A DNA stretch of 64,000 bases, from assembly GCA_965649765.1 (NCBI GenBank), contig OZ287753.1:62930001-62994000 (forward strand), in the 5' to 3' direction. Of this stretch, positions 1 to 64,000 are shown one piece after another. Numbering within the stretch: the first letter of the stretch is position 1; the number at the start of each line of letters is the position of its first letter. Position numbers and translations under genes: made by a program. The DNA comes from Bispira polyomma. Lineage: Eukaryota. The notes under the pieces are model-generated. The model did not search any database. It had not been told where the DNA came from and saw only the letters and a list, made by a program, of their open reading frames with translations.

Positions 1-85
1 GTTTTATTGTAAAGCACTTTAGAGCATTTCTATGAATGAATAGGGCGCTATATAAATCTGGTATAATATTATTATTATTATTATA
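1..85 (+). mobile_element. L2-type LINE/SINE 3' tail
   Basis: tgtaaagcactttagagc...gcgctatataaat followed by (ATT)n. Confidence 0.6.
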
Positions 86-280
86 AAATAGAAGACAGCA
101 TTTTAGTACAAAACAATAGGAAACCAGGTTGTTTGGGGAGTGAAATGACTTTACAAAGTCGAATATTTGGATAACAGAAGTATGGATAATAGATGTTCTA
201 TTCTATGTAAATAATTACAGTTGATGTTCCAGTGACCTAATGACATAGAAGTAAAGTCTTTTTTATATGATTTCCTTCAG

Positions 281-400
281 GACACAAATGACTTTGCCCC
301 ACAGTTTGACTCTACTTCCTACACAGCCACTGATATGATAGAGACTGTAGCAGTAGGCACGCCTGTCTCCGAGGTATTTGCCAGAGATGGGGACACACAG
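281..400 (+). CDS. Cadherin exon 1 (window numbering)
   Basis: ttcag|DTNDFAPQFDSTSY...FARDGDTQ|gtatgt; the only canonical DxND linker. Confidence 0.9.
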
Positions 401-3400
401 GTATGTACACTCTTAATACAGTAAAGGCTAAAATATACAAGTTATTAGACAAGGTATGGCCATAGTGAAAGTAGTTGTCCCTACTATCGGATCATTAGGG
501 TTTAGTGTCATTCTTAAGGTTTAGCGTTATGTATTATTATTCTAAATTCAGCTGCGCCCCTTTCAGTGATTTGTAGAATCGTTCCACAGTAAACTTTCGG
601 CAGCCATTTTGAATTTTTGAGACTTTTGGAAAAACTTTTGAGGCCTAGAAAATGGAGCGAGAGATATTGTTGTCTTCTTATCCGTAAGGGTATATATTCT
701 TCGCACAAGTCAACTTCTGAAAACTTTTAGACTGGAAAGTGGCCTAACCATTATACACATAGTTTGTACCTTTTAGTTGTTTTAATATCTAACTAGGGAG
801 CCAATCGGGTGATCCGTTATAGTATCAAGGATGTGCAGCCCTCTGAGGGAGAGTCACTTTTCTACATGTCCCCAGAGTCTGGCCAGATTACAGTGAGCAG
901 ACCTCTGACTTCAGACACTAGCCAGAGATATGTGGTACGTATGTCTATACAGAGTCCAAGTATTCTTCAACCAAATTGATGGCTATTTTTTAATTGACGG
1001 TTTATGATTCCACTATCAAAATAACAGCAAGGATCAAATCTCGTCCAAAGATTGTTTAAAGAGGAAGACTTAAGAGTCAAGGTAGTATTAAACAATAGGA
1101 AAATAAAAATTTGTGAGAGTGAAAGTGTGTTCATAAAATCGATTATTTGGACAATAGAATTTTGTATAATAGAGGCATGGTATATTTATATAATACAGAG
1201 ACACAGATATGTGATTTGTGTATAAATCTAGTTCCTGTTCCAAGAATATGCTAGAGTATTGTATGTGGTATGTACCTGTATAAGAAGAGGTATGGTATAT
1301 TTATATAATACAGAGACATAGATATGTAATTTGTGTATAAATCTTGTTTCAGTTCAACTTGTAAACATTGTAAAGATTATGCTAATGTTTACCATTATGC
1401 TTAAATCAATGGTTATTTTAACACATCTTTTTTTTTGTGATCTCAACGGGTTTTCCGAGTTACCATGTATCCATCCGAGTATCTGCTACCCAAAACCTAT
1501 TTGTGGAACCGAGCACCTCACATACACATTATTTATTGTCCACTCCGCCATAAAATACGATGTTTTGAGATATGATACAGAGCGGGGTGATAAAAAGTGT
1601 TGTATCACTTGGCGCATATTGATGTCATAATGGAAGGTTTTGAATTGCAAACAAAGCGTGATCTGTGTACGTTTGTGGTAATATTTTGAGTATTTTTTGT
1701 AGTAAAGTGTGTAATGAAGTGGATAATAAAAGTAAAACACATTAAGTTATCATATGACTAAAGAATAAAAAATGAAAAGTACAATACAAGATAAAATGCA
1801 CAATACTCCTGTTCTACCAGGCTTATATTATACTGTATCTTCTTTTTTTTTTGTCATAAAATTTTTTAACATATACCACTCAGGTGGTTTTACTATGTTA
1901 TGGCCCACATAATATTATATTCATTAACGAGTTAAAATATTCTTCAATATCAAGACAGAAACATCATGTCAAATATTAAAACAATATATGTACTTGCAGA
2001 ACCTGATTATTTTATTTTTAACTATCTAAATTGGCTGCACTTTCTTTACAAATGTTTGCAAAATTTGCCCGTTACTCCAACAGCCAGGTACCCGCCCATG
2101 AGTAACAAGAACCACTCGGGTAGCAATATACCTCAAGACATTGAGAGCTCTATTTTTTATGGAGTCTTTGTGGCTTAGTGTTTTGAGTGTCTGACTTTAG
2201 ATTTCAAGGCCCAGTTCTATCCTTGCTGCTGGCCTGGAGATTGTACCCTTGGACAAGGTACTTTACACAAGTTGTCCCTCTCTACCCAGGTGTGTAAAAT
2301 GGGTACCTGGTCCCTAATGGTTTCTTAGTCTTTGTGCACCGTATGTGCCTACATCGCCGGCATGCTTTCTTATGGAGCAGAGACTGAACATTTGGTTGAC
2401 AAGTGGAAGAACCCAGGCTGGGGTGTAAATTTAAAAGTTGGCTGAGATCTCAATAGAGGTGATATCAGACTATAAACCTACACACACATTTACATATTGT
2501 GTATCCCATTGTAAGTGTACATTGGTGTCAATACACACCATGCTTTGTTTTGTTTAACAGATCACAGTAGAAGCCACAGATATGGGAGTTCCTGCAATGT
2601 CCTCCACAGCTACTGTCACTCTCAATGTTCTGAGGAACAACTTTTCCCCCGAGTTTACCCGGACAGAGTACAGTAGAAACATAGACTTTAACAGGCCAGT
2701 GGGTGAAGAGGTGGAGGTGGTGTATGCTGAGGACAAAGATAACAGGGTGGGTGATGTGTACATCTAGTGAAGTAAATACTGAAAAAGTCAGTAAATTGTA
2801 CATGTAGGCAAGTAAATACTGGGTGACATATTAGTAGTAAAACATAGATTTTAACAGGCCAGTGGGTGAAGAGGTGGAGGTGGTGTATGCTGAAGACAAA
2901 GATACCAGGGTGAGTGATGTGTACAAGTAGTCAAGTAATTACTGGGGTGACATATTAGTAGTAAAACCTTGACTTAAACAGGCTAGTGGATGAAGAGGTG
3001 GAGGTGGTATATGCTGAGGACAAAGAAACCAGGGTATTTACATATAGTCAGTTAAATATTGGGTTATATATTAGTAGTCAGTTGTGAGTACATAGAGTTA
3101 TATAAATACTAGGGAAATATATTAGCAGTAAAACATTTAGTTTAACAGGCCAGTGGGTGAGGAGGTAGAGATGTTGTATGCTGAGGACAAAGATACCAGG
3201 GTGAAAATAATACTGTATTAGTCAGTTGTGTGTACATGTAGTCAAGTAAATACTGTATTAGTCAGTTGTGTGTACATGTAGTCAAGTAAATACTTGGGTG
3301 ATATATTATGATCATGTTTGAATTAGAATATCTCAATCTGAACAATGAATGTATCAGCTATTTACTACTTTTAGAATCGTAGAACCACTCAGGCTTTGCT

Positions 3401-6400
3401 CAGTAGTAAAATGCTGGGTTTATCATGGAACATTCCTTAAATAAATATGGTCGTGTTCTAAAAGACTGGAAATATAATGGGAATAAGCTGATAAGAGTTA
3501 AAGAGTTATCAATTTAATCATGAAACACCAAAATTCAACAAAAATATTGTGCCATAACAGAACTGCAGGCTCAGAGAATGTGCAATAGTGTTCATCTTTG
3601 CGTAAAGTTTTTATTTTTGAGACCTGTGACAGTCATGCAGGGCGAATAGTTAAAAGCACACATATTGAGTAATACATATGATGGTTGGATATTTACCCCT
3701 GTTTCTGTTGGTTTATTTGTCACCCAAGATTACACAAAAGTACTAAACCAATTAATATGACAATTGGTAGAGGGATGGGGCATAGGCTGTGTTTGGTCAC
3801 TTGGCTTTAATGTTAACAAGAACATTTGTGTGTGGATCCAGGTAGAAGGATGGATCCAGAAAATGTGTTAACATTGTGGCACTGTGGAACCTTGATAAAG
3901 ACATGTGCACTCACTACTGAGTGCCATTCTAGTTAATTTTGCTCTTGTGAACTTCAAAGTTTTGATAAATATTTGAATATTTTCGGAACGACTGCAGAAT
4001 TTCCATAGACAAACACCATTTTGAATGTAGTGATATCAAATGTGAATAAGAAATTTATATCACAGATCCAGTTGTTTTGTGTAGGAAACCAATTTAATGT
4101 CTAAGACAGATAGATCGAAAGTACATGTAACAAACATTAAAAAATAAATTAAATTTCCAAACAGTTACAGCCTACCTTATGTTTATAATCTGAGCATAAC
4201 TGCTAGTCCGAACGTTTGTCGATTGTTTCTTCTTCAGTTTTCTGCTTATTTGTCTGTTACAATGTAGATGAACATGTAAAACTTTGTGTTCTTTAGGTTC
4301 CATTTAGTACAGTTACCTATGAGATTATAGGTGATGGAAAAGCCACAAGGTTCTTTAAAATTGATGAAAATGGACGAGTGACTATATACAACAACCTGGG
4401 GGAAGATGAAGACCTAGAATACTTTGTAAGTAAAAAACACCTTATAATAATTTTAATGGTTAGGGAGTTGGTCTTATGATCAGGAGGTCCCTGGTTCAAC
4501 TCCCAGTGGAGAAGTTTAGTGATCGAAAGGTCCCCAGTTTGTCTTCTGCTGCTGCCGCTAGGTTTATTGGTGGGATTACATTCTTGACCCAGGCTATATG
4601 TTGTGGGATAAATCATTGGTTGATTGATGTTGCACTTTAGATGATGCCTCACATTAATAAAGCACATTAAAACTATATAATACAACACAATATTGTAGTT
4701 AATTTGTCCAGACTCTATTGTACATTTTAGTAAAAAAGTACTATAAGTACATGCAAATGCATATTACATTTGACCTAAATAAAATCAAGGCACCAGCCGA
4801 CAATGGACCAACGGAGGGCCCACCTTGGTGAACTTACAGCACAGTCTATCCTATTTAATTAATAAATAGCAGGCATGTATTGCATAATTTATATTATTTA
4901 TAATTCCCAACTCATTACATCTATAGACTGTTCATAACTATCATAACATTTAATTATAACCTGAATAGAAACTCAGAACTACCAAAGAGTGGACCAACAA
5001 TGGCCCAACATAAGTTGAAGTTACATTTTAGACAGATGTGAGCTGGTGAACCAACGTTGGCCTAACATTAAAAAATACAGTGCGACCAACTGCTCGTTGT
5101 CATCATTGGCCTAACATAGTGATGTTATCTGGGTGATATGTTATAAACATTGTGTAAAAGAATCAACAAAAGCAGAAACACAGGTGATTAACTAAATTAA
5201 ATATGTTTAATAGTGACAAGGAGCATATTACAATCCTAATTACTAGCAGTATATTATCTACAGGTGCGTGTACGGGCCACAGACGGGGGAGACAGACAGT
5301 CTGCTGCCCTACTCACGATATCAGTCAACAGAAACCTCCATGCTCCTGTGTTCTTTCCTGGAACCTACCGAGTCACAATCTTGGATAATGAACCTTTGTC
5401 CTCATCCTTTGTTAAAGTAGAAGCTAGTGATGCTGACCTTCAGGTGACTATATTTAATATTATGTTTTTCGCTCATGGCCATTTTTTTTTGGTGTTTTGA
5501 AAGAATTTAAACATAAATTATTAATTGACAATCACTCACAGCCTTGAGGCCAATAGTGTTTTTTAATTTTTGTGTATGTCTTTAGGATGACACAAAAACT
5601 ACTGATTTACATGAAATGTGGTAGACGGATTGGACATTGTTTTCACTTTCTGAGACTGTGGCACCTTGGCAGAGGTATCCGCTCTACTGAGTGCCCTTCT
5701 AGTTTTTAACATGTTTTTAAAAAAGAAGTATTGATATGTATTGATTTCTTACTGTTTTGTCACTCAGCCCTAAATGTACTGTTGATCAAATAAAGCTAGC
5801 TACTGGTGACCAAGTGAGGAGTTTACTGTATATATACAGTCAAACTTTTATTAGACAACCACCCAAGGGAATCAGTAAAAACGGTTGTTAGTAGAGGGTC
5901 AGTCATTCTGTAAAACCTTCCTGATGTGAACAGGTTGTCACTCTACACAGTGGATGGAAATCTGGGATTATATAAAATACATCGCCCCTGTACACATCAT
6001 TGTTGTATAGTCCTTCATATTTCACTTTATATAATAGTGCTTCTAATATTAGCTTGCCTCTTGAAAGCATTTTCATCATTAACGATAGTTTGTCATAAAA
6101 CAGTTTGAAGGGAGCAGCAGTGATAAATACCAGCCAACGAAAATGCAATTCAGTAAACTCCCGAGTAATTCCCTGTACAATGAGGGGATTAATTAACATG
6201 TCTTTAATGTTTGGTAACAAATAAATTCTATTTCTCTTTTGTCCATTCATGTGCATATGTGCTATCAAGGAAAAGGGTCTTTATATTTCAGTCAGAGGTC
6301 GCTTATATTTGGTTATGTAAATTTGGTCATCACTCTCTGTATGTACTTAAGTGGTCGCATATTTACAAGTCAAATTATGGTCGCGAGAGCATACAATAGT

Positions 6401-9400
6401 GGTTGTTGGTCAGAACCTGTGAGTGGCCGGCTTTCAAGGTCAATTGGAAATGCCAAAATTGAGCTGAGGTTTCATAACAGTCTCAATTCTGGCGTTGTTG
6501 TCCTTTGATAGTGGTTGCTGGTAAAAGTTGGAGTACGTGGTCATTCTTACAAAGATGGTCTGCAATAAAACAAATTAGAAATAAAGGACATTTCTTAGAA
6601 TTTTCTTTGTCTAAGCCAATCAGATTCTTTGAAAAAACTCCTTCGGTCAATCAAATGGGTTGAGATAAAAATTAACTTTGCATGTCCTTCATATGAGCGT
6701 CTGCTGTAAAATCACTGACCTCTTACCTATGGGTATTGAATCCCTCAGATTCACAGATGTGAGAAAGTTTGTCAGGTACTTGCCGCAGGTTGGTGATTTA
6801 CACAGTGGCTTCAACACTGGTTTCCCCCACCACTAAACCTGGCCATCGCAGTAAAACTAAAGCAGCTGGTAAAAGTGAAGTAAAAACCCAAATAAATAAA
6901 TTCATAGAGATGGGCTCTCTTTTCTGGTGTGTTCTCTGATACAGGTTAAAATGTATATATATATTAGTTTAATAATGAGTAGTCACACTGTGTTTCAGGC
7001 TCCTCACAAAGATATGAAGTATAGTCTGATAGGAGATCTCACAGCACTAGAGTACTTTATGGTAGACCCAGAGTCAGGGGAGGTTAGTCTGAGGCAGTCT
7101 GTGGCACTGGACAGAGAGAGGAGGACCAGCTACAGTGTAAGTATACATCACACTGCGACGTCTAGTTACAGGGTATTAATTATGGTTCATTCTAGCTGTG
7201 TATTCTAACTTTGTGTATTATGTACAGTGGAACACTGTTAAGTCGAATCTGAAGGGACCATAAAATGTTTACTGTTTTAGACATTATTTTGACCTGTAAC
7301 CTTGTAGTTACCTATGACCTTGACCTTCATATATGATACATATATGGTTTGTTAGAAGGCATTTATTAGGCAGCATCCTGAGCTGTCACAAATATGTACA
7401 GAACTACTGAAACCAGTTACATGAAAAATGGTGCAGGTAATGGGTGTGATTGATCTCTTTTTGTCACTGTGGTATCTTGGCAGAGATATGCCTCTGGTGA
7501 TGTAGTTATAGTTTTATACTACAATGTTTCTTGCATTTGATGAACTTGCTGTGTATTGCAATTGCTTTGAAAATGTCCTGCTGGTCTAATGTGTTAGGAT
7601 AATAAAATAAAAATAATAAAATTGTATATAGGAGAGTAGATAATATTCTATATAGAATATATATTCTATAGTTGTTATATTTACTGGTTAGAACATGTCT
7701 TTTGGGGGGCACTATAGGAATTTGGAACAGCCAGATGTCAGGACAATTGGCCCTCTAAAACATGTTCTAAAGATCTGAACACTGTCAGGATATCAAACCG
7801 AAGTCATCTGTTAAAAATATATGGAAACTACCATGATTCAAAAAAAAAAATTGTGTTTTTATAATTTCAAAACAACAATAAACACAACATTTTTTCAACA
7901 AGAATAGTAAAATAACAGTACTTTACAATGTAAACTCCTCTATGAAAAGCTTTAAATTGTTAACTTAACTTAGAGGTAAGTTAAAAAAATTTTTATAGTC
8001 AATCCTTGTATTATCGGCCTACCTCATATTTTTGGCCCATATCACGTTTTGGGCCTTGAATAGAGGTCAAAATATTATTGTTTGTAATCGAACAGATGCC
8101 TTCCCAATGTTAGACTTATTAATTAAAGTGAACTAGTATCAGTTTATTTTAAAAAACTTAATTGTAAAAAAAATCCTGGAACACAATTGAAACCATAAGT
8201 CTTAATTATTTTGAAATTATTTGCTTAATAGGCCAACAAAAATTTTTTTTTTCAGCTTGAGATCGAGGCAAGAGATGAAGGCTTACCTAATTACCGAGCC
8301 TCCAGTAACAGAGCCAGAGTGGATGTGACTGTAGTCAGAAACCAGAACTCACCCATCTTCTTCAACTCTTCTTACAACTCACAAATACAACAGGATGCTC
8401 CTGTCGGCAGTCAGGTGGCATTAGTGGAGGCCTCAGATGCTGATGAAGCGGTAAGTGATGGTATATCTGATTAAGCATAATAACTGATAGATGTCTGACT
8501 TTATTGATTAGCTGATTTAGTTAAGTTTTTATCCATTTATGTCATATATAGATAATAACAATATAATAGAACCTCTGTTATCTGAACTTTGATTATCTGA
8601 ATATTCAATTTTATTATTTTCACTTTCCATAATTTATGTTTTGTTAATGTTTTGTATTTAAAATGCATCCTCTCTTTTACAAACCTTTTAATTATCCAAA
8701 CAAAATATTTCATTTACAAATTACACAGATATATATATAATGGAGGTTCTACTCTCCTTTTTTGTAAATAACACTACAGTGAATTGTTCAGTCGGAGTTT
8801 GAATCAATTCCGTTTTTTTTAATTTTCAGTAAAACTTGGGTCATTTTTGTTCACTCAAGAACAAAAACTTTGACTCATATTTCTATAACAATTTTGATAA
8901 TAATGTCTTTTGTAATGTCTAATTAATGTACATGTATGTTAATTTATAGTGGTCACTATCTTGTTTTAAAATTTATTTCCCCATTTATAAAAGTGTTAGA
9001 GTAAGGGGTTTGGAAACCTCCATGCCAGGACCTGTACAATGTTTTGCATTTCACAGGATGCATTTTTACAATTAGATGACATAATATGTAGATTGTCTAT
9101 ATTTCTATGTGTGTTACTTCAGGTTGACTTCAAGACCATTACCTATGAGATAGTTGGGGATGACCTTGCTCCCAGTTTGTTTGAGATTGGTTCAGAGTCT
9201 GGACAAATCACAGTGAAAACTACACTACAGAATGATATAGATGAACTCTATAGGGTAAGAGAGTCAATCTACATGTAGTAACACCTGATACTGGTAAATG
9301 GACAAAATCCCAATATTTTTAGGACATCACGACAAAATCCCAATGTAATATTCACGGTTAATAGCAAAATCCCCATAGACATACAGTAGAATCTCTATTA

Positions 9401-12400
9401 TCCAAACTTCTATTGTCTGAAATATTCAGTTTTAAGAACACATTTGCACAGTCCCAAAATGATTTTTTTTCCCTAATGTTTTATAATAGAATGTCTTCTA
9501 TTTTATGAACCTTGTATTATCCAAACAAATATTTGCCTTTCATCCAGTCCGCATAATAGAGATTTGATTGTTTATATGAAGTATAATTGTATCCACCGGA
9601 CAACTCTGGTGGATACTATGGAGTAAGCATTGTTACACTGACGCTGCCGGCTATTAACGCATTTTCTGTGCTGTGTTTTATCATTTTGGCAAGTCTAGAG
9701 GTAAACTCTGACCATGTGTTTTGGATGCACATGTGCAGTAACTTGGTTTATTACCCCCGAGATATGTGATGATAGATGTCTGCTGTCGAAAACAGCCACA
9801 TGTAGGTCTCGGCGCATCTGAGAAATGTGACAGATTCATTGGTCACTGAATGGTTGTTGATACATGTGTTCAAGAGTGAACGAACTCAATGTTGGTTATT
9901 TTATTTTGATATTTAGGTAATGTTTAATACATGTATAATAATGTCTAAACTAACCAATCAAATCTTGTTTTCACACTACAGATCCGTGTTGTAGCCAAAG
10001 ATAATGGTAACCCTGCCCGCAGTGCCACAGCTATAGTGTATGTAGTGGTCGTAAGGAACTTCTATGTGCCAACATGGGAACAAAGCTCTTACACTGCCAG
10101 AATACAAGAGACCCACCCTTCTGGTATAGGCTTTGTAAAGGTTCTGGCTACAGACAGGGACAGACAGGTATGTACTGTAGTAAGGATGATAATACAAGTG
10201 ACCCAGCCTTCTGGTATAGGCTTTTTAAAGGTTCTGGCTACAGACAGGTACATACTGTAGTAAGGCTGATAATACAAGAGACCCAGCCTTCTGGTATAGT
10301 CTTTGTAAAGGTTCTGGCTACAGAGAGGGACATACTGTAGTAAGGCTGATAATACAAGAGACCCAGCCTTCTGGTATAGTCTTTGTAAAGGTTCTAGCTA
10401 CAGACAGGTACATACTGTAGTAAGGCTGATAATACAAGAGACCCAGCCTTTTGGTTGAGGCTTTGTAAAGGTTCTGGCTACAGACAGGTATGTACTGTAG
10501 TAAGGCTGATAATACAAGAGACCCAGCCTTCAGGTATAGGCTTTGTAAAGGTTCTGGCTACAGACAGGAACAGACAGGTATGTACTATAGTAAGGCTAAA
10601 AATACAGGAGACCCAGCCTTCTGGTATAGGCTTTGTAAAGGTTCTGGCTACATACGTTAGATTCTTTATTTTCTTGTGTAAGGCAGATAATGTGTAGACA
10701 AACTTGTATAAGATTACCTCAACCACTAAAAAGGTTCACTTGTAGGGGGTTGGTGGTCTTATAAAACCTCTACTGGATGATACTAGTATTGGCTAAAGCA
10801 GGAGGTCCACTTAACAGGGATAATTATATTTAATAATATAATAATTTTGAATTTATATAAATACACATATATTATGTGCACTAAAAATATGTAAGTGAAC
10901 TTTCCATACAGTTTAAAATATTTAGGTGACATTACAAGATGCCACTGAATATGTCAATTATCTAAAGTATAAAAAAGCCCTTTATCTTATATTTAGGGGA
11001 CAGCTAACAGTGAAGTGACGTATGAGGCTATTGGTGATGACTTTGCACTGACCTACTTTCAAGTGAACAAAGATACAGGGTTTGTGTCTGTGAGGCGGTC
11101 ACTGCTTACTGATAGGTCTCTGGCTAAGAATTACAGGGTAAGTCCATTCTAATGGTAAGTGGGACTTCTTACAGTGGTTAATGTGTCTATATGAAATTAT
11201 TTGTTGGTCCATCTGGCCTAGCGGTTAAGGAACTGGTCTTGTGATCAGAAGGTCCCGGGTTCGATTCCCGGTTACCGGCCACTTATTTTATTGGTTGGAT
11301 ATCATCCTTGGGCAAGTTGTGTACATGCGTTTGCCTAGTTGGCTATAGGCTTTTCTAAATAAATAAATTTTCAATTTTTATTTAAAACTGTCAACAGAAA
11401 CTAAGGTCTTGATGTATTGTAGAGGGTTCCATAATGTTGGTGCAGCTACTGAAATTGCACAACCACTAAATGTTTTGCATTTTGACTTTGGAATTATAAG
11501 TTGAAGTTTCTCACAGGAGCGAATTATATCACAAGATTCCCTTTTTGTCAGTAGCTTGGAAATATATTCTGCAGCAAGTGCTTTGAAAGTTAGCAGAATA
11601 ATTTTGAATTCAAGCTTTTAGTGTGTAGGTAACTAATGAAGCTTCTGAAGAATTGGATTCACATGACACAGTTCTGATCACCTTGTAATCGACTGATTTG
11701 GGAGGACCATAAAGCAGGCCATTGAGATGTGCTCATGTCCACTGGTTCTAATATTTCTAGCTCATCATAGTGGCCAGAGAAAATGGGAAACCTCAGTGAT
11801 GAATCCCAGGTGAACAACCTATACTTGTAACCCATTCATTCTAGCAGAGATTTTACTTAACCTCACTCTACCCTTATGTCCACTGGTTATAATGTATTCT
11901 AATTCTATTCTAGCTCATCATAGTGGCCAGAGACAATGGGAATCCTCAAAAGATGAGTGATGAATCCGAGGTAAACATAGAGGTGATCCGTAATGACCAC
12001 GCTCCATCCTTTGACAGAGAGAGTTACACTGTGGCCATTAGTCAGAACAATCCCACAGATGAGCCTGTCATTCAGGTCTCTGCTACTGATGCTGATCCAA
12101 GGGTAAGTATGGTAATACAGAAAGACTAGCATATTGTGTTATATATTTTTAACATACTTTATTGATGCAGGGCATCTTCTAGAGTGCAACAAGCGGCATA
12201 ATTAACCATGTCAAATCATGTGTTCTACAACATAACCTAGATTATCATCAGTAGGCAATGGTGTGTTTCACATCTGCTAAAGGATGTTATCCCACCAATG
12301 AACCTAGCAGCATCAGAAGGAGTCGAACCGGGGATCTTCTGATCTTCAGACCAACTACCCCACTGGGGAAGAAAAGAACGAAAAGTAAATGAACTCCTGT

Positions 12401-15400
12401 GCTTGGAGTTGACCTTCCGATCTCCTAACCAACTCCCTACCAACTAGGCCATGGTAGGCCACATGTGTGTACAACTAGACACCCTGTTTAAAGACTGAAT
12501 GTACCTATAACTTCCACCAATTATCTGATCTTACCTTTCAAAAATATCTGTTTTCACACGGATGGTCCGGATGAGCAGGTCAGTATCTGGACTGGTAGGG
12601 GCGCTGCCAAAATTTGTGTCGGCTAATCCTCGGAATCCATAAGGCTGAGTAAGTTCATATTTTATTCAAATGTGTAACATCATGGTCTGATGTTCTACCC
12701 AATGGCTGTGTGGTTTAGCATCTCGCATGCTATTTTTTCAATCAGCAATAATTGAAAGTTAGACACAGATCTTGTGTCCATTCGACTTACACAGATTCTA
12801 CTGCACCTCTGATATCTTTACTTATATCATGAAAACTCTCACCTTCCACTTCCTCCTCAGTCCTGGGTTTGCATCTTGGCCCTGGCATGTAAGTGGGAAA
12901 GTAAGCGGTGGACTTGTTGAAGGCCAATGGTTGGCAGTTCACAACCCTTGATCAACAACCCCACACTGCTTCACTGTTTTCATCCACCAATAAACTGCCT
13001 GCCACAATTTAACAGTTGTACCTTATTATTTTTAGTTGCTCGTATGGTTTGTTGTTGTATGACTTTACATTTTGGGTTTGATCAATAGAAAATCCACATG
13101 CTTTAAAGGTTATTGGCTGTAACTGACTAATGTCATGCTAAACAATCAGATACACTAGCTGTCATTTTAATGTCAGTGCTATAAAAATGAATTAAGGTGA
13201 ATTTGAAAGTCTGTCTTACATCAGCACACTGGTAACGATATAACGTTTGTCTTACAGGAGCAGTTTGGACTTGTTCAGTACAAGATGATTGGTGATGACT
13301 CGGGGCCAGCTTTCTTTAGCGTTAATGGGGAGAGTGGACAAATTACTCTAGACAGGAGCATAGAGAGTGATACAGTATCTGAGTACAGGGTGAGGCTCTA
13401 CAAAAAAACTAGCTACTATATACAGTAGAACCTCTATTATCCAAACATGCTGGAAGATTATTATTTTTGTTTGGATAACAAAAGGTTCACAAAATAGAAG
13501 GGGCATTTCTGTATCAAACAATAAGAAAACATAAATTTGGGTGAGTGCAAATGAGTTGATGAAATTGAATATGCGGAACATAGAAGTTTGAATAATAGAA
13601 GTTCTACTAATACAAAGAAACACTTATGGCCTGTTTTCATACATGCGTAAAAGCCATCCCTACACGTTGTACCTACACATAAAATTGCTTGCTCCTTATA
13701 TACGTGGATTTTTTTATAGGTGTTATTTTTTGACGGATATAATGAATGGCAGAAGTTGCATCAAATATTTACTTCTGTGCAACAAAAGTTAGGGTGTTAG
13801 GTATTAAAACATGCAGCTTCAGATGCTGAACAATTTGTTGAAAATATTACAGTGCAACCTCTATTGTCAGTGTCCAAATCTGTTGGCAGAGCAAGATTAT
13901 GTGTAAAATAAAAGAGGCATTTTAGTATAAATCAATAGGAAAATTTAAATTTTGGGCAGTGAAACTTGTTCATAACATTGTATATTCGGATAATAGAGGT
14001 TCTACTGTATTAAAATCAGTTTTAAATAAATCTACGTTACTTACTATTGTTTTTTTAATTTATGATATGCCAATACTCTCGCCTGAACATACTTCCACTC
14101 TCAAATGATGTAACAGAGGTATTCCAGTCTGTACAAGCATAATTAAAACTATTTTAAATTAACTACAATTAAGAAAAAAGAAAATTATGCATTAAAACGT
14201 TTATCTCAAATAAATGATCTTTCCTCATTGACGGATAGGTTTGGTGTGTATGGATGACGTGCATGAGCGAATGGCAACAGTACTTAAGTTTTAACTTTAT
14301 AACTAAGCTTTTAAAACGTTTGCTGCCTGTATAAGACCCACTTTCATGTTGGCCTTGCGATTATCACTGCTTACCTGGCACGTATCTGCCACGGTGAAAT
14401 GGCTTTTCATTGCCAATCAAATCCGCAATGGCTGTGGATATCTACACTTACCCAGGATTTCAGGCAGAAATCATTGTGGGTTCAAATTTTTATACCACTT
14501 ACATTGAGGGATGTTTCTACGAGCGGCTAATCACCATACATTCACGAGGATCTTTTTTTCTAAGTGGCTGAAGCAGGAGGCGGGCTTTTCTATGTCTGTG
14601 ATTATGCACATTAATATTCATTCTGAGTCAAAAAAAATTCATAATGAATTATTCACAACAAAACTTTGTTTTTTGAATATGAAATAAAATGATAAAAAAA
14701 GGATGTAACTATTCTGAGCTCATCATTACACAATAAAAAACCCCAGGAAAACCCACCACTTTATGTATTTTTCGGACAGTATCTTTCCTTCAGTATTTTC
14801 ATAAGTCTCCTCCTTATACTTAGAATCAAATTGTTTATCCATAGCCATATCTGTTAGCTTTATTCAATACAGTAGAACCTCTATTATCCAAATTTGTATT
14901 ATCCAAACGTTTAGTTTTATAAACTTCACTGTCCAAAATAACCAGTTTCCTATTGTTTTATACCAAAATAAGTCTTTTATTTTACGAACATTCCAAACTA
15001 CACTTTTTAACTCTGTCCCTCAGCTTTCATTTTTATTGAGTATCTGCTTCATAGCATTTCTAAATCACTTGATATTCGGGCAGTACGTATTAAAAAAGTC
15101 ACTATGTCACCTACCTAATATTGTGATCTTATTGTTTCTATTGTGATCTCTAGTTAAGGATAGAAGCCTATGACAATGGTAGTCCTTACAAGAGTGACGT
15201 GACCTTGGTAAAGGTCAGTGTAGACAGGAACCTTAATGCCCCGAGGTTTACTGATGGCAGTAAAGACATTGAGATCATCTACACACAAGAACTGGGTATT
15301 CCAATCACCTCTGTACGAGCTGACGATGCAGATTACTTTGTAAGTTTTCTATTTCTTGGTTGTTGTTCGTTATTGCGTTTGTATATTTTTGGATATGTTT

Positions 15401-18400
15401 TCTTAATCTGCCTCTATAAGTAGGCGTTTAAATGAGTAAAAAGTCTTTTTTTTTCTCGCATTTAAAAAAAATATTGTTTGGACAGATGTATAGAGAAAAA
15501 GTTATGTGCAAACAGAATTTCTCATTTCCAAACTTTTGAGGTCATATCTGCAAACCTGGTGATAAACCTGGATAGTACTGATGAATTTTACCTACTTCTA
15601 AAATATATGCAATATTAAATTTATACCTAGAATTATTTAACGCTATGTAAATTCATATTTTTAATAATATCATGCTATGTTTTGAGTACCTGAGAAATAA
15701 CTCTACTTTGGCATGATTTCTACTTAACAGGGTATATTTTGATGAAACAGGGTATATTTTGACGAAAAAACCCCCTTTTTTTTAGGACAAGATATATTTT
15801 TTATGCAAAAAAAAGAATTTAACTTAACAAAGTTCTACTCGAAAGGGCTAGACTACATAATATTTTTACGTTTATATGATATATGTATATTTCGCCCAGC
15901 TTTCGTATAGTTTAAGTGTTTAATGGCTAGAGTGTTAGTCTGATGATCAGAAGGTCCCCGGTTATATTCCCGGTATGGGCTGCTAGTTTCATTTGGTGGG
16001 ACAACATCCTTGGGCAAGATGTAAACAAACGTTTGCCTCGTGGCTCAGATGACCACTTAACATGGCCGTCCTCTGTCTGTGAGTAATATATTTAGTGGCA
16101 GATTAAAGATCCTTGGGGACGTTGATAAATGGTGATCCTCAAACAAGCCTCGGCGCCCATAGTGTGTGCCCATGAGGAAGCGCATTTAAAACAGCCCTAT
16201 GTTGTATAAGTGCGCTCTAGCAAATGTCCTATTTTATTTTATATTCATTTAATTTCATAAGGTATGAGTTGATCCAGGATCAGCTTGCTTAGACGTACTT
16301 TATGGTAAACAATATGTTACTACTTCTATATAAACTTTGCGTACTTCACACCCAGCCTCTGTACAGTTGAATAAGGTATGAGTTGATCTAGGACCAACTT
16401 GCTCAGACATACTTTATGGTCAACAATATGTTACTACTTCTGTATAAGTGGAATGTTATGTGTATATTTCACACCCAGGCTCCGTACAATTCAGTGAGGT
16501 ATGAATTGATCCAAGACCAGCTTGCTCAGACATACTTTATGGTAGACCCAACCTTAGGTGAGATCTCGGTCAAGAGAGATTTGTCTGGAGACTCCAGTCC
16601 ACAGTACACAGTGAGTTAATAGAAGTCTTTAGTATATGATACAAGTATTTATAGTAATTGATGATTTTTATAAGTACACAGTGAGTTATATTAAGTCTTC
16701 AGTGTATCATACGAATATGGTGACTGTCTTCTGAGTATATGGTCTGCGATAAACTTTGATAGCGAGATTCATGTAACTGTTATTCTATTTTGTTCAAAAC
16801 TTAGAAAGGTTTATATCATAATACACTGTATATATGTGGACAGCCAATCAGTTGTTTGACGTGTTAGACACTGTAATATCCTATGTACTGACTGTTAAAG
16901 TAACTAATTGTCATAATAAAAACACATTTATCCGACAAGCCAAATATCTGCCTTGTGTATCTTTTAATTTAGTCGAGATGATTAAAATGCTTCTAAGCAT
17001 AAACAAATTTTGTACAAACTTTAAGCTGGAGCAAAAGCTGAATGCTTAATCTACTCTGCTAGTATGAATCGACTGTTAAATTACATACTGTACAACAAGG
17101 TTTTAAGAGTAATTATTATATTCTAAAAATCTGCTTTAATTTGACCTGAGGCCATATTCACAAAATATCTTAGTCTTAAGATTTGAACCTTTAATTTGCT
17201 CTTAATCCCAGTGACAGTAAGAAAAGATCTTTGCTTAGTATTAACTTTGCACTAAACACTATGACTAACAGTAGGTAATCTTAAATATTTTAGACATAAA
17301 TTTTGAGCTTAAGCCTAAAGTTGAGACCTTTTGTGTGAATGCAGCCCCTGAAAATCAGATTCATTTATTGGCTTTGTTAAAGGTGTTTACGTGAGGTTTT
17401 GTGCATAAAATTGGTTTAAAATATATTGCAAATTTAAATAAAACATTCTTATTGTTGCTTTGTTCAGAATCTGTTCAGTAAACTATACAATAGTTTTAAT
17501 ATCATCAAATCATCATTTTAAAGACCAATGTTACTACACACAAAAATGTAAACTTTTGTCAGCCCCCATATCTTCCCTCATAGCCCTCTTTCAGCAGTTT
17601 AACAAGGAAACAGAATTTCAGTCTCTAATATTAGAACCCTCGAACTGATTGGATCCTATGCCTTCTCTGTAGCAGCACCCACCCTATGAAATAATTTACC
17701 AGCCAACATAAGATCCCAGGAAACCATCTGTAGTATCAGAAGCAACCTTAAGACCCATATCTTCACCCTCACTAACCCTTTATAGAGTCTGATATCTTTT
17801 TTACTTTGTAATAAAAATCTATCATATTCATACATACATGCATACACCATTTGTTTATCCTGTCCAAATGAAGCTGACCATCCAAGCCCGAGACCTGGCC
17901 AGTCCCTCTAAAGTGAGTGACACCAACGCTAGGGTGACAGTGAGAGTTTACAGGAACCTCAACTCTCCTCGATTTGACCAAGCCAGCTACAGCTCAGATA
18001 TAGAGAGAGGGGTGGAGACAGGCCACACAGTGAAGAATGTGGTGGCCAGGGATGCAGACAACAGAGATCCCTATAACATGGTCCAGTACACCATCATTGG
18101 GGACGACAAAGCAAGGACCTACTTTGAAATCGACGAGGACACAGGAAGTGTGACAGTTATCAGAGATTTGAATGAGGATGACTCAGAGATATACATTGTA
18201 AGTAGCCTTGTGTCTTGTAAATTCGATAGTTTTAACCTTTTCTTTGTGGTCTTATTTTGGATTTAAAAATATTTTTTAAGGCAAAAATTGAGGTTGTATT
18301 TTAACCTAGACATGTTAAAATATTTTATTTAGGCATGTAAATGATACCAAATACTTTTGATCAATGATAAAACTGGGCAAATATTTATTTTTATGTTTAT

Positions 18401-21400
18401 AGTAGTAGCTTTTTATCATAGATAAACGCATAAACGTGTACGTCTACAATAACTTACTTCTGTTGGGATGGAGTTTTGTGGTGGTACTGTGCTTATACAT
18501 ATCTTTATGCGGCCAGCATAATGCAGTTGTTTCAATGTTACAAGATTGTTGGCTAATTACTTAATAATTAGAGGTTTTGCAGAGTGACTTTAACTCGACA
18601 CACTAATTACCACATTTTCTGTTTTACATCTCACCATTTTGTATGAAATGCTCCATGCCCATTTTCAGATTACTTGGTCTAGTTTCACCTAATACAGTTC
18701 ACTTGACGTGTGTTTTATTGTGACCAACCATTAGAGTCTTGTCCTGCTTTATTGTTTTATCGGTTATTGAATGCTTGTTTTTATTCACTTTTTTTTTGTT
18801 TTACATACATATTTCTCGCAGTCACTATTATGCATACTTTACATGCTTAGTAAATACCTGATGTTGTGTTTAACTCTTTCAGGTACAGTATATGTTTCAT
18901 ATATCCCCATATATTTTAATAGTATCAAGAACTAGTGTTAATATCTGTCAATATATTGTCGTCTCTGTGGCCTAGCGGTTAGGGTGTCAGACTTTGGATT
19001 TGAGTGATCTGAGAGCCTCTGTTTGATCCCTGCTGCAGGCCTGGAGATTGTACCCTTGGACAAGGTGCTTTACACATGTGGCAGCAAGGCTAGTATGCTT
19101 CCTGAGGGAGCTAAAAGTAAACTATTTGTTGACAAGTGGAAGAACCCAGGCTAGGGGTGTCAACTGTAAAGTCGGCAGACCTCAAAAGAGGTGATATCAG
19201 ACTATAAACCCACACATATTTACATTTATAGTATAATCAACTGGCTACTTAAAATCTGTCACAATTGTTTACTTTTTGTTGTTACTGTTTGTACTTTTGT
19301 TTATAATCTGGGCGTTGAGAAGCTATAAATCTAAATCATTTTGAGTAGGTGATTTGATAACAGATTAGATACATGATGGGTGTTTGCCTCTAAGGGTAGT
19401 GCTATTATAACTGTCACATAAAAATGAAACTCACTACCCAGCCCCGGAAAACTGAATCAGATGCAGCAGTGTCCTACTTAAAATAGTTTGACTCTCCATA
19501 CAAATCTCCTTTTACCCCTTGGAGACCTTGTCTGTTGACTAGCAGTCGACAGTGAAGTCTATTCACCAGTGCCATGTCCATCGACCAGCAGCTGACACCC
19601 CCCATAATATTGCTTTACTTTCCTTTAGTACAGCACAATTGAAATGGCTTGGTATATTGGAGTTCCCAAATTAGAATATCGTTTACGAGTCCATTATGAA
19701 ACCCCAGGAATCACCTGTAGTGAGAATTTTTAATGAATTTTGTTATCTGTGACCTTGTACCGAAAAATTTCCTTTAGTATATGATAATACTGCTCCATTA
19801 GTGGCGAAGGGGTTAAGATAGTCACATTTGTATAAAATACTCTATAATTATATGAGAAACCCCAGGAATCGCCTATAGTGCGTGTTTTAATGACTTGAGA
19901 TATCTGTAACCTTATACCTGAAAATTTCTTTCAGTATATGATAATACTGCTCCATTAGTGGCGAAGGGGTTAATTTACTGGAGGTAATATTTTTGTAAAG
20001 GATCAGAATACAAGCTGGTTATTCAGAGGACAGCTGTAGTGGTAGTAAGTGTCACATAAAGCAAAACTGACTGAACAGAGTTCTACTTAAACAGTTTTTT
20101 ATGTTTTTCTAACAGATCAGGATACAAGCCCGCGATGGGGATTTCCCACCTAGGACAGCAGTTGTGGTATTAACTGTAAACGTCAACAGGAATCTGAATG
20201 CTCCGGTGTTCACTAGACCCTCTGAGGCAGACGAGTACAGGGCTGAGATCCAGATTAAAGAGACAGAGAACTTCGAGAGAGCCATCTATAGATTTGAGGG
20301 CAGGGATGACGACAGAAGGGTAGGGTCTCTTGTACAGAAATAGAGAGGTTATATATGCCAATATTTTGGGTATTCATTGTATTTGTATTTTTAACTCGCC
20401 TTATTCATGCGAAGCATCTTGTAAAGCGCAACAACAGAATCAATTAACCAATCGAGAAGTTCAAACTACACAGCAAAGGTTGTAAGGAAGGATGTGGGGT
20501 GTACAGGGAGAGTACTGAGGGGGGATAAGCTAGTTTGAAGAGATAGGTTTTAAGCTTTTTCCTTACCCTAAAAATGTTTCAAGTGATATAAGCTCAACTG
20601 GGAGACTATTCCATCCCATAGCAACATAGAAAGCTCTAGATCTAGCCCTCTTGGTAGGTTTTACAGAGGAAACAGAAAGGTTTTCTCCACTTGAGGTTGC
20701 TGAAGGAAAGGAGAGAGAGCAGCATGGTTGGAGGGCTGTTGAGACATACAGCTTTGAAAGTAAATAGTATAGAGAGACATTAATACAGATCTCCAGATGA
20801 AAAAATTACTCTATACAAATAGTTTTGAATGGATTGTAAAGCTCTGGCTTCCAGAAACATTTATTCTAATATTATTTTCTCAAGTTAAGCTTTATATTGA
20901 CATATGTACTCTTTATATTACTCTTTGTTAAATATGAATTTTAAAAAAACCTGTTTTTTTTTTCATTGCCGTAATTGTCAGGCGAAAAAGTGATAATAGC
21001 TAACACTAGATTGTTGCCATTGTTATCTACTATTCCAAACATATCAATAGTCAGTGTAATACTATCCGTGGATTCACTGTTGTTACTTGTTTCAGGACCC
21101 CTATAAGACGGTGTACTTCCTCCTGATTGGAGACAGTAAAGCACAGAGGTTTTTCCAAGTAGACACAATGACAGGAGATCTGACACTGAAAGCTTCTCTC
21201 ATACAAGATGAAGACAAGGCAGAAGTCTATGATGTAAGTTTAATTGTTGTCATAGAATTGTAATTTGTATCTAATTTTAGTAGGATTTGAATGAGCAATT
21301 GTGTCCATTTTTACGGCAGATTACGTGTTTCCGGAAACCGGAAATACGTTTACTGGTGTATTGTTATGAAGAGAGTATCTACCATAGGCATCCGTTTGAG

Positions 21401-24400
21401 GACAATTGGATCTCTATCATTGTTAGGATTTGAAGCCTCACAGTTGGTGTGAGTGAGCACTTTAGTACATTTTTACGAGAACTCAAGTGCATTTTTGAGA
21501 ACTCAGTTCCTTGAAAACATGGGGTTAATATGTAATATTGGGTATCTTAATAATATCGTTATATATTTAAGTTTTGACACTATAAGCATCATAAAATATT
21601 TGGTATTTTTCTGTCAAAATTTTGGTTTTTACTGTAGCTGCCATATTGTTTACCATAATGTTTGTCAACAGTGTGTACTAAACTAGCTGTGTGACTACTT
21701 TTGAAATCTGAGCGAGTTTCACTGCATAAGTATCCGAGCCCATTCTTTGTATCACCCTCCTAATTTTACCAGCTGTGTTTGAAGGATGCAAAGGACCCTA
21801 CCTTCATGATATTTGTTTCAATGTACAAACTAAGTAAGCAAAACCTAGAGGCTCATATGGTCAATGCTTATATCCACAATCTATGACATCAAGCAAGGTA
21901 GGATATTGCTACTCTCTTGACAGCATGCCTCCCCAACCTAAGCTGGTACACATTAATACTCCTGAATAGAGAGGGACAATTTGTCTGGAGTATGTTTTCT
22001 ATAGATCCAACGTTAAAACTTACTGATAATATGTTTTAATTAGTGGAAAGTATATTAAAGTAAGGAATCTGAAATTCGCCATAATACCTGACATTCGCCA
22101 CCCCTAAAATTTAAGCAAAATCAATGAAAACTGGCGAGAAATAACTGGAATTTAGGTAAGTATGGCAAACTAGTCACAAAAATATCAATTTCAGCAAATA
22201 TTACCCACAATTCTACTACCAAAAACACAACATTTTGCTAGGTGGCAAAATTTCAGACACAGTGGCGAATTTTAGATTCCTTACTCTGGTTTATATTATT
22301 TTTTCTACAGCTTCAAGTGAGGTTAAGAGATGGGGGAGATCCTGAGAAGATGAGTGACATCACAGCCTTTCTGAGAGTGAACGTCTTCAGGAATAAGATG
22401 GCGCCTGTATTTGAAGAGCAGACTTACTCAGAAACAGTGAAAGAAAACTCGGGCTATGGTAACCGGGTGATCACAGTCCTAGCAACAGATGCTGATACTA
22501 TTGTAAGTTAATGATTATTAAAAGAGGAGAGTTTTAAGGATGTTCATAAAATTAGTAACCTGAGGTTTTTGGTAACCGGGTGACAAACCTAGCAACAGAT
22601 GCTGATACTATTTCATTAAAAGAGGAGAGTCTTAAGTATATACACATAACACTCATGTTTCTCCTTCAGAAAAAAACTCCCCAAAAAACCTTTCTCCTTC
22701 AGATGTTAGGGGCCATTGTGGCCGAATGGGTTATAGGTGAATATCACCTGGCCTCTCATATCTGAGGACAGTGGGTTGGACTGCTTCCTACACACATGTC
22801 AGCAAATTTGACAGGTACTTGCTGTAGGTTGGTGTTTTCCAGTACAAAATAGTACCTGGTTTTGCCCAAAATAAACCTGGCCATCATAACGTGACAAAAA
22901 GATGTTAAAAGTGAACATAAAACCCAAATTTATTTTTTTATAATATTTTAAAATTCCATCAGCTGACAATAATAGCTTGCTTCTTATAAAAAGTTTAAAT
23001 TCCATTAGCTGACATGAATCCCTTTGTTTTTTCAGGACACATTTGAGACAGTCAGGTACAGAGTAGTGGGTGATGGAGCAGCTGCTGCTTTCTTTGATGT
23101 CCATGACAGAGATGGAACTGTGACAGTGGCACAAGACCTTAGTGCTGGCTCAGATATTTACTACACAGTAAGAGCACATTCTATCAGTCTATTAAGAAAT
23201 TAATACAAAGGCATTTGCTATGATAAAACATGGTCTATGAAAGTTATGGTTACAGTATTTTTGACAATTGTAGTGTACATAGGTTAAATGAGGCTACTGA
23301 AATCAGTTTTATTTAACAATAGCTGTACTTTTGGTTTGTGTTCAGTTATAAAAAAATAGGGCTAAACTTGATTTGTTTGTGTTCAGTTACAGGCTTCAGA
23401 CAATGGTACCACAGTGAAGTTTTAATTTATAAACTGGGTGAAATGAGTGTACGATCATCTCATGAAATGGGGCTAACTATTTTGTGTATGTTTAGTTACG
23501 AGTAGAGGCTTGTGACAAATGGTAGCACAGTGAAGTTTCAATTTATATACAAGGGTAAAAAGAGTGTACTAGCATCTCATAAAATGAGGCTAATTCTGTG
23601 TTGTTTCATAGTTACAAGTGCAGGTGTATGATAATGGTATCACACTGAAGTATTATTTTATATACTAGGTAAAATGAGTGTACCATCATCTCATAAAATG
23701 GGGCTTAAACTCTATTTTATTTTATAGTTAAGAGTGCAGGCTTATGATAATGGTACTCCGGTCAAGTTCACCACAGTACCAGTGTACATCACAGTGAACA
23801 GGAACCTGAGGTGTCCAAACTGGGAGTCAGACAGTAGGAGGCTGGAGATGTTAGAGACCTTGTACATAGGGACTGAAGTCGGGAGAGTCACAGCCACAGA
23901 CAGGGATATTCTGGTAAATAGTTGTTTTATCAGGTGCAGCCTGATGTTGTTTTCATTCTGAAAAGGGCACCACAATCTTTGAAAAGGGTGCCACCATCTT
24001 AGAAGTGACATGTAAGGCTTTCTTGGATTGGTTGGAAGCAATCGACCCTTCCAAACTGAGGTGGGGTCAAGCGTACCGGAGTATATAGGGGACATATTCA
24101 CGTCAGTGTATTTCAAACTGTGTGCCTGTGTCTCTTTTTAGAAGACAACTCTTGTTTAGACCAGATAATGATTCAAATTAGGTAACATAGACATCAACAA
24201 AGCACACACAGCTTACACCAGTCAATCTGATCGACCTCACCCTTACCTCAATGTTACCTTACTTTTATCTTCCTAGAATTTGTATGAGAACACATGTTGG
24301 AAGTTGTCAATAACCTTTATGATTGATATTGTTTATAAATTAATACTTTCTACTTAGAAATGACTGTGAAGTTTGAGCATTAGTCTTAAATGCTATTTTA

Positions 24401-27400
24401 ATTGCATAAAAGATTCTTCGGTTGGAGCCCCCCCCCCCCTCCCCCCCCGACTAAGCCATGGTCAAATTTACAGGTGACAGTTGTTGGGTAATTAACCATC
24501 GGAACAGTTAGGTCATGACCTAGTTATTTTTAAGTTTGTGTACCAGAATTTTTTAACTGAATCAAATGCCTTGTTAACGTCACTGAGGGCTTTTTAAACT
24601 GGACAGCAAGCAAAATCGTGACAACGAGGTGTCCAAAACCTAATCTCCAAAGCTAGACGCTTAGACCATTGCTCAGATGGCAGCTCTAACTGAATCATAT
24701 TCCAGTAAACGGTAACTATTTAATCAACAGGTATTTCAATCTCAATTACAATAAAATGTCCCAAATTCATGCTAAAAATGTTGTATTTTGTGTGTTTTCA
24801 GCCTCCATACAATACAGTACAGTACACACTAGAGGGAGATAACTTGGCCCGGGAGTACTTTGTGGTCAACTCAGACTCTGGACTCATACACCAGAGGAAA
24901 GCTGTACAGTTTGACCCCGCTAAGACTATAGAATATAGGGTATGTAGCAGATCACTTAACGAATTCATCCGCGGAAGCGCCCACTGGGCGACACGTTGAA
25001 ATTTGAGAGAAACCGGGGGTGGGCGATTACATGAGCTTTAGTAGGGACCGCAAACGTGAGCTTTAGTAGGGACCGCAAACAAGGTCAATAAACTGCGTCA
25101 TTCTACGTGATTTTGTTTACGTTATAATCACTGGACTAAAATAATATAATATGGATGTATAAACAAGGGAAAGTAGCTTATATTAGGTAATTAATATATA
25201 TATCATGTCTGGTACGTATTTTTGTGTGTCAAATTCTGTGTTTAGGAGCTTTTTGGCGCATTTTTGTCTTGTTAGAATGATAAATTACTTATTCTTTCAG
25301 TACTTTCGGTATATATTACCATGAATACTAACTTGTTGCTTCATGTTAGCTAACCTACAAACTTACTCTAGCATCTTTCAGCACCATTGTATTGATTAGT
25401 AAAACTTTATATATTATAGATTCAGTATTTTTTTGTCGCTAAATCTCTCTGGCACTGACCTTGTTGTATTGATTATTTATAGCCTATGTATAATAATTCA
25501 GTAACATGTGTCTTGTAGCTGACTGTCTCTGACCTTAACCTTGTTATATTGATTATTTATAGCCTATGTATAATAATTCAGTAACATGTGTCTTGTAGCT
25601 GACTGTCTCTGACCTTGAACTTGTTGTATTGATTATTTATAGCCTATGTATAATAATTCAGTAACATGTGTCTTGTAGCTGACTGTCTCTGACCTTGACC
25701 TTGTTGTATTAATTATTTATAGCCTATGTATAATAATTCAGTAACATGTGTCTTGTACCTGACCTTGACCTTGTTGTATTGATTATTTATAGCCTATATA
25801 GAATGTATAATAAATTCAGTAACATGTGTCTTGTAGCTGACTGTCTCTGGCACTGGCCTTGTTGTATTGTTTTGTTTGTGGACTATGCCTGTCTAAAAAT
25901 TCAGTAACATGTGATTTGTAGCTGACTGTCTCTGACCTTGAACTTGTTGTATTGATTATTTATAGCCTATGTATAATAATTCAGTAACATGTGTCTTGTA
26001 GCTGACTGTCTCTGACCTTGACCTTGTTGTATTAATTATTTATAGCCTATGTATAATAATTCAGTAACATGTGTCTTGTACCTGACCTTGACCTTGTTGT
26101 ATTGATTATTTATAGCCTATATAGAATGTATAATAAATTCAGTAACATGTGTCTTGTAGCTGACTGTCTCTGGCACTGGCCTTGTTGTATTGTTTTGTTT
26201 GTGGACTATGCCTGTCTAAAAATTCAGTAACATGTGATTTGTAGCTGACTGTCTCTGGCACTGACCTTGGCCTTCCAGAACCATGTGCTGTTAACAGCAA
26301 TGCGTCTGTAACAGTGCGTGTGTTCCGTAATGAGAAGTCCCCCCTGTTCTCTGATGGAGGCCAGTATACTGCCACCATAAAGGAAGACCTGGCTGTACCA
26401 AACAGAGTCACCTCTGTGGATGCTACTGATGGAGACCAACAGGTAGTATTATTATACATTTATTATTACATGTATACATTTTCAACACACCTTATTGATG
26501 CTAGGCATCTTCTAAAGCGCAACAGCAGAATCAGCAATCCAATCGTGTGATCCGTGGACATAGCAAAGTCACAAGGGAAACTATGGTGGGAAGGCCAGGC
26601 CAAAAAGATAGGTTTTAAGTTTTTACCTAAAACCAATAAGTGTGTGAACAGAGTCAGCTATTTACAGTCATCACTTATACAAGTGACCATCTTCAAAATG
26701 AACGACCTTTTTGAGGCCTAATAATTCTGAAAATATCCTAGACACTTTTTTTATAAACATTCAGTAACATGTGATTTGTAGCTGACTGTCTCTAGCACTG
26801 ACCTTGGCCTTCCAGAACCATGTGCTGTTAACAACAATGCGTCTGTAACAGTGCGTGTGTTCCGTAATGAGAAATCCCCCCTGTTCTCTGACGCAATTAG
26901 GCAAAATCAAGAAAGATGATATTAAGCCTTTTCTGGACACGTTCCATGTTATATTTGTGAAAAAACTCTTTTTGACTCAGAACTTAATAAAGATTTTACA
27001 GTTCTTGCAAATTGTAAATCTTCTGAGTTATGTGACACAGTTGAGCTGTTAGATCCATAACCTTTGAATCTTCTACCTACTAGATGAACACAAAAACAAC
27101 TGCTGTACCACTGTATTACAATTAATATCCAATTAACCTTTTGACCCCTATGTCTGTTGGCAAGCAGTTGACACCCCAAAAATATTATTTTAATTTGCTT
27201 CAGTTCGTCGCCATAGGAAGTTGTTAGCACAGCAGAATTCCTCATGTAAAAAATTATATGTGGGAACCGTTATTGAATACTGGAAGTAGTCTGTGGTGTG
27301 TGTTTCAGTGACTCCAGCTATCTCTAACCTATTGAGTGACCTGCAATTCCTTCAGTGTTCACTGTAATAGTTTCTCTAAGGACTAAAAAGGTTAAAAGCA

Positions 27401-30400
27401 CCAGTTGCTGCCATTTAGAAGTAGAACTGCTATAAATCAAATATATACTGTCAGAACATTAAGCTTTTGGTTCTGTTTAAAATAGAAGCAGCCTTTTGGT
27501 ATAAAACATTTGGAAAATATATTTGTTTAGATAATAAAGCATGTAGTGTCAGTTGAGATACACTCCGGTCTTGTTCATATAGGAGCCGTTTGGACGTATA
27601 AACTATGCTGTAATTGGTGATGACAGTGCACCAGCTTACTTCTCTGTAGAAGAAGATTCTGGAGAAATCAGAGTACAACAAAGTCTACAGGGGGATGAGG
27701 ACACCAGTTATACTGTATGTATCAGTGGTTTTTATTGGCTGAGTCATGTATTCTGATTTGCCGAGGTTGTTGAGACCTCATGGTTATTATTTTTAAGTTT
27801 TCATCTTATTATCAACAATTTACATACAATGTTTTAGGTGTGTTGGGGCTTTCCTAGATCTGCCTATTTAATAGGTAACATATAATAAAATTATTTAAGT
27901 TATTGCTAACAATACAGTAATTGTAGTTATATATTGCTACAGTTGTCTTCAATGTCTTAAGTTATATTAAAGGTTTTCATCTAATATATCCATATTTTAT
28001 ATACTTATTTGTGCTGTACCAGTTCACGCCAACCCAGATTGAAATTATAGTCAATATGTTTTTGTAGGTAGATTATCTTCAACACTAATGTTAGTATTTC
28101 ATACATGACAATATACACTAAATGATTTCACATGGGAATTGTTTGTTTTATTAATTATAATGTGATATTTACCATTTTTTACTAGTCCTTGGCATGAACC
28201 AGTACAGTACAACTAGAATTTTGGGTGGGGAGATTTCCTTAGATCTCTGTTTAATATGGAATACATAAATTGTTCAAATTATAGCTGCCCATACAGTAAT
28301 AGCAATTATATCTAGCTAATATTTGTAAATATATATGTATAGGTAGATTATTGTATCTTCAATGTTTTTGTCTCATACTGTGTTTGAGAAACGCATCTGT
28401 AAATAATTCTAATCGAGGGTTGGGTACTCTCGCCCTCCCAGAATTCTGTCACACATTGTACAAAAAGGGTAAATAAAAATATTTTTGGAAAAAAAAATTA
28501 CAGTAATAGCAATTCTATGATTTTTTCACTGTCTTCCTATGATGTGGTTTCCAGTTGAAAGTGATTGCAGTAGACGGTGGGACACCTCCCAACATCAACA
28601 CAGCCACTGTAGTAATCACTGTGGAGAGAAACCTAAATGCTCCTGAGTTTGAGAGAACCAGATATGAAGTGGATGTGCTAGAAACTCATCCATTGGGGGA
28701 AGCCATGGCAACAGTGTCAGCTACAGATGTTGATGTGAATGTAAGTGGTTTCTATATGTCTTCTGTCAAATGTCCAGGTCCAATTATAAAAGGATCTCCT
28801 CTCACTGGTAAAGTTCACAGCTCATTTTCTCTGAATAGACATTTTATTATATTACGTTCATCTTAAATTAAAGACCAAATTTTAGCAATAGTATGTCAGA
28901 CATGAGTTGATTTACAAATTGCTTCCATGTACAAAACATTCCACATCGTTAAGATTGAGTATGGGTTTGAGGACCATCGCAGGACCATCTTTTGTGAGCG
29001 TTAGTACAAGTACAAGGTAACACCGGCAATTTCTGATATTGTCGCTCACAGAAGATGGTCCCTTAATGCTGTGGTCACACTGGACTTACGTTTTGATTAT
29101 GCATAAAAAATTGCTAACGTATGGTAAAACGTAATGAAATGTAAGCAGAACATAGTATACTTAAGTAAACGTAAGCATGCATGAGTAAGATGGTCCCTCA
29201 ATATCCGGTTTTTTCAAAAACGTCTTAATTTTCGGATTGCTCGAAATTTGGTACATTTTCGGCCGATTTCTAAAAAACTTTACTAACGATTAGAGGGAAT
29301 GTATTACACGTATTTAATGCGTATTTGACTTAAAGGACGACAGTAAAACAAACTATACATCCAAATAATATTAAAAGCGAGGAGAACGAGACATGTTTAT
29401 AAACGTTAAAAACCAGGAGAACAAGAAAGAAAAGAGTTTAAAAATGTGGCTAACATATTTCAAGCAAGGCGAATAAATTTCTAAAACGTGGCTAACGAGT
29501 CAAACATAATTGAAACGGCTTTTAAAACATTTTAAATGCGTGTCCAAACGTGTACAGATGCGTACTGAATGTGTACAAAACGGCCCATCATTGATTTTTG
29601 CTACGTTTCCCGAATTTCCCACGGTTTTTCACTTTATTTTTTCCCATTTCCGGAAATTAAAATGTAACACGATTGTACTCAATGTGACCACGGCATAAGT
29701 GACTGTGGGTTTGAGCTTGAGTTGGCATATTTAGTTAATATACTATCTTCATTCTAGACTTAGATGAATTACTCAAATTGAATTTAAATTCTTACAAAAC
29801 TGAATTCATTCTCATTGGTAAATTTTTTTCTGTTGTTGTGCTTTTGATGATGCCTTCCATTGATAGGGCGTGTTAAAAATGCCAAATACAATACAAACTT
29901 GTCATGTTGTGTTTCAGTCTTTCTTCACCATGAATGTAAATAGGTTCGAGGTTGAGTGGATACATTGAGCTCCTGTACTTTTCTTGTTTTCCAGTCTCCA
30001 CACAATGAAATAAGATACTCACTACTACCCAACCAGGGCTTGGTCAATTCTTTGTTTACAGTTGATGCAGAGTCAGGCGACGTCTACCTAAGACGCTCTC
30101 TACTGGATGACACCAGTGAAAGATATGAGGTATAGTGTATATTGTACTGAGTTAGTGTAAACTAATCATACTGGATGACACCAGTGTAAGATATGAGGTG
30201 TAGTGTATATTGTACTGAGTTAGTGTAAACTAATCATACTGGATGACACCAATGAAAGATATGAGGTATAGTGTATACTTTAATGAGTTAGTGTAAGCTA
30301 ATCATACTGGGTGATTTCTATGAACGTTCGATTATATCATTTACTGTAAGCCTGCGCTTCCTTTCAGCACATTTTTATCGGCCGACATCGGCTGACGTCG

Positions 30401-33400
30401 GCCGATTTTATAAGTCCTTATTTAATATTACCAAGCGCTTCCTTTCAGCATATTTGCATCAGATCCGACGTCGGCCAACATCTGTTGGGCCATCAGATTT
30501 TATCTGTCAGGGAGGGAAAAAATTGGGAGGACTGACCGATTTTGAAACAAAAATGGCTGCAAAAAAGCTATCATAGGTAGAGTTTTCATCCCATACATAC
30601 TCAATATTTGTTAGATGCTGGCATTGGAAATAGCAGGAGAAAGCTTATTTTATTGTGATTACAGTGCTTTTTTCCCCACCAAAATCCGTTAAAAACGGCT
30701 GAGATATTTAAGTTTACAGATGGGTACCCCATTTAACTTCCTCTTCTACTGTGAGTAATACGTCACAGCAACTTCATAATGACGTCAGTTTTGTAGCTAC
30801 GTCACAACTTACACATAGGAAGTAAATATGGGTACCCATCTATAAGCTTATATATCTGAGCTGTTTCTCAACTGATTTTGATGCAAAACAAAGCACAGTA
30901 ATCACAATAAAATAGGCTTTCTCCTGCCATTTTCTAAAGTCACCATCCCACGAATTTTGAGTGTATATCGAAAGAAAGGAAGCACAACCTCGGCCGACAT
31001 CGGATCGGATCGGACACCTTCAAATCGGCCGACGACGGAATGTGCTGAAAGGAAGCATAGGCTTAGCTAGTTGTACTAGGAGATATCGATGTAAGTTTTG
31101 ATTTTATCATTTACTGTAAGCTAATCATACTGGGTGATTTCAATGTAAGTTTTGAATATGGGAACATATTGCGCCCTGAGTGGCTGCACTGGGAAAATTA
31201 TCACTTAATCAGCTGATTTTTACTGGAAATATTAGTCATTATCCTATGATTTTACAATATGGTGTTCATAAAGGATCCAGGAGTAAAGTAAATACAATTT
31301 GGAGAAGACAAAAAAAGGATATTTCAGATAAATAGTGGATAAATATTTCTGTGTAAACCCAGTTTATAAGCAGTGGTAAGCATATGAGATTGATGTGTAC
31401 TTGTGTGATAAATACAATAGCCAGTAGCAGACTCTGTACTAGTCATTTTTAATGTATGTACGGTACAACCAATCTGATTTGCTAGAGATTAGACAAAAAG
31501 TACAATCAAGTACAACATTAAAGTCATTATCACTGGATAAGGTAAAAGTCATAAGAAAAAATAGGCTGAACAAAAGAGGAAAAAGGGCAGGAAAAAACCG
31601 CAATAAACAGAAATACCTGGATACAAATAGAACTACTGTATCAGAATGTGAAATATGTATAGATAATGAGCCAGGACAAAATAGCAGTGAAAACATCAGT
31701 ATACTGCTCATAAATTCCCAGTCTATTAAAAACAAGGATATTATACTCGCAGAATACATCAATGATTTAAACATAGACCTGTGTGTTGTGACTGAAACCT
31801 GGCTAGCTAAAAACACTGATGAGGTGGATGCTTGGATAAGTACCTGTGAACTGACAAAACGTGGATACTGCCTTGATGCTGTTAGCAGAGAATCAAGAGG
31901 TGAGGGTCTGGCACTTAATTATAAGAAAGAGTATAGAGTTAAGAAACTTAATGAGTGTGAACTACAGTCATTTCAGTTTACCAAATGGAGGGTTTCTCTT
32001 CCACAAAAGGTAGTCACACTAAATGCAATATATCATCCTCCATACTCAAAGAAACATCCAATAACAAATGCTACCTTTCTAAATGAATTCAGTGATAAAC
32101 TCTCTGACCTAGCAATAGAAGACAATACAAACTCAATTGTTCTTGGTGACCTCAACATTCATTTAAATGACAAGCAAAGCTATGACACTGAAACACTGAA
32201 TGAAATAATTAACTCACTGGGATATAAACAACATGTTAGTTTTTATACTCATGTTGCTGGACACATATTAGATGCAGTAATTAGCAAATTTGACAGTGAC
32301 TTAATATTCAAATGTGTTCCAGGAAAATTTGTGTCAGATCATCGTGCTGTAATTTGTTATTTAAGATGTCACAAAAATAGCCCAAAAAGTCAAGTAAAAT
32401 CAGTGAGAAAATGGAATAGAAAACTTGACCAGTTATACATTGATTTAAGTAAAATTGAACTGCCTACTGATGAGTCAACGACTATTGATAATGTAGTTGA
32501 ATTTTTTGAAGATAATTTGAAGTTATGCTTGGACAAACATGCCCCCTTGGTAGAAAAAAAAATTATACCTAGAAGAAAATTTCCATGGTATAATGAAGAA
32601 ATCAAATCACAAAAACAGAAAGTGAGAAGAAGAGAAAGAATATGGAGAAGATATCGAACACCAGACACTCTGAAAGCTTTAAAAATAGAAAGAAACAAGT
32701 ACAAGTATATGTTAAAAAATTCCAAAATTTCAATCTTAAGTGAAAAGATTGAAGAATGTGGTAAAGACTCAAAAAAACTTTATAAACTGATCACCGAACT
32801 CACTGGAGGCCCCAAAGAAAATCCTTTTCCTGACAACATTGATGATGATAGTCTAGCCAATAAATTTGCTGATTTCTTCCTGAACAAAATTAAGAAAATT
32901 AGAACAGATTTAGAAAGTTGTCCCAAATTTGAGCCACAACAAAGGGATTGTACAATACTACATAACTTTGTTCCCCTAAGTGAAGATGAAGTACATAGCA
33001 TAATCTGTGGCATGGCTAGCCAAACTTGTGAATTAGATGCTCTTCCAACCAAAGTGTTAAAAAAAGTTATTGGAGCCATTATTAAACACATCACTCTCAT
33101 AATCAATAAGTCATTGCAAACCGGTACCTTTCCATGTACATGGAAGAACGCAGTTATCAGACCACTTCTCAAGAAAAAAGGACTAGACTTAGAATTGTGT
33201 AACTACAGACCAGTTAGTAATTTGTCATTTTTATCCAAGGTTTTAGAAAAGGCAGTTCTGGAACAATTCAATGACCATGTTGAAACTCAAAGTCTCTTTC
33301 CTGACTATCAGTCTGCTTACAGACAGGGTTTTTCCTGTGAGACTGCACTGGTAAAATTAACAAATGACATTTTGTGGGCCATGGAACATCAAAAAGTAAC

Positions 33401-36400
33401 TGCAATGATGGCGATTGACTTATCAGCTGCATTCGACACAGTTGATCATGAAATCCTACTTAAAGTTTTAAACAAACAATATGGTATATCTGGAAGTGCT
33501 CTGAAATGGTTCCATAACTATCTAAACCCAAGATCATGCTGTGTGAACATAGGTAAAAGCTATTCTAATAAAACGCCACTAGATTTCTCAGTACCACATG
33601 GCAGTTGTGCGGGTCCAACTCTCTACTCTAGCTATGCAAGTACCCTGAAATACGTAGTTCCAGCTGATATGTCACTGCACGGATATGCAGACGACCATGC
33701 AATCAAATTGTCATTCTCAGCCAACAACATCTCAGCTGAAGCCACCACTCTTAGATCATTAGAAAATTGTGCTGAGGATATAAAATTGTGGATGGATTCC
33801 AACCGTCTTAAAATGAACAGCTCTAAAACTGAATTCATCCTGTTTGGCCATCCAAAGCAACTCAGAAAATGTTTCTTACATAGTTTAAAAGTGAATGGTG
33901 AAGATGTTAATTCAAGTGCTGACATTAAGTATCTAGGAGTCTATTTGGATAACCACCTCAACTTCAAACAACACATTACCCATAAATGCAAAGTAGCTAT
34001 GCTAAACATTCACCGAATTAGAAACATCAGATCCACCCTTACAATGGAAGCAACACACACACTAGTTCTAGGCTTAGTAATGTCACATCTCGATTTTTGC
34101 AATAGTGTACTGTTTGGTTTACCACAAAATTCAATCAAGAAATTGTAAAGAGTTCAAAATATAGCTGCCAAATTAGTACTTAACAGGACAAAATATGAAA
34201 GCTCGACTGAATCCAGAAAGCTACTTCACTGGCTACCAATTGCTGCCAGGATTAAATTCAAAATTATGGTGCTTGTGTACAATTGCCTGCAAGGAAATGC
34301 TCCAGAATATTTGCAAAACCTGCTGACTCAAAAACCAGTGTTTAGAGAAGGACTCAGATCCTCGACTTTCTCAAACAATCTTCTTGTACTTAAAACAAGC
34401 CGACACACTTTTGCATCAAGATCATTCAGTGTGAGCGGCCCATCATTGTGGAATGAGTTATCCTGCAACATCAAGGACTGTAACAATCTAAAACTGTTTA
34501 GGAAAAAAATTAAGAAATATCTCTTTGACAAGTATTACAAGTAGACTTTCATGAAAATGCGCATTTGAAACAGAATTGTAAAAATGCGCAATATCAAATG
34601 CAATATGTTATGTTATGTTATGTTAATATGTCATTTACTGTAAGCTAATCATACTGGGTGATTTCAATGTAAGTTTGATTATATCATTTACTGTAAGTTA
34701 ATCATGCTTGATGATTTCAATGTAGGTTTGATTATATCATTTACTGTAAGCTAGTTGTACTAGGTGATTTTAGTGTAAGTTTTTATAATGTCATTTACTG
34801 TAAGCTAATCATACTGGGTGATTTCAATGTAAGTTTTGATTATATCATTTACTGCAAGCTAATCATACTGGGTGATTTCAGTGTATCTTTGGTTAAATAC
34901 TGCTGACCTCTATGTTAAACCATTAAAGATATATTTGCAGAAAATATTGTTGTTGCCTGTCTGTGATTCTTAACATTAGAGAATAATTGAAACCACATTC
35001 TTCTAAGCTTAATGCAATTAGAGTTATGTTGTAAGTATACATTATAGGATGGTGCTGTTTCAATATTCAATGATTGGGAACGGCAAAATTACAAAATACT
35101 GCATAAGTGGAAATTTTTACTGGAAATTAATTTTAGCTATGAGTTCATGAGTTGGGATAAAAAGAAAATTACTTGCCAGAGAAAGTTTAAATTTGTAATA
35201 TTGATCTATTGACTAAAAATAACATTTAATGATTCAACTCCAGTAAACTTCTTCAAAATTGTAAATTGGTGATATTTTCTTGCAGATAAAGTGTCCAATA
35301 TTACATTACCTACAAATACAAAGGAAAGGCAGTAGAAATAGAAGTGTTTGAATATTTGTTAACATTAAAACTACCTCTCCAACAACCATGTAACAACTTG
35401 TCATGTTAGTATTTATATAACACACTTTCAGTTTGACATCCAAGTCACAGACCTAGGGATTCCAGCAATGACAGCTAACAGTCCTGCTAGGATGACCGTG
35501 CGTGTGGTGAGGAACAGGAACCAGCCTAGCTTTAGTAACATGCCCACTGAGATGTCACTGAGCCAGATTAAACCAGCACGAGACACAGTGTTTATTGTAG
35601 AGGCCAGAGACACTGACCAGCATGAACCATTTAATACTCTCACGTAAGTACTAAAGTGTGTAATGTAGAGACCACAGACCAGACTGAACCATTTAATACT
35701 CTCACGTAAGTACTGAAGTGTGTAATGTAGAGACCACAGACCAGACTGAACCATTTAATACTCTCACGTAAGTACTGAAGTGTGTAATGTAGAGACCACA
35801 GACCAGACTGAACCATTTAATACTCTCACGTAAGTACTGAAGTGTGTAATGTAGAGACCACAGACCAGACTGAACCATTTAATGTAAGTAAGTATTCAAA
35901 TAATTGAAGAATAAATGAAGAATATTCTTAATAAATATATTTTGTTACTTAGTTGAATTTAGATTGTAATCTAACAATATCTTTGTTGATTTTTTAAATG
36001 GCAAACTGAAGTAAAAAACAGAATGCTAATGATACTAGTCTTTCAAATTTGTATAAACTTAAAAAAAATATAGTACATAAATTCATAATCTCAAAACTGC
36101 AAGTAATGCTAATCTCTTGCCTTTCTTGTCTGATGTCAAAAAGCTTGGTTTGAGTACTACCTATCGCCACAATAGATATCCGTGACCTTACCATTGCTTG
36201 ACCAAAGTCCAAACTGATCAATGATGTCTGGTCACCTATGGGGTCTCAGAGTATCTTGCCACTTTCGTCCATCTTACTTCGCCCAAATCTGGGTCACAAA
36301 AATCTTGTGTATTCTAAAATGATATTCTATATAGTATTCTATCACTGTGCCTAATACCCTTGTAAGTAGCTGGCTTGACTACTGCAATTCCCTTCTATTT

Positions 36401-39400
36401 GGGTAAAAAAGTTTTATGATAATATGTTACCATCCATTCAAAACTACAAACTGACTCTGTTTTTGGGACTTCTAGATTGGTTACTTGATTCTGTTGTTGC
36501 ATTTTAGAAGATGCCTCACATTAATAAGGCGCGTGAAAAATGCAAACTACAATACATGACCTCCTTTAAATACAAATCTGACACTTTCCCATGTATATCT
36601 GTCATAGCTGGCTCACTCCAAATATAAATACAGTCAAACCCTTTAAGTAGAACTCTGATAAGTGAAATTACCTGTTAAGTAGAAGTTATTCTAAGATCCC
36701 ATTGCTATATTTCTCATTTAAATTTACCCTGTTTATTAAAAGTTATGTTAAGTGGAACAAACTTTTGTGATCCCTTCAAGTTCGACTTAACAGGGTTTTA
36801 CTGTACATCTCATTTCATGTTTTCCTATGTACTTTTACAGGTATAGTATAGTTGGTGATGACAGGGCTCCTACTTATTTTGAGATTGACAATGAGGGACA
36901 AATCACAGTGAAAAGTGACCTCACGGGTGCTCCAGGCTCTGAAATAGTCTACAAGGTAAAGTTCTCTTTACCATTTAACTGTACAATAATGCTTGGAAAA
37001 ACAGGATTTTATTTCAAAGGAATAAATGGGGAATTTTAGTATAAAATCAACAGACAAATGTTAATATGGAAGAGTGAAAGTGTCTTCATAAAGTCAAAGA
37101 TTTTAAAAATAAAATTTGAATGATCTAAGCTGTACATTATAGCTGTTGCTATATTATGAACCCTCTGTTATATGACAAATTAGGCTGACCAAGTTTGGTA
37201 ATGCAAGGTATGTAATTGTAGTGGTATAGCTATTTACAATACAAGATGATTGTTATCTCTCATCTTTTATAGAATTGTTTACATTTTATAGGAATATAAT
37301 ATAGGAATAACCTATGACAAAGCTCGGTATACGGTACTTTTTACCACGATTGGTGGCGTAGTAACACGAAGGCAAAGCATGACAAATTAAATTATCTTTT
37401 CTGATTCAAGCTACTTTGACTGAAAAATTATCTTATTGAAGGAACTATATCTACTGGGGATCCAGTACACTTTAGGCAAACTTTGTCTGTTTCTGTTTAT
37501 GGGTATATGGTTAATTTTACCGAGGCTGTCGGCTAATCGGAACCGCCGACACTGCCGTGTCATGTTAGAATAAGGGTAAATAAAGGTCATACTACTACAA
37601 GACTTAGTGTAACAAAGGTTACCAGATATACTTTCTGTGGTGTACCAGTATTTGTTCATGACTATATATATTTGCCCTTTCAAGGTTCGAGTTCAGATAG
37701 AAGATGGTGGTGTTCCCCCTAAGAGAGCTACAAGTATTTTGACAGTGAACGTGTTAAGAAACCTCTTTGCACCAGAGTTTGAGGCGGCAGACTACGGGGA
37801 CACTATACTAGAAACACACAAAGTAGGGGATCAAGTGTTCTTTGTGACTGCCACTGACAGGGATGAAAAGGTAGGTAACAGGTTGGTTAGAAACTTGACC
37901 AAATGTGTTTTATTGACCATAAAGTGTACCAACCGATTCCTAACATAGGCTTCAGGTTAGAGCCACGCCAGCTGAGGCACAGTTAAGCCAGAAAAGCTTT
38001 TAGTGACCTTAAACAGATATTTAACTCAGAAGAGCTGTACTTGCGAACACACAAAAGCTTGTACCCAACTTTTCTTCTGGTAATACTAATGTAGAGTAAA
38101 AAATCTAAAATTCGCCAGCCCTAAAATTTAGGAGAAATCAAAAAAAAATAGTGAAAAATAACTGGAATTTAGGTAAGTAAGGCAAAATAGTCACACAAAA
38201 ATCTCAATTTCAGCAAATATTACCAACAATTCTACTAAAACACAACATTTTCTAGGTGTAGAATTTCAGAGACTGTAGATTCCTTACTCTACAAAATGTC
38301 AGCATCACTCATCAAGGTTGGTCACTTGTTAATGAGTAGAAGCTCTCAGTCTAAAAGTATCGTCCTAAAAAGAAGATTGATAGCAAGTGAAGGGAACAAG
38401 CTTCTGGCTGACATCCATAATATGACAAGCCTAAGAAGGCTAAAGTTATACTAGGCTTCTCCTCCTTACATATTTGTACTAAGACACATATATATACACA
38501 GTCCACACCTTCCTCATGAACCCCATTATGTACCACGGGCTGTATTCACATAAGGTCTTAATCTTAACTTATTCTTAAACTTAATATATATGTATTAAAA
38601 TAGGCTGCCTACTCTTAGTGCCAGTGTTCAGAGCAAAGTCAGCACCAACCAAATATCTTTTTTTACTGTCACTGGGACTATAAGTCCAAAATCTTAACTT
38701 TTTTTGCCAAAATCAAAACCCAAAATCTTAACCTTTTCATCCAAAATCAAAGAGCAAAATCTGGACCTTTTCATCCAAAATCAAGGAGCAAAATCTTAAC
38801 CTTTTCAGCCAAAATCAAGGAGCAAAATCTTAACCTTTTCAGCCAAAATCAAGGAGCAAATTCTTAACCTTTTCAGCCAAAATCAAGGAGCAAAATCTTA
38901 ACCTTTTCATCCAAAATCAAGGAGCAAAATCTTAACCTTTTCATCCAAAATCAAGGAGCAAAATCTTAACCTTTTCAGCCAAAATCAAGTAGCAAAATCT
39001 TAACCTTTTCATCCAAAATCAAGGAGCAAAATCTTAACCTTTTCAGCCAAAATCAAGTAGCAAAATCTTAACCTTTTCATCCAAAATCAAGGAGCAAAAT
39101 CTTAACCTTTTCAGCCAAAATCAAGGAGCAAAATCTTAACCTTTTCAGCCAAAATCAAGGAGCAAAATCTTAACCTTTTCAGCCAAAATCAAGGAGCAAA
39201 ATCTTAACCTTTTCATCCAAAATCAAGGAGCAAAATCTTAACCTTTTCAGCCAAAATCAAGTAGCAAAATCTTAACCTTTTCATCCAAAATCAAGGAGCA
39301 AAATCTTAACCTTTTCAGCCAAAATCAAGGAGCAAAATCTTAACCTTTTCAGCCAAAATCAAGTAGCAAAATCTTAACCTTTTCATCCAAAATCAAGGAG

Positions 39401-42400
39401 CAAAATCTTAACCTTTTCAGCCAAAATCAAGGAGCAAAATCTTAACCTTTTCAGCCAAAATCAAGGAGCAAAATCTTAACCTTTTCAGCCAAAATCAAGG
39501 AGCAAAATCTTAACCTTTTCATCCAAAATCAAGGAGTAAAATCTTAACCTTTTCAGCCAAAATCAAGGAGCAAAATCTTAACCTTTTCAGCCAAAATCAA
39601 GGAGCAAAATCTTAACCTTTTCAGCCAAAATCAAGGAGCAAAATCTTAAGCTTAAGACTAATTTAAGACTAAAAGCTTTTTGTGAATACGGGCCCTGGAC
39701 TATTCTTTACCCTTAACTCCATGGATGGTGCACCCTATTAGGACAGCCATTTTGTGCTATACAAATTAGTCTTTTGTACTTGACAAATGACTTGCAATAA
39801 TGTTCAAAGAGCATATTTAACCTATTTTATATGACACCCCCCTAAAAATCTTGGTACACTTAGGTAGTTGTTTATTTATATTTCAGAGCCCACATAATAC
39901 CATCATGTTTGAACTAGATCATGATTATTTTGCTGTGGATTCAACATCTGGTGTGGTGACCTTAAAAAGGTCATTGCTCGGAGATGCAACAAGAACATAC
40001 AGGGTATGATTTTTTTCTGTTACCATTGAATTATGTGCACTATATAACAGTGACAAGATTAGAATTATGGTTTAATGTGTTTCAAAAGCAATAGAAAAAT
40101 ATCCCAAGGCCAAGGTAGTGTTCATGTAGCCAATATCTAATAAGCAGATGTGTTATTTTTGATACTTTACATAAGTTCATAAAACAACCTCTACAAATTG
40201 GCACACCGCCGTATTTGTTTATAATTTCCCCAATCAGTAACATTCTAAGTTACACAAATGAAGTCAAAGCTTTTTTAATTTACCTGTATTAAACTGTTTC
40301 TGTGTACATAAATAATAATGTCTGTGAAGTAAAAAAATGTAATTTAAGTTTTATCAAAGACTCTATGACATGTAATGGGTCAAAAGGCTGTCATCATTAT
40401 GTCATCATAATTCTTTCTTGCAGAGAAACTTTTTTGTGCTTCAATAAAGCTTGTTTTTGTTGTATACTACAACATTCTATTCGGTGTCCTTAATATAAAG
40501 GACAAACACAGGCTTAGCATTGTAGTCAGTAGTTTGTTTTCTATTATTCTCTATTCCAGCTTAATATCTATGCAGTAGATCAAGGTACCCCTTCTCAGAG
40601 AACTTTGAAGGAAGTGGACGTTAATGTGATCAGAAATGACCACCCTCCCCAGTTTGAGTCATTATCAAACTTTAATGACTTGAAGCAGGATGCTGACCCC
40701 AGTACTGAGGTTGTGGCTGTTACAGCCAGGGATATGGATGAAAGGGTAAAGTATCTGGTGTACACATAGTGAGCACTGGATGATAGTGTCATCTGTAAAC
40801 TATTTTAAGTACCATAATAATGCAGGATGACTTGAAGCAGGATGCTGACCCCAGTACTGAGGTTGTGGCTGTTACAGCCAGGGATATGGATGAAAGGGTA
40901 AAGTATCTGGTGTACACATAGTGAGCACTGGATGATAGTGTCATCTGTAAACTATTTTAAGTACCATAATAATGCAGGATGACTTGAAGCAGGATGCTGA
41001 CCCCAGTACTGAGGTTGTGGCTGTTACAGCCAGGGATATGGATGAAAGGGTAAAGTATCTGGTGTACACATAGTGAGCACTGGATGATAGTGTCATCTGT
41101 AAACTATTTTAAGTACCATAATAATGCAGGATGACTTGAAGCAGGATGCTGACCCCAGTACTGAGGTTGTGGCTGTTACAGCCAGGGATATGGATGAAAG
41201 GGTAAAGTATCTGGTGTACACATAGTGAGCACTGGATGATAGTGTCATCTGTAAACTATTTTAAGTACCATAATAATGCAGGATGACTTGAAGCAGGATG
41301 CTGACCCCAGTACTGAGGTTGTGGCTGTTACAGCCAGGGATATGGATGAAAGGGTAAAGTATCTGGTGTACACATAGTGAGCACTGGATGATAGTGTCAT
41401 CTGTAAACTATTTTAAGTACCATAATAATGCAGGATGACTTGAAGCAGGATGCTGACCCCAGTACTGAGGTTGTGGCTGTTACAGCCAGGGATATGGATG
41501 AAAGGGTAAAGTATCTGGTGTACACATAGTGAGCACTGGATGATAGTGTCATCTGTAAACTATTTTAAGTACCATAATAATGCAGGATGACTTGAAGCAG
41601 GATGCTGACCCCAGTACTGAGGTTGTGGCTGTTACAGCCAGGGATATGGATGAAAGGGTAAAGTATCTGGTGTACACATAGTGAGCACTGGATGATAGTG
41701 TCATCTGTAAACTATTTTAAGTACCATAATAATGCAGGATGACTTGAAGCAGGATGCTGACCCCAGTACTGAGGTTGTGGCTGTTACAGCCAGGGATATG
41801 GATGAAAGGGTAAAGTATCTGGTGTACACATAGTGAGCACTGGATGATAGTGTCATCTGTAAACTATTTTAAGTACCATAATAATGCAGGATGACTTGAA
41901 GCAGGATGCTGACCCCAGTACTGAGGTTGTGGCTGTTACAGCCAGGGATATGGATGAAAGGGTAAAGTATCTGGTGTACACATAGTGAGCACTGGATGAT
42001 AGTGTCATCTGTAAACTATTTTAAGTACCATAATAATGCAGGATGACTTGAAGCAGGATGCTGACCCCAGTACTGAGGTTGTGGCTGTCACATCCAGGGA
42101 TGTAGATGAAAGGGTAAAGTATATGGTATACACATAGTGAGCACTGGATGAAAGTGTCACAAAAGTCTGTAAACTACTGGGAACTATGCCAATATAATCC
42201 AATATCACCGACAACAGTCTGCCCTAAACTTTACAGTACAATTGCAATTTACACCAAAAACCACATTCTCAAAAGAGTCCATCCTAGTTTTTCATAATAG
42301 TCTGAACTAAAAGCCCATGGGGTTAATTGACAGAGGGTTTGGAATATTATATGTATTATACCAGGATCTACTAATTGTTCAGTGGATCCTGGTGATATTT

Positions 42401-45400
42401 TTTTTTAATTTAAACATCTGAAGCAGTCGATATTTACCTTTTGTTTATTTATGTTCATACCTTGAATGTATATAAAAAGGTATATAAAAAGTGTTAGTTG
42501 ACAATTGCAAAATGTATCATCTTTAACAAAATTGAATGTAGACTATTCTATTGGACGGCTGTTTTTAATTAGCATTTGCCAAGAAAATATAAGTGAATAT
42601 CTTTTTTATAATATCTCTCCATAATAAAATATGTAACTTTTACACAAAGCTGTATAGATTGTCAGCCATGCTTGTTGTATGGAACAAAGTTGATTATTTA
42701 ATCTTTATTGCAATGAAGACATTCTCCACATTTTGTTTGCAATTAACACATGTATTGTAAGAGCTGTCTGTAGAAAAGTCACTTTTTTTCAAAAGTGACT
42801 GCATAGTACAGGTTTAAATGTAGACACTAGGCATATTTCACAGACGAGAATCGGTTGAATCTGTGCCCTCTAGATTAGGATCTAAATTCATTGGATTTGT
42901 TGGTTTTGTGAAATGCAAAGAGTTGGTTTCTGGATTCAAAATGGCTACCAATGATATCGATTTTAATATTACACATTTAAAATAAGTACTTCTCAAGTTC
43001 ATTTGATAATGTTCAAGTTCTTTTGCTGTTCTGAGTGTTTGTATATTTTGTATATTTGAATATGTGCAACTTTTGTGTGACTTTCCCTGCATTTTTGCAA
43101 TAAATTGTGGGTAATCCATTCGATTTGAATCTGCTGAACTACCTCTTGAGGACGATCAACAGATCACTGAAGCAGTTCACTATTCGGTGCATTTCACAAC
43201 CGAATCCGTTGATCTACGAATCTAGATTTGATGGATTGTGTCTGTGAAATACGCATATTGCTGAGTTCTATTGGTAACTGTCTTCTCCTGTTGTTACATT
43301 GTTAGGACCCCTTCAACAAGGTGAGCTATGAGATCATAGGTGATGACACGGCCAGTAGTTTCTTCAGGATAGACAGAACCTCTGGCCAGATTACAGTCAG
43401 CAACAACTTGGCTAATGATGAGACGAGGGTCTACTCGGTAAGTGTATGTTACAGTGAGGGGGTGCAGGAAAACCCTCAATAAAAGATGGAAAATGGGCAA
43501 AAAAATCAAGGACAGACTGTTGTTTAAGATAGAGTGAAACTTGTATTATAAACATCACAAAAGGGAACCCTCAAAAGTGGTCTTTATTGACAGGTGGTCT
43601 TTTATATAGAGTTTGAATATTATTAAACATTCTCAGTCTTGAAAAATCAATGTGTGGTCTTTAAACAGAGGTGGTCTCTCTCTGTAGTGGTGGTCTCTCA
43701 CTGTAGAGGTGGTCTCTCTGTAGAGGTGGTCTCTCTATGCAGGTAATCTGTCTATAGAGTTGGTCTCACTGTAGAGGTGGTCTCTCTATAGAGATGGTTT
43801 CTCTCTATAGAGGGGGTCTCGCTATAGAGGTGGTCTCTCTCTATAGAGGTGGTCTCTCTGTAGAGGTGGTCTCTCACTATAGAGGTGGTCTCTCACTATG
43901 GAGGTGGTCTCTCTCTATAGAGGTGGTCTCTCACTATGGAGGTGGTCTCTCTCTATAGAGGTGGTCTCTCACTATAGAGGTGGTCTCTCTCTGTAGAGGT
44001 GGTCATTCTCTATAGAGGTGGTCTCTCACTATGGAGGTGGTCTCTCACTATAGGGGTGGTCTCTCGCTAGAGGTGGTCTCTCTGTAGAGGTGGTCTCTCT
44101 CTATAGAGGTGGTTTCTCACTATAGAGGTGGTCTCTCTCTATAGAGGTGTTCTCTCTTTATAGAGGTGATCTCTCTATAGAGGTGGTCTCTCACTATAGA
44201 GGTGGTCTCTTTATAAAGGTGGTCTCTCTCTATAGAGGTGGTCTCTCACTAGAGAGGTGGTCTCTCTCCAGAGGTGGTCCCTTGAGCAGGTTTGACTGTT
44301 ATATAAATGTGGGCGAAGCATTGTACACAATGGAAAATTCATCATTTTATGTAGTTGGTGTACTAGGTAAATTGTTTGGTGTCTCTGTAAAATGCATTGC
44401 TTATTTGTATTTAACTAGCACTAAAACACTAAATGTAATAGAGCAGTGGTTTGTATTCATTGGTACAAAGAAATATTGCAAAACACTTTGTGCGAGGAAA
44501 CATAAATCTGGTGTATAATATGGAGCTGAAAACAATTTAACAAGTAGTTTAAAAAGATGCCTTCAAATTGAAAAATAAACTTGAGGTTGGTTGTGTATCA
44601 GTATCAGTAACTTGAGTCCCATAAAATCACTGAATTACATAGTTCTAGCCAGTGATGGAGGCTCTCCCCCTAAAACAGACACCACAGTAGTTTACAATGT
44701 ACCAGTGACTGTGGACAGAAACCTCCACAAACCTGTGTTATAACAAGCCTGTATATCACTGTATTACACATAGATCAGAGTTCTAGCCAGTGATGGCGGT
44801 TCTCCCCCTAAAACAGGAACCACAGTGGTACCAGTGACTGTGGACTGAAACCTCCACAAACCTGTGTTGTAACAAGCCTGTAAATCACTGTATTTACATA
44901 TAGATCAGAGTCCTAGCCAGTGATGGAGGCTCTCCCCCTAAAACAGACACCACAGTGGTACCAGTGACTGTAGACAGAAACCTCCACAAACCCGTGTTTG
45001 ACCCGAACAATTACCAGGCGATCATCAAAGAGACACAGTCCTTGGGAGCTACATTGGCTACAGTGGTGGCAAATGATGAGGATATGAGGGTATGTAATCT
45101 GATAGTATTTGTTTACATGGATGTATGTAACTGTCATACGACACATACAGTGTTTTTATCAGGCGCTGCCTGATATTGTTATCATTCCACAAAAGGCGCC
45201 GCCATCTTTGAAATAATATGTAACGCCTTCATGGATTGGTTAGAAGCAATCGACCCCATCAAAACTGAGGGGATGTCAGATTTGCCTGAGTATATAGTGG
45301 CCATATCAATGTTACAGTGTATTTCACATTGTGCACCTGTGTGTGTTTTTAAAGACTACTCTTGTATATTATTGGTGTAGTCGTTCTTGAATTGTGGAAG

Positions 45401-48400
45401 TAGCAGGTTCGACTCCTGTTAAATAAAGCTAATTCATTGGTGGCATAGGTACGAAGATAGGGGCCGTGGTGGCATAGTAGGTAGACATGCTTGCTAATAA
45501 TCCCTGGTCACTCTCGCCAATGTGGGTTTGAATCCTATTCATTCCTTCATTGTGGGAAAGTTTATCAGATACTTTCTGTCGGTCGGAGGTTTACTTGGTG
45601 CTTCAGCTGTTAAAAGCGACGTAAAACCCCACTAAATTCAAATTCATTGCCTGGAATAACATCGTTGGGCAGTGTATAGTGTGGTTTTTACTGCAGGAGC
45701 CAGACAATACAGTGGAGTATGAGTTAGTGGGAGATGACAGAGCCAGAAGTTACTTTGATGTGGACAGAGTGTCTGGGGATGTGTTTGTGCACAGTGAACT
45801 CACCATGGATACAACAGAACAGTACAATGTATGTATAGATTTAAGTCATATTTTGAATTGTCAAACCGCTTGAAGTATAACTCTGTTAAGTTAGTTTTTC
45901 TTTATTTGGAAGATAAAAATTGTAGTCCCACAAAATCCTTTTCTAATAAAATGTCCTAACATCCTCTCTAGTACCGTTTAGGTTATATTGGGATGGGTAG
46001 TTGGAAACGCTGGAGGAAACACTGCATACAGTTGATCAAGGTTCTGCACTGAAACCAGTTGCCCACAGTAAGTAACTACCACCTGTTAAGTGGAAATCCT
46101 ACTAAAGTGTAAACAAAGGCTTTCATGCGACCATTTATCAACATTCCCAAAGCTGTTTAGTCTGTTTGTTTTTAATTTTTAACTCAACAGTAACATGCCT
46201 TATTGATGCGAGGCATCTTCTTAAGGGCAACAACAGAGGGGAGAAAAATTAAGGATAGGGTGATTTAAAGACGAAGATTTAAAGTTTTTTTCTGAACCCA
46301 GAAAGTGTTTCGAGTGATCTAAGCTCAACAAGGAGACTGCTCCATAACATAGTGGCAGTGATTGAGGAAGCTCTTGATCCAACTCTCTTGGTAGCTTTTA
46401 TCAAGGAAACAGAAAGTCTCTCACCCCTCTTATAGTTACATCATAGTGACCAGTCTAAATCCAGGTCAATACCTTTAACTACACCTGTTTTTGTCAGGTA
46501 TTCATCATAGTAACCAGTCTAGGTCCAGTTCAATACCTTTAACTACACCTGTTTTCGTCAGGTATACATCAAAGCCACAGATCTGGGTGACAACACACAA
46601 ACCTCAGAGACCACGGCGACTGTGGCTGTTACTGTACAGAGAAATAAAGCCACACCCATGTTTATGAGTCCTGAGACATACCAAGCCACCATTAATGAGA
46701 ATGTAGGTTCTGGAAATGAGGTCACAAGGATTGAAGTAAGGGACGAGGATGTAGTAGAACCGTTCAATGAGGTTGACCTCACTGTGATTGGTGACGATGC
46801 CGCGTCGACCTTCTTCAATGTCATAGATAATACCCGAGTGATAATACGGCCAAACGCTAACTTGGCATCAGATCGTGAAACAGACTATACCTTGAGGATA
46901 GAGGCTAAAGATCGTGGGACTCCACCTAAGACTAGTACAGCTACTGTCCAGATCACAGTCATCAGGAATCTGAATACTCCTCGATTTCTTACTGAAAATA
47001 GGGGAGTCACAATCCCTGACAACGCGGCCCCAGGGACATTTGTTATCCAAGTGGAAGCTGAGGATCTGGATCGGGAAGCTCCGAATAATGAGATCGAGTT
47101 TGAAATAGATCCCGAGGGAGAAGCCAAGACGTACTTCTACATCAACCCAAATAGTGGGGAAATCACGGTACTCAAGTCTGTGCTGGAAACGTCAGAGAGT
47201 TTGTACAGGATCAAGGTCATTGCAAAAGATAAAGGTCAGTTGTGTATTAGGTATTGAAATAAAGCCAAATATTCTGAAATAAACACCCCTGGGAGTTGAT
47301 GCATTTTTCCACAGGGGGAAAGGGGGGGGGACTATTTAAGACCAAAGTGTGAATCCATTGGTCAGTGGTCAGTGGTCAGTGGTCAATATTTAAAGTTCCG
47401 GCTTGACATGTCGTAAGTTGCTGAACATGCTAAAAGTTCTAATTCTGGCTCATTCTGTCTTCTCTATTATCTATGCTGACTAATTTTATTGGTTTATTTT
47501 ATCTATTAGATTTCGAATGTAAAAATTATATGTTCATTTTAATGGCTTCATCAAGTACAGGTACATTCTTTGAAGTTTCGGTTCTGCTTTGCTATTTTTT
47601 ATAATTTTTCATTTCTTCAATGTAAATAATTTTAATAAAGAAGATTGTGTACCTTTTTAACCCAATTACCTTAGCAGTCATACACTGTATATGTACTGTA
47701 TACACAGGTTCCCCACAGCGCAGTGATGACACCTATGTAGATGTAACAGTGCTCCGAGATCAGGGTAATCTACAGTTTGCTACATCCGAGTACAGAGCCA
47801 CTGTGTCAGAAAACAGACCTGTAGGACAGGAAGTGACCAGAATCAGCACCCAGCCCTCTGTAAGTAGTTTAATTGGTTGCGAGTGATTGTAGCCACAGTT
47901 TTCAATTTTAATGGAAAGTTTTGGCTCTGATTGTTACAGTTTTTGTTTCTTATATAGGCTTTAACTTTACCAAAAATTTCATTTTTTATACAAAAAATTG
48001 TCATTTGTATTTTTCGATTTACAGTAAAACATAATATAGTGAACAGCTCTGAATAGTGAACACCTCTGTACAATGAACACTTTGTCCTGGTTCCCATTTG
48101 CCACTAGTTAATTGTACTGAATGCTGAATGCTGAAGATCTCTTTGTAGTGAACACTTTGGCTAATATACCTTTTTCTGCTTGTGCAAATGCAACCATCTA
48201 GCACGAGTAAATGTCAGTTCAATCACTGCCTAGCTCATGATGGCCCCCTCATTTGGAACAGCCTACCTGATCATGTTCGCCTGGCTCAAACTTTCTCCTC
48301 TTTCAGGAGTAAGCTGAAGGCCTATCTTTTTGAACAGGCTTTTCCACCTTAGCCGTCGCAACCATTTACGGTAGTCTCCCTGGTTACGACTTCCATCCGG

Positions 48401-51400
48401 CCACTATTTTTGATTTTCGATTAACGTTTTGGGTTTGTTGCACCTTAGAATCTGTTGTACAAAGATTAAGCGCTATAAAAGTACGACTAGATTAGATTAG
48501 ATTAGATTAGATTAGATTCCCTTAACTGAAGACACAAGCTTGGAGATGATCATTTATCAATGTCCCCCAAGGCTTTTTAGTCTGCCTTGGAGATAGGACC
48601 AAGCGATAGAGCCGACTGCCATTTTAAGTGGTCATCTGAGCCACTATACCTGGTAGCTCCAGGCTTGAACTAAACCCAGGTCCTCTGCAAGCCTAAGTGA
48701 GTGTGTTACCTATCAGGCCTTAGTGGTACATTAAATCTAGTGTAACACAGTCAAACTCCTTCAAGTAGAATTCTGCTAAGTCAATTTCCCTTATGATTAG
48801 AAATCTTTATTCTAATAACTTTAGTGCTAAGACATATTTATCAACATTGTAAAAAAATGCGCTATCTCTTTTGTTGATCTGAGGATCAACTCAACACAGT
48901 TTAACTGTATGTGGTACAAATTTATGGAACTCTACCTTGGATTAAATGGGGTCGATTGATTTCATTCTTGGTGTAAGTGTATCCCATGTAGTTGGCAGCA
49001 AAAATGCATATTTCAAATTCAGAAAAAATCCAATAGGGCCGCCGTGGAAGGTGAAAAATGGCCGCTGGAGGGCGTTGTGTGTCTTGTTAAGTCATGTCAG
49101 AACAATGATATACTATTGTTAGTAGTAAACCACGACATTATCATAATGCTTGGTAATTTGTATGTTGTCTTATTCCGTGGTCACACTGGCCTTACGTTTC
49201 AATTAAGTACAAAAAATGGCTAACATAAGCTAAAACGTTGTGAACTCAAGTAAAACATAGTAAACGTAAGTACAACATGGTACCTTAAGTTTAGTTATCT
49301 CCTGTTTTCAAAAAATGTCTTAATTTTCGGACTGCACGCAATTTTTTACGTTTTTACCATTTGCCGAAAAATTTTCCAAAAACGGGTGGTGCGTTCGCAG
49401 CAAACGTATGACACATATTCAATGCATATTTGACATAAAGGACAGGAGTAAAACGAACTATACATACAAATAATATTATAAAACAAGGAGAACGAGAACG
49501 AAACAGGTTTACAAATGTTAAAAACCAGGAGAACGAGACAAAACGGGTTTAGAAACGTGGCTAACGTATTTGTAAAATGTGGCCAACGAGGCTAACATAT
49601 TATTAAAACGTGGCTAATGAGTTAAACAAAATTGAAACGGCTATTAAAACGTATTAAATGTGTGTACAAACGTGTACAGATGCATAATGAATGTGTACAA
49701 AACGGCCCATACATAGATTTTTGCTACGTTTCGCGATTCTCCCATGGTTTTTTGCTTCGTTTTTTCCCGTTTACAAAAAAAACCAATGTAACGTGAACGT
49801 CCTTAGTGTGACCACGCCTTAAGAGGTATTTTTTTGTCCACTTGAACTGTCTACCATTTAAAAATGAAAAAGGTAGATTTAGATATTAATTAAGATTTCG
49901 GATAATATCAACTATATAAAGGTTATATTCTAATTCTAAAGTTGATAGAACATTGATTTACAATAACAAATATTATATCTGAACAGCTCTCTTGACTTCA
50001 ACGAATCAACAAAACAAATGCTGGTTTATTTCATCAATGCGACTAGTGCTTATATCAGAAGATTTGTGTTACAAGAAGGTTGTTTATTCATTATTTAGGA
50101 CCGAGTGACATATGAGATTACAGGAGAAGGCACGGCCATCAATTTTTTTGAGGTAGAAGAAAAAGGTGTTATCAGGATAAAGGAGTCACTGAAGGATGAT
50201 CCTAACAGACTGAAGACTTACAGGGTAAGCCAGGGTGCCAACAGAACTACAGTAAAATCTCTATTATTTGAACTTCTATTATCTAAACTTCTATTATCTG
50301 AACTTCTATTTTCTGAACTTCTATTATCCAAATATTCAATTTAATGAACTCATTTTCACTTTCCAAAATTTATATTTTCCTATTGTTTTATACTAAAATG
50401 CCTCTTCTATTATGGAATCTTCTATTATCCGAACAAAATCTTGCTCTCCTAACATGCTGAAATAATGGAGGTTCTATGGCTGCATATATGTATCAGAACA
50501 GTCTCTCAGTTTTACAATAAAATACAATCTCAGTTTTTCAAGTTTTTATTGTTCAGATAGGTCTATATTGCATATGTGTAATTTAAAAAAATTTTAAAAG
50601 AAAATGTTTATTTTTTTCATGTTATTAGATTATAATTGCCTATAATAAAGCATAAGATTTAAATAATGTTAAAAAAATTGTACTTAACAAAGTGACTTAC
50701 AAAATAAATTTCAGATTTGTATCGTCTCTGTGTGAGTGACATGGTAACAGTGGCATAATGTTCATTGGTTGATTTTTTTTCAAAGAAAACTATTTTGTAG
50801 AGGAAGATATTAACATTTAATCTTTATAGGAATAAAAAGATTGGTATGAATACTATAGCACTGAATTTCCGACGCAGCAAATTTAAAACAAATTGAATGA
50901 TGTTATTTTCTGGTTGATTTCAATTAAGCAATCATCTTTTTTTTAATTTATATGACAATTGTCATTCTCCTTGAAATCTACAGTTCACAACCTGTTTTTC
51001 ACTCAGTATTTTTAAATAGAACCATTGTTTTCCTTACATATTCTATTCCTTACCAACTATTGCACAGCTTTCCATAGCAGCCACCAGAGTGTTTGAGGTG
51101 ACCACCCAGATAGCTAAGACAGCAGTGGTGATAAGTGTGAACAGGAATGAGTACGCCCCTCAGTTTATACAGGGAGAGTTTCGACGTGATGCTCTGTCTG
51201 AGAAAACTCCAGTGGGTACAAGTGTAGTAAGAGTCAATGCCACAGACAGAGATGGGGTGAGTGTGTATCATTACATATAGTGTTATTATTATTAAAAGAT
51301 TTATGAAGAACAACATTTGATATGGCATCCTCTAAGGTATTAAGTTTCTGAAAAAGATTATTGTCACCCAAGAAGCAACCATCAGGTAGTTTAAATATGG

Positions 51401-54400
51401 AGGAGAACAGGTAAGTCAGAAAAGGCAGAGTGTACAAAAATCGGAGTGTGGTCACTTATGCTTAAGATCTGAAGGTAGCTAGTAACCTTAGTAACCTATT
51501 TTAATCAATGCATTCTATATGGCTTTGTTTATTTCATTCAAAAAAACCTTTGAAATTTTGTTCTACCACGTAAATATCAAACAATAAACTCCTTTATGGT
51601 TGTGTTCTGGGATCACAATGCACATGTTCAGAATTCTAGTGTGGGTAAAAAATTTCTCGTTTACAATGGATGCAGCAGTTAAATTTGTGAACTTCTGTGA
51701 GGTTTTTTGCATAATATTTACCTTAAATCTGTAAACCTTGTTAAGACGTTACTCCTCAGAAAACACAGTCAAATATCTCAGACAACATTCACTGAATTTT
51801 AATTTTGTTAAAAGTACCAAGCTAGAAAGTGTGTCACTTAATTTTTCAGGACATGTAAATTTTTAATTTGTAAATTTTGTTTTTGATATATGACAGCTGG
51901 TATAGATAATGTTTTTGATATGTTATGTACTCACACCACCATGATAGGTGAGATAACATGGATAAGGTGGTATTTTTGATTTTCTCTTGAATGCGGTCAG
52001 TTGTGTTTAAGATCTAACATCAGCTGGTAACCTATTCCTTACAGCAAGTATAGTTACTAGCATTTTGATATGTTATGTACGTAAACCACCACGGTCTATG
52101 AGGTAATTTGGATCAGGTAGTAGTTTGAGTTTTCTCTTGCATGTGGTCACTTGTGTTGAAGCTGGTAGCCTATTTATTCCAGCTAGTCTAGTTAGTGTTT
52201 TTGGTTGTATTCCCTGTTCCCCAGGATACCATGGTGTATGAGGTTGTCCATAAGGAGCCAGAGACCACCTACTTCTACCTGAACCCCAGTAGTGGTGTGA
52301 TCACACTGGCCAGAGTACTCAGTGTAGACCAACAGGTCGACTACAGGGTGAGAAACTTTAATTTGAAATTAGTTAAGTGTTACAGAAGCAGACTCGGAGT
52401 TTGAGATCACAAGGAGCTGAATAATGCTTCAATTCTTTATTTTTTTCTAAAACATATTAAATAACAAAAATAAAGCAAGTCATTATACAAGAATATCAAA
52501 AAAAATGTAAAAGAAGCCTACAATGTCATACTTCTGCTCACAATGTCTACTGTGTCTACATTGTCCAGTAATCTGTGTGTTTGTCCAGTTCAATGTGTTA
52601 GCCAGAGACCAGTCAGAGCCAGAGAAGACAGCCACAGGCCTAGTGTACATTAGGGTACAGAGAGACCTGAGGATACCGTCTTTTGAGAGTGTGCCCTACA
52701 CCAAGACCATCTCAGAGAAGTTACAACCTAATGAAGTCATCTATAACCTCAGAGGTCGAGATGATGACAAAATGGTAGGTACTATAGAAGTAAAACAGTG
52801 GGAGGTTTGTAAGGATGTTGTCTTTTGAGAATGTACCCTACACCAAGACCATTTCACAAAAGTTACAGCCTAATGAGGTCATCTATAATCTCAGAGGTCA
52901 AGATGATGACAAAATGGTAGGTACTATAGAAGTAAAACAGTGGGAGGTTTGTAAGGATGTTGTCTTTTGAGAATGTATCCTACACCAAGACCATTTCACA
53001 AAAGTTACAGCCTAATGAGGTCATCTATAACCTCAGAGGTCGAGATGATGACAAAATGGTAGGTACTATAGAAGTAAAACAGTGGGAGGTTTGTAAGGAT
53101 GTTGTCTTTTGAGAATGTACCCTACACCAAGACCATTTCACAAAAGTTACAGCCTAATGAGGTCATCTATAACCTCAGGGGGAGAGACAATGACAAAATG
53201 GTAGGTAATATAGAAGTGTAGGGGGTTTTGCAAGGATGCCGTCTTTTCACATCGTACAGGAGATCCGGTATACTTATAGCCACGTTTGAATATGTCTTTT
53301 GAGAGTGTACCCTACACAAAGATAAGTAAGAAAGAGGAGAAAAAGTGTTTATTAAATTGAATATTTAGAATGTCTAGCTCTAATATTTTAGTCCAACATC
53401 CTTCATATACAACCTAAAGCGGTTCAGCTGTATGTACATATATGCCCAACACTTTTAGGCTGAGGTACGGTGTATCAGGACTTGTACCAGTAATGTGTGT
53501 ATATATATATCCTACACTTTCAGGGTGAGTTGAGGTACGGTGTATCAGGACTTGTACCAGTAATGTGTATATATATATGTCCTACACTTTCAGGGTGAGG
53601 TACGGTGTATCAGGACTTGTACCAGTATTGTGTATATATATATGTCCTACACTTTCAGGGTGAGGTACGGTGTAGCAGGACTTGTACCAGGAATGTGTAT
53701 ATATATATGTCCTACACTTTCAGGGTGAGGTATGGTGTATCAGGACTTGTACCAGTAATGTGTATATATATATGTCCTACACTTTCAGGGTGAGTTGAGG
53801 TACGGTGTAGCAGGACTTGTACCAGTAATGTGTGTTTATATATATATCCTACACTTTCAGGGAGAGCTGAGGTACGGTGTGTCAGGACTTGTACCAGCAC
53901 CGTATTTCTTTGGAGTGAGAGCAGATACAGGAGAAGTGTATGTCAAGACGAACCTCAAGGCAGACAAAGCAAGCCAATATGTGGTAAGTTATCAAGCCCT
54001 TCTATTTTGAGTTAGTACTCTGTTAGTCCCTCACAAGTCTCTCATACTGTGCAAGTATAATCATTATGTGGTCAACTGGAATGGCCCCCAGTAGAGCACT
54101 TAAGAAAAAAAAAATAGTGAAAACTAGAATATTCCGGGATCAGCATTTCTATTTGGATCTAATCCAAAATTGAATGGATTATTTCTTGTCCCATGCCCCG
54201 CTCTCTTCACCAAATTTAATTTAAATCAGTTTAGTAGTTTATTGTGTAATTTTGCGGACAAAGAAACAAACTCCAGATGGTCACAGTTAAAAACATAACG
54301 TCCTTGGTGGAGGCAAATATACGTAACTGTCAGTTGTGTAAGATTTTAGACAAGTTTAATTGAAATACTCTGTGTTAAAAATTGGTTATGTACTTAATAT

Positions 54401-57400
54401 GGAATGGTAAAATTTCCCTATACTAGTCATACTATTCATATACATTTTTATTCTTCGAGTGTTATTTCTTTTTTTAACATTCATTGACTGTTAATTAATA
54501 GCTTTATGGAACTGCACAAAGCATTTTAGCCTAAAACGAACCAATTTAATTTGGTCACTGTTTATTTGTATGGAACTTTCTGTAATCTGTAGTATATGAA
54601 CACATTAAACACTCGGGCTTACTGGGTATCCAATTAAGCTCAACTGTTAAGCATCCACCTCATGAGCGGGAGAGTAAGAGATCGGATCCCAGCCGAGATA
54701 TAACCGTCTTTTCTTTCTTTACTTTTTTTGAGATGTCTCAAGATCCACCTCTCGTAGGCCAAGGGAGTTTAGTAGAATAATAATCGAGTAATAAAAGACA
54801 TGAGGACACGTTTTCATGCAGAAGAGGTATGGTAATATGTAGTGTATGAATGCTTTTAGCACTCAGGCTTCATGGGTCTCTCCTTCAGCTCAACTGTTAA
54901 GCTTACGCATTGTGAGCGGCCGAGCAAGAGATTGAAACCCAGCCGAGGTGTAACTTTGTTTTCATTCTTCAAACTTCCAACAACTTTTAAAATTTGGACA
55001 GCTTAAGGCATATAGAAATAATATGGACTATTTGTATTTGGTACTACATCTTTCATTTGGGATGCTGTAGTCAGATGCTTTAGTCCATGTTTCCATGTTT
55101 TTTATGTGTATGTAGTTAACAGTGTTTGTGTACGATGATGCCAACCCAGAACAGAGGGTGTACACCAATTTAACCATCACAATGAACAGGAATGAAAAGA
55201 CACCCAGGTTTCCACAGAGTGACTACAACATTGACGTGGTGGAGATAGTGTTACCAGGCACAGTTCTCAGGGACTTTACTGCTACTGATGAAGATGGGGT
55301 AGGTGACATATTACCTTAAAAAAATGAAAACTAACATCTGTGTAGTGTGAGGTTAACAACAATTTTACTGTAGTGTCAAACTTCTTTAAGCTTAACCCTT
55401 TCGGAACCCAGGAAAAAGCTATGGCCAGAAACTGAAGGAAATTTTTAAGAAATAGGTTACAGGTAGCTTGAGTCACTGAAACACACACCACAGACTACTT
55501 CCACCATTCAATAAACGGCCTCACACATAATTCTTTTAATAAAGGAATCCGCTGTACTATTTCAAGGAACTGAATCAAAATAAAATAATATTTTGGGGTT
55601 GTCGACTGCGACTGAGGCAGTAGGTTCTGTGAGTAACAAATGCTGTTGTTCCTTACCGACAACATAGAGGTCGAATGGTTAATATTATCTGCACAACATG
55701 TCTTGATTGAAACAGCAATTTGTTCCCACACTCTCAGTTTCTAGTTCACATGCCCAGAGCTATATTATGTTGGGCCTTTTATAATTTAATTATTTGGCGG
55801 GAGGAGCTAGGGTAATAGAAATTGAGAGTGAATTCTATTCAACTCCCAGAATTGATAATTTATTTAAATTTATGCAAATGGCCTGAGAGGTATGCAGTAT
55901 CCACACTGCCAAACTATTTTTAGGTTATACGATATGACACACCTTATACAGTATTTAATTTACTATTAACCTTTTCAGGCTGAGCACTCTTAATCTTCCA
56001 CAGAGGCCAGACTTTGTTGATTGTATTATATGTTTCTCTCTCTGAAACTAAACCGTTGTGCTATAGCATACGCAGTACCCTGAACATGTAAAAAAATTAA
56101 ATAATGTAAAACATTAAGAAATTAAACACGTAACTTCTGCTAATATTTTAGTGTTTGTGTTAGTCATTTTATTCGAAATTTTACATCTTAAATACAATTT
56201 TTGTAAACTTGATAGCCTCTTGATAGCCACTTCAGGGCCTGTATTCCCTGACAGAGTTAGCCTAGGCTTCAGCTTAAATCTAGCACAAAAGTATACTGAT
56301 TTAAGCCTAAGACTTGGGTATGTCCCTTTGTGAATACGGGCCCAGATAATTTTTTTTAACGTTTACTTTGGCATATCAGTGTAATCTGTCTATATTCCAT
56401 GTCTTCCTAGGATTCAGTGATATATGGCATATCAGTGTAATCTATCTATATCCCATGTCTTTCTAGGATTCAGTGACATATGGCATATCAGTGGCTGACT
56501 CCAGTGAAGAAGTGGCTGATTACTTCTATGTGATCCCTACCCGTGGACAGCTGGTATTGGCCAAGCCACTCACTCAAACAGAGACCAACAACTTCAGGGT
56601 AACACTGTTTTAAGTATTACAGTCTATTGCAGCCAAATGACTTTAAAATACAAGAAATAGAAAAAAAGTTAAAGAAAAGAAAGAATAAATGAAATTGTCA
56701 TTGAATTACAATATTTCGATACCTCGGGATAGCAATATTTTAAGTATTGTTAATTGCTGTCAAATGACTTTTAGAAAAGAAACAACAACAGATAATGAAA
56801 ATAAAATAAAAAATAAATTCATTAGGCTCCCGTAAAAATGAGATTTTCAGTTGAAATTTCAATTGTATTTGTATAGAAAGTTAGGGGTGTGCTGTAAAAA
56901 GAAGCATGAGTTATACTGAGAGAGTTTATATACATACAATAGAACCTCTATTATCCAAACTTCTGTTATCCAAATATTTGATTTTAATAACCCATTTTCA
57001 TTCTCCCAAATTTATATTTTCTTTAATATTCCGATTGTTTTATACTAAAATATCTCTTCTAGCCTCCCTTCCAGTCTTCGGACTGAGACAAGCATCACAG
57101 GTTTCAGTAAAAAGCTCAAAACACATCTCTATCAGCTCGCTTTCCCTCCCTAGCATTCATGTTATGGCCACGACTGAATCTGTGATCACGAACCTTTTTC
57201 CGTCTACCGGACTATGCTCTTGCACACTTACTAGGAAATGCGCCGCAGAGGATGCCTGGTCATCGATTTGCGCTGTAGAAGTAAAAACATTAACATTCTA
57301 GTTCATTAACATTCTACATGTATTATCCGAATAAAATCTTGCTTTTCCCCCGACATATTTGGACAATACAGGTTCTACTGTATATTTATTTATCAGTAAT

Positions 57401-60400
57401 ACAGCAGAACCTTTATTTTACGGACATCTTTCAACAGTCAGAATTTGTTTGGATAATAGAAGGTCCATAAAATAGAAGTGGCAGTTTAGTATAAAACAAT
57501 AGCAAAAAATAAGTTTGGGAGACTGAAATTGGGTTCATAATATTCAATATTCGGATACCAGAGGGTCAGATAATAGATGTTCTACTGGACTAACAGTGAG
57601 GTAAATTTGTTGAGGATGCTTATTCTTTGCCGTGTTGTTTGCAGATCTCTATATTTGCCACTGACTCCGGCTATCCTGCTAAAAATAGCTCCAACAAGGC
57701 AAGAGTCCAACTACGAGTGTTCAGGAACCGCAATGAGCCGCGGTTTTCAGCGACATCTTACACAGCAAAAGTTGAGGAAACGGTTGCCACAGGAACTGAG
57801 GTTATTGACCTGAATGCCAATGATGGAGATCCTAATGTAAGAGTTAATTAATCAGTAGATGTTCATTGTTTTCAATAGTATAGTTTATAATATACCGCAC
57901 TGCTCTTAGCTATTGTTTGTGCACAAAGAGTATCACACGGTAGATTACCTTTTTAGTGTACAATTTAATGTGTATGTGTTGCACCTATTTTTCAGTTAGT
58001 TGTTTTTTGGTTTGTTTATTGCACCCTTATTTTCAGTTGTATCATATTCAGTATTCACAAAGATGTTCAGTTTTGCAAAAACTAGAGGCTCATATATATA
58101 TATATCAAGAGACACTTTGGTTGATGATAATAATGTTTACATATTTACCAAGTCTAAAAACTATATTCTGTGAACATTTATGCTTGTTTGCAATCTTTTT
58201 GGATTTTGTGAATAATTAAAAGTATTCACTGAGAACAAATACTTGTCAAATGCTGCTGAAGCAGTCTAACATATGGGAGGATTTATTTTTCAAAATTTAA
58301 TGTATTGAATCTTTCTGTAAATAAACTTTGACAAGCGAACATGAATTTTAACTATAAAAATAGAATCCAAATTTATTTGCGGTAGGGTGTTTCTGATTTA
58401 ATTGGTCAGTCAACTCAAAATATTTGTTTGCTTTCATATTGCTCACACATATATAGATAATTGAACATCTTTGTGTAACAAGTCAAATAAAATATGTTTA
58501 CTTACTTTGTATTTTACTGGGTTTTTTTGTTTTTTTTGCTAATATTATTTTAACATGGTAAATGAAGCAATAATCAATCTGTAGTAGTTTTTCTGTAACA
58601 TACTTTTTATAGTTTTACATTTTATAATATTTTTGTTTTAAACTTTCTGTAAGTGTCTTTGTTTTAGATCTTGTTCTATTAGCTATTCATCAACATACTG
58701 GATTACCTGCAAGACATTAGTAAAAAACACTGAAGTTTACAATTTCAATGGTTTTTTCATTATTTGTGTCCTTTGACTTTTTAAAGATAAGTTATAATTT
58801 CCTAATTTGAAAGTGATTTATCCACAGTATTTGTTAACTAAGGGGTGAACGTATTATTTTTGTGCATGGCAGCATCCGTCCCCCAGGAATTGCTGTTTCT
58901 GATTATTTAAAAAAAAGTATTGCAGATATCATCACCAAAATATATATGGAGGTGTATTGGTCAGTAGCTTTCTTGGTATTGATTTTGGGTCCATTTCAAA
59001 ATACAAGATGGCCACCATCAGCAAGAAGCGTGAAAACTGTTTCTGCTCATTTAAAGAAAAACTATTATAGATATCATCACCAAATTATATATGGAGGTGT
59101 AATGGGTCAGTAGCTTGCTTGGTATTGATTTGGGGCCAGTTTAAATTAAATAAGATGGTTGACATCGGCAAAATCGTGAAAACGCTTTCTGCTCATTTAA
59201 AGAAGAACTATTGTAGATAATATCACTAAATTTTATATGTAGGTGGATTAGGTCAATAACTAACTCAGTTTCTCAGAACGAATGTCACTGTGCTGTCACG
59301 ATTACATCATGGTTATGGTCATAAAACTATTTTCACTTATTGAACCCGTCGAGTTGACCCAATTCTAGTATTGTATTGTTTTATATTGTGGATTTTAAAC
59401 ACATCATATTCATACCAGACATCTTCTAAAGTGAAACATCAGAATTGATAAAACCATAAATTATGTTCCTTCCATATATATAGCCAATTAGTCATGCATC
59501 ATCAGTAGCCAAGGGTATGTTCACATTTTGCTAAATGATGTTATCCCCTAATTACCATTATGGGTGTTATCGGGAGTTGAACTGGGGACCTTCTGATCAC
59601 CAAACTAGCTCTTTTTGTATAATAAATAATTGTTGTGTTTTTTTGCTCAAATACACTTAGTTTTATTCATTAGGTTTTATTTTGCTAATCTTCACCTTTT
59701 AGTTACACTAATGTTTCTGTATTTGTATCATATTTAATGCCCCCCACCCCACCCCACCACCACCATATTAGACCTTAAGTTGAATGAAAATAACTTTAAT
59801 ATGTGAGACATGACACAATCCATGTTAATCTTATGTATAGAATGAGCAACAAGAGAAAGACCAGGTTTGTACAGGAAGATGCCTGGAATTATATCCCTCA
59901 ATGTCTATGTTAACTGTTTATATAAACTAAGTGCTTCCTTGTATATCTCTGCTGTTTTAGTTTTATAAAGCCTTGTTATGTGTAGCGGGTTTATATATAT
60001 AATTATATATGCTTGTCATTGTATTTATTATGTAGGATAAATAGGAAAACAATTAAATAAATTTGCTACTTGCTGAATTAAGTATCATATGTCCATAGAA
60101 AATTAATAAATTCCTTGAAAAATTTTGATCTTGGAAAAGACTTTATGAATGATTACATCTATGCATGCAATTTAAGTAAGCTTACGATGCACTCAAAAAC
60201 ATTTTAATACCGGTATTTATATTTTGACATATTCTTCACCATAAAAGTACCTTTTAGAACTGATAACAATGTACCATAAACTACTTCATTATCATATATG
60301 ATGAGTTTGAAGTCACTTGCTGATGCCTGGTGGTTTACATAATCCAAATAGTATGCACTGCTTTACCCCACCAGTAAAACTTTCCCTCGTGATATGACCT

Positions 60401-63400
60401 ATACAATGTGTTGAAAGCGCTGTTAAACACCCAGTCAATCAATGCTTATTTATAAATGATAAACTGCATTTTGTAATTGCAGAAAAAAATTAAATTGACC
60501 TTTGGATAAATACATTATAGCATTAATTTAGAATGAGGTTGCTTAACGTTTATAAATTGTAACAAGGGCAATTAAAAGTAACTCAGCATATTGCTTATAT
60601 ATTTATTTTGTATTTATTTATTTATTTTGCGATAATGGGACTCATAGATTAGCAATGCTAATTGCTTTTAAAGTAGAGAATGTAGAAGTAGATTTAGTTG
60701 TACAGAGATAGCTATAATTTATATTTTATCACAGTCTTATTATTTACCAGAGTTCAAAAAACCTTGCTCTAGAAAATGCCATCAGCAGCATACATATATG
60801 TATGAAGTTCGAGAATTACAAATGTTAGCTAATTTCTATGATTTGATGTGTTTTCTCAAATGTTCATTGTTATATATAAGTTACAAGTGTTACTTCTAGT
60901 GAAGTGTAGAATTTTTTCTAAGTGTTATTTTTACTAATATAACAACCATTCATTGTAGTAGTATTGGGTAATTTAGACGAAAATTGGGCAGAGAGAATGA
61001 TGTAGGTTTTAAAATCTTATAAAGAGATATGAAAAGTGATGTACAATGTATATGGATGTCATGTACCAAGTCTGGTGTCTCCAACTCTCAGATCCTTGTT
61101 TCAGAAGCCGTTTAACACTCTGACCTATGAAATTATTGGGGATGGAACGGCTGCGAACTTCTTTGACATCAACAGTGAGGATGGCAAGATTACAGTGTCT
61201 CAAGACTTGCGGACAGAAAATGTGGAGTTTTACAATGTAACAACTTTCAATATTTCGTGTAATAGTACATACACTAATTTGTAGTGGGTAAATCGTTTGG
61301 GTTGATGTACATTGATATCAAACATAAAATTACTTCAATATCGGACGATATCGGGACATAGTAAGAAATTTGTTAAGAAACTAGGACGAATCTCAAAATA
61401 AAATACCTGCCTGAATAAAACTGGAAGTGAGAACCACTAAATATGTTTACAAATAGAAATGGTTATCAAATGGATTTTAATCATTGTTTAAAAGGTATTA
61501 AGCTTAAAATATCATTAAAATTTTAAAAAATGTTATCCCAAGGTGAAATATTTATGATATCAATGTGTTGGTATTCCAAGTCGATATCGGAACGCAAAAT
61601 ATTGCGTATATCGATAAACAATTTACCCACTACTAATTTGATATGTTTCATTGGATTGATGTTAGCAATACTTAAAATATTCAAAATGTGTTATAACTTT
61701 GATTTATTTCATTTAGTATTGCAGAGTTAATTTGCTATCTTTGATTATGTACATATTGTGTTAGACCTAAATTGCCTGGATCAAACTCTTTGGATAAAGT
61801 AGGAAACACTGAAAATTTTCTTTGATACATCAGTGCTTTATGGTAATAATCATCCTAATGCTATGCCATAAACTTTCCCTCTTTTTCTGAACATAAATAT
61901 TGTGTATGTTGTAATACTGTGTTATGGACATTTTAATACCTCCAGTAATATTTGTAGCTGAGGGTGAGAGTAAAAGATGGTGGAGTGCCAGCCAAAATGG
62001 ATATCACCATGGTGACAGTAGAAATCTTGAGGAATTTTTATGCCCCATTTTTCGATGTTGCCCAGTACAATGCGACTGTCTTAGAAACACAAGGACTTGG
62101 AGAGATGATTACAACTGTGTTAGCTAGGGACAATGATGAAAAGGTAAGAAGGCTACAAGGAGAGATTGTTACCACTGTGTTGGCCAGGGATCAAGATGAA
62201 AAGGTAAGCAGGTTACAAGGAGAGATTGTTACCACTGTGTTAGCCAGGGACAATGATGAAAAGGTAAGGAGGTTACAAGGAGAGATGGTTACAACTGTGT
62301 TAGCCAGGCACAACGATGAAAAGGTAAGGAGGTTATAAGGACTCTAAGAGATAGTTACCACTGTGTTAGCCAGGGACAGAGATGAAAAGGTAAGCAGGTT
62401 ACAAGGACTCAGAGAGATGGTTGCAACTGTGTAAGTCAGGAACAATGGTGAAAAGGTAAGCAGGTTACAAGTTCTAGACTCTGATATATATAGTTTTGCA
62501 GTGGAGAATCGCTTACATTGGCTGCCATTCAATGAAACGAGTAAGGTGATTCTTTTGTTAAATACATTTAAATGATCATTTAAATTTGGAACCTCTTTCT
62601 AGTTACTTTAAAAAATTATTAAAATGAAACAGTGTTGTTATAAAACAAGAATAGGTTTCTGTGAAGAGTTTCACATAGTTTAAATTATGAGTTATCCACA
62701 AAACAATATGTTGCAGTTCTATGTTCTAGTAATGAACTATAAAGGTAACATCAACAAAAATGTAATACATGACAGAAGTAAATATGGCTCCTGTGTTATG
62801 TATGTGGTTCCAGCTTTCACAAGTGAAATACAGTTTTATAATGCCAATATTATTGGTAGATTTAAGAAGTATAGTCAAAATAAATTTCAATGTAATGAAT
62901 TTTTTATCTTAGTTTTACATCTAGTGTTGCCCTGAAATTTATTTAGATTGCAAATTGCATTATCATCTTTTCTGTGACTGTAGTACCTTTTGGGGATTAT
63001 TTTATTAAATGTCTTGTATAATTTACAAAACCTTATGTTATCAGTTTTTAATGATAACCTATGTTTTCCAGAGTCCTTATAGAGACTTTAAGTATGCCAT
63101 TCCAACCTATGTGAACCCGAAGATATTGGAGTATTTTGGTGTAGATGACACCTCAGGGGAAGTATACCTGAAGAAGTCCATGCTTGGGGATCCCCAGAGA
63201 CAGAAAACCTGGGGAGTATGTATTATTTGAAGTTCTGTATAAAAAGCCTGGGAAGCATGTAATTTTTGGAGTTATGTATAAAACAACCTGGGGAGTATGT
63301 ATTATTTGGAGTTCTATATAGTGTGCTTGTATACCATTCAAAGAAAAGATTAGTTGGTTGTATAATTTGATCACAGTAGTTCTATAACAACTCTGCTGTA

Positions 63401-64000
63401 GAATATACAATTTTCATTTAACACAACCCTTTGTACAGCTATTGTTAAACATTTCTAAACTCATATTGGATATATACTATTAATAACCTTTCAGTAATAA
63501 CTATCATTTTCTTTGTATTTGTGAGATAATTCTAGAAGTTTCAAGCTATTTAACAGTATTAACCATGTTGCCTTGAAGTATGATGCTAGGTGTCATGTCA
63601 TACAGTAAAACCTCTGTTATCTGAACATATTGGGAAATCAAGATTTTGTTTGGATAATAGAAGGTTGAAAAATGGAAGAGGTATTTTATTACAAACAATA
63701 TGAAAATGTAAATTTGAGAGAGTGAAAAGGATTTTATAAAATCGAATACTTGGATTAGAAAACGTTTCGTTTTATAATAGAGGTCTCTACTGTATTTGTC
63801 TACACAAACAGCCGTTTCCAGTGATTGCCACTGACCAAGGCAAGCGCCCTCTAGAGAGTAGACCCCCCACCACAGTGAGAGTCCAGGTGGAGAGGAATGA
63901 CCACAGTCCACAGTTCCCACAGACCCCTTACTCACGTAGCATACAGCGAGATACACAGAGAGACACTTTCTTACTGCAGGTCTCTGCCACAGACCAGGAT
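281..64000 (+). CDS. Giant multi-exon cadherin (Fat/Dachsous-like size class, atypical EC repeats); internal part only, 47 exons, ~2,715 aa, ~25 EC repeats
   Basis: 47 segments with AG/GT boundaries splice into one frame with recurring cadherin motifs (PxF, AxDxD, YxIxGD, FxIxxxxG, AxDxGxP); gene start and end lie outside the window. Confidence 0.93.
797..934 (+). CDS. Cadherin exon 2
   Basis: ctag|GANRVIRYSI...FYMSPESGQITV...QRYV|gtacgt. Confidence 0.88.
2160..2497 (+). mobile_element. tRNA-derived SINE with CORE-like central domain (second, internally deleted copy 18958-19228)
   Basis: cccttggacaaggtacttta...ctacccaggtgtgtaaaatgggtacc resembles the CORE domain; both copies share the 3' half and an (acattt)-like tail. 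Confidence 0.65.
2561..2746 (+). CDS. Cadherin exon 3
   Basis: acag|ITVEATDMGVP...VLRNNFSPEF...AEDKDNR|gtgggt. Confidence 0.9.
2670..3210 (+). repeat. Tandem array (~4 copies) of exon 3 3' end + donor
   Basis: aacaggccagtgggtgaagaggtggaggtggtgtatgctgaggacaaagat..agg|gt repeated. Confidence 0.9.
4297..4425 (+). CDS. Cadherin exon 4
   Basis: ttag|VPFSTVTYEIIGDG...FKIDENG...LEYF|gtaagt. Confidence 0.9.
5264..5443 (+). CDS. Cadherin exon 5
   Basis: acag|VRVRATDGG...VNRNLHAPVF...ASDADLQ|gtgact. Confidence 0.9.
5537..5704 (+). mobile_element. Helentron/HINE-like element; copies ~3690-3933, 7390-7505 (+), 54122-54320 (-)
   Basis: Subterminal CCTTGGC(A/G)GAGG, 3' hairpin GC(A)CTC..GAGTGC, terminal TTCTAG in T-rich site. 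Confidence 0.55.
6999..7136 (+). CDS. Cadherin exon 6
   Basis: tcag|APHKDMKYSLIGD...ALDRERRTSYS|gtaagt. Confidence 0.9.
8256..8450 (+). CDS. Cadherin exon 7
   Basis: tcag|LEIEARDEGLP...VVRNQNSPIF...ASDADEA|gtaagt (absent from ORF track). Confidence 0.9.
9123..9254 (+). CDS. Cadherin exon 8
   Basis: tcag|VDFKTITYEIVGDD...DELYR|gtaaga. Confidence 0.9.
9982..10167 (+). CDS. Cadherin exon 9
   Basis: acag|IRVVAKDNGNP...VVRNFYVPTW...ATDRDRQ|gtatgt. Confidence 0.9.
10101..10650 (+). repeat. 80/90-bp tandem array (~7 copies) of exon 9 3' end + donor
   Basis: Units start 10101, 10191, 10271, 10351, 10431, 10511, 10601. Confidence 0.95.
10997..11137 (+). CDS. Cadherin exon 10
   Basis: ttag|GTANSEVTYEAIGDD...AKNYR|gtaagt. 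Confidence 0.88.
11206..11370 (+). mobile_element. tRNA-derived SINE, family 1 (other copies 4455-4690 +, 12130-12450 -, 15916-16250 +, 59370-59610 -)
   Basis: A box TGGCCTAGCGG, B box GGTTCGATTCC, shared body gatcagaaggtccc...attggtgggataacatccttgggcaag. Confidence 0.75.
11914..12102 (+). CDS. Cadherin exon 11
   Basis: ctag|LIIVARDNGNP...VIRNDHAPSF...ATDADPR|gtaagt. Confidence 0.9.
13258..13389 (+). CDS. Cadherin exon 12
   Basis: acag|EQFGLVQYKMIGDD...SEYR|gtgagg. Confidence 0.9.
13423..13609. mobile_element. ~190-bp Tc1/mariner-type MITE family; copies ~8565-8752, 9384-9570, 13850-14007, 14870-15000, 50250-50478, 56937-57380, 57402-57587, 63603-63792, partials near 85-205 and 1040-1175
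   Basis: TIR CAGTAGAACCTCTATTATCC...GGATAATAGAGGTTCTACTG flanked by TA. Confidence 0.8.
15154..15339 (+). CDS. Cadherin exon 13
   Basis: ctag|LRIEAYDNGSP...VDRNLNAPRF...ADDADYF|gtaagt. Confidence 0.9.
15916..16250 (+). mobile_element. tRNA-derived SINE with family-1 head and a tail resembling the 3' end of the 31161-34624 LINE
   Basis: Head as at 11206; tail catga..gcgcatttaaaacag..ttgta..tgcgc..caaatg..(tattt)n. Confidence 0.7.
16255..16545 (+). repeat. Tandem array (3 copies) of exon 14 acceptor + 5' end
   Basis: aggtatgagttgatc..gaccagcttgctcagacatactttatggt repeated. Confidence 0.85.
16479..16610 (+). CDS. Cadherin exon 14
   Basis: ccag|APYNSVRYELIQD...PQYT|gtgagt. Confidence 0.9.
17600..17770 (+). 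mobile_element. L2 3' remnant
   Basis: Translates AFSVAAPTL*NNLPANIR...LKTHIF, the L2 ORF2 C-terminal pattern. Confidence 0.7.
17874..18197 (+). CDS. Cadherin exon 15 (double-length, fused half-domain exons)
   Basis: gaag|LTIQARDLASP...VYRNLNSPRF...DADNRDPYN...EIYI|gtaagt; AAG acceptor is weak, so the start is slightly less certain. Confidence 0.85.
20116..20319 (+). CDS. Cadherin exon 16
   Basis: acag|IRIQARDGDFPP...VNRNLNAPVF...GRDDDRR|gtaggg. Confidence 0.88.
20385..20760 (-). mobile_element. L2 3' remnant; related copies at 26460-26640 and 46185-46430 (both minus)
   Basis: Minus strand WNSLPVEL...RKKLKTYL plus tail gattctgttgttgcgcttt..agatgc..aataaggcg. Confidence 0.7.
21096..21233 (+). 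CDS. Cadherin exon 17
   Basis: tcag|DPYKTVYFLLIGD...AEVYD|gtaagt. Confidence 0.9.
22058..22288. mobile_element. hAT-like MITE; second copy 38092-38291
   Basis: TIR AGTAAGGAATCT(G/A)AAATTCGCCA...TGGCGAATTTTAGATTCCTTACT; two colinear copies. Confidence 0.65.
22311..22502 (+). CDS. Cadherin exon 18
   Basis: acag|LQVRLRDGGDP...VFRNKMAPVF...ATDADTI|gtaagt. Confidence 0.9.
22708..22935 (+). mobile_element. SINE family 3 (V-domain-like); degraded copies ~6690-6905, 12820-13010, 45460-45648, 60310-60445
   Basis: tRNA-like head gtggccgaatgg; shared aggtacttgc..ggttggtg..aaacctggcc..gttaaaagtga..taaaaccca and an A/T-rich tail. Confidence 0.55.
23036..23167 (+). CDS. Cadherin exon 19
   Basis: tcag|DTFETVRYRVVGDG...IYYT|gtaaga. 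Confidence 0.9.
23330..23760 (+). repeat. ~115-bp tandem array (~4 copies) of exon 20 acceptor + 5' end
   Basis: tag|tta..agtgcaggc.tatgataatggta repeated, diverged. Confidence 0.8.
23728..23913 (+). CDS. Cadherin exon 20
   Basis: atag|LRVQAYDNGTP...VNRNLRCPNW...ATDRDIL|gtaaat. Confidence 0.9.
23930..24160. repeat. Unclassified interspersed repeat; second copy 45145-45365
   Basis: Two colinear copies (atcagg..cctgat hairpin, gattggtt.gaagcaatcgaccc, aagac.actcttgt). Confidence 0.6.
24802..24939 (+). CDS. Cadherin exon 21
   Basis: tcag|PPYNTVQYTLEGD...IEYR|gtatgt. Confidence 0.9.
25445..26265 (+). repeat. ~80-bp tandem array (~10 copies) of exon 22 acceptor + 5' end
   Basis: attcagtaacatgtgtcttgtag|ctgactgtctctg repeated; 323-bp higher-order unit. 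Confidence 0.95.
26245..26442 (+). CDS. Cadherin exon 22
   Basis: gtag|LTVSGTDLGLPEPC...VFRNEKSPLF...ATDGDQQ|gtagta. Confidence 0.88.
27137..27391. mobile_element. piggyBac-like MITE; related copy ~19515-19973 with duplicated right end
   Basis: TTAA|CCTTTT...AAAAGG|TTAA; shared tgtctgttg..gcag(t/c)tgacacccc. Confidence 0.55.
27583..27714 (+). CDS. Cadherin exon 23
   Basis: atag|EPFGRINYAVIGDD...TSYT|gtatgt. Confidence 0.9.
28555..28740 (+). CDS. Cadherin exon 24
   Basis: ccag|LKVIAVDGGTPP...VERNLNAPEF...ATDVDVN|gtaagt. Confidence 0.9.
29067..29695. mobile_element. PIF/Harbinger-like non-autonomous element, ~630 bp
   Basis: TAA TSD on both sides; TIR TGCTGTGGTCACA / TGTGACCACGGCA; full-length homologue at 49173-49819. 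Confidence 0.8.
29995..30129 (+). CDS. Cadherin exon 25
   Basis: ccag|SPHNEIRYSLL...FTVDAESG...ERYE|gtatag. Confidence 0.88.
30100..30310 (+). repeat. 69-bp tandem array (3 copies) of exon 25 3' end + donor, running into a ~60-bp intronic array (31066-31154, 34625-34885)
   Basis: tactggatgacaccagtg.aagatatgag|gt.tagtgtata repeated. Confidence 0.9.
30350..31062. mobile_element. Harbinger-like MITE with internal TCGGCCGA repeats
   Basis: TIR GCCTGCGCTTCCTTTCAGCACATT / AATGTGCTGAAAGGAAGCATAGGC; TAA/TTA flanks; the empty site matches the host repeat actgtaagctagttg. Confidence 0.75.
30575..30990. mobile_element. Fold-back (long inverted repeat) element nested in the MITE above
   Basis: ~160-bp imperfect inverted arms (gcaggagaaagc..ttttattgtgattac..gatgggtaccc and its reverse complement); AGGT...ACCT ends. 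Confidence 0.65.
31161..34624 (+). mobile_element. L2-clade (CR1 group) non-LTR retrotransposon, near intact, in the intron after exon 25
   Basis: AATATG target-site duplication (31155-31160 and 34625-34630); (TATGT)n tail; 3' stem TGCGCATTT..AAATGCGCA; endonuclease plus RT ORF. Confidence 0.93.
31452..34544 (+). pseudogene. LINE ORF2 (APE endonuclease + reverse transcriptase) interrupted by one nonsense codon
   Basis: Motifs VTETW, GDLNIH, SDH, NYRPVSNL, DLSAAFDTV, YADD, LHWLP; TAA at 34146-34148 in KKL*RVQN; ORF 34266..34544 continues in the same frame; PQG motif reads PHG. Confidence 0.9.
35432..35643 (+). CDS. Cadherin exon 26 (ends in phase 2)
   Basis: tcag|FDIQVTDLGIP...VVRNRNQPSF...ARDTDQHEPFNTL-AC|gtaagt. 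Confidence 0.88.
35596..35890 (+). repeat. 62-bp tandem array (~5 copies) of exon 26 3' end + donor
   Basis: tgaaccatttaatactctcac|gtaagtact at 35623, 35685, 35747, 35809, partial at 35871. Confidence 0.95.
36300..36557 (+). mobile_element. Degraded L2 remnant
   Basis: LVSSWLDYCNSLLFG motif and the same 3' tail as the 20385 family. Confidence 0.6.
36631..36803. mobile_element. Tc1/mariner-type MITE (second family)
   Basis: TA|CAGTCAAACCC...GGGTTTTACTG|TA. Confidence 0.65.
36841..36955 (+). CDS. Cadherin exon 27
   Basis: acag|G-YSIVGDDRAPTYF...IVYK|gtaaag; AC+G completes the Thr codon. Confidence 0.88.
37685..37870 (+). CDS. Cadherin exon 28
   Basis: caag|VRVQIEDGGVPP...VLRNLFAPEF...ATDRDEK|gtaggt. 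Confidence 0.88.
38537..39695. mobile_element. Harbinger-like MITE expanded by an internal minisatellite; short copies at 17149-17347 and 56236-56342
   Basis: TIR GGGC(T/C)GTATTCAC...GTGAATACGGGCCC; 3-bp CTG/CAG TSDs at the short copies. Confidence 0.75.
38688..39648. repeat. 34-bp minisatellite, ~28 copies
   Basis: Unit CAAAATCTTAACCTTTTCA(G/T)CCAAAATCAAG(G/T)AG. Confidence 0.95.
39887..40003 (+). CDS. Cadherin exon 29
   Basis: tcag|SPHNTIMFELDHDYFAVDSTSG...RTYR|gtatga. Confidence 0.87.
40560..40745 (+). CDS. Cadherin exon 30
   Basis: ccag|LNIYAVDQGTP...VIRNDHPPQF...ARDMDER|gtaaag. Confidence 0.88.
40675..42175 (+). repeat. 152-bp tandem array (10 copies) of exon 30 3' end + donor
   Basis: Units at 40675 + n x 152; apparently identical except the last. 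Confidence 0.97.
42830..43255. mobile_element. MITE (Harbinger-like)
   Basis: TIR GCATATTTCACAGAC...GTCTGTGAAATACGC with inner inverted copies. Confidence 0.6.
43306..43437 (+). CDS. Cadherin exon 31
   Basis: ttag|DPFNKVSYEIIGDD...RVYS|gtaagt. Confidence 0.9.
43532..44298. mobile_element. Tc1/mariner-type MITE containing a 19-22-bp minisatellite (43665-44280)
   Basis: Ends GAGTGAAACTTG...CAGGTTTGACTG; internal (TAGAGGTGGTCTCTC(A/T)CTA)n. Confidence 0.7.
44625..44998 (+). repeat. ~130-bp tandem array (3 copies) of exon 32 acceptor + 5' half
   Basis: ctagccagtgatgg.gg.tctccccctaaaacag...gaaacctccacaaacc repeated. Confidence 0.9.
44904..45089 (+). CDS. Cadherin exon 32
   Basis: atag|IRVLASDGGSPP...VDRNLHKPVF...ANDEDMR|gtatgt. 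Confidence 0.9.
45697..45828 (+). CDS. Cadherin exon 33
   Basis: gcag|EPDNTVEYELVGDD...EQYN|gtatgt. Confidence 0.9.
46562..47234 (+). CDS. Cadherin exon 34 (673 nt, ~2 EC repeats, ends in phase 1)
   Basis: tcag|VYIKATDLGD...VQRNKATPMF...VIRNLNTPRF...IAKDK-G|gtcagt; overlaps ORF 46622..47257. Confidence 0.92.
47708..47859 (+). CDS. Cadherin exon 35
   Basis: acag|GT-SPQRSDDTYVDVTVLRDQGNLQF...ISTQPS|gtaagt. Confidence 0.87.
48225..48518 (+). mobile_element. 5'-truncated L2 remnant with (TTAGA)n tail
   Basis: GPLIWNSLPDHVR...FRSKLKAYLFEQAF, then aagcgctataaaa and (ttaga)n. Confidence 0.75.
49173..49819. mobile_element. Second copy of the ~630-bp Harbinger-like element
   Basis: Colinear similarity to 29067-29695, same GTGGTCACACT TIR, TWA flanks. 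Confidence 0.78.
50099..50224 (+). CDS. Cadherin exon 36
   Basis: ttag|DRVTYEITGEG...LKTYR|gtaagc. Confidence 0.88.
51068..51256 (+). CDS. Cadherin exon 37
   Basis: acag|LSIAATRVFEV...VNRNEYAPQF...ATDRDG|gtgagt. Confidence 0.87.
52225..52347 (+). CDS. Cadherin exon 38
   Basis: ccag|DTMVYEVV...FYLNPSSGVI...VDYR|gtgaga. Confidence 0.9.
52589..52774 (+). CDS. Cadherin exon 39
   Basis: ccag|FNVLARDQSEP...VQRDLRIPSF...GRDDDKM|gtaggt. Confidence 0.88.
52670..53320 (+). repeat. 142-bp tandem array (4 copies + remnant) of exon 39 3' half + donor
   Basis: Units at 52670, 52812, 52954, 53096. Confidence 0.95.
53430..53897 (+). repeat. 65-72-bp tandem array (~7 copies) of exon 40 acceptor + 5' end
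   Basis: cctacactttcag|gg.gag..gaggtacggtgt..caggacttgtaccag repeated. Confidence 0.95.
53861..53983 (+). CDS. Cadherin exon 40
   Basis: tcag|GELRYGVSG...FGVRADTGEV...SQYV|gtaagt. Confidence 0.87.
55116..55298 (+). CDS. Cadherin exon 41
   Basis: gtag|LTVFVYDDANP...MNRNEKTPRF...ATDEDG|gtaggt. Confidence 0.88.
56467..56598 (+). CDS. Cadherin exon 42
   Basis: ctag|DSVTYGISV...YFYVIPTRGQL...NNFR|gtaaca. Confidence 0.85.
57061..57316 (+). mobile_element. 5'-truncated L2 remnant nested in a MITE
   Basis: SLPSSLR...FSKKLKTHLYQLAF* plus acattaacatt tail, splitting MITE 56937-57380. Confidence 0.7.
57645..57836 (+). CDS. Cadherin exon 43
   Basis: gcag|ISIFATDSGYP...VFRNRNEPRF...ANDGDPN|gtaaga. 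Confidence 0.9.
61105..61236 (+). CDS. Cadherin exon 44
   Basis: tcag|KPFNTLTYEIIGDG...EFYN|gtaaca; CAG-AAG tandem acceptor. Confidence 0.9.
61282..61632. mobile_element. hAT-type MITE
   Basis: Perfect 8-bp TSD CTAATTTG (61274-61281 and 61633-61640); TIR TAGTGGGTAAAT(C/T)GTTT. Confidence 0.85.
61958..62143 (+). CDS. Cadherin exon 45
   Basis: gtag|LRVRVKDGGVP...ILRNFYAPFF...ARDNDEK|gtaaga. Confidence 0.9.
62098..62470 (+). repeat. 60/66-bp tandem array (6 copies) of exon 45 3' end + donor
   Basis: agagat.gttac.actgtgttagccagggac...gatgaaaag|gtaag repeated. Confidence 0.95.
63072..63215 (+). CDS. Cadherin exon 46
   Basis: ccag|SPYRDFKYAI...FGVDDTSGEV...KTWG|gtatgt. Confidence 0.88.
63812..64000 (+). 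CDS. Cadherin exon 47 (runs off window)
   Basis: acag|PFPVIATDQG...VERNDHSPQF...SATDQD. Confidence 0.85.

What the first reader, a model, noticed from the sequence alone, without database searches (positions are those of the whole stretch)
281..64000. Cadherin with a systematically rewired linker: x-R-N replaces D-x-N-D in 25 consecutive repeats
Seen: exon 1 has canonical DTNDFAPQF. All 25 following linkers are V/I/M-x-R-N(D)-x-x-x-P-x-F/W (LRNNFSP, NRNLHAP, VRNQNSP ... ERNDHSP; one lacks the Pro), one residue shorter than V-x-D-x-N-D-N-x-P. DRE survives in only two repeats (exons 6, 34). DxD and AxD are kept, and a GD(D) motif after strand C is strongly conserved. Established: classical EC linkers bind three Ca2+ via xE, DRE, DxNDN, DxD and AxD. 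Inference: sites 1 and 2 are lost and the invariant Arg may substitute for Ca2+ by salt-bridging, perhaps to the GD(D) acids, leaving about one Ca2+ per linker. That would be a distinct rod-like cadherin subfamily likely mislabelled Fat4-like by automated annotation.
Basis: partly seen in the sequence, partly recalled or inferred. Interest (0 to 1): 0.75.

Follow-up and report, generated by a model that had tools for sequence, protein, structure and literature searches.

The report
Giant cadherin with arginine-rewired linkers
This is part of a giant cell-surface cadherin gene in which almost every joint between domains carries an arginine in place of two of the usual calcium-binding acids, a design shared by an undescribed protein family in molluscs, a brachiopod and a ribbon worm.

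Summary
The window carries one canonical linker (DTNDFAPQF, 281-307). After it come 25 of 25 linkers of the form x-R-[N/D]-x3-P-x-F, one of them without Pro. These linkers are one residue shorter than DxNDNxP. Arg is written with four different codons, and the repeats are only about 32% identical.

I count 75 such linkers in a row, 74 with Arg, over about 176 kb. Upstream lie canonical repeats. Downstream lie one canonical linker, a membrane helix and a short tail.

The same design marks a family in gastropods, bivalves, Lingula and Tubulanus. Automatic annotation calls these proteins Fat1/3/4-like or cadherin-23-like, but they lack EGF and laminin-G domains.

The ligands of Ca2+ site 3 are almost invariant (N, DxD, AxD). 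Both linker Asp and the first DRE Asp are gone. The xEx Glu and an Asp at the third DRE position persist, and these two acids track the Arg more strongly than GD(D) does.

My reading is one Ca2+ per linker plus an Arg-carboxylate clamp. This is inferred, not shown. Four literature searches found no description of it.

The parts
236..64000 (+). Window portion of one giant cadherin gene. There are about 47 short exons. Most EC repeats are split over two exons and one exon holds two whole repeats. The gene runs off both ends of the window.
   Evidence: Open frames and translations. Own EC profile matches in gene order. Pfam Cadherin. AG/GT sites beside the frames. No RNA support was available.
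281..307 (+). Last canonical linker of the N-terminal part: DTNDFAPQF.
   Evidence: Further canonical-type repeats lie upstream, for example VLDVNDNDPVF in L003.
2630..2656 (+). RN linker 1: LRNNFSPEF
5327..5353 (+). RN linker 2: NRNLHAPVF
8334..8360 (+). RN linker 3: VRNQNSPIF
10051..10077 (+). RN linker 4: VRNFYVPTW
11986..12012 (+). RN linker 5: IRNDHAPSF
15223..15249 (+). RN linker 6: DRNLNAPRF
17949..17975 (+). RN linker 7: YRNLNSPRF, in an exon that holds a whole EC repeat.
20185..20211 (+). RN linker 8: NRNLNAPVF
22386..22412 (+). RN linker 9: FRNKMAPVF
23797..23823 (+). RN linker 10: NRNLRCPNW
26323..26349 (+). RN linker 11: FRNEKSPLF
28624..28650 (+). RN linker 12: ERNLNAPEF
35507..35533 (+). 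RN linker 13: VRNRNQPSF
37754..37780 (+). RN linker 14: LRNLFAPEF
40629..40655 (+). RN linker 15: IRNDHPPQF
44973..44999 (+). RN linker 16: DRNLHKPVF
46562..47234 (+). Single long exon: the end of one EC repeat, one whole repeat and most of the next, and two RN linkers (QRNKATPMF at 46637-46663, IRNLNTPRF at 46961-46987). It also holds one of the two surviving DRE motifs. I used it as the unjoined query for all searches.
   Evidence: Acceptor ...tcgtcag| and donor G|gtcag read. Pfam E 5.7e-27..
47752..47778 (+). RD linker 19, without Pro: LRDQGNLQF
51140..51166 (+). RN linker 20: NRNEYAPQF
52658..52684 (+). RD linker 21: QRDLRIPSF
55185..55211 (+). RN linker 22: NRNEKTPRF
57720..57746 (+). RN linker 23: FRNRNEPRF
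62027..62053 (+). RN linker 24: LRNFYAPFF
63890..63916 (+). RN linker 25: ERNDHSPQF
7005..7151 (+). Second-half exon of an EC repeat that keeps a full DRE (…LDRERRTSY…), one of two in the window.

Best explanation
What it is. The window is the middle of one very large single-pass cadherin gene, about 232 kb long and running from about C6:62,893,000 to 63,124,900. In order it has:
- several N-terminal EC repeats with canonical linkers;
- 75 consecutive repeats joined by a rewired linker;
- one canonical linker next to the membrane;
- a transmembrane helix;
- a short cytoplasmic tail with an NPxY motif and a C-terminal T-x-L ending.

Family. It belongs to a family not described in the literature I could search. 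I found members in gastropods, bivalves, a brachiopod and a nemertean. Automatic annotation calls them Fat-like.

How the joint most likely works (inferred).
1. The Ca2+ site nearest the next domain (site 3) is kept. Its ligands are the linker Asn, DxD and AxD.
2. The two other sites are replaced by the guanidinium of the invariant Arg.
3. The Arg sits in a linker one residue shorter and pairs with the two carboxylates that normally bridge Ca1 and Ca2. These are the Glu of xEx and the acid at the third DRE position, here Asp.
4. Each joint would then need one Ca2+ instead of three, while still being held by a charge cluster.

Shown: the sequence pattern, its conservation, its co-variation and its taxonomic spread. 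Inferred: the Ca2+ count, the Arg contacts and any effect on stiffness.
For: Pattern and extent.
- 25 of 25 linkers in the window fit the pattern. I count 50 more downstream, 49 with Arg (by eye).
- Among aligned pieces of the gene, Arg is 63 of 64, and the next residue is Asn 49 and Asp 11 of 63.

Site-3 ligands.
- In this gene D29 is 69 of 71, D31 is 68 of 70 and D83 is 68 of 68.
- In 45 family proteins, after 790 R-linkers followed by a parsed repeat, D29 is 98%, D31 97% and D83 98%. In canonical cadherins the figures are 90, 90 and 87%.

Lost ligands. The first DRE Asp is 4 of 74 here and 4% in the family, against 93% in canonical cadherins. The linker lacks both Asp.

Kept acids. The xEx Glu is 53 of 70. 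Asp at the third DRE position is 45 of 74.

Co-variation within the family. I compared repeats followed by an R-linker (918) with repeats followed by a linker that has no basic residue (186).
- Acid at the xEx column: 80 vs 53%, odds ratio 3.5.
- Acid at the third DRE column: 60 vs 25%, odds ratio 4.6.
- Most of the 38 columns tested, and all the core fold columns, have odds ratios of 0.3-1.8. Five others lie at 2.0-2.6: Gly44, Ala48 and the aromatic columns F52 and Y75.

Conservative replacement. Lys replaces Arg in 32 family linkers.

Precedent. In PCDH15 EC5-6 the XEX, DRE and DXNDN motifs are altered while DXD and XDX are kept, and crystals show one Ca2+ at site 3 (PMC7547225, passages).

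Family and architecture.. The tail and its conservation. The membrane helix was read by eye.
Against: - No structure, no coordinates and no binding data. The AlphaFold model was mediocre (mean pLDDT 71.8, pTM 0.48), and its matches to solved two-domain cadherins had TM below 0.5, so it says nothing on the joint.
- The xEx Glu and the third-position Asp are absent from about a quarter and about 40% of repeats respectively, yet the Arg is still there. So the pairing cannot be obligatory.
- The co-variation test counts repeats that are related by duplication. Its p-values overstate independence.
- In the known one-Ca2+ and Ca2+-free linkers the joint is flexible (PCDH15 EC5-6; LI-cadherin EC2-3). 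A clamp that restores stiffness is a hypothesis.
- The gene model rests on open frames and splice consensus only. No RNA run was listed.
- That all 75 repeats belong to one transcript is inferred from orthologue models of up to 7,916 residues with the same layout.
Confidence: 0.55

Rival explanations
1. Sites 1 and 2 are lost and the Arg salt-bridges to the GD(D) acids that follow strand C at the base of the preceding domain.
For: - GD(D) is enriched in this family. Gly is 65% against 14% in canonical cadherins and 54 of 71 in this gene.
- Gly44 goes with the R-linker at odds ratio 2.4.
- From recalled cadherin topology, the loop after strand C lies at the same end of the domain as the linker.
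Against: - The acid after the Gly is present in only 40% of family repeats before an R-linker. It is weakly associated with the Arg (odds ratio 1.6), and the second acid is not associated (p 0.26).
- The xEx and third-DRE acids are more frequent and more strongly associated.
Confidence: 0.15
2. These are plain partial-calcium linkers like PCDH15 EC5-6, with one Ca2+ and a flexible joint. The Arg would be conserved for another reason, such as packing against the next domain, binding an anionic partner (sulfated glycan, or mineral or matrix anions), or cis or trans contacts. The molecule would be a flexible chain, not a rod.
For: - The pattern of kept and lost motifs is the same as in PCDH15 EC5-6, which takes three different orientations in crystals.
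- Ca2+-free linkers are flexible in LI-cadherin.
- Cadherin domains are the most abundant domains in the Lingula shell matrix (PMC4595640, one passage). A protein named 'protocadherin fat 4' is reported in chiton shell and spicules (PMC13564323, passages).
Against: - PCDH15 EC5-6 has no conserved basic residue.
- Here Arg is nearly invariant over hundreds of diverged repeats, is replaced by Lys when replaced conservatively, and co-varies with two buried-site acids. That fits an intramolecular charge partner better than an external ligand.
Confidence: 0.2
3. The linkers still bind two or three Ca2+ through a re-arranged ligand set (xEx Glu, third-position Asp, GD(D), and Asn/Asp of the linker). 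The Arg would be peripheral.
For: Several acidic residues remain near the joint. PCDH15 EC2-3 can hold two or three Ca2+ depending on context, despite altered motifs.
Against: - Both linker Asp and the first DRE Asp are gone.
- A conserved cation (Arg or Lys) in the middle of the site should disfavour more Ca2+.
- The shorter linker changes the geometry.
Confidence: 0.1

Closest known systems
FAT atypical cadherins (Fat1-4, Drosophila ft and kugelei): the label that automatic annotation gives this family
   Same: Very long single-pass cadherins with many tandem EC repeats. They are the best-scoring named relatives outside the family in sequence searches.
   Different: - True Fat proteins in the same hit list carry EGF (PF00008) and laminin-G (PF02210, PF00054) domains and 19-29 canonical linkers. 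Family members carry neither domain and 0-6 canonical linkers.
- No EGF or laminin-G match in two homologues or in this gene's membrane-proximal frames.
- At least 75 rewired repeats instead of about 34 repeats.
- A tail of about 100 residues with different motifs.
Protocadherin-15 EC5-6 partial calcium-free linker
   Same: The XEX, DRE and DXNDN motifs are altered while DXD and XDX of the next repeat are kept. Crystals show one Ca2+ at site 3 (PMC7547225, passages).
   Different: That is a single linker in an otherwise mostly canonical protein, with no conserved basic residue (PPNNQ), and it is flexible. Here the change is systematic over 75 linkers, has an invariant Arg, is one residue shorter, and keeps two of the site-1/2 acids.
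Calcium-free linkers of LI-cadherin EC2-3, PCDH15 EC9-10 and DN-cadherin
   Same: They are natural departures from the three-Ca2+ joint.
   Different: Those lose all Ca2+ ligands and bend or flex at one place. Here the site-3 ligands are more conserved than in canonical cadherins.
Cadherin-23
   Same: A long chain of EC repeats, a single pass and a short C-terminal S/T-x-L type ending. Some family members are auto-named cadherin-23-like. The CDH23 ending itself is recalled, not from a call.
   Different: Solved CDH23 fragments align with a gap at the Arg position, that is they have canonical-length linkers. Repeat number and tail motifs differ.

Membership tests
Cadherin superfamily | Tandem extracellular cadherin (EC) repeats that match PF00028 | tested here: met
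   The long exon scores E 5.7e-27 and the 17793-18263 exon E 3e-11. Several half-repeat exons give sub-threshold partial hits. Solved cadherins match at E down to 1.9e-50.
Cadherin superfamily | EC fold | tested here: met
   The AlphaFold model of the long exon is made almost wholly of beta strands (two 4-residue helices; mean pLDDT 71.8). All listed Foldseek matches are cadherin EC fragments at probability 1.00.
Cadherin superfamily | Canonical three-Ca2+ linker motifs (XEX, DRE, DXNDN, DXD, XDX) | tested here: not met
   DXNDN and the first DRE Asp are absent in 75 consecutive linkers. DXD, XDX and partly XEX are present. This is a motif of typical members, not a condition of membership.
FAT atypical cadherins | EGF-like and laminin-G domains between the EC repeats and the membrane | tested here: not met
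   - None in P0005 or P0016.
- None in the precomputed Pfam lists of family members, while true Fat proteins in the same table have them.
- None in 9 membrane-proximal, membrane-helix and tail frames of this gene.
FAT atypical cadherins | About 32-34 EC repeats with mostly canonical linkers | tested here: not met
   75 rewired linkers plus N-terminal canonical repeats. Family proteins have 0-6 canonical against 13-49 RN linkers.
FAT atypical cadherins | Long cytoplasmic domain of the Fat type | tested here: not met
   In orthologues the membrane helix lies about 100 residues before the C-terminus. The tail motifs (EPPSFL, YVPPDE, NPxY, TT[MI]L) match no Pfam family.
Partial calcium-free (site-3-only) cadherin linker, as in PCDH15 EC5-6 | XEX, DRE and DXNDN altered while DXD and XDX of the next repeat are intact | tested here: met
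   The definition is from PMC7547225.
Partial calcium-free (site-3-only) cadherin linker, as in PCDH15 EC5-6 | Exactly one bound Ca2+, at site 3 | not testable with these tools
   This needs a structure or a binding measurement.
RN-linker giant cadherins (family proposed here) | A long uninterrupted run of R-[N/D]-x3-P-x-F linkers, one residue shorter than canonical | tested here: met
   The same holds in 45 public proteins.
RN-linker giant cadherins (family proposed here) | Canonical linkers at the N-terminus and one canonical linker about 390 residues before the C-terminus | tested here: met
   In this gene: VLDVNDNDPVF in L003 and DTNDFAPQF in the window, and DKNDNPPVF at L016 7597-7788. 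In orthologues.
RN-linker giant cadherins (family proposed here) | A conserved tail: EPPSFL-[RK]EYETQSL-MYVPPDE…LGE[IV]N…NPxY, ending in T-x-L | tested here: met
   Tail exons L017 6789-7025 and 7606-7875 match the C-termini of mollusc, Lingula and Tubulanus proteins. The candidate last exon ends …PENMTIL at L018 872.

The most novel reading that the evidence does not exclude
An Arg-carboxylate clamp has replaced two of the three calcium ions at every joint of a cadherin chain of about 85 domains. At about 4.5 nm per repeat (a recalled figure) that chain would be roughly 0.35-0.4 µm long. Its stiffness would then depend on one Ca2+ per joint, or on little Ca2+ at all.

The family would be a spiralian invention for a very long apical link or matrix-anchoring filament, possibly in shell-forming epithelium. 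It would be coupled inside the cell through NPxY and a PDZ-type ending. If so, it would be a natural design in which an amino-acid side chain stands in for structural calcium in a cadherin.
Probability: 0.25. Interest if true: 0.8.

Novelty: new variant of a known kind. Interest (0 to 1): 0.66.

Why it matters
Cadherin mechanics are explained by three Ca2+ ions that stiffen each joint. The known exceptions are single odd linkers that make local hinges.

Here evolution has changed the joint itself and then kept the new design, in 75 consecutive linkers of this gene (74 with Arg) and 862 linkers in 45 family proteins from three phyla. That gives structural biologists a ready-made test of two questions. 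Can a side-chain cation replace structural Ca2+? What does the remaining site 3 contribute on its own?

It also matters for annotation. A whole family in molluscs, brachiopods and nemerteans is being filed as Fat or cadherin-23. This can mislead studies of planar polarity, shell matrix and settlement that quote those names.

Tried and rejected
- Structure. One AlphaFold job ran on the long exon with five paralogous single-exon stretches as its alignment (A1). Mean pLDDT was 71.8 and pTM 0.48. Foldseek against the PDB returned only cadherins, at TM 0.41-0.49 and rmsd 8-11 Å. The inter-domain geometry is therefore not trustworthy, and the tool returns no coordinates. The Arg contacts could not be read.
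- Expression. The look-up of sequencing runs listed three runs of one study, none on record as RNA, each holding about 0.9 of the words, introns included. Read laying could not have answered expression or splicing, so I did not call it.
- Wider taxon search by the tail. The Saccostrea tail found only molluscs. The Lingula tail found only Lingula. The word-based search is too insensitive for such short, diverged tails, so absence from annelids or other phyla is not shown.
- Paralogues in this genome. The search with the 664-aa exon found only the gene itself plus canonical single-exon cadherins. Small-exon paralogues could have been missed.
- Last exon. A first pattern scan printed nothing. A looser scan gave the candidate ending at L018 872.
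- One search was a script of mine with a wrong pattern. It was corrected.
- (automatic AG/GT picking) is crude. Several boundaries it printed are internal AG or GT sites. I use it only to show that consensus sites flank the frames.
- Species. I did not determine it. The nearest named relatives of the protein are molluscan. Two earlier notes of this scan call the animal a marine worm, or worm-like (unchecked).
- Literature. The four searches were: 'cadherin' + 'calcium-free linker'; 'cadherin', 'DXNDN', 'mollusc'; 'cadherin superfamily', 'Lophotrochozoa', 'extracellular cadherin'; 'protocadherin Fat 4', 'shell', 'mantle'. None described this linker. Subscription journals and supplements were not searched. 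Supplementary tables of the shell-proteome and oyster-atlas papers might identify the exact proteins.

Full report
**What is in the window.** The + strand carries a long series of short open frames whose translations are halves of cadherin EC repeats.
- Pfam's Cadherin model matches them, best on a single long exon (E 5.7e-27).
- Most repeats are split over two exons. One exon type holds strands F-G of repeat n, the linker and the first third of repeat n+1. The other type holds the rest.
- The frames are flanked by AG and GT sites. At most boundaries the frame ends in Q (CAG) and restarts at V (GTx), so the introns look like phase 0. One boundary read base by base, the donor of the long exon, is phase 1.
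- A LINE-type element (reverse transcriptase plus endonuclease) sits in an intron at 31443-34541.
Every search used one exon or one public protein.

**The observation.** The first linker in the window is canonical (DTNDFAPQF, 281-307). One search then finds 25 of 25 linkers of the form x-R-[N/D]-x-x-x-P-x-[F/W]: 23 RN, 2 RD, and one without Pro.
- Arg is written with four codons (AGG 14, AGA 8, CGT 2, CGA 1).
- The flanking 62 residues are on average 32% identical, measured on the 16 of 25 that had enough open frame on both sides. The invariance is therefore selection, not recent copying.
- The linker is one residue shorter than the canonical one. From the last strand-G hydrophobic residue to the Pro the mode is 7 residues (723 of 870 RN linkers), against 8 (3700 of 4277 canonical). 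HMMER puts a one-residue gap just before the Arg when aligning to solved cadherins.
- Five other cadherin open frames of the same genome have 37 canonical linkers and no true RN linker.

**The gene is much larger than the window.** The window is C6:62,930,001-62,994,000.
- Upstream exons from about 62,893,200 encode repeats with canonical features, for example VLDVNDNDPVF and LDRE.
- Downstream the same two-exon repeats continue to about 63,108,900. By my count from the translations there are 50 more non-canonical linkers. Of these, 49 have Arg and 46 have R-[N/D].
- That makes 75 in a row, 74 of them with Arg.
- Then follow a canonical DKNDNPPVF linker, divergent membrane-proximal frames and a hydrophobic helix, read by eye (L017 3623-3901). 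After these come tail exons and a candidate last exon ending …PENMTIL.
- Nine of these membrane-proximal, membrane-helix and tail frames gave no EGF or laminin-G match.

**Relatives.** A full HMMER scan of 1.84 billion representatives with the long exon gave 7,271 proteins at E ≤ 0.001.
- Among the best 150, fifteen carry 2-30 RN linkers with at most five (in fourteen of them at most one) canonical linker. The remaining 135 are canonical or have neither motif, with up to 12 scattered RN-pattern matches.
- The named RN proteins are from Haliotis, Patella, Potamilus, Bulinus, Candidula, Lingula anatina and Tubulanus polymorphus.
- A second search, with the Haliotis protein, listed 29 further mollusc proteins with 9-49 RN linkers and 0-6 canonical ones. 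After these the scores step down to canonical Fat- and cadherin-23-type proteins.
- Their source names are 'protocadherin Fat 1/3/4(-like)', 'cadherin-23-like' or 'hypothetical'.
- True Fat proteins in the same table carry EGF and laminin-G domains. The RN proteins do not.

**A second family mark.** The tail exons of this gene match the C-termini of RN proteins from oysters, gastropods, a freshwater mussel, Lingula and Tubulanus.
- The aligned tails share a juxtamembrane W-W segment, the membrane helix, EPPSFL-[RK]EYETQSL-MYVPPDE…LGE[IV]N, an NPxY motif and an ending E[GS]TT[MI]L or RTEL.
- Orthologues found by the tail have the same layout. The two that reach their N-terminal part (P0267 and P0037) begin with five canonical linkers; one lone canonical linker lies about 390 residues before the end. 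They reach 7,076 and 7,916 residues as partial models.
- This supports one very large gene here. No RNA run was available to prove it.

**Which calcium ligands are left.** I built an EC profile from the single-exon repeats and aligned all repeats to it.

| Position | This gene |
|---|---|
| Linker Arg | 63 of 64 |
| Residue after Arg | Asn 49, Asp 11 of 63 |
| DxD | 69 of 71 and 68 of 70 |
| Asp of AxD | 68 of 68 |
| xEx Glu | 53 of 70 |
| First DRE Asp | 4 of 74 |
| Third DRE position | Asp 45, Glu 4 of 74 |
| Gly of GD(D) | 54 of 71 |
| Residue after that Gly | Asp 37 of 72 |

- In 45 family proteins, after 790 R-linkers followed by a parsed repeat, the next repeat has DxD at 98 and 97% and the AxD Asp at 98%. 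In canonical cadherins the figures are 90, 90 and 87%.
- By the standard assignment of ligands, the kept residues are those of site 3. I recall that assignment, and the passages of PMC7547225 read agree with it.
- The lost residues serve sites 1 and 2. The exception is the two carboxylates that normally bridge those two ions.

**Co-variation.** Within family proteins I compared repeats followed by an R-linker (918) with repeats followed by a linker that has no basic residue (186).
- Most of the 38 columns tested, and all the core fold columns, have odds ratios of 0.3-1.8.
- The two strongest associations are an acid at the xEx column (80 vs 53%, odds ratio 3.5) and an acid at the third DRE column (60 vs 25%, odds ratio 4.6).
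- Gly44, Ala48 and the aromatic columns F52 and Y75 follow, at 2.0-2.6.
- In the earlier grouping, the acid after the Gly reached only 1.6 and the second acid was not associated.
- Lys stands in for Arg in 32 linkers.
- The repeats are related by duplication, so these figures are indications, not probabilities.

**Mechanism proposed.** One Ca2+ remains per joint, at site 3. The Arg, in a linker one residue shorter, takes the place of the two other ions and pairs with the xEx Glu and the third-position Asp.
- The nearest solved case is PCDH15 EC5-6. It has the same kept and lost motifs, one Ca2+ at site 3 and several orientations in crystals, but no basic residue.
- Fully Ca2+-free linkers are flexible too.
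- Whether the Arg clamp restores stiffness is open.

**Possible biology (leads only).**
- Cadherin is among the most abundant domains in the Lingula shell matrix (one passage).
- A protein named 'protocadherin fat 4' is reported in chiton shell plates and spicules (passages).
- An oyster single-nucleus atlas preprint lists 'protocadherin Fat 4 isoform X3' among shell-matrix genes of a mantle cell type (one passage). The C. gigas tail orthologue P0262 carries that same source name. This is a match of names, not of sequences.

**Novelty.** Four full-text searches found no description of this linker or family. A word search of this scan's earlier notes found none that held all three words. I class it as a new variant of a known kind. 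It is a cadherin, but with a systematically different joint and its own architecture and tail.

Noticed in passing
window 40829-41961; also 10200-10700, 26782-26916, 44585-44845, 52794-53218 and 62098-62470; L007 4225-4643; L010 3432-3830; L012 8024-8131: Introns just after or before many first-half exons hold tandem arrays of partial copies of the neighbouring exon end. One example is eight copies of a 23-residue piece at 152-bp spacing after exon 30. Another is three copies at 142 bp after exon 39. The copies are open and close to the exon. Whether any is spliced in is unknown.
   Followed up: partly
window 31443-34541: A LINE-type retrotransposon lies in an intron. One 901-residue open frame has endonuclease and reverse-transcriptase domains, and a second open frame of 131 residues follows. 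It is on the same strand as the gene.
   Followed up: partly
L008-L014 (C6:63,024,001-63,094,000): In the C-terminal half the repeats alternate between two kinds. One has G-x-Y-P-A-x-x-F-F after strand C. The other has GDD or GxE. RD and RN linkers often alternate as well. This suggests a two-repeat super-unit. MAFFT shifted two of six stretches by one repeat for this reason.
   Followed up: no
L014 770-2761 (C6:63,084,770-63,086,761): One exon of 664 residues encodes five whole EC repeats, most of a sixth and six RN/RD linkers, in a gene that otherwise splits each repeat in two. It looks as if introns were lost from a stretch of the gene.
   Followed up: no
L017 3623-3901, 6789-7025 and 7606-7875; L018 ending at 872: The tail has an NPxY motif and a T-x-L ending of the PDZ-ligand type. 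Both are conserved from molluscs to Lingula. No Pfam family matches the tail.
   Followed up: partly
G000 contig C1, for example 16.78, 52.1-52.3, 57.2-57.6 and 61.5-62.2 Mb; C4 82.84 Mb: There are many single-exon cadherin open frames of about 700-1800 residues with canonical linkers. They look like clustered protocadherin-type genes.
   Followed up: partly

Follow-up and report, generated by a model that had tools for sequence, protein, structure and literature searches.

A tandemly amplified exon end in a giant cadherin gene of Bispira polyomma: a 'mirage' minisatellite that is most likely silent in splicing

Introduction

Tandem duplications of exon-intron boundaries, known as 'mirage' minisatellites, have been described in amphioxus at Adh3, globin, troponin C, and PGBD5 genes (PMC3087553, PMC3902484), with repeat units of 10-160 bp (PMC3087553). 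As presented in those accounts, splicing was found by RT-PCR to be undisturbed by the arrays, and the inner copies were homogenised with the copies at the edge diverged (PMC3087553, PMC3902484). A route from such arrays to new exons and introns was offered there as a hypothesis for the amphioxus globins (PMC3087553). In humans, intron 7 of F7 carries a 37-bp VNTR in which only the first of 5-9 identical donors is reported to be used, and CBS, 6-16, lamin B2, and PDGF are named as other genes with minisatellites at a junction (PMC1557585). The gain of introns and exons by internal tandem duplication is attributed to work by Rogers (1989), Zhuo (2007), and Gao and Lynch (2009), as cited in PMC3087553, and the intronic repeats treated in PMC12783039 lie away from junctions. 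In a literature in which subscription journals were barely covered, we found no genome-wide count of mirages and no lophotrochozoan case.

Here we describe an array of 152-bp units at the 3' end of exon 30 of a cadherin gene in Bispira polyomma, which shows four sequence-level features of a mirage: the tandem unit spans the exon-intron boundary (71 nt of exon and 81 nt of intron-side sequence), a splice signal is present in every unit, the unit is of minisatellite scale and falls within the amphioxus range, and homogenised inner copies (1-8) are accompanied by a diverged edge copy. The spanning of the boundary, the repeated splice signal, and the diverged edge copy are all reported for the amphioxus arrays, and the size of the unit is near those given for the amphioxus globins BflGb6 (150-160 bp) and BflGb9 (157 bp, a copy of a 3' exon end). 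Donor and acceptor types of mirage are likewise found both in amphioxus and here. The amphioxus papers, as far as their accounts of these arrays go, deal with single loci, whereas we scored 816 junctions, found copies at 118 of them, and measured their enrichment over chance; splicing in amphioxus was assayed by RT-PCR, and the present array was studied in DNA sequence.

As at F7, the first unit spans the donor, and identical pseudo-donors therefore follow the real one. The F7 unit, however, is described as containing only 4 exon bases, in contrast to the 71 exon bases and upstream in-frame AG of the present unit, so that each copy here is a complete potential exon. The array also resembles the intron and exon gains ascribed to internal duplication, in that a latent AG set before a copied exon end could create exons and introns, but differs from them in that its new sites are putative ones, predicted from sequence.

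The host gene

All coordinates below are positions on the forward strand of the window, a 64,000-nt stretch of Bispira polyomma contig OZ287753.1. The gene model was built from profile searches and splice-site inspection; the 47 exons of the window join into 2715 codons without a stop, and the exon numbers used in the initial annotation of this DNA agree with that model. The repeats are called cadherin by Pfam, and the gene is that of a giant Cad99C/PCDH15-like cadherin. It takes up about 45 kb ahead of the window and continues for more than 100 kb past it, and its near-full repeats, which are of a single type, number at least 67. Among named proteins that share this repeat type, the nearest are a Cad99C-like protein of an annelid (53% over its first 682 residues) and a protein of a chiton, by which the host would probably be a lophotrochozoan and not a lancelet. 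Of the linkers in the window, 23 have the form RNxxxPxF and 1 has the form DxNDxxPxF, which means that the usual calcium-binding linker is mostly replaced; the annelid and chiton relatives show this replacement as well. Several copies of an element with a reverse transcriptase occur in introns of the cadherin (at about 122-125 and 143-148 kb in window-based coordinates) and upstream (long ORFs).

Anatomy of the array

Exon 30 (40560-40745, 186 nt, phase 0) ends at the authentic donor 40745|40746, whose score of 6.9 is mid-range among 46 real donors, and its last 71 nt (40675-40745) lie within the repeat unit. The array was delimited by TRF at 40675-42159 (period 152, 9.8 copies, 99%) and was supported by the sequence of the units and by a depth ratio of about nine. 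Nine units follow the exon 30 donor on its 3' side, each with 80 nt running from GT to AG and then a segment of 72 nt; put otherwise, the unit takes in the donor, with the final 71 nt of exon 30 on one side and 81 nt of intron-side sequence on the other. The 72-nt segment translates to DDLKQDADPSTEVVAVTARDMDER and first occurs at 40826-40897, then every 152 nt as far as 42042-42113. The initial annotation had described nine in-frame 72-nt segments with this spacing, separated by 80-nt GT-AG spacers, and we recovered them at the same positions; its further claim that the 24-codon segment is in phase 0 and free of stops held in every one of the nine copies when each unit was read.

Units 1-8 are identical to each other and contain eight identical pseudo-cassettes (40826-41961), each with a weak AG ahead and a copied donor behind. 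The last unit (42042-42175) is an older, diverged copy that runs into the original intron. Its exon part carries 4 changes, of which one is synonymous, one replaces A with S, and two together replace M with V, and the frame is still open despite them, as had been proposed; its first 54 intron bases differ by 3 substitutions and a 6-nt indel. The 24-mer context of the donor is identical in eight copies, and the GT is retained in the ninth. Four in-frame AGs in each unit give open cassettes of 72, 60, 57, and 36 nt, and the openness and phase of the segment are not beyond chance because it copies a phase-0 exon end and because there are four such AGs per unit.

In a DNA search of the 1.035-Gb genome, the 152-bp unit gave at least 11 matches, all of them within the array. 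A dispersed element was considered as the identity of the array and was rejected, since the unit matched this place alone in that search. The AG is supplied by the final 24 nt of the unit, and when these were compared with the exon upstream and the intron downstream as possible sources, both matched no better than shuffled sequence (913 and 1052 of 2000 shuffles, respectively).

A likely history begins with an old tandem duplication, of which the end copy would be the remnant and has since diverged by about 5%. The exon-proximal unit would then have been amplified and homogenised from the exon side by recent unequal crossing-over, with splicing presumably continuing to join the first donor to exon 31 (43306-43437), which is its predicted partner and whose own acceptor scores 3.3 (leave-one-out) and is as low as that of the array.

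Copy number in independent DNA contigs

The identity of the eight copies is itself what might be expected if the array were an assembly artefact or contained far fewer copies than assembled. This was weighed against three public contig sets, which are DNA, covering introns, and represent at most 2 samples of 1 study, possibly including the assembled individual. In all three, the array collapses to one circular piece that holds the head-to-tail joint. Taking contig depth as a rough copy measure only, the depth of the collapsed unit over that of the 5' flank was 163.9/18.8, 120/13.6, and 618.8/67.3, or 8.7, 8.8, and 9.2, and over that of the 3' flank it was 8.7, 8.8, and 7.5. An array-free allele was absent from the contigs of these at most 2 samples of 1 study, with depth ratios of 7.5-9.2. 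Based on the head-to-tail joint and the depth ratios in three sets, we concluded that DNA depth supports about nine units and that the array is not an assembly artefact, an explanation to which we give almost no credence. Because at most two samples from one study are represented, the depth confirms the array and is silent on population variation. One contig set (X3) has no cover at 43273-43500, a gap for which a filter may account. Depth also marks the flank at 43558-43660, together with positions 42817-43272, as dispersed repeats of high copy number.

Splice signals and the cassette explanation

The initial annotation had gone further and suggested that the copies are in-frame 72-nt cassette exons, giving transcripts in which the DxD-bearing strand of one cadherin repeat is added 0 to several times. 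All nine copies are indeed in phase 0, free of stops, and bounded by AG and GT, and a passage from mirages to new exons and introns has been put forward in print as a hypothesis (PMC3087553). The copied full-strength donor is accompanied by exon-internal sequence, so exon definition could include a copy.

The acceptor is the weaker side of the proposed exon. It has 7 pyrimidines in 17 positions, the lowest count among the acceptors of the gene, in which the 47 real ones have 8-14; the near absence of a polypyrimidine tract had been noted as a caveat from the outset. Its matrix score of 3.7, in contrast, is inside the low range of real acceptors, exceeding that of 6 of the 47 with exon 31's own included, although an equally high score is reached by 26% of the 1599 YAG decoys taken from introns. 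The introns that such exons would need are also foreign to the host: among 408 modelled introns, only one is of 100 nt or less, and this is a modelling artefact inside another mirage, whereas the remaining 407 are at least 128 nt long, against 80 nt in the array. Only 5 of the 408 are shorter than 200 nt, and the median is 712 nt. Thus acceptor and intron length are unlike those of the host's real introns, and the matrix score alone lies within the low real range. On the other side, and against the reading of the copies as silent, if the first donor were joined to a more distant copy, with those between them skipped, the intron would be of normal length.

The geometry itself recurs in most long donor arrays. 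An open in-frame AG cassette is present in 12 of the 15 donor arrays with units of at least 110 nt (11 of 14 if the 152-bp array is left out), and the acceptor score reaches 3 or more in 5 of those 12 cassettes, with 4 such cases among the other 14 arrays. The open in-frame cassette would then be a by-product of a phase-0 exon end copied beside a chance AG. Nor is the present array alone, being one of the 118 junction duplications counted in 816 junctions.

The drift of the copies was examined for signs of constraint. Three of the four exon changes in the ninth copy are amino-acid-changing, and the eight others are too young for a reading of selection; the chance of staying open through four changes is about 86% (arithmetic from the share of stops). 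Of 20 comparable exons, 18 have Ala before DxD and the other 2 have Gly, and the ninth and oldest copy has lost this conserved Ala. Across arrays, the changes along copy lineages comprise 10 stops against 11.2 expected under neutrality. Amino-acid-changing divergence between nearest copies (0.041) is half that of the intron parts (0.080), as would be expected of neutral copies if constraint acted on the real exon only. On the other hand, copy-lineage changes included 117 synonymous ones against a neutral expectation of 79, and 168 amino-acid-changing ones against 205; homogenisation may have spread changes from the exon side to nearby copies, and we tentatively ascribe the synonymous excess to this, although it is not firmly assignable. 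Selection would probably not favour the repetition of a single strand within a beta-sandwich repeat. With the host's acceptors and intron lengths, the commonness of the geometry, and the loss of the conserved residue all pointing away from use, we consider functional cassette exons unlikely. Of the initial proposal, two parts stand, namely that an exon end was amplified in tandem and that its copies are potential in-frame cassettes, and the birth of an exon with 0-9 copies in length-variable isoforms is without positive support and probably wrong.

A different role is conceivable in which the later donors leak, being used rarely, with the resulting stop-bearing mRNA destroyed and the number of copies tuning the amount of cadherin mRNA. 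The nine copied donors are identical or nearly so to the real one, and read-through to a later donor without use of an internal AG meets a stop after seven codons, so that the message would go to nonsense-mediated decay. Proximal pseudo-donors are reported to be used in human 6-16 and CBS, but F7, lamin B2, and PDGF are reported in the same source to use the first donor only (PMC1557585), and the amphioxus accounts, where they treat splicing at mirages, describe no aberrant mRNA (PMC3087553, PMC3902484). We regard such leakage as quite improbable.

The array is, with good probability, a 'mirage' minisatellite of which only the first donor would be joined to exon 31, the copies being predicted to be silent. 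Judged from its sequence, it is a real, well-formed member of a described repeat class and, taken as a single locus, most likely silent and ordinary duplication debris. Its nine near-identical donors and internal in-frame AG nevertheless make it a clean test case for the idea that mirages give rise to new exons, and partial exon copies of this kind can mislead gene annotation in such genomes.

Frequency and placement of junction arrays

The junction set consisted of the window gene, 69 further introns of the same cadherin, and 293 introns in 12 dynein heavy-chain genes (12 of about 17 loci, in 50-kb stretches on 7 contigs, picked regardless of repeats); the extra gene models were automated, and only refined introns were counted. 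The 118 junctions with copies comprise 50 donors and 68 acceptors and are distributed as 17 of 92 in the window, 21 of 138 in the downstream part of the cadherin, and 80 of 586 in the dynein genes, one dynein entry being an artefact because the model had split a mirage. Individual genes range from 0 of 46 (one dynein gene) to 9 of 34. At 106 junctions the additional copies are intronic in position; at only 2 are they found on the side of the exon, and these two cases are a larger duplication and a modelling artefact.

Uniform placement would put 44.8 of the 260 local repeat clusters across a junction, whereas 125 were observed there, and the excess is present among strict head-to-tail arrays (104 of 182, 22.1 expected), in the youngest strict class (28 of 47, 5.0 expected), and in strict arrays of two copies (23 of 56, 7.5 expected). 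When the interspersed repeats visible in 864 kb were masked, 22 dispersed-repeat arrays dropped, and extra copies removed, 100 of 160 head-to-tail arrays still spanned a junction against 27.1 expected, with a mean intron of 579 nt. Loose repeat pairs showed no excess at junctions (21 of 78, 22.7 expected), nor did units longer than 120 nt, the class of the 152-bp array, with loose and strict arrays pooled (20 of 71, 24.2 expected). Purely intronic arrays crowd the junctions, with 24 of 78 within 20 nt of one against 6 expected. Under this null, which is simple in that faster loss of purely intronic arrays falls outside it and only repeats seen within the 864 kb are masked, junction arrays occur at 3.7-4.7 times the chance rate and at about 14% of junctions.

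If ancestral introns had been about 100 nt long the excess would be cancelled (103 expected), while at 150 nt it stays (79.6 expected, P=0.0002), which for old arrays weakens, but only weakens, the explanation that the introns were simply short. The frequency of mirages showed no link with CpG depletion over 14 gene sets (Spearman -0.11, P=0.71).

That arrays exceed chance several-fold at the exon edges of unrelated genes points to a link between junctions and either duplication or its retention. That tandem duplication is aimed at junctions by a germ-line splicing or exon-edge chromatin process, beyond being merely tolerated there, is an idea that we hold only tentatively and rather doubt; were it true, long donor arrays would be a steady source of ready-made in-frame exons.

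Unit lengths that are a multiple of three are under-represented among the junction arrays (27 of 118, fewer than one third, P=0.009, in one unplanned test on nearest-copy offsets). This shortage could mean weak selection against in-frame read-through.

Other arrays and repeats in the window

Sixteen further mirages were located in the window, all on the forward strand. Donors are repeated at exon 3 (2672-3312), exon 9 (10095-10661, 80-bp unit), exon 25 (30096-30350, 68-bp unit), exon 26 (35608-35890, 62-bp unit), exon 39 (52668-53328, 142-bp unit, which also has an open in-frame AG cassette), exon 45 (62087-62479, 60-bp unit), and exon 46 (63197-63326, 39-40-bp unit). Acceptors are repeated at exon 11 (11749-11978), exon 14 (16248-16552), exon 16 (19693-20130), exon 20 (23398-23757, 116-bp unit), exon 22 (25429-26270, 80-bp unit in about 10 copies), exon 32 (44633-45005, 130-bp unit), exon 34 (46435-46579, 64-bp unit), exon 40 (53429-53907, 65-bp unit), and exon 42 (56361-56498, 56-bp unit).

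At the exon 45 mirage (in the region 61958-62479), the second donor is in frame and free of stops; splicing from later donors would lengthen the protein by 20 residues for each unit, and the frame is open to 62335. In-frame, stop-free read-through of this sort is found in 2 of the 50 donor arrays, and length isoforms may arise more simply from the 60-bp array than from the 152-bp one.

Downstream of exon 22, the stretch 26245-26930 holds a copy of the exon 22 acceptor and of the first 38 codons, 537 nt downstream of the real acceptor and after the exon, and represents a larger, truncated exon duplication that is terminated by a stop. From the exon 25 donor mirage the repeat runs on as a related array of 54-bp units, which is interrupted and resumes at 34618 (30096-34900 overall); the interruption contains an insert with inverted-looking ends at about 30350-31060 and a retroelement-like ORF of 901 codons (31443-34145), its element type judged by eye. 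Purely intronic minisatellites are formed by 28 copies of a 34-bp unit (38687-39653) and 33 copies of a 19-bp unit (43667-44279).
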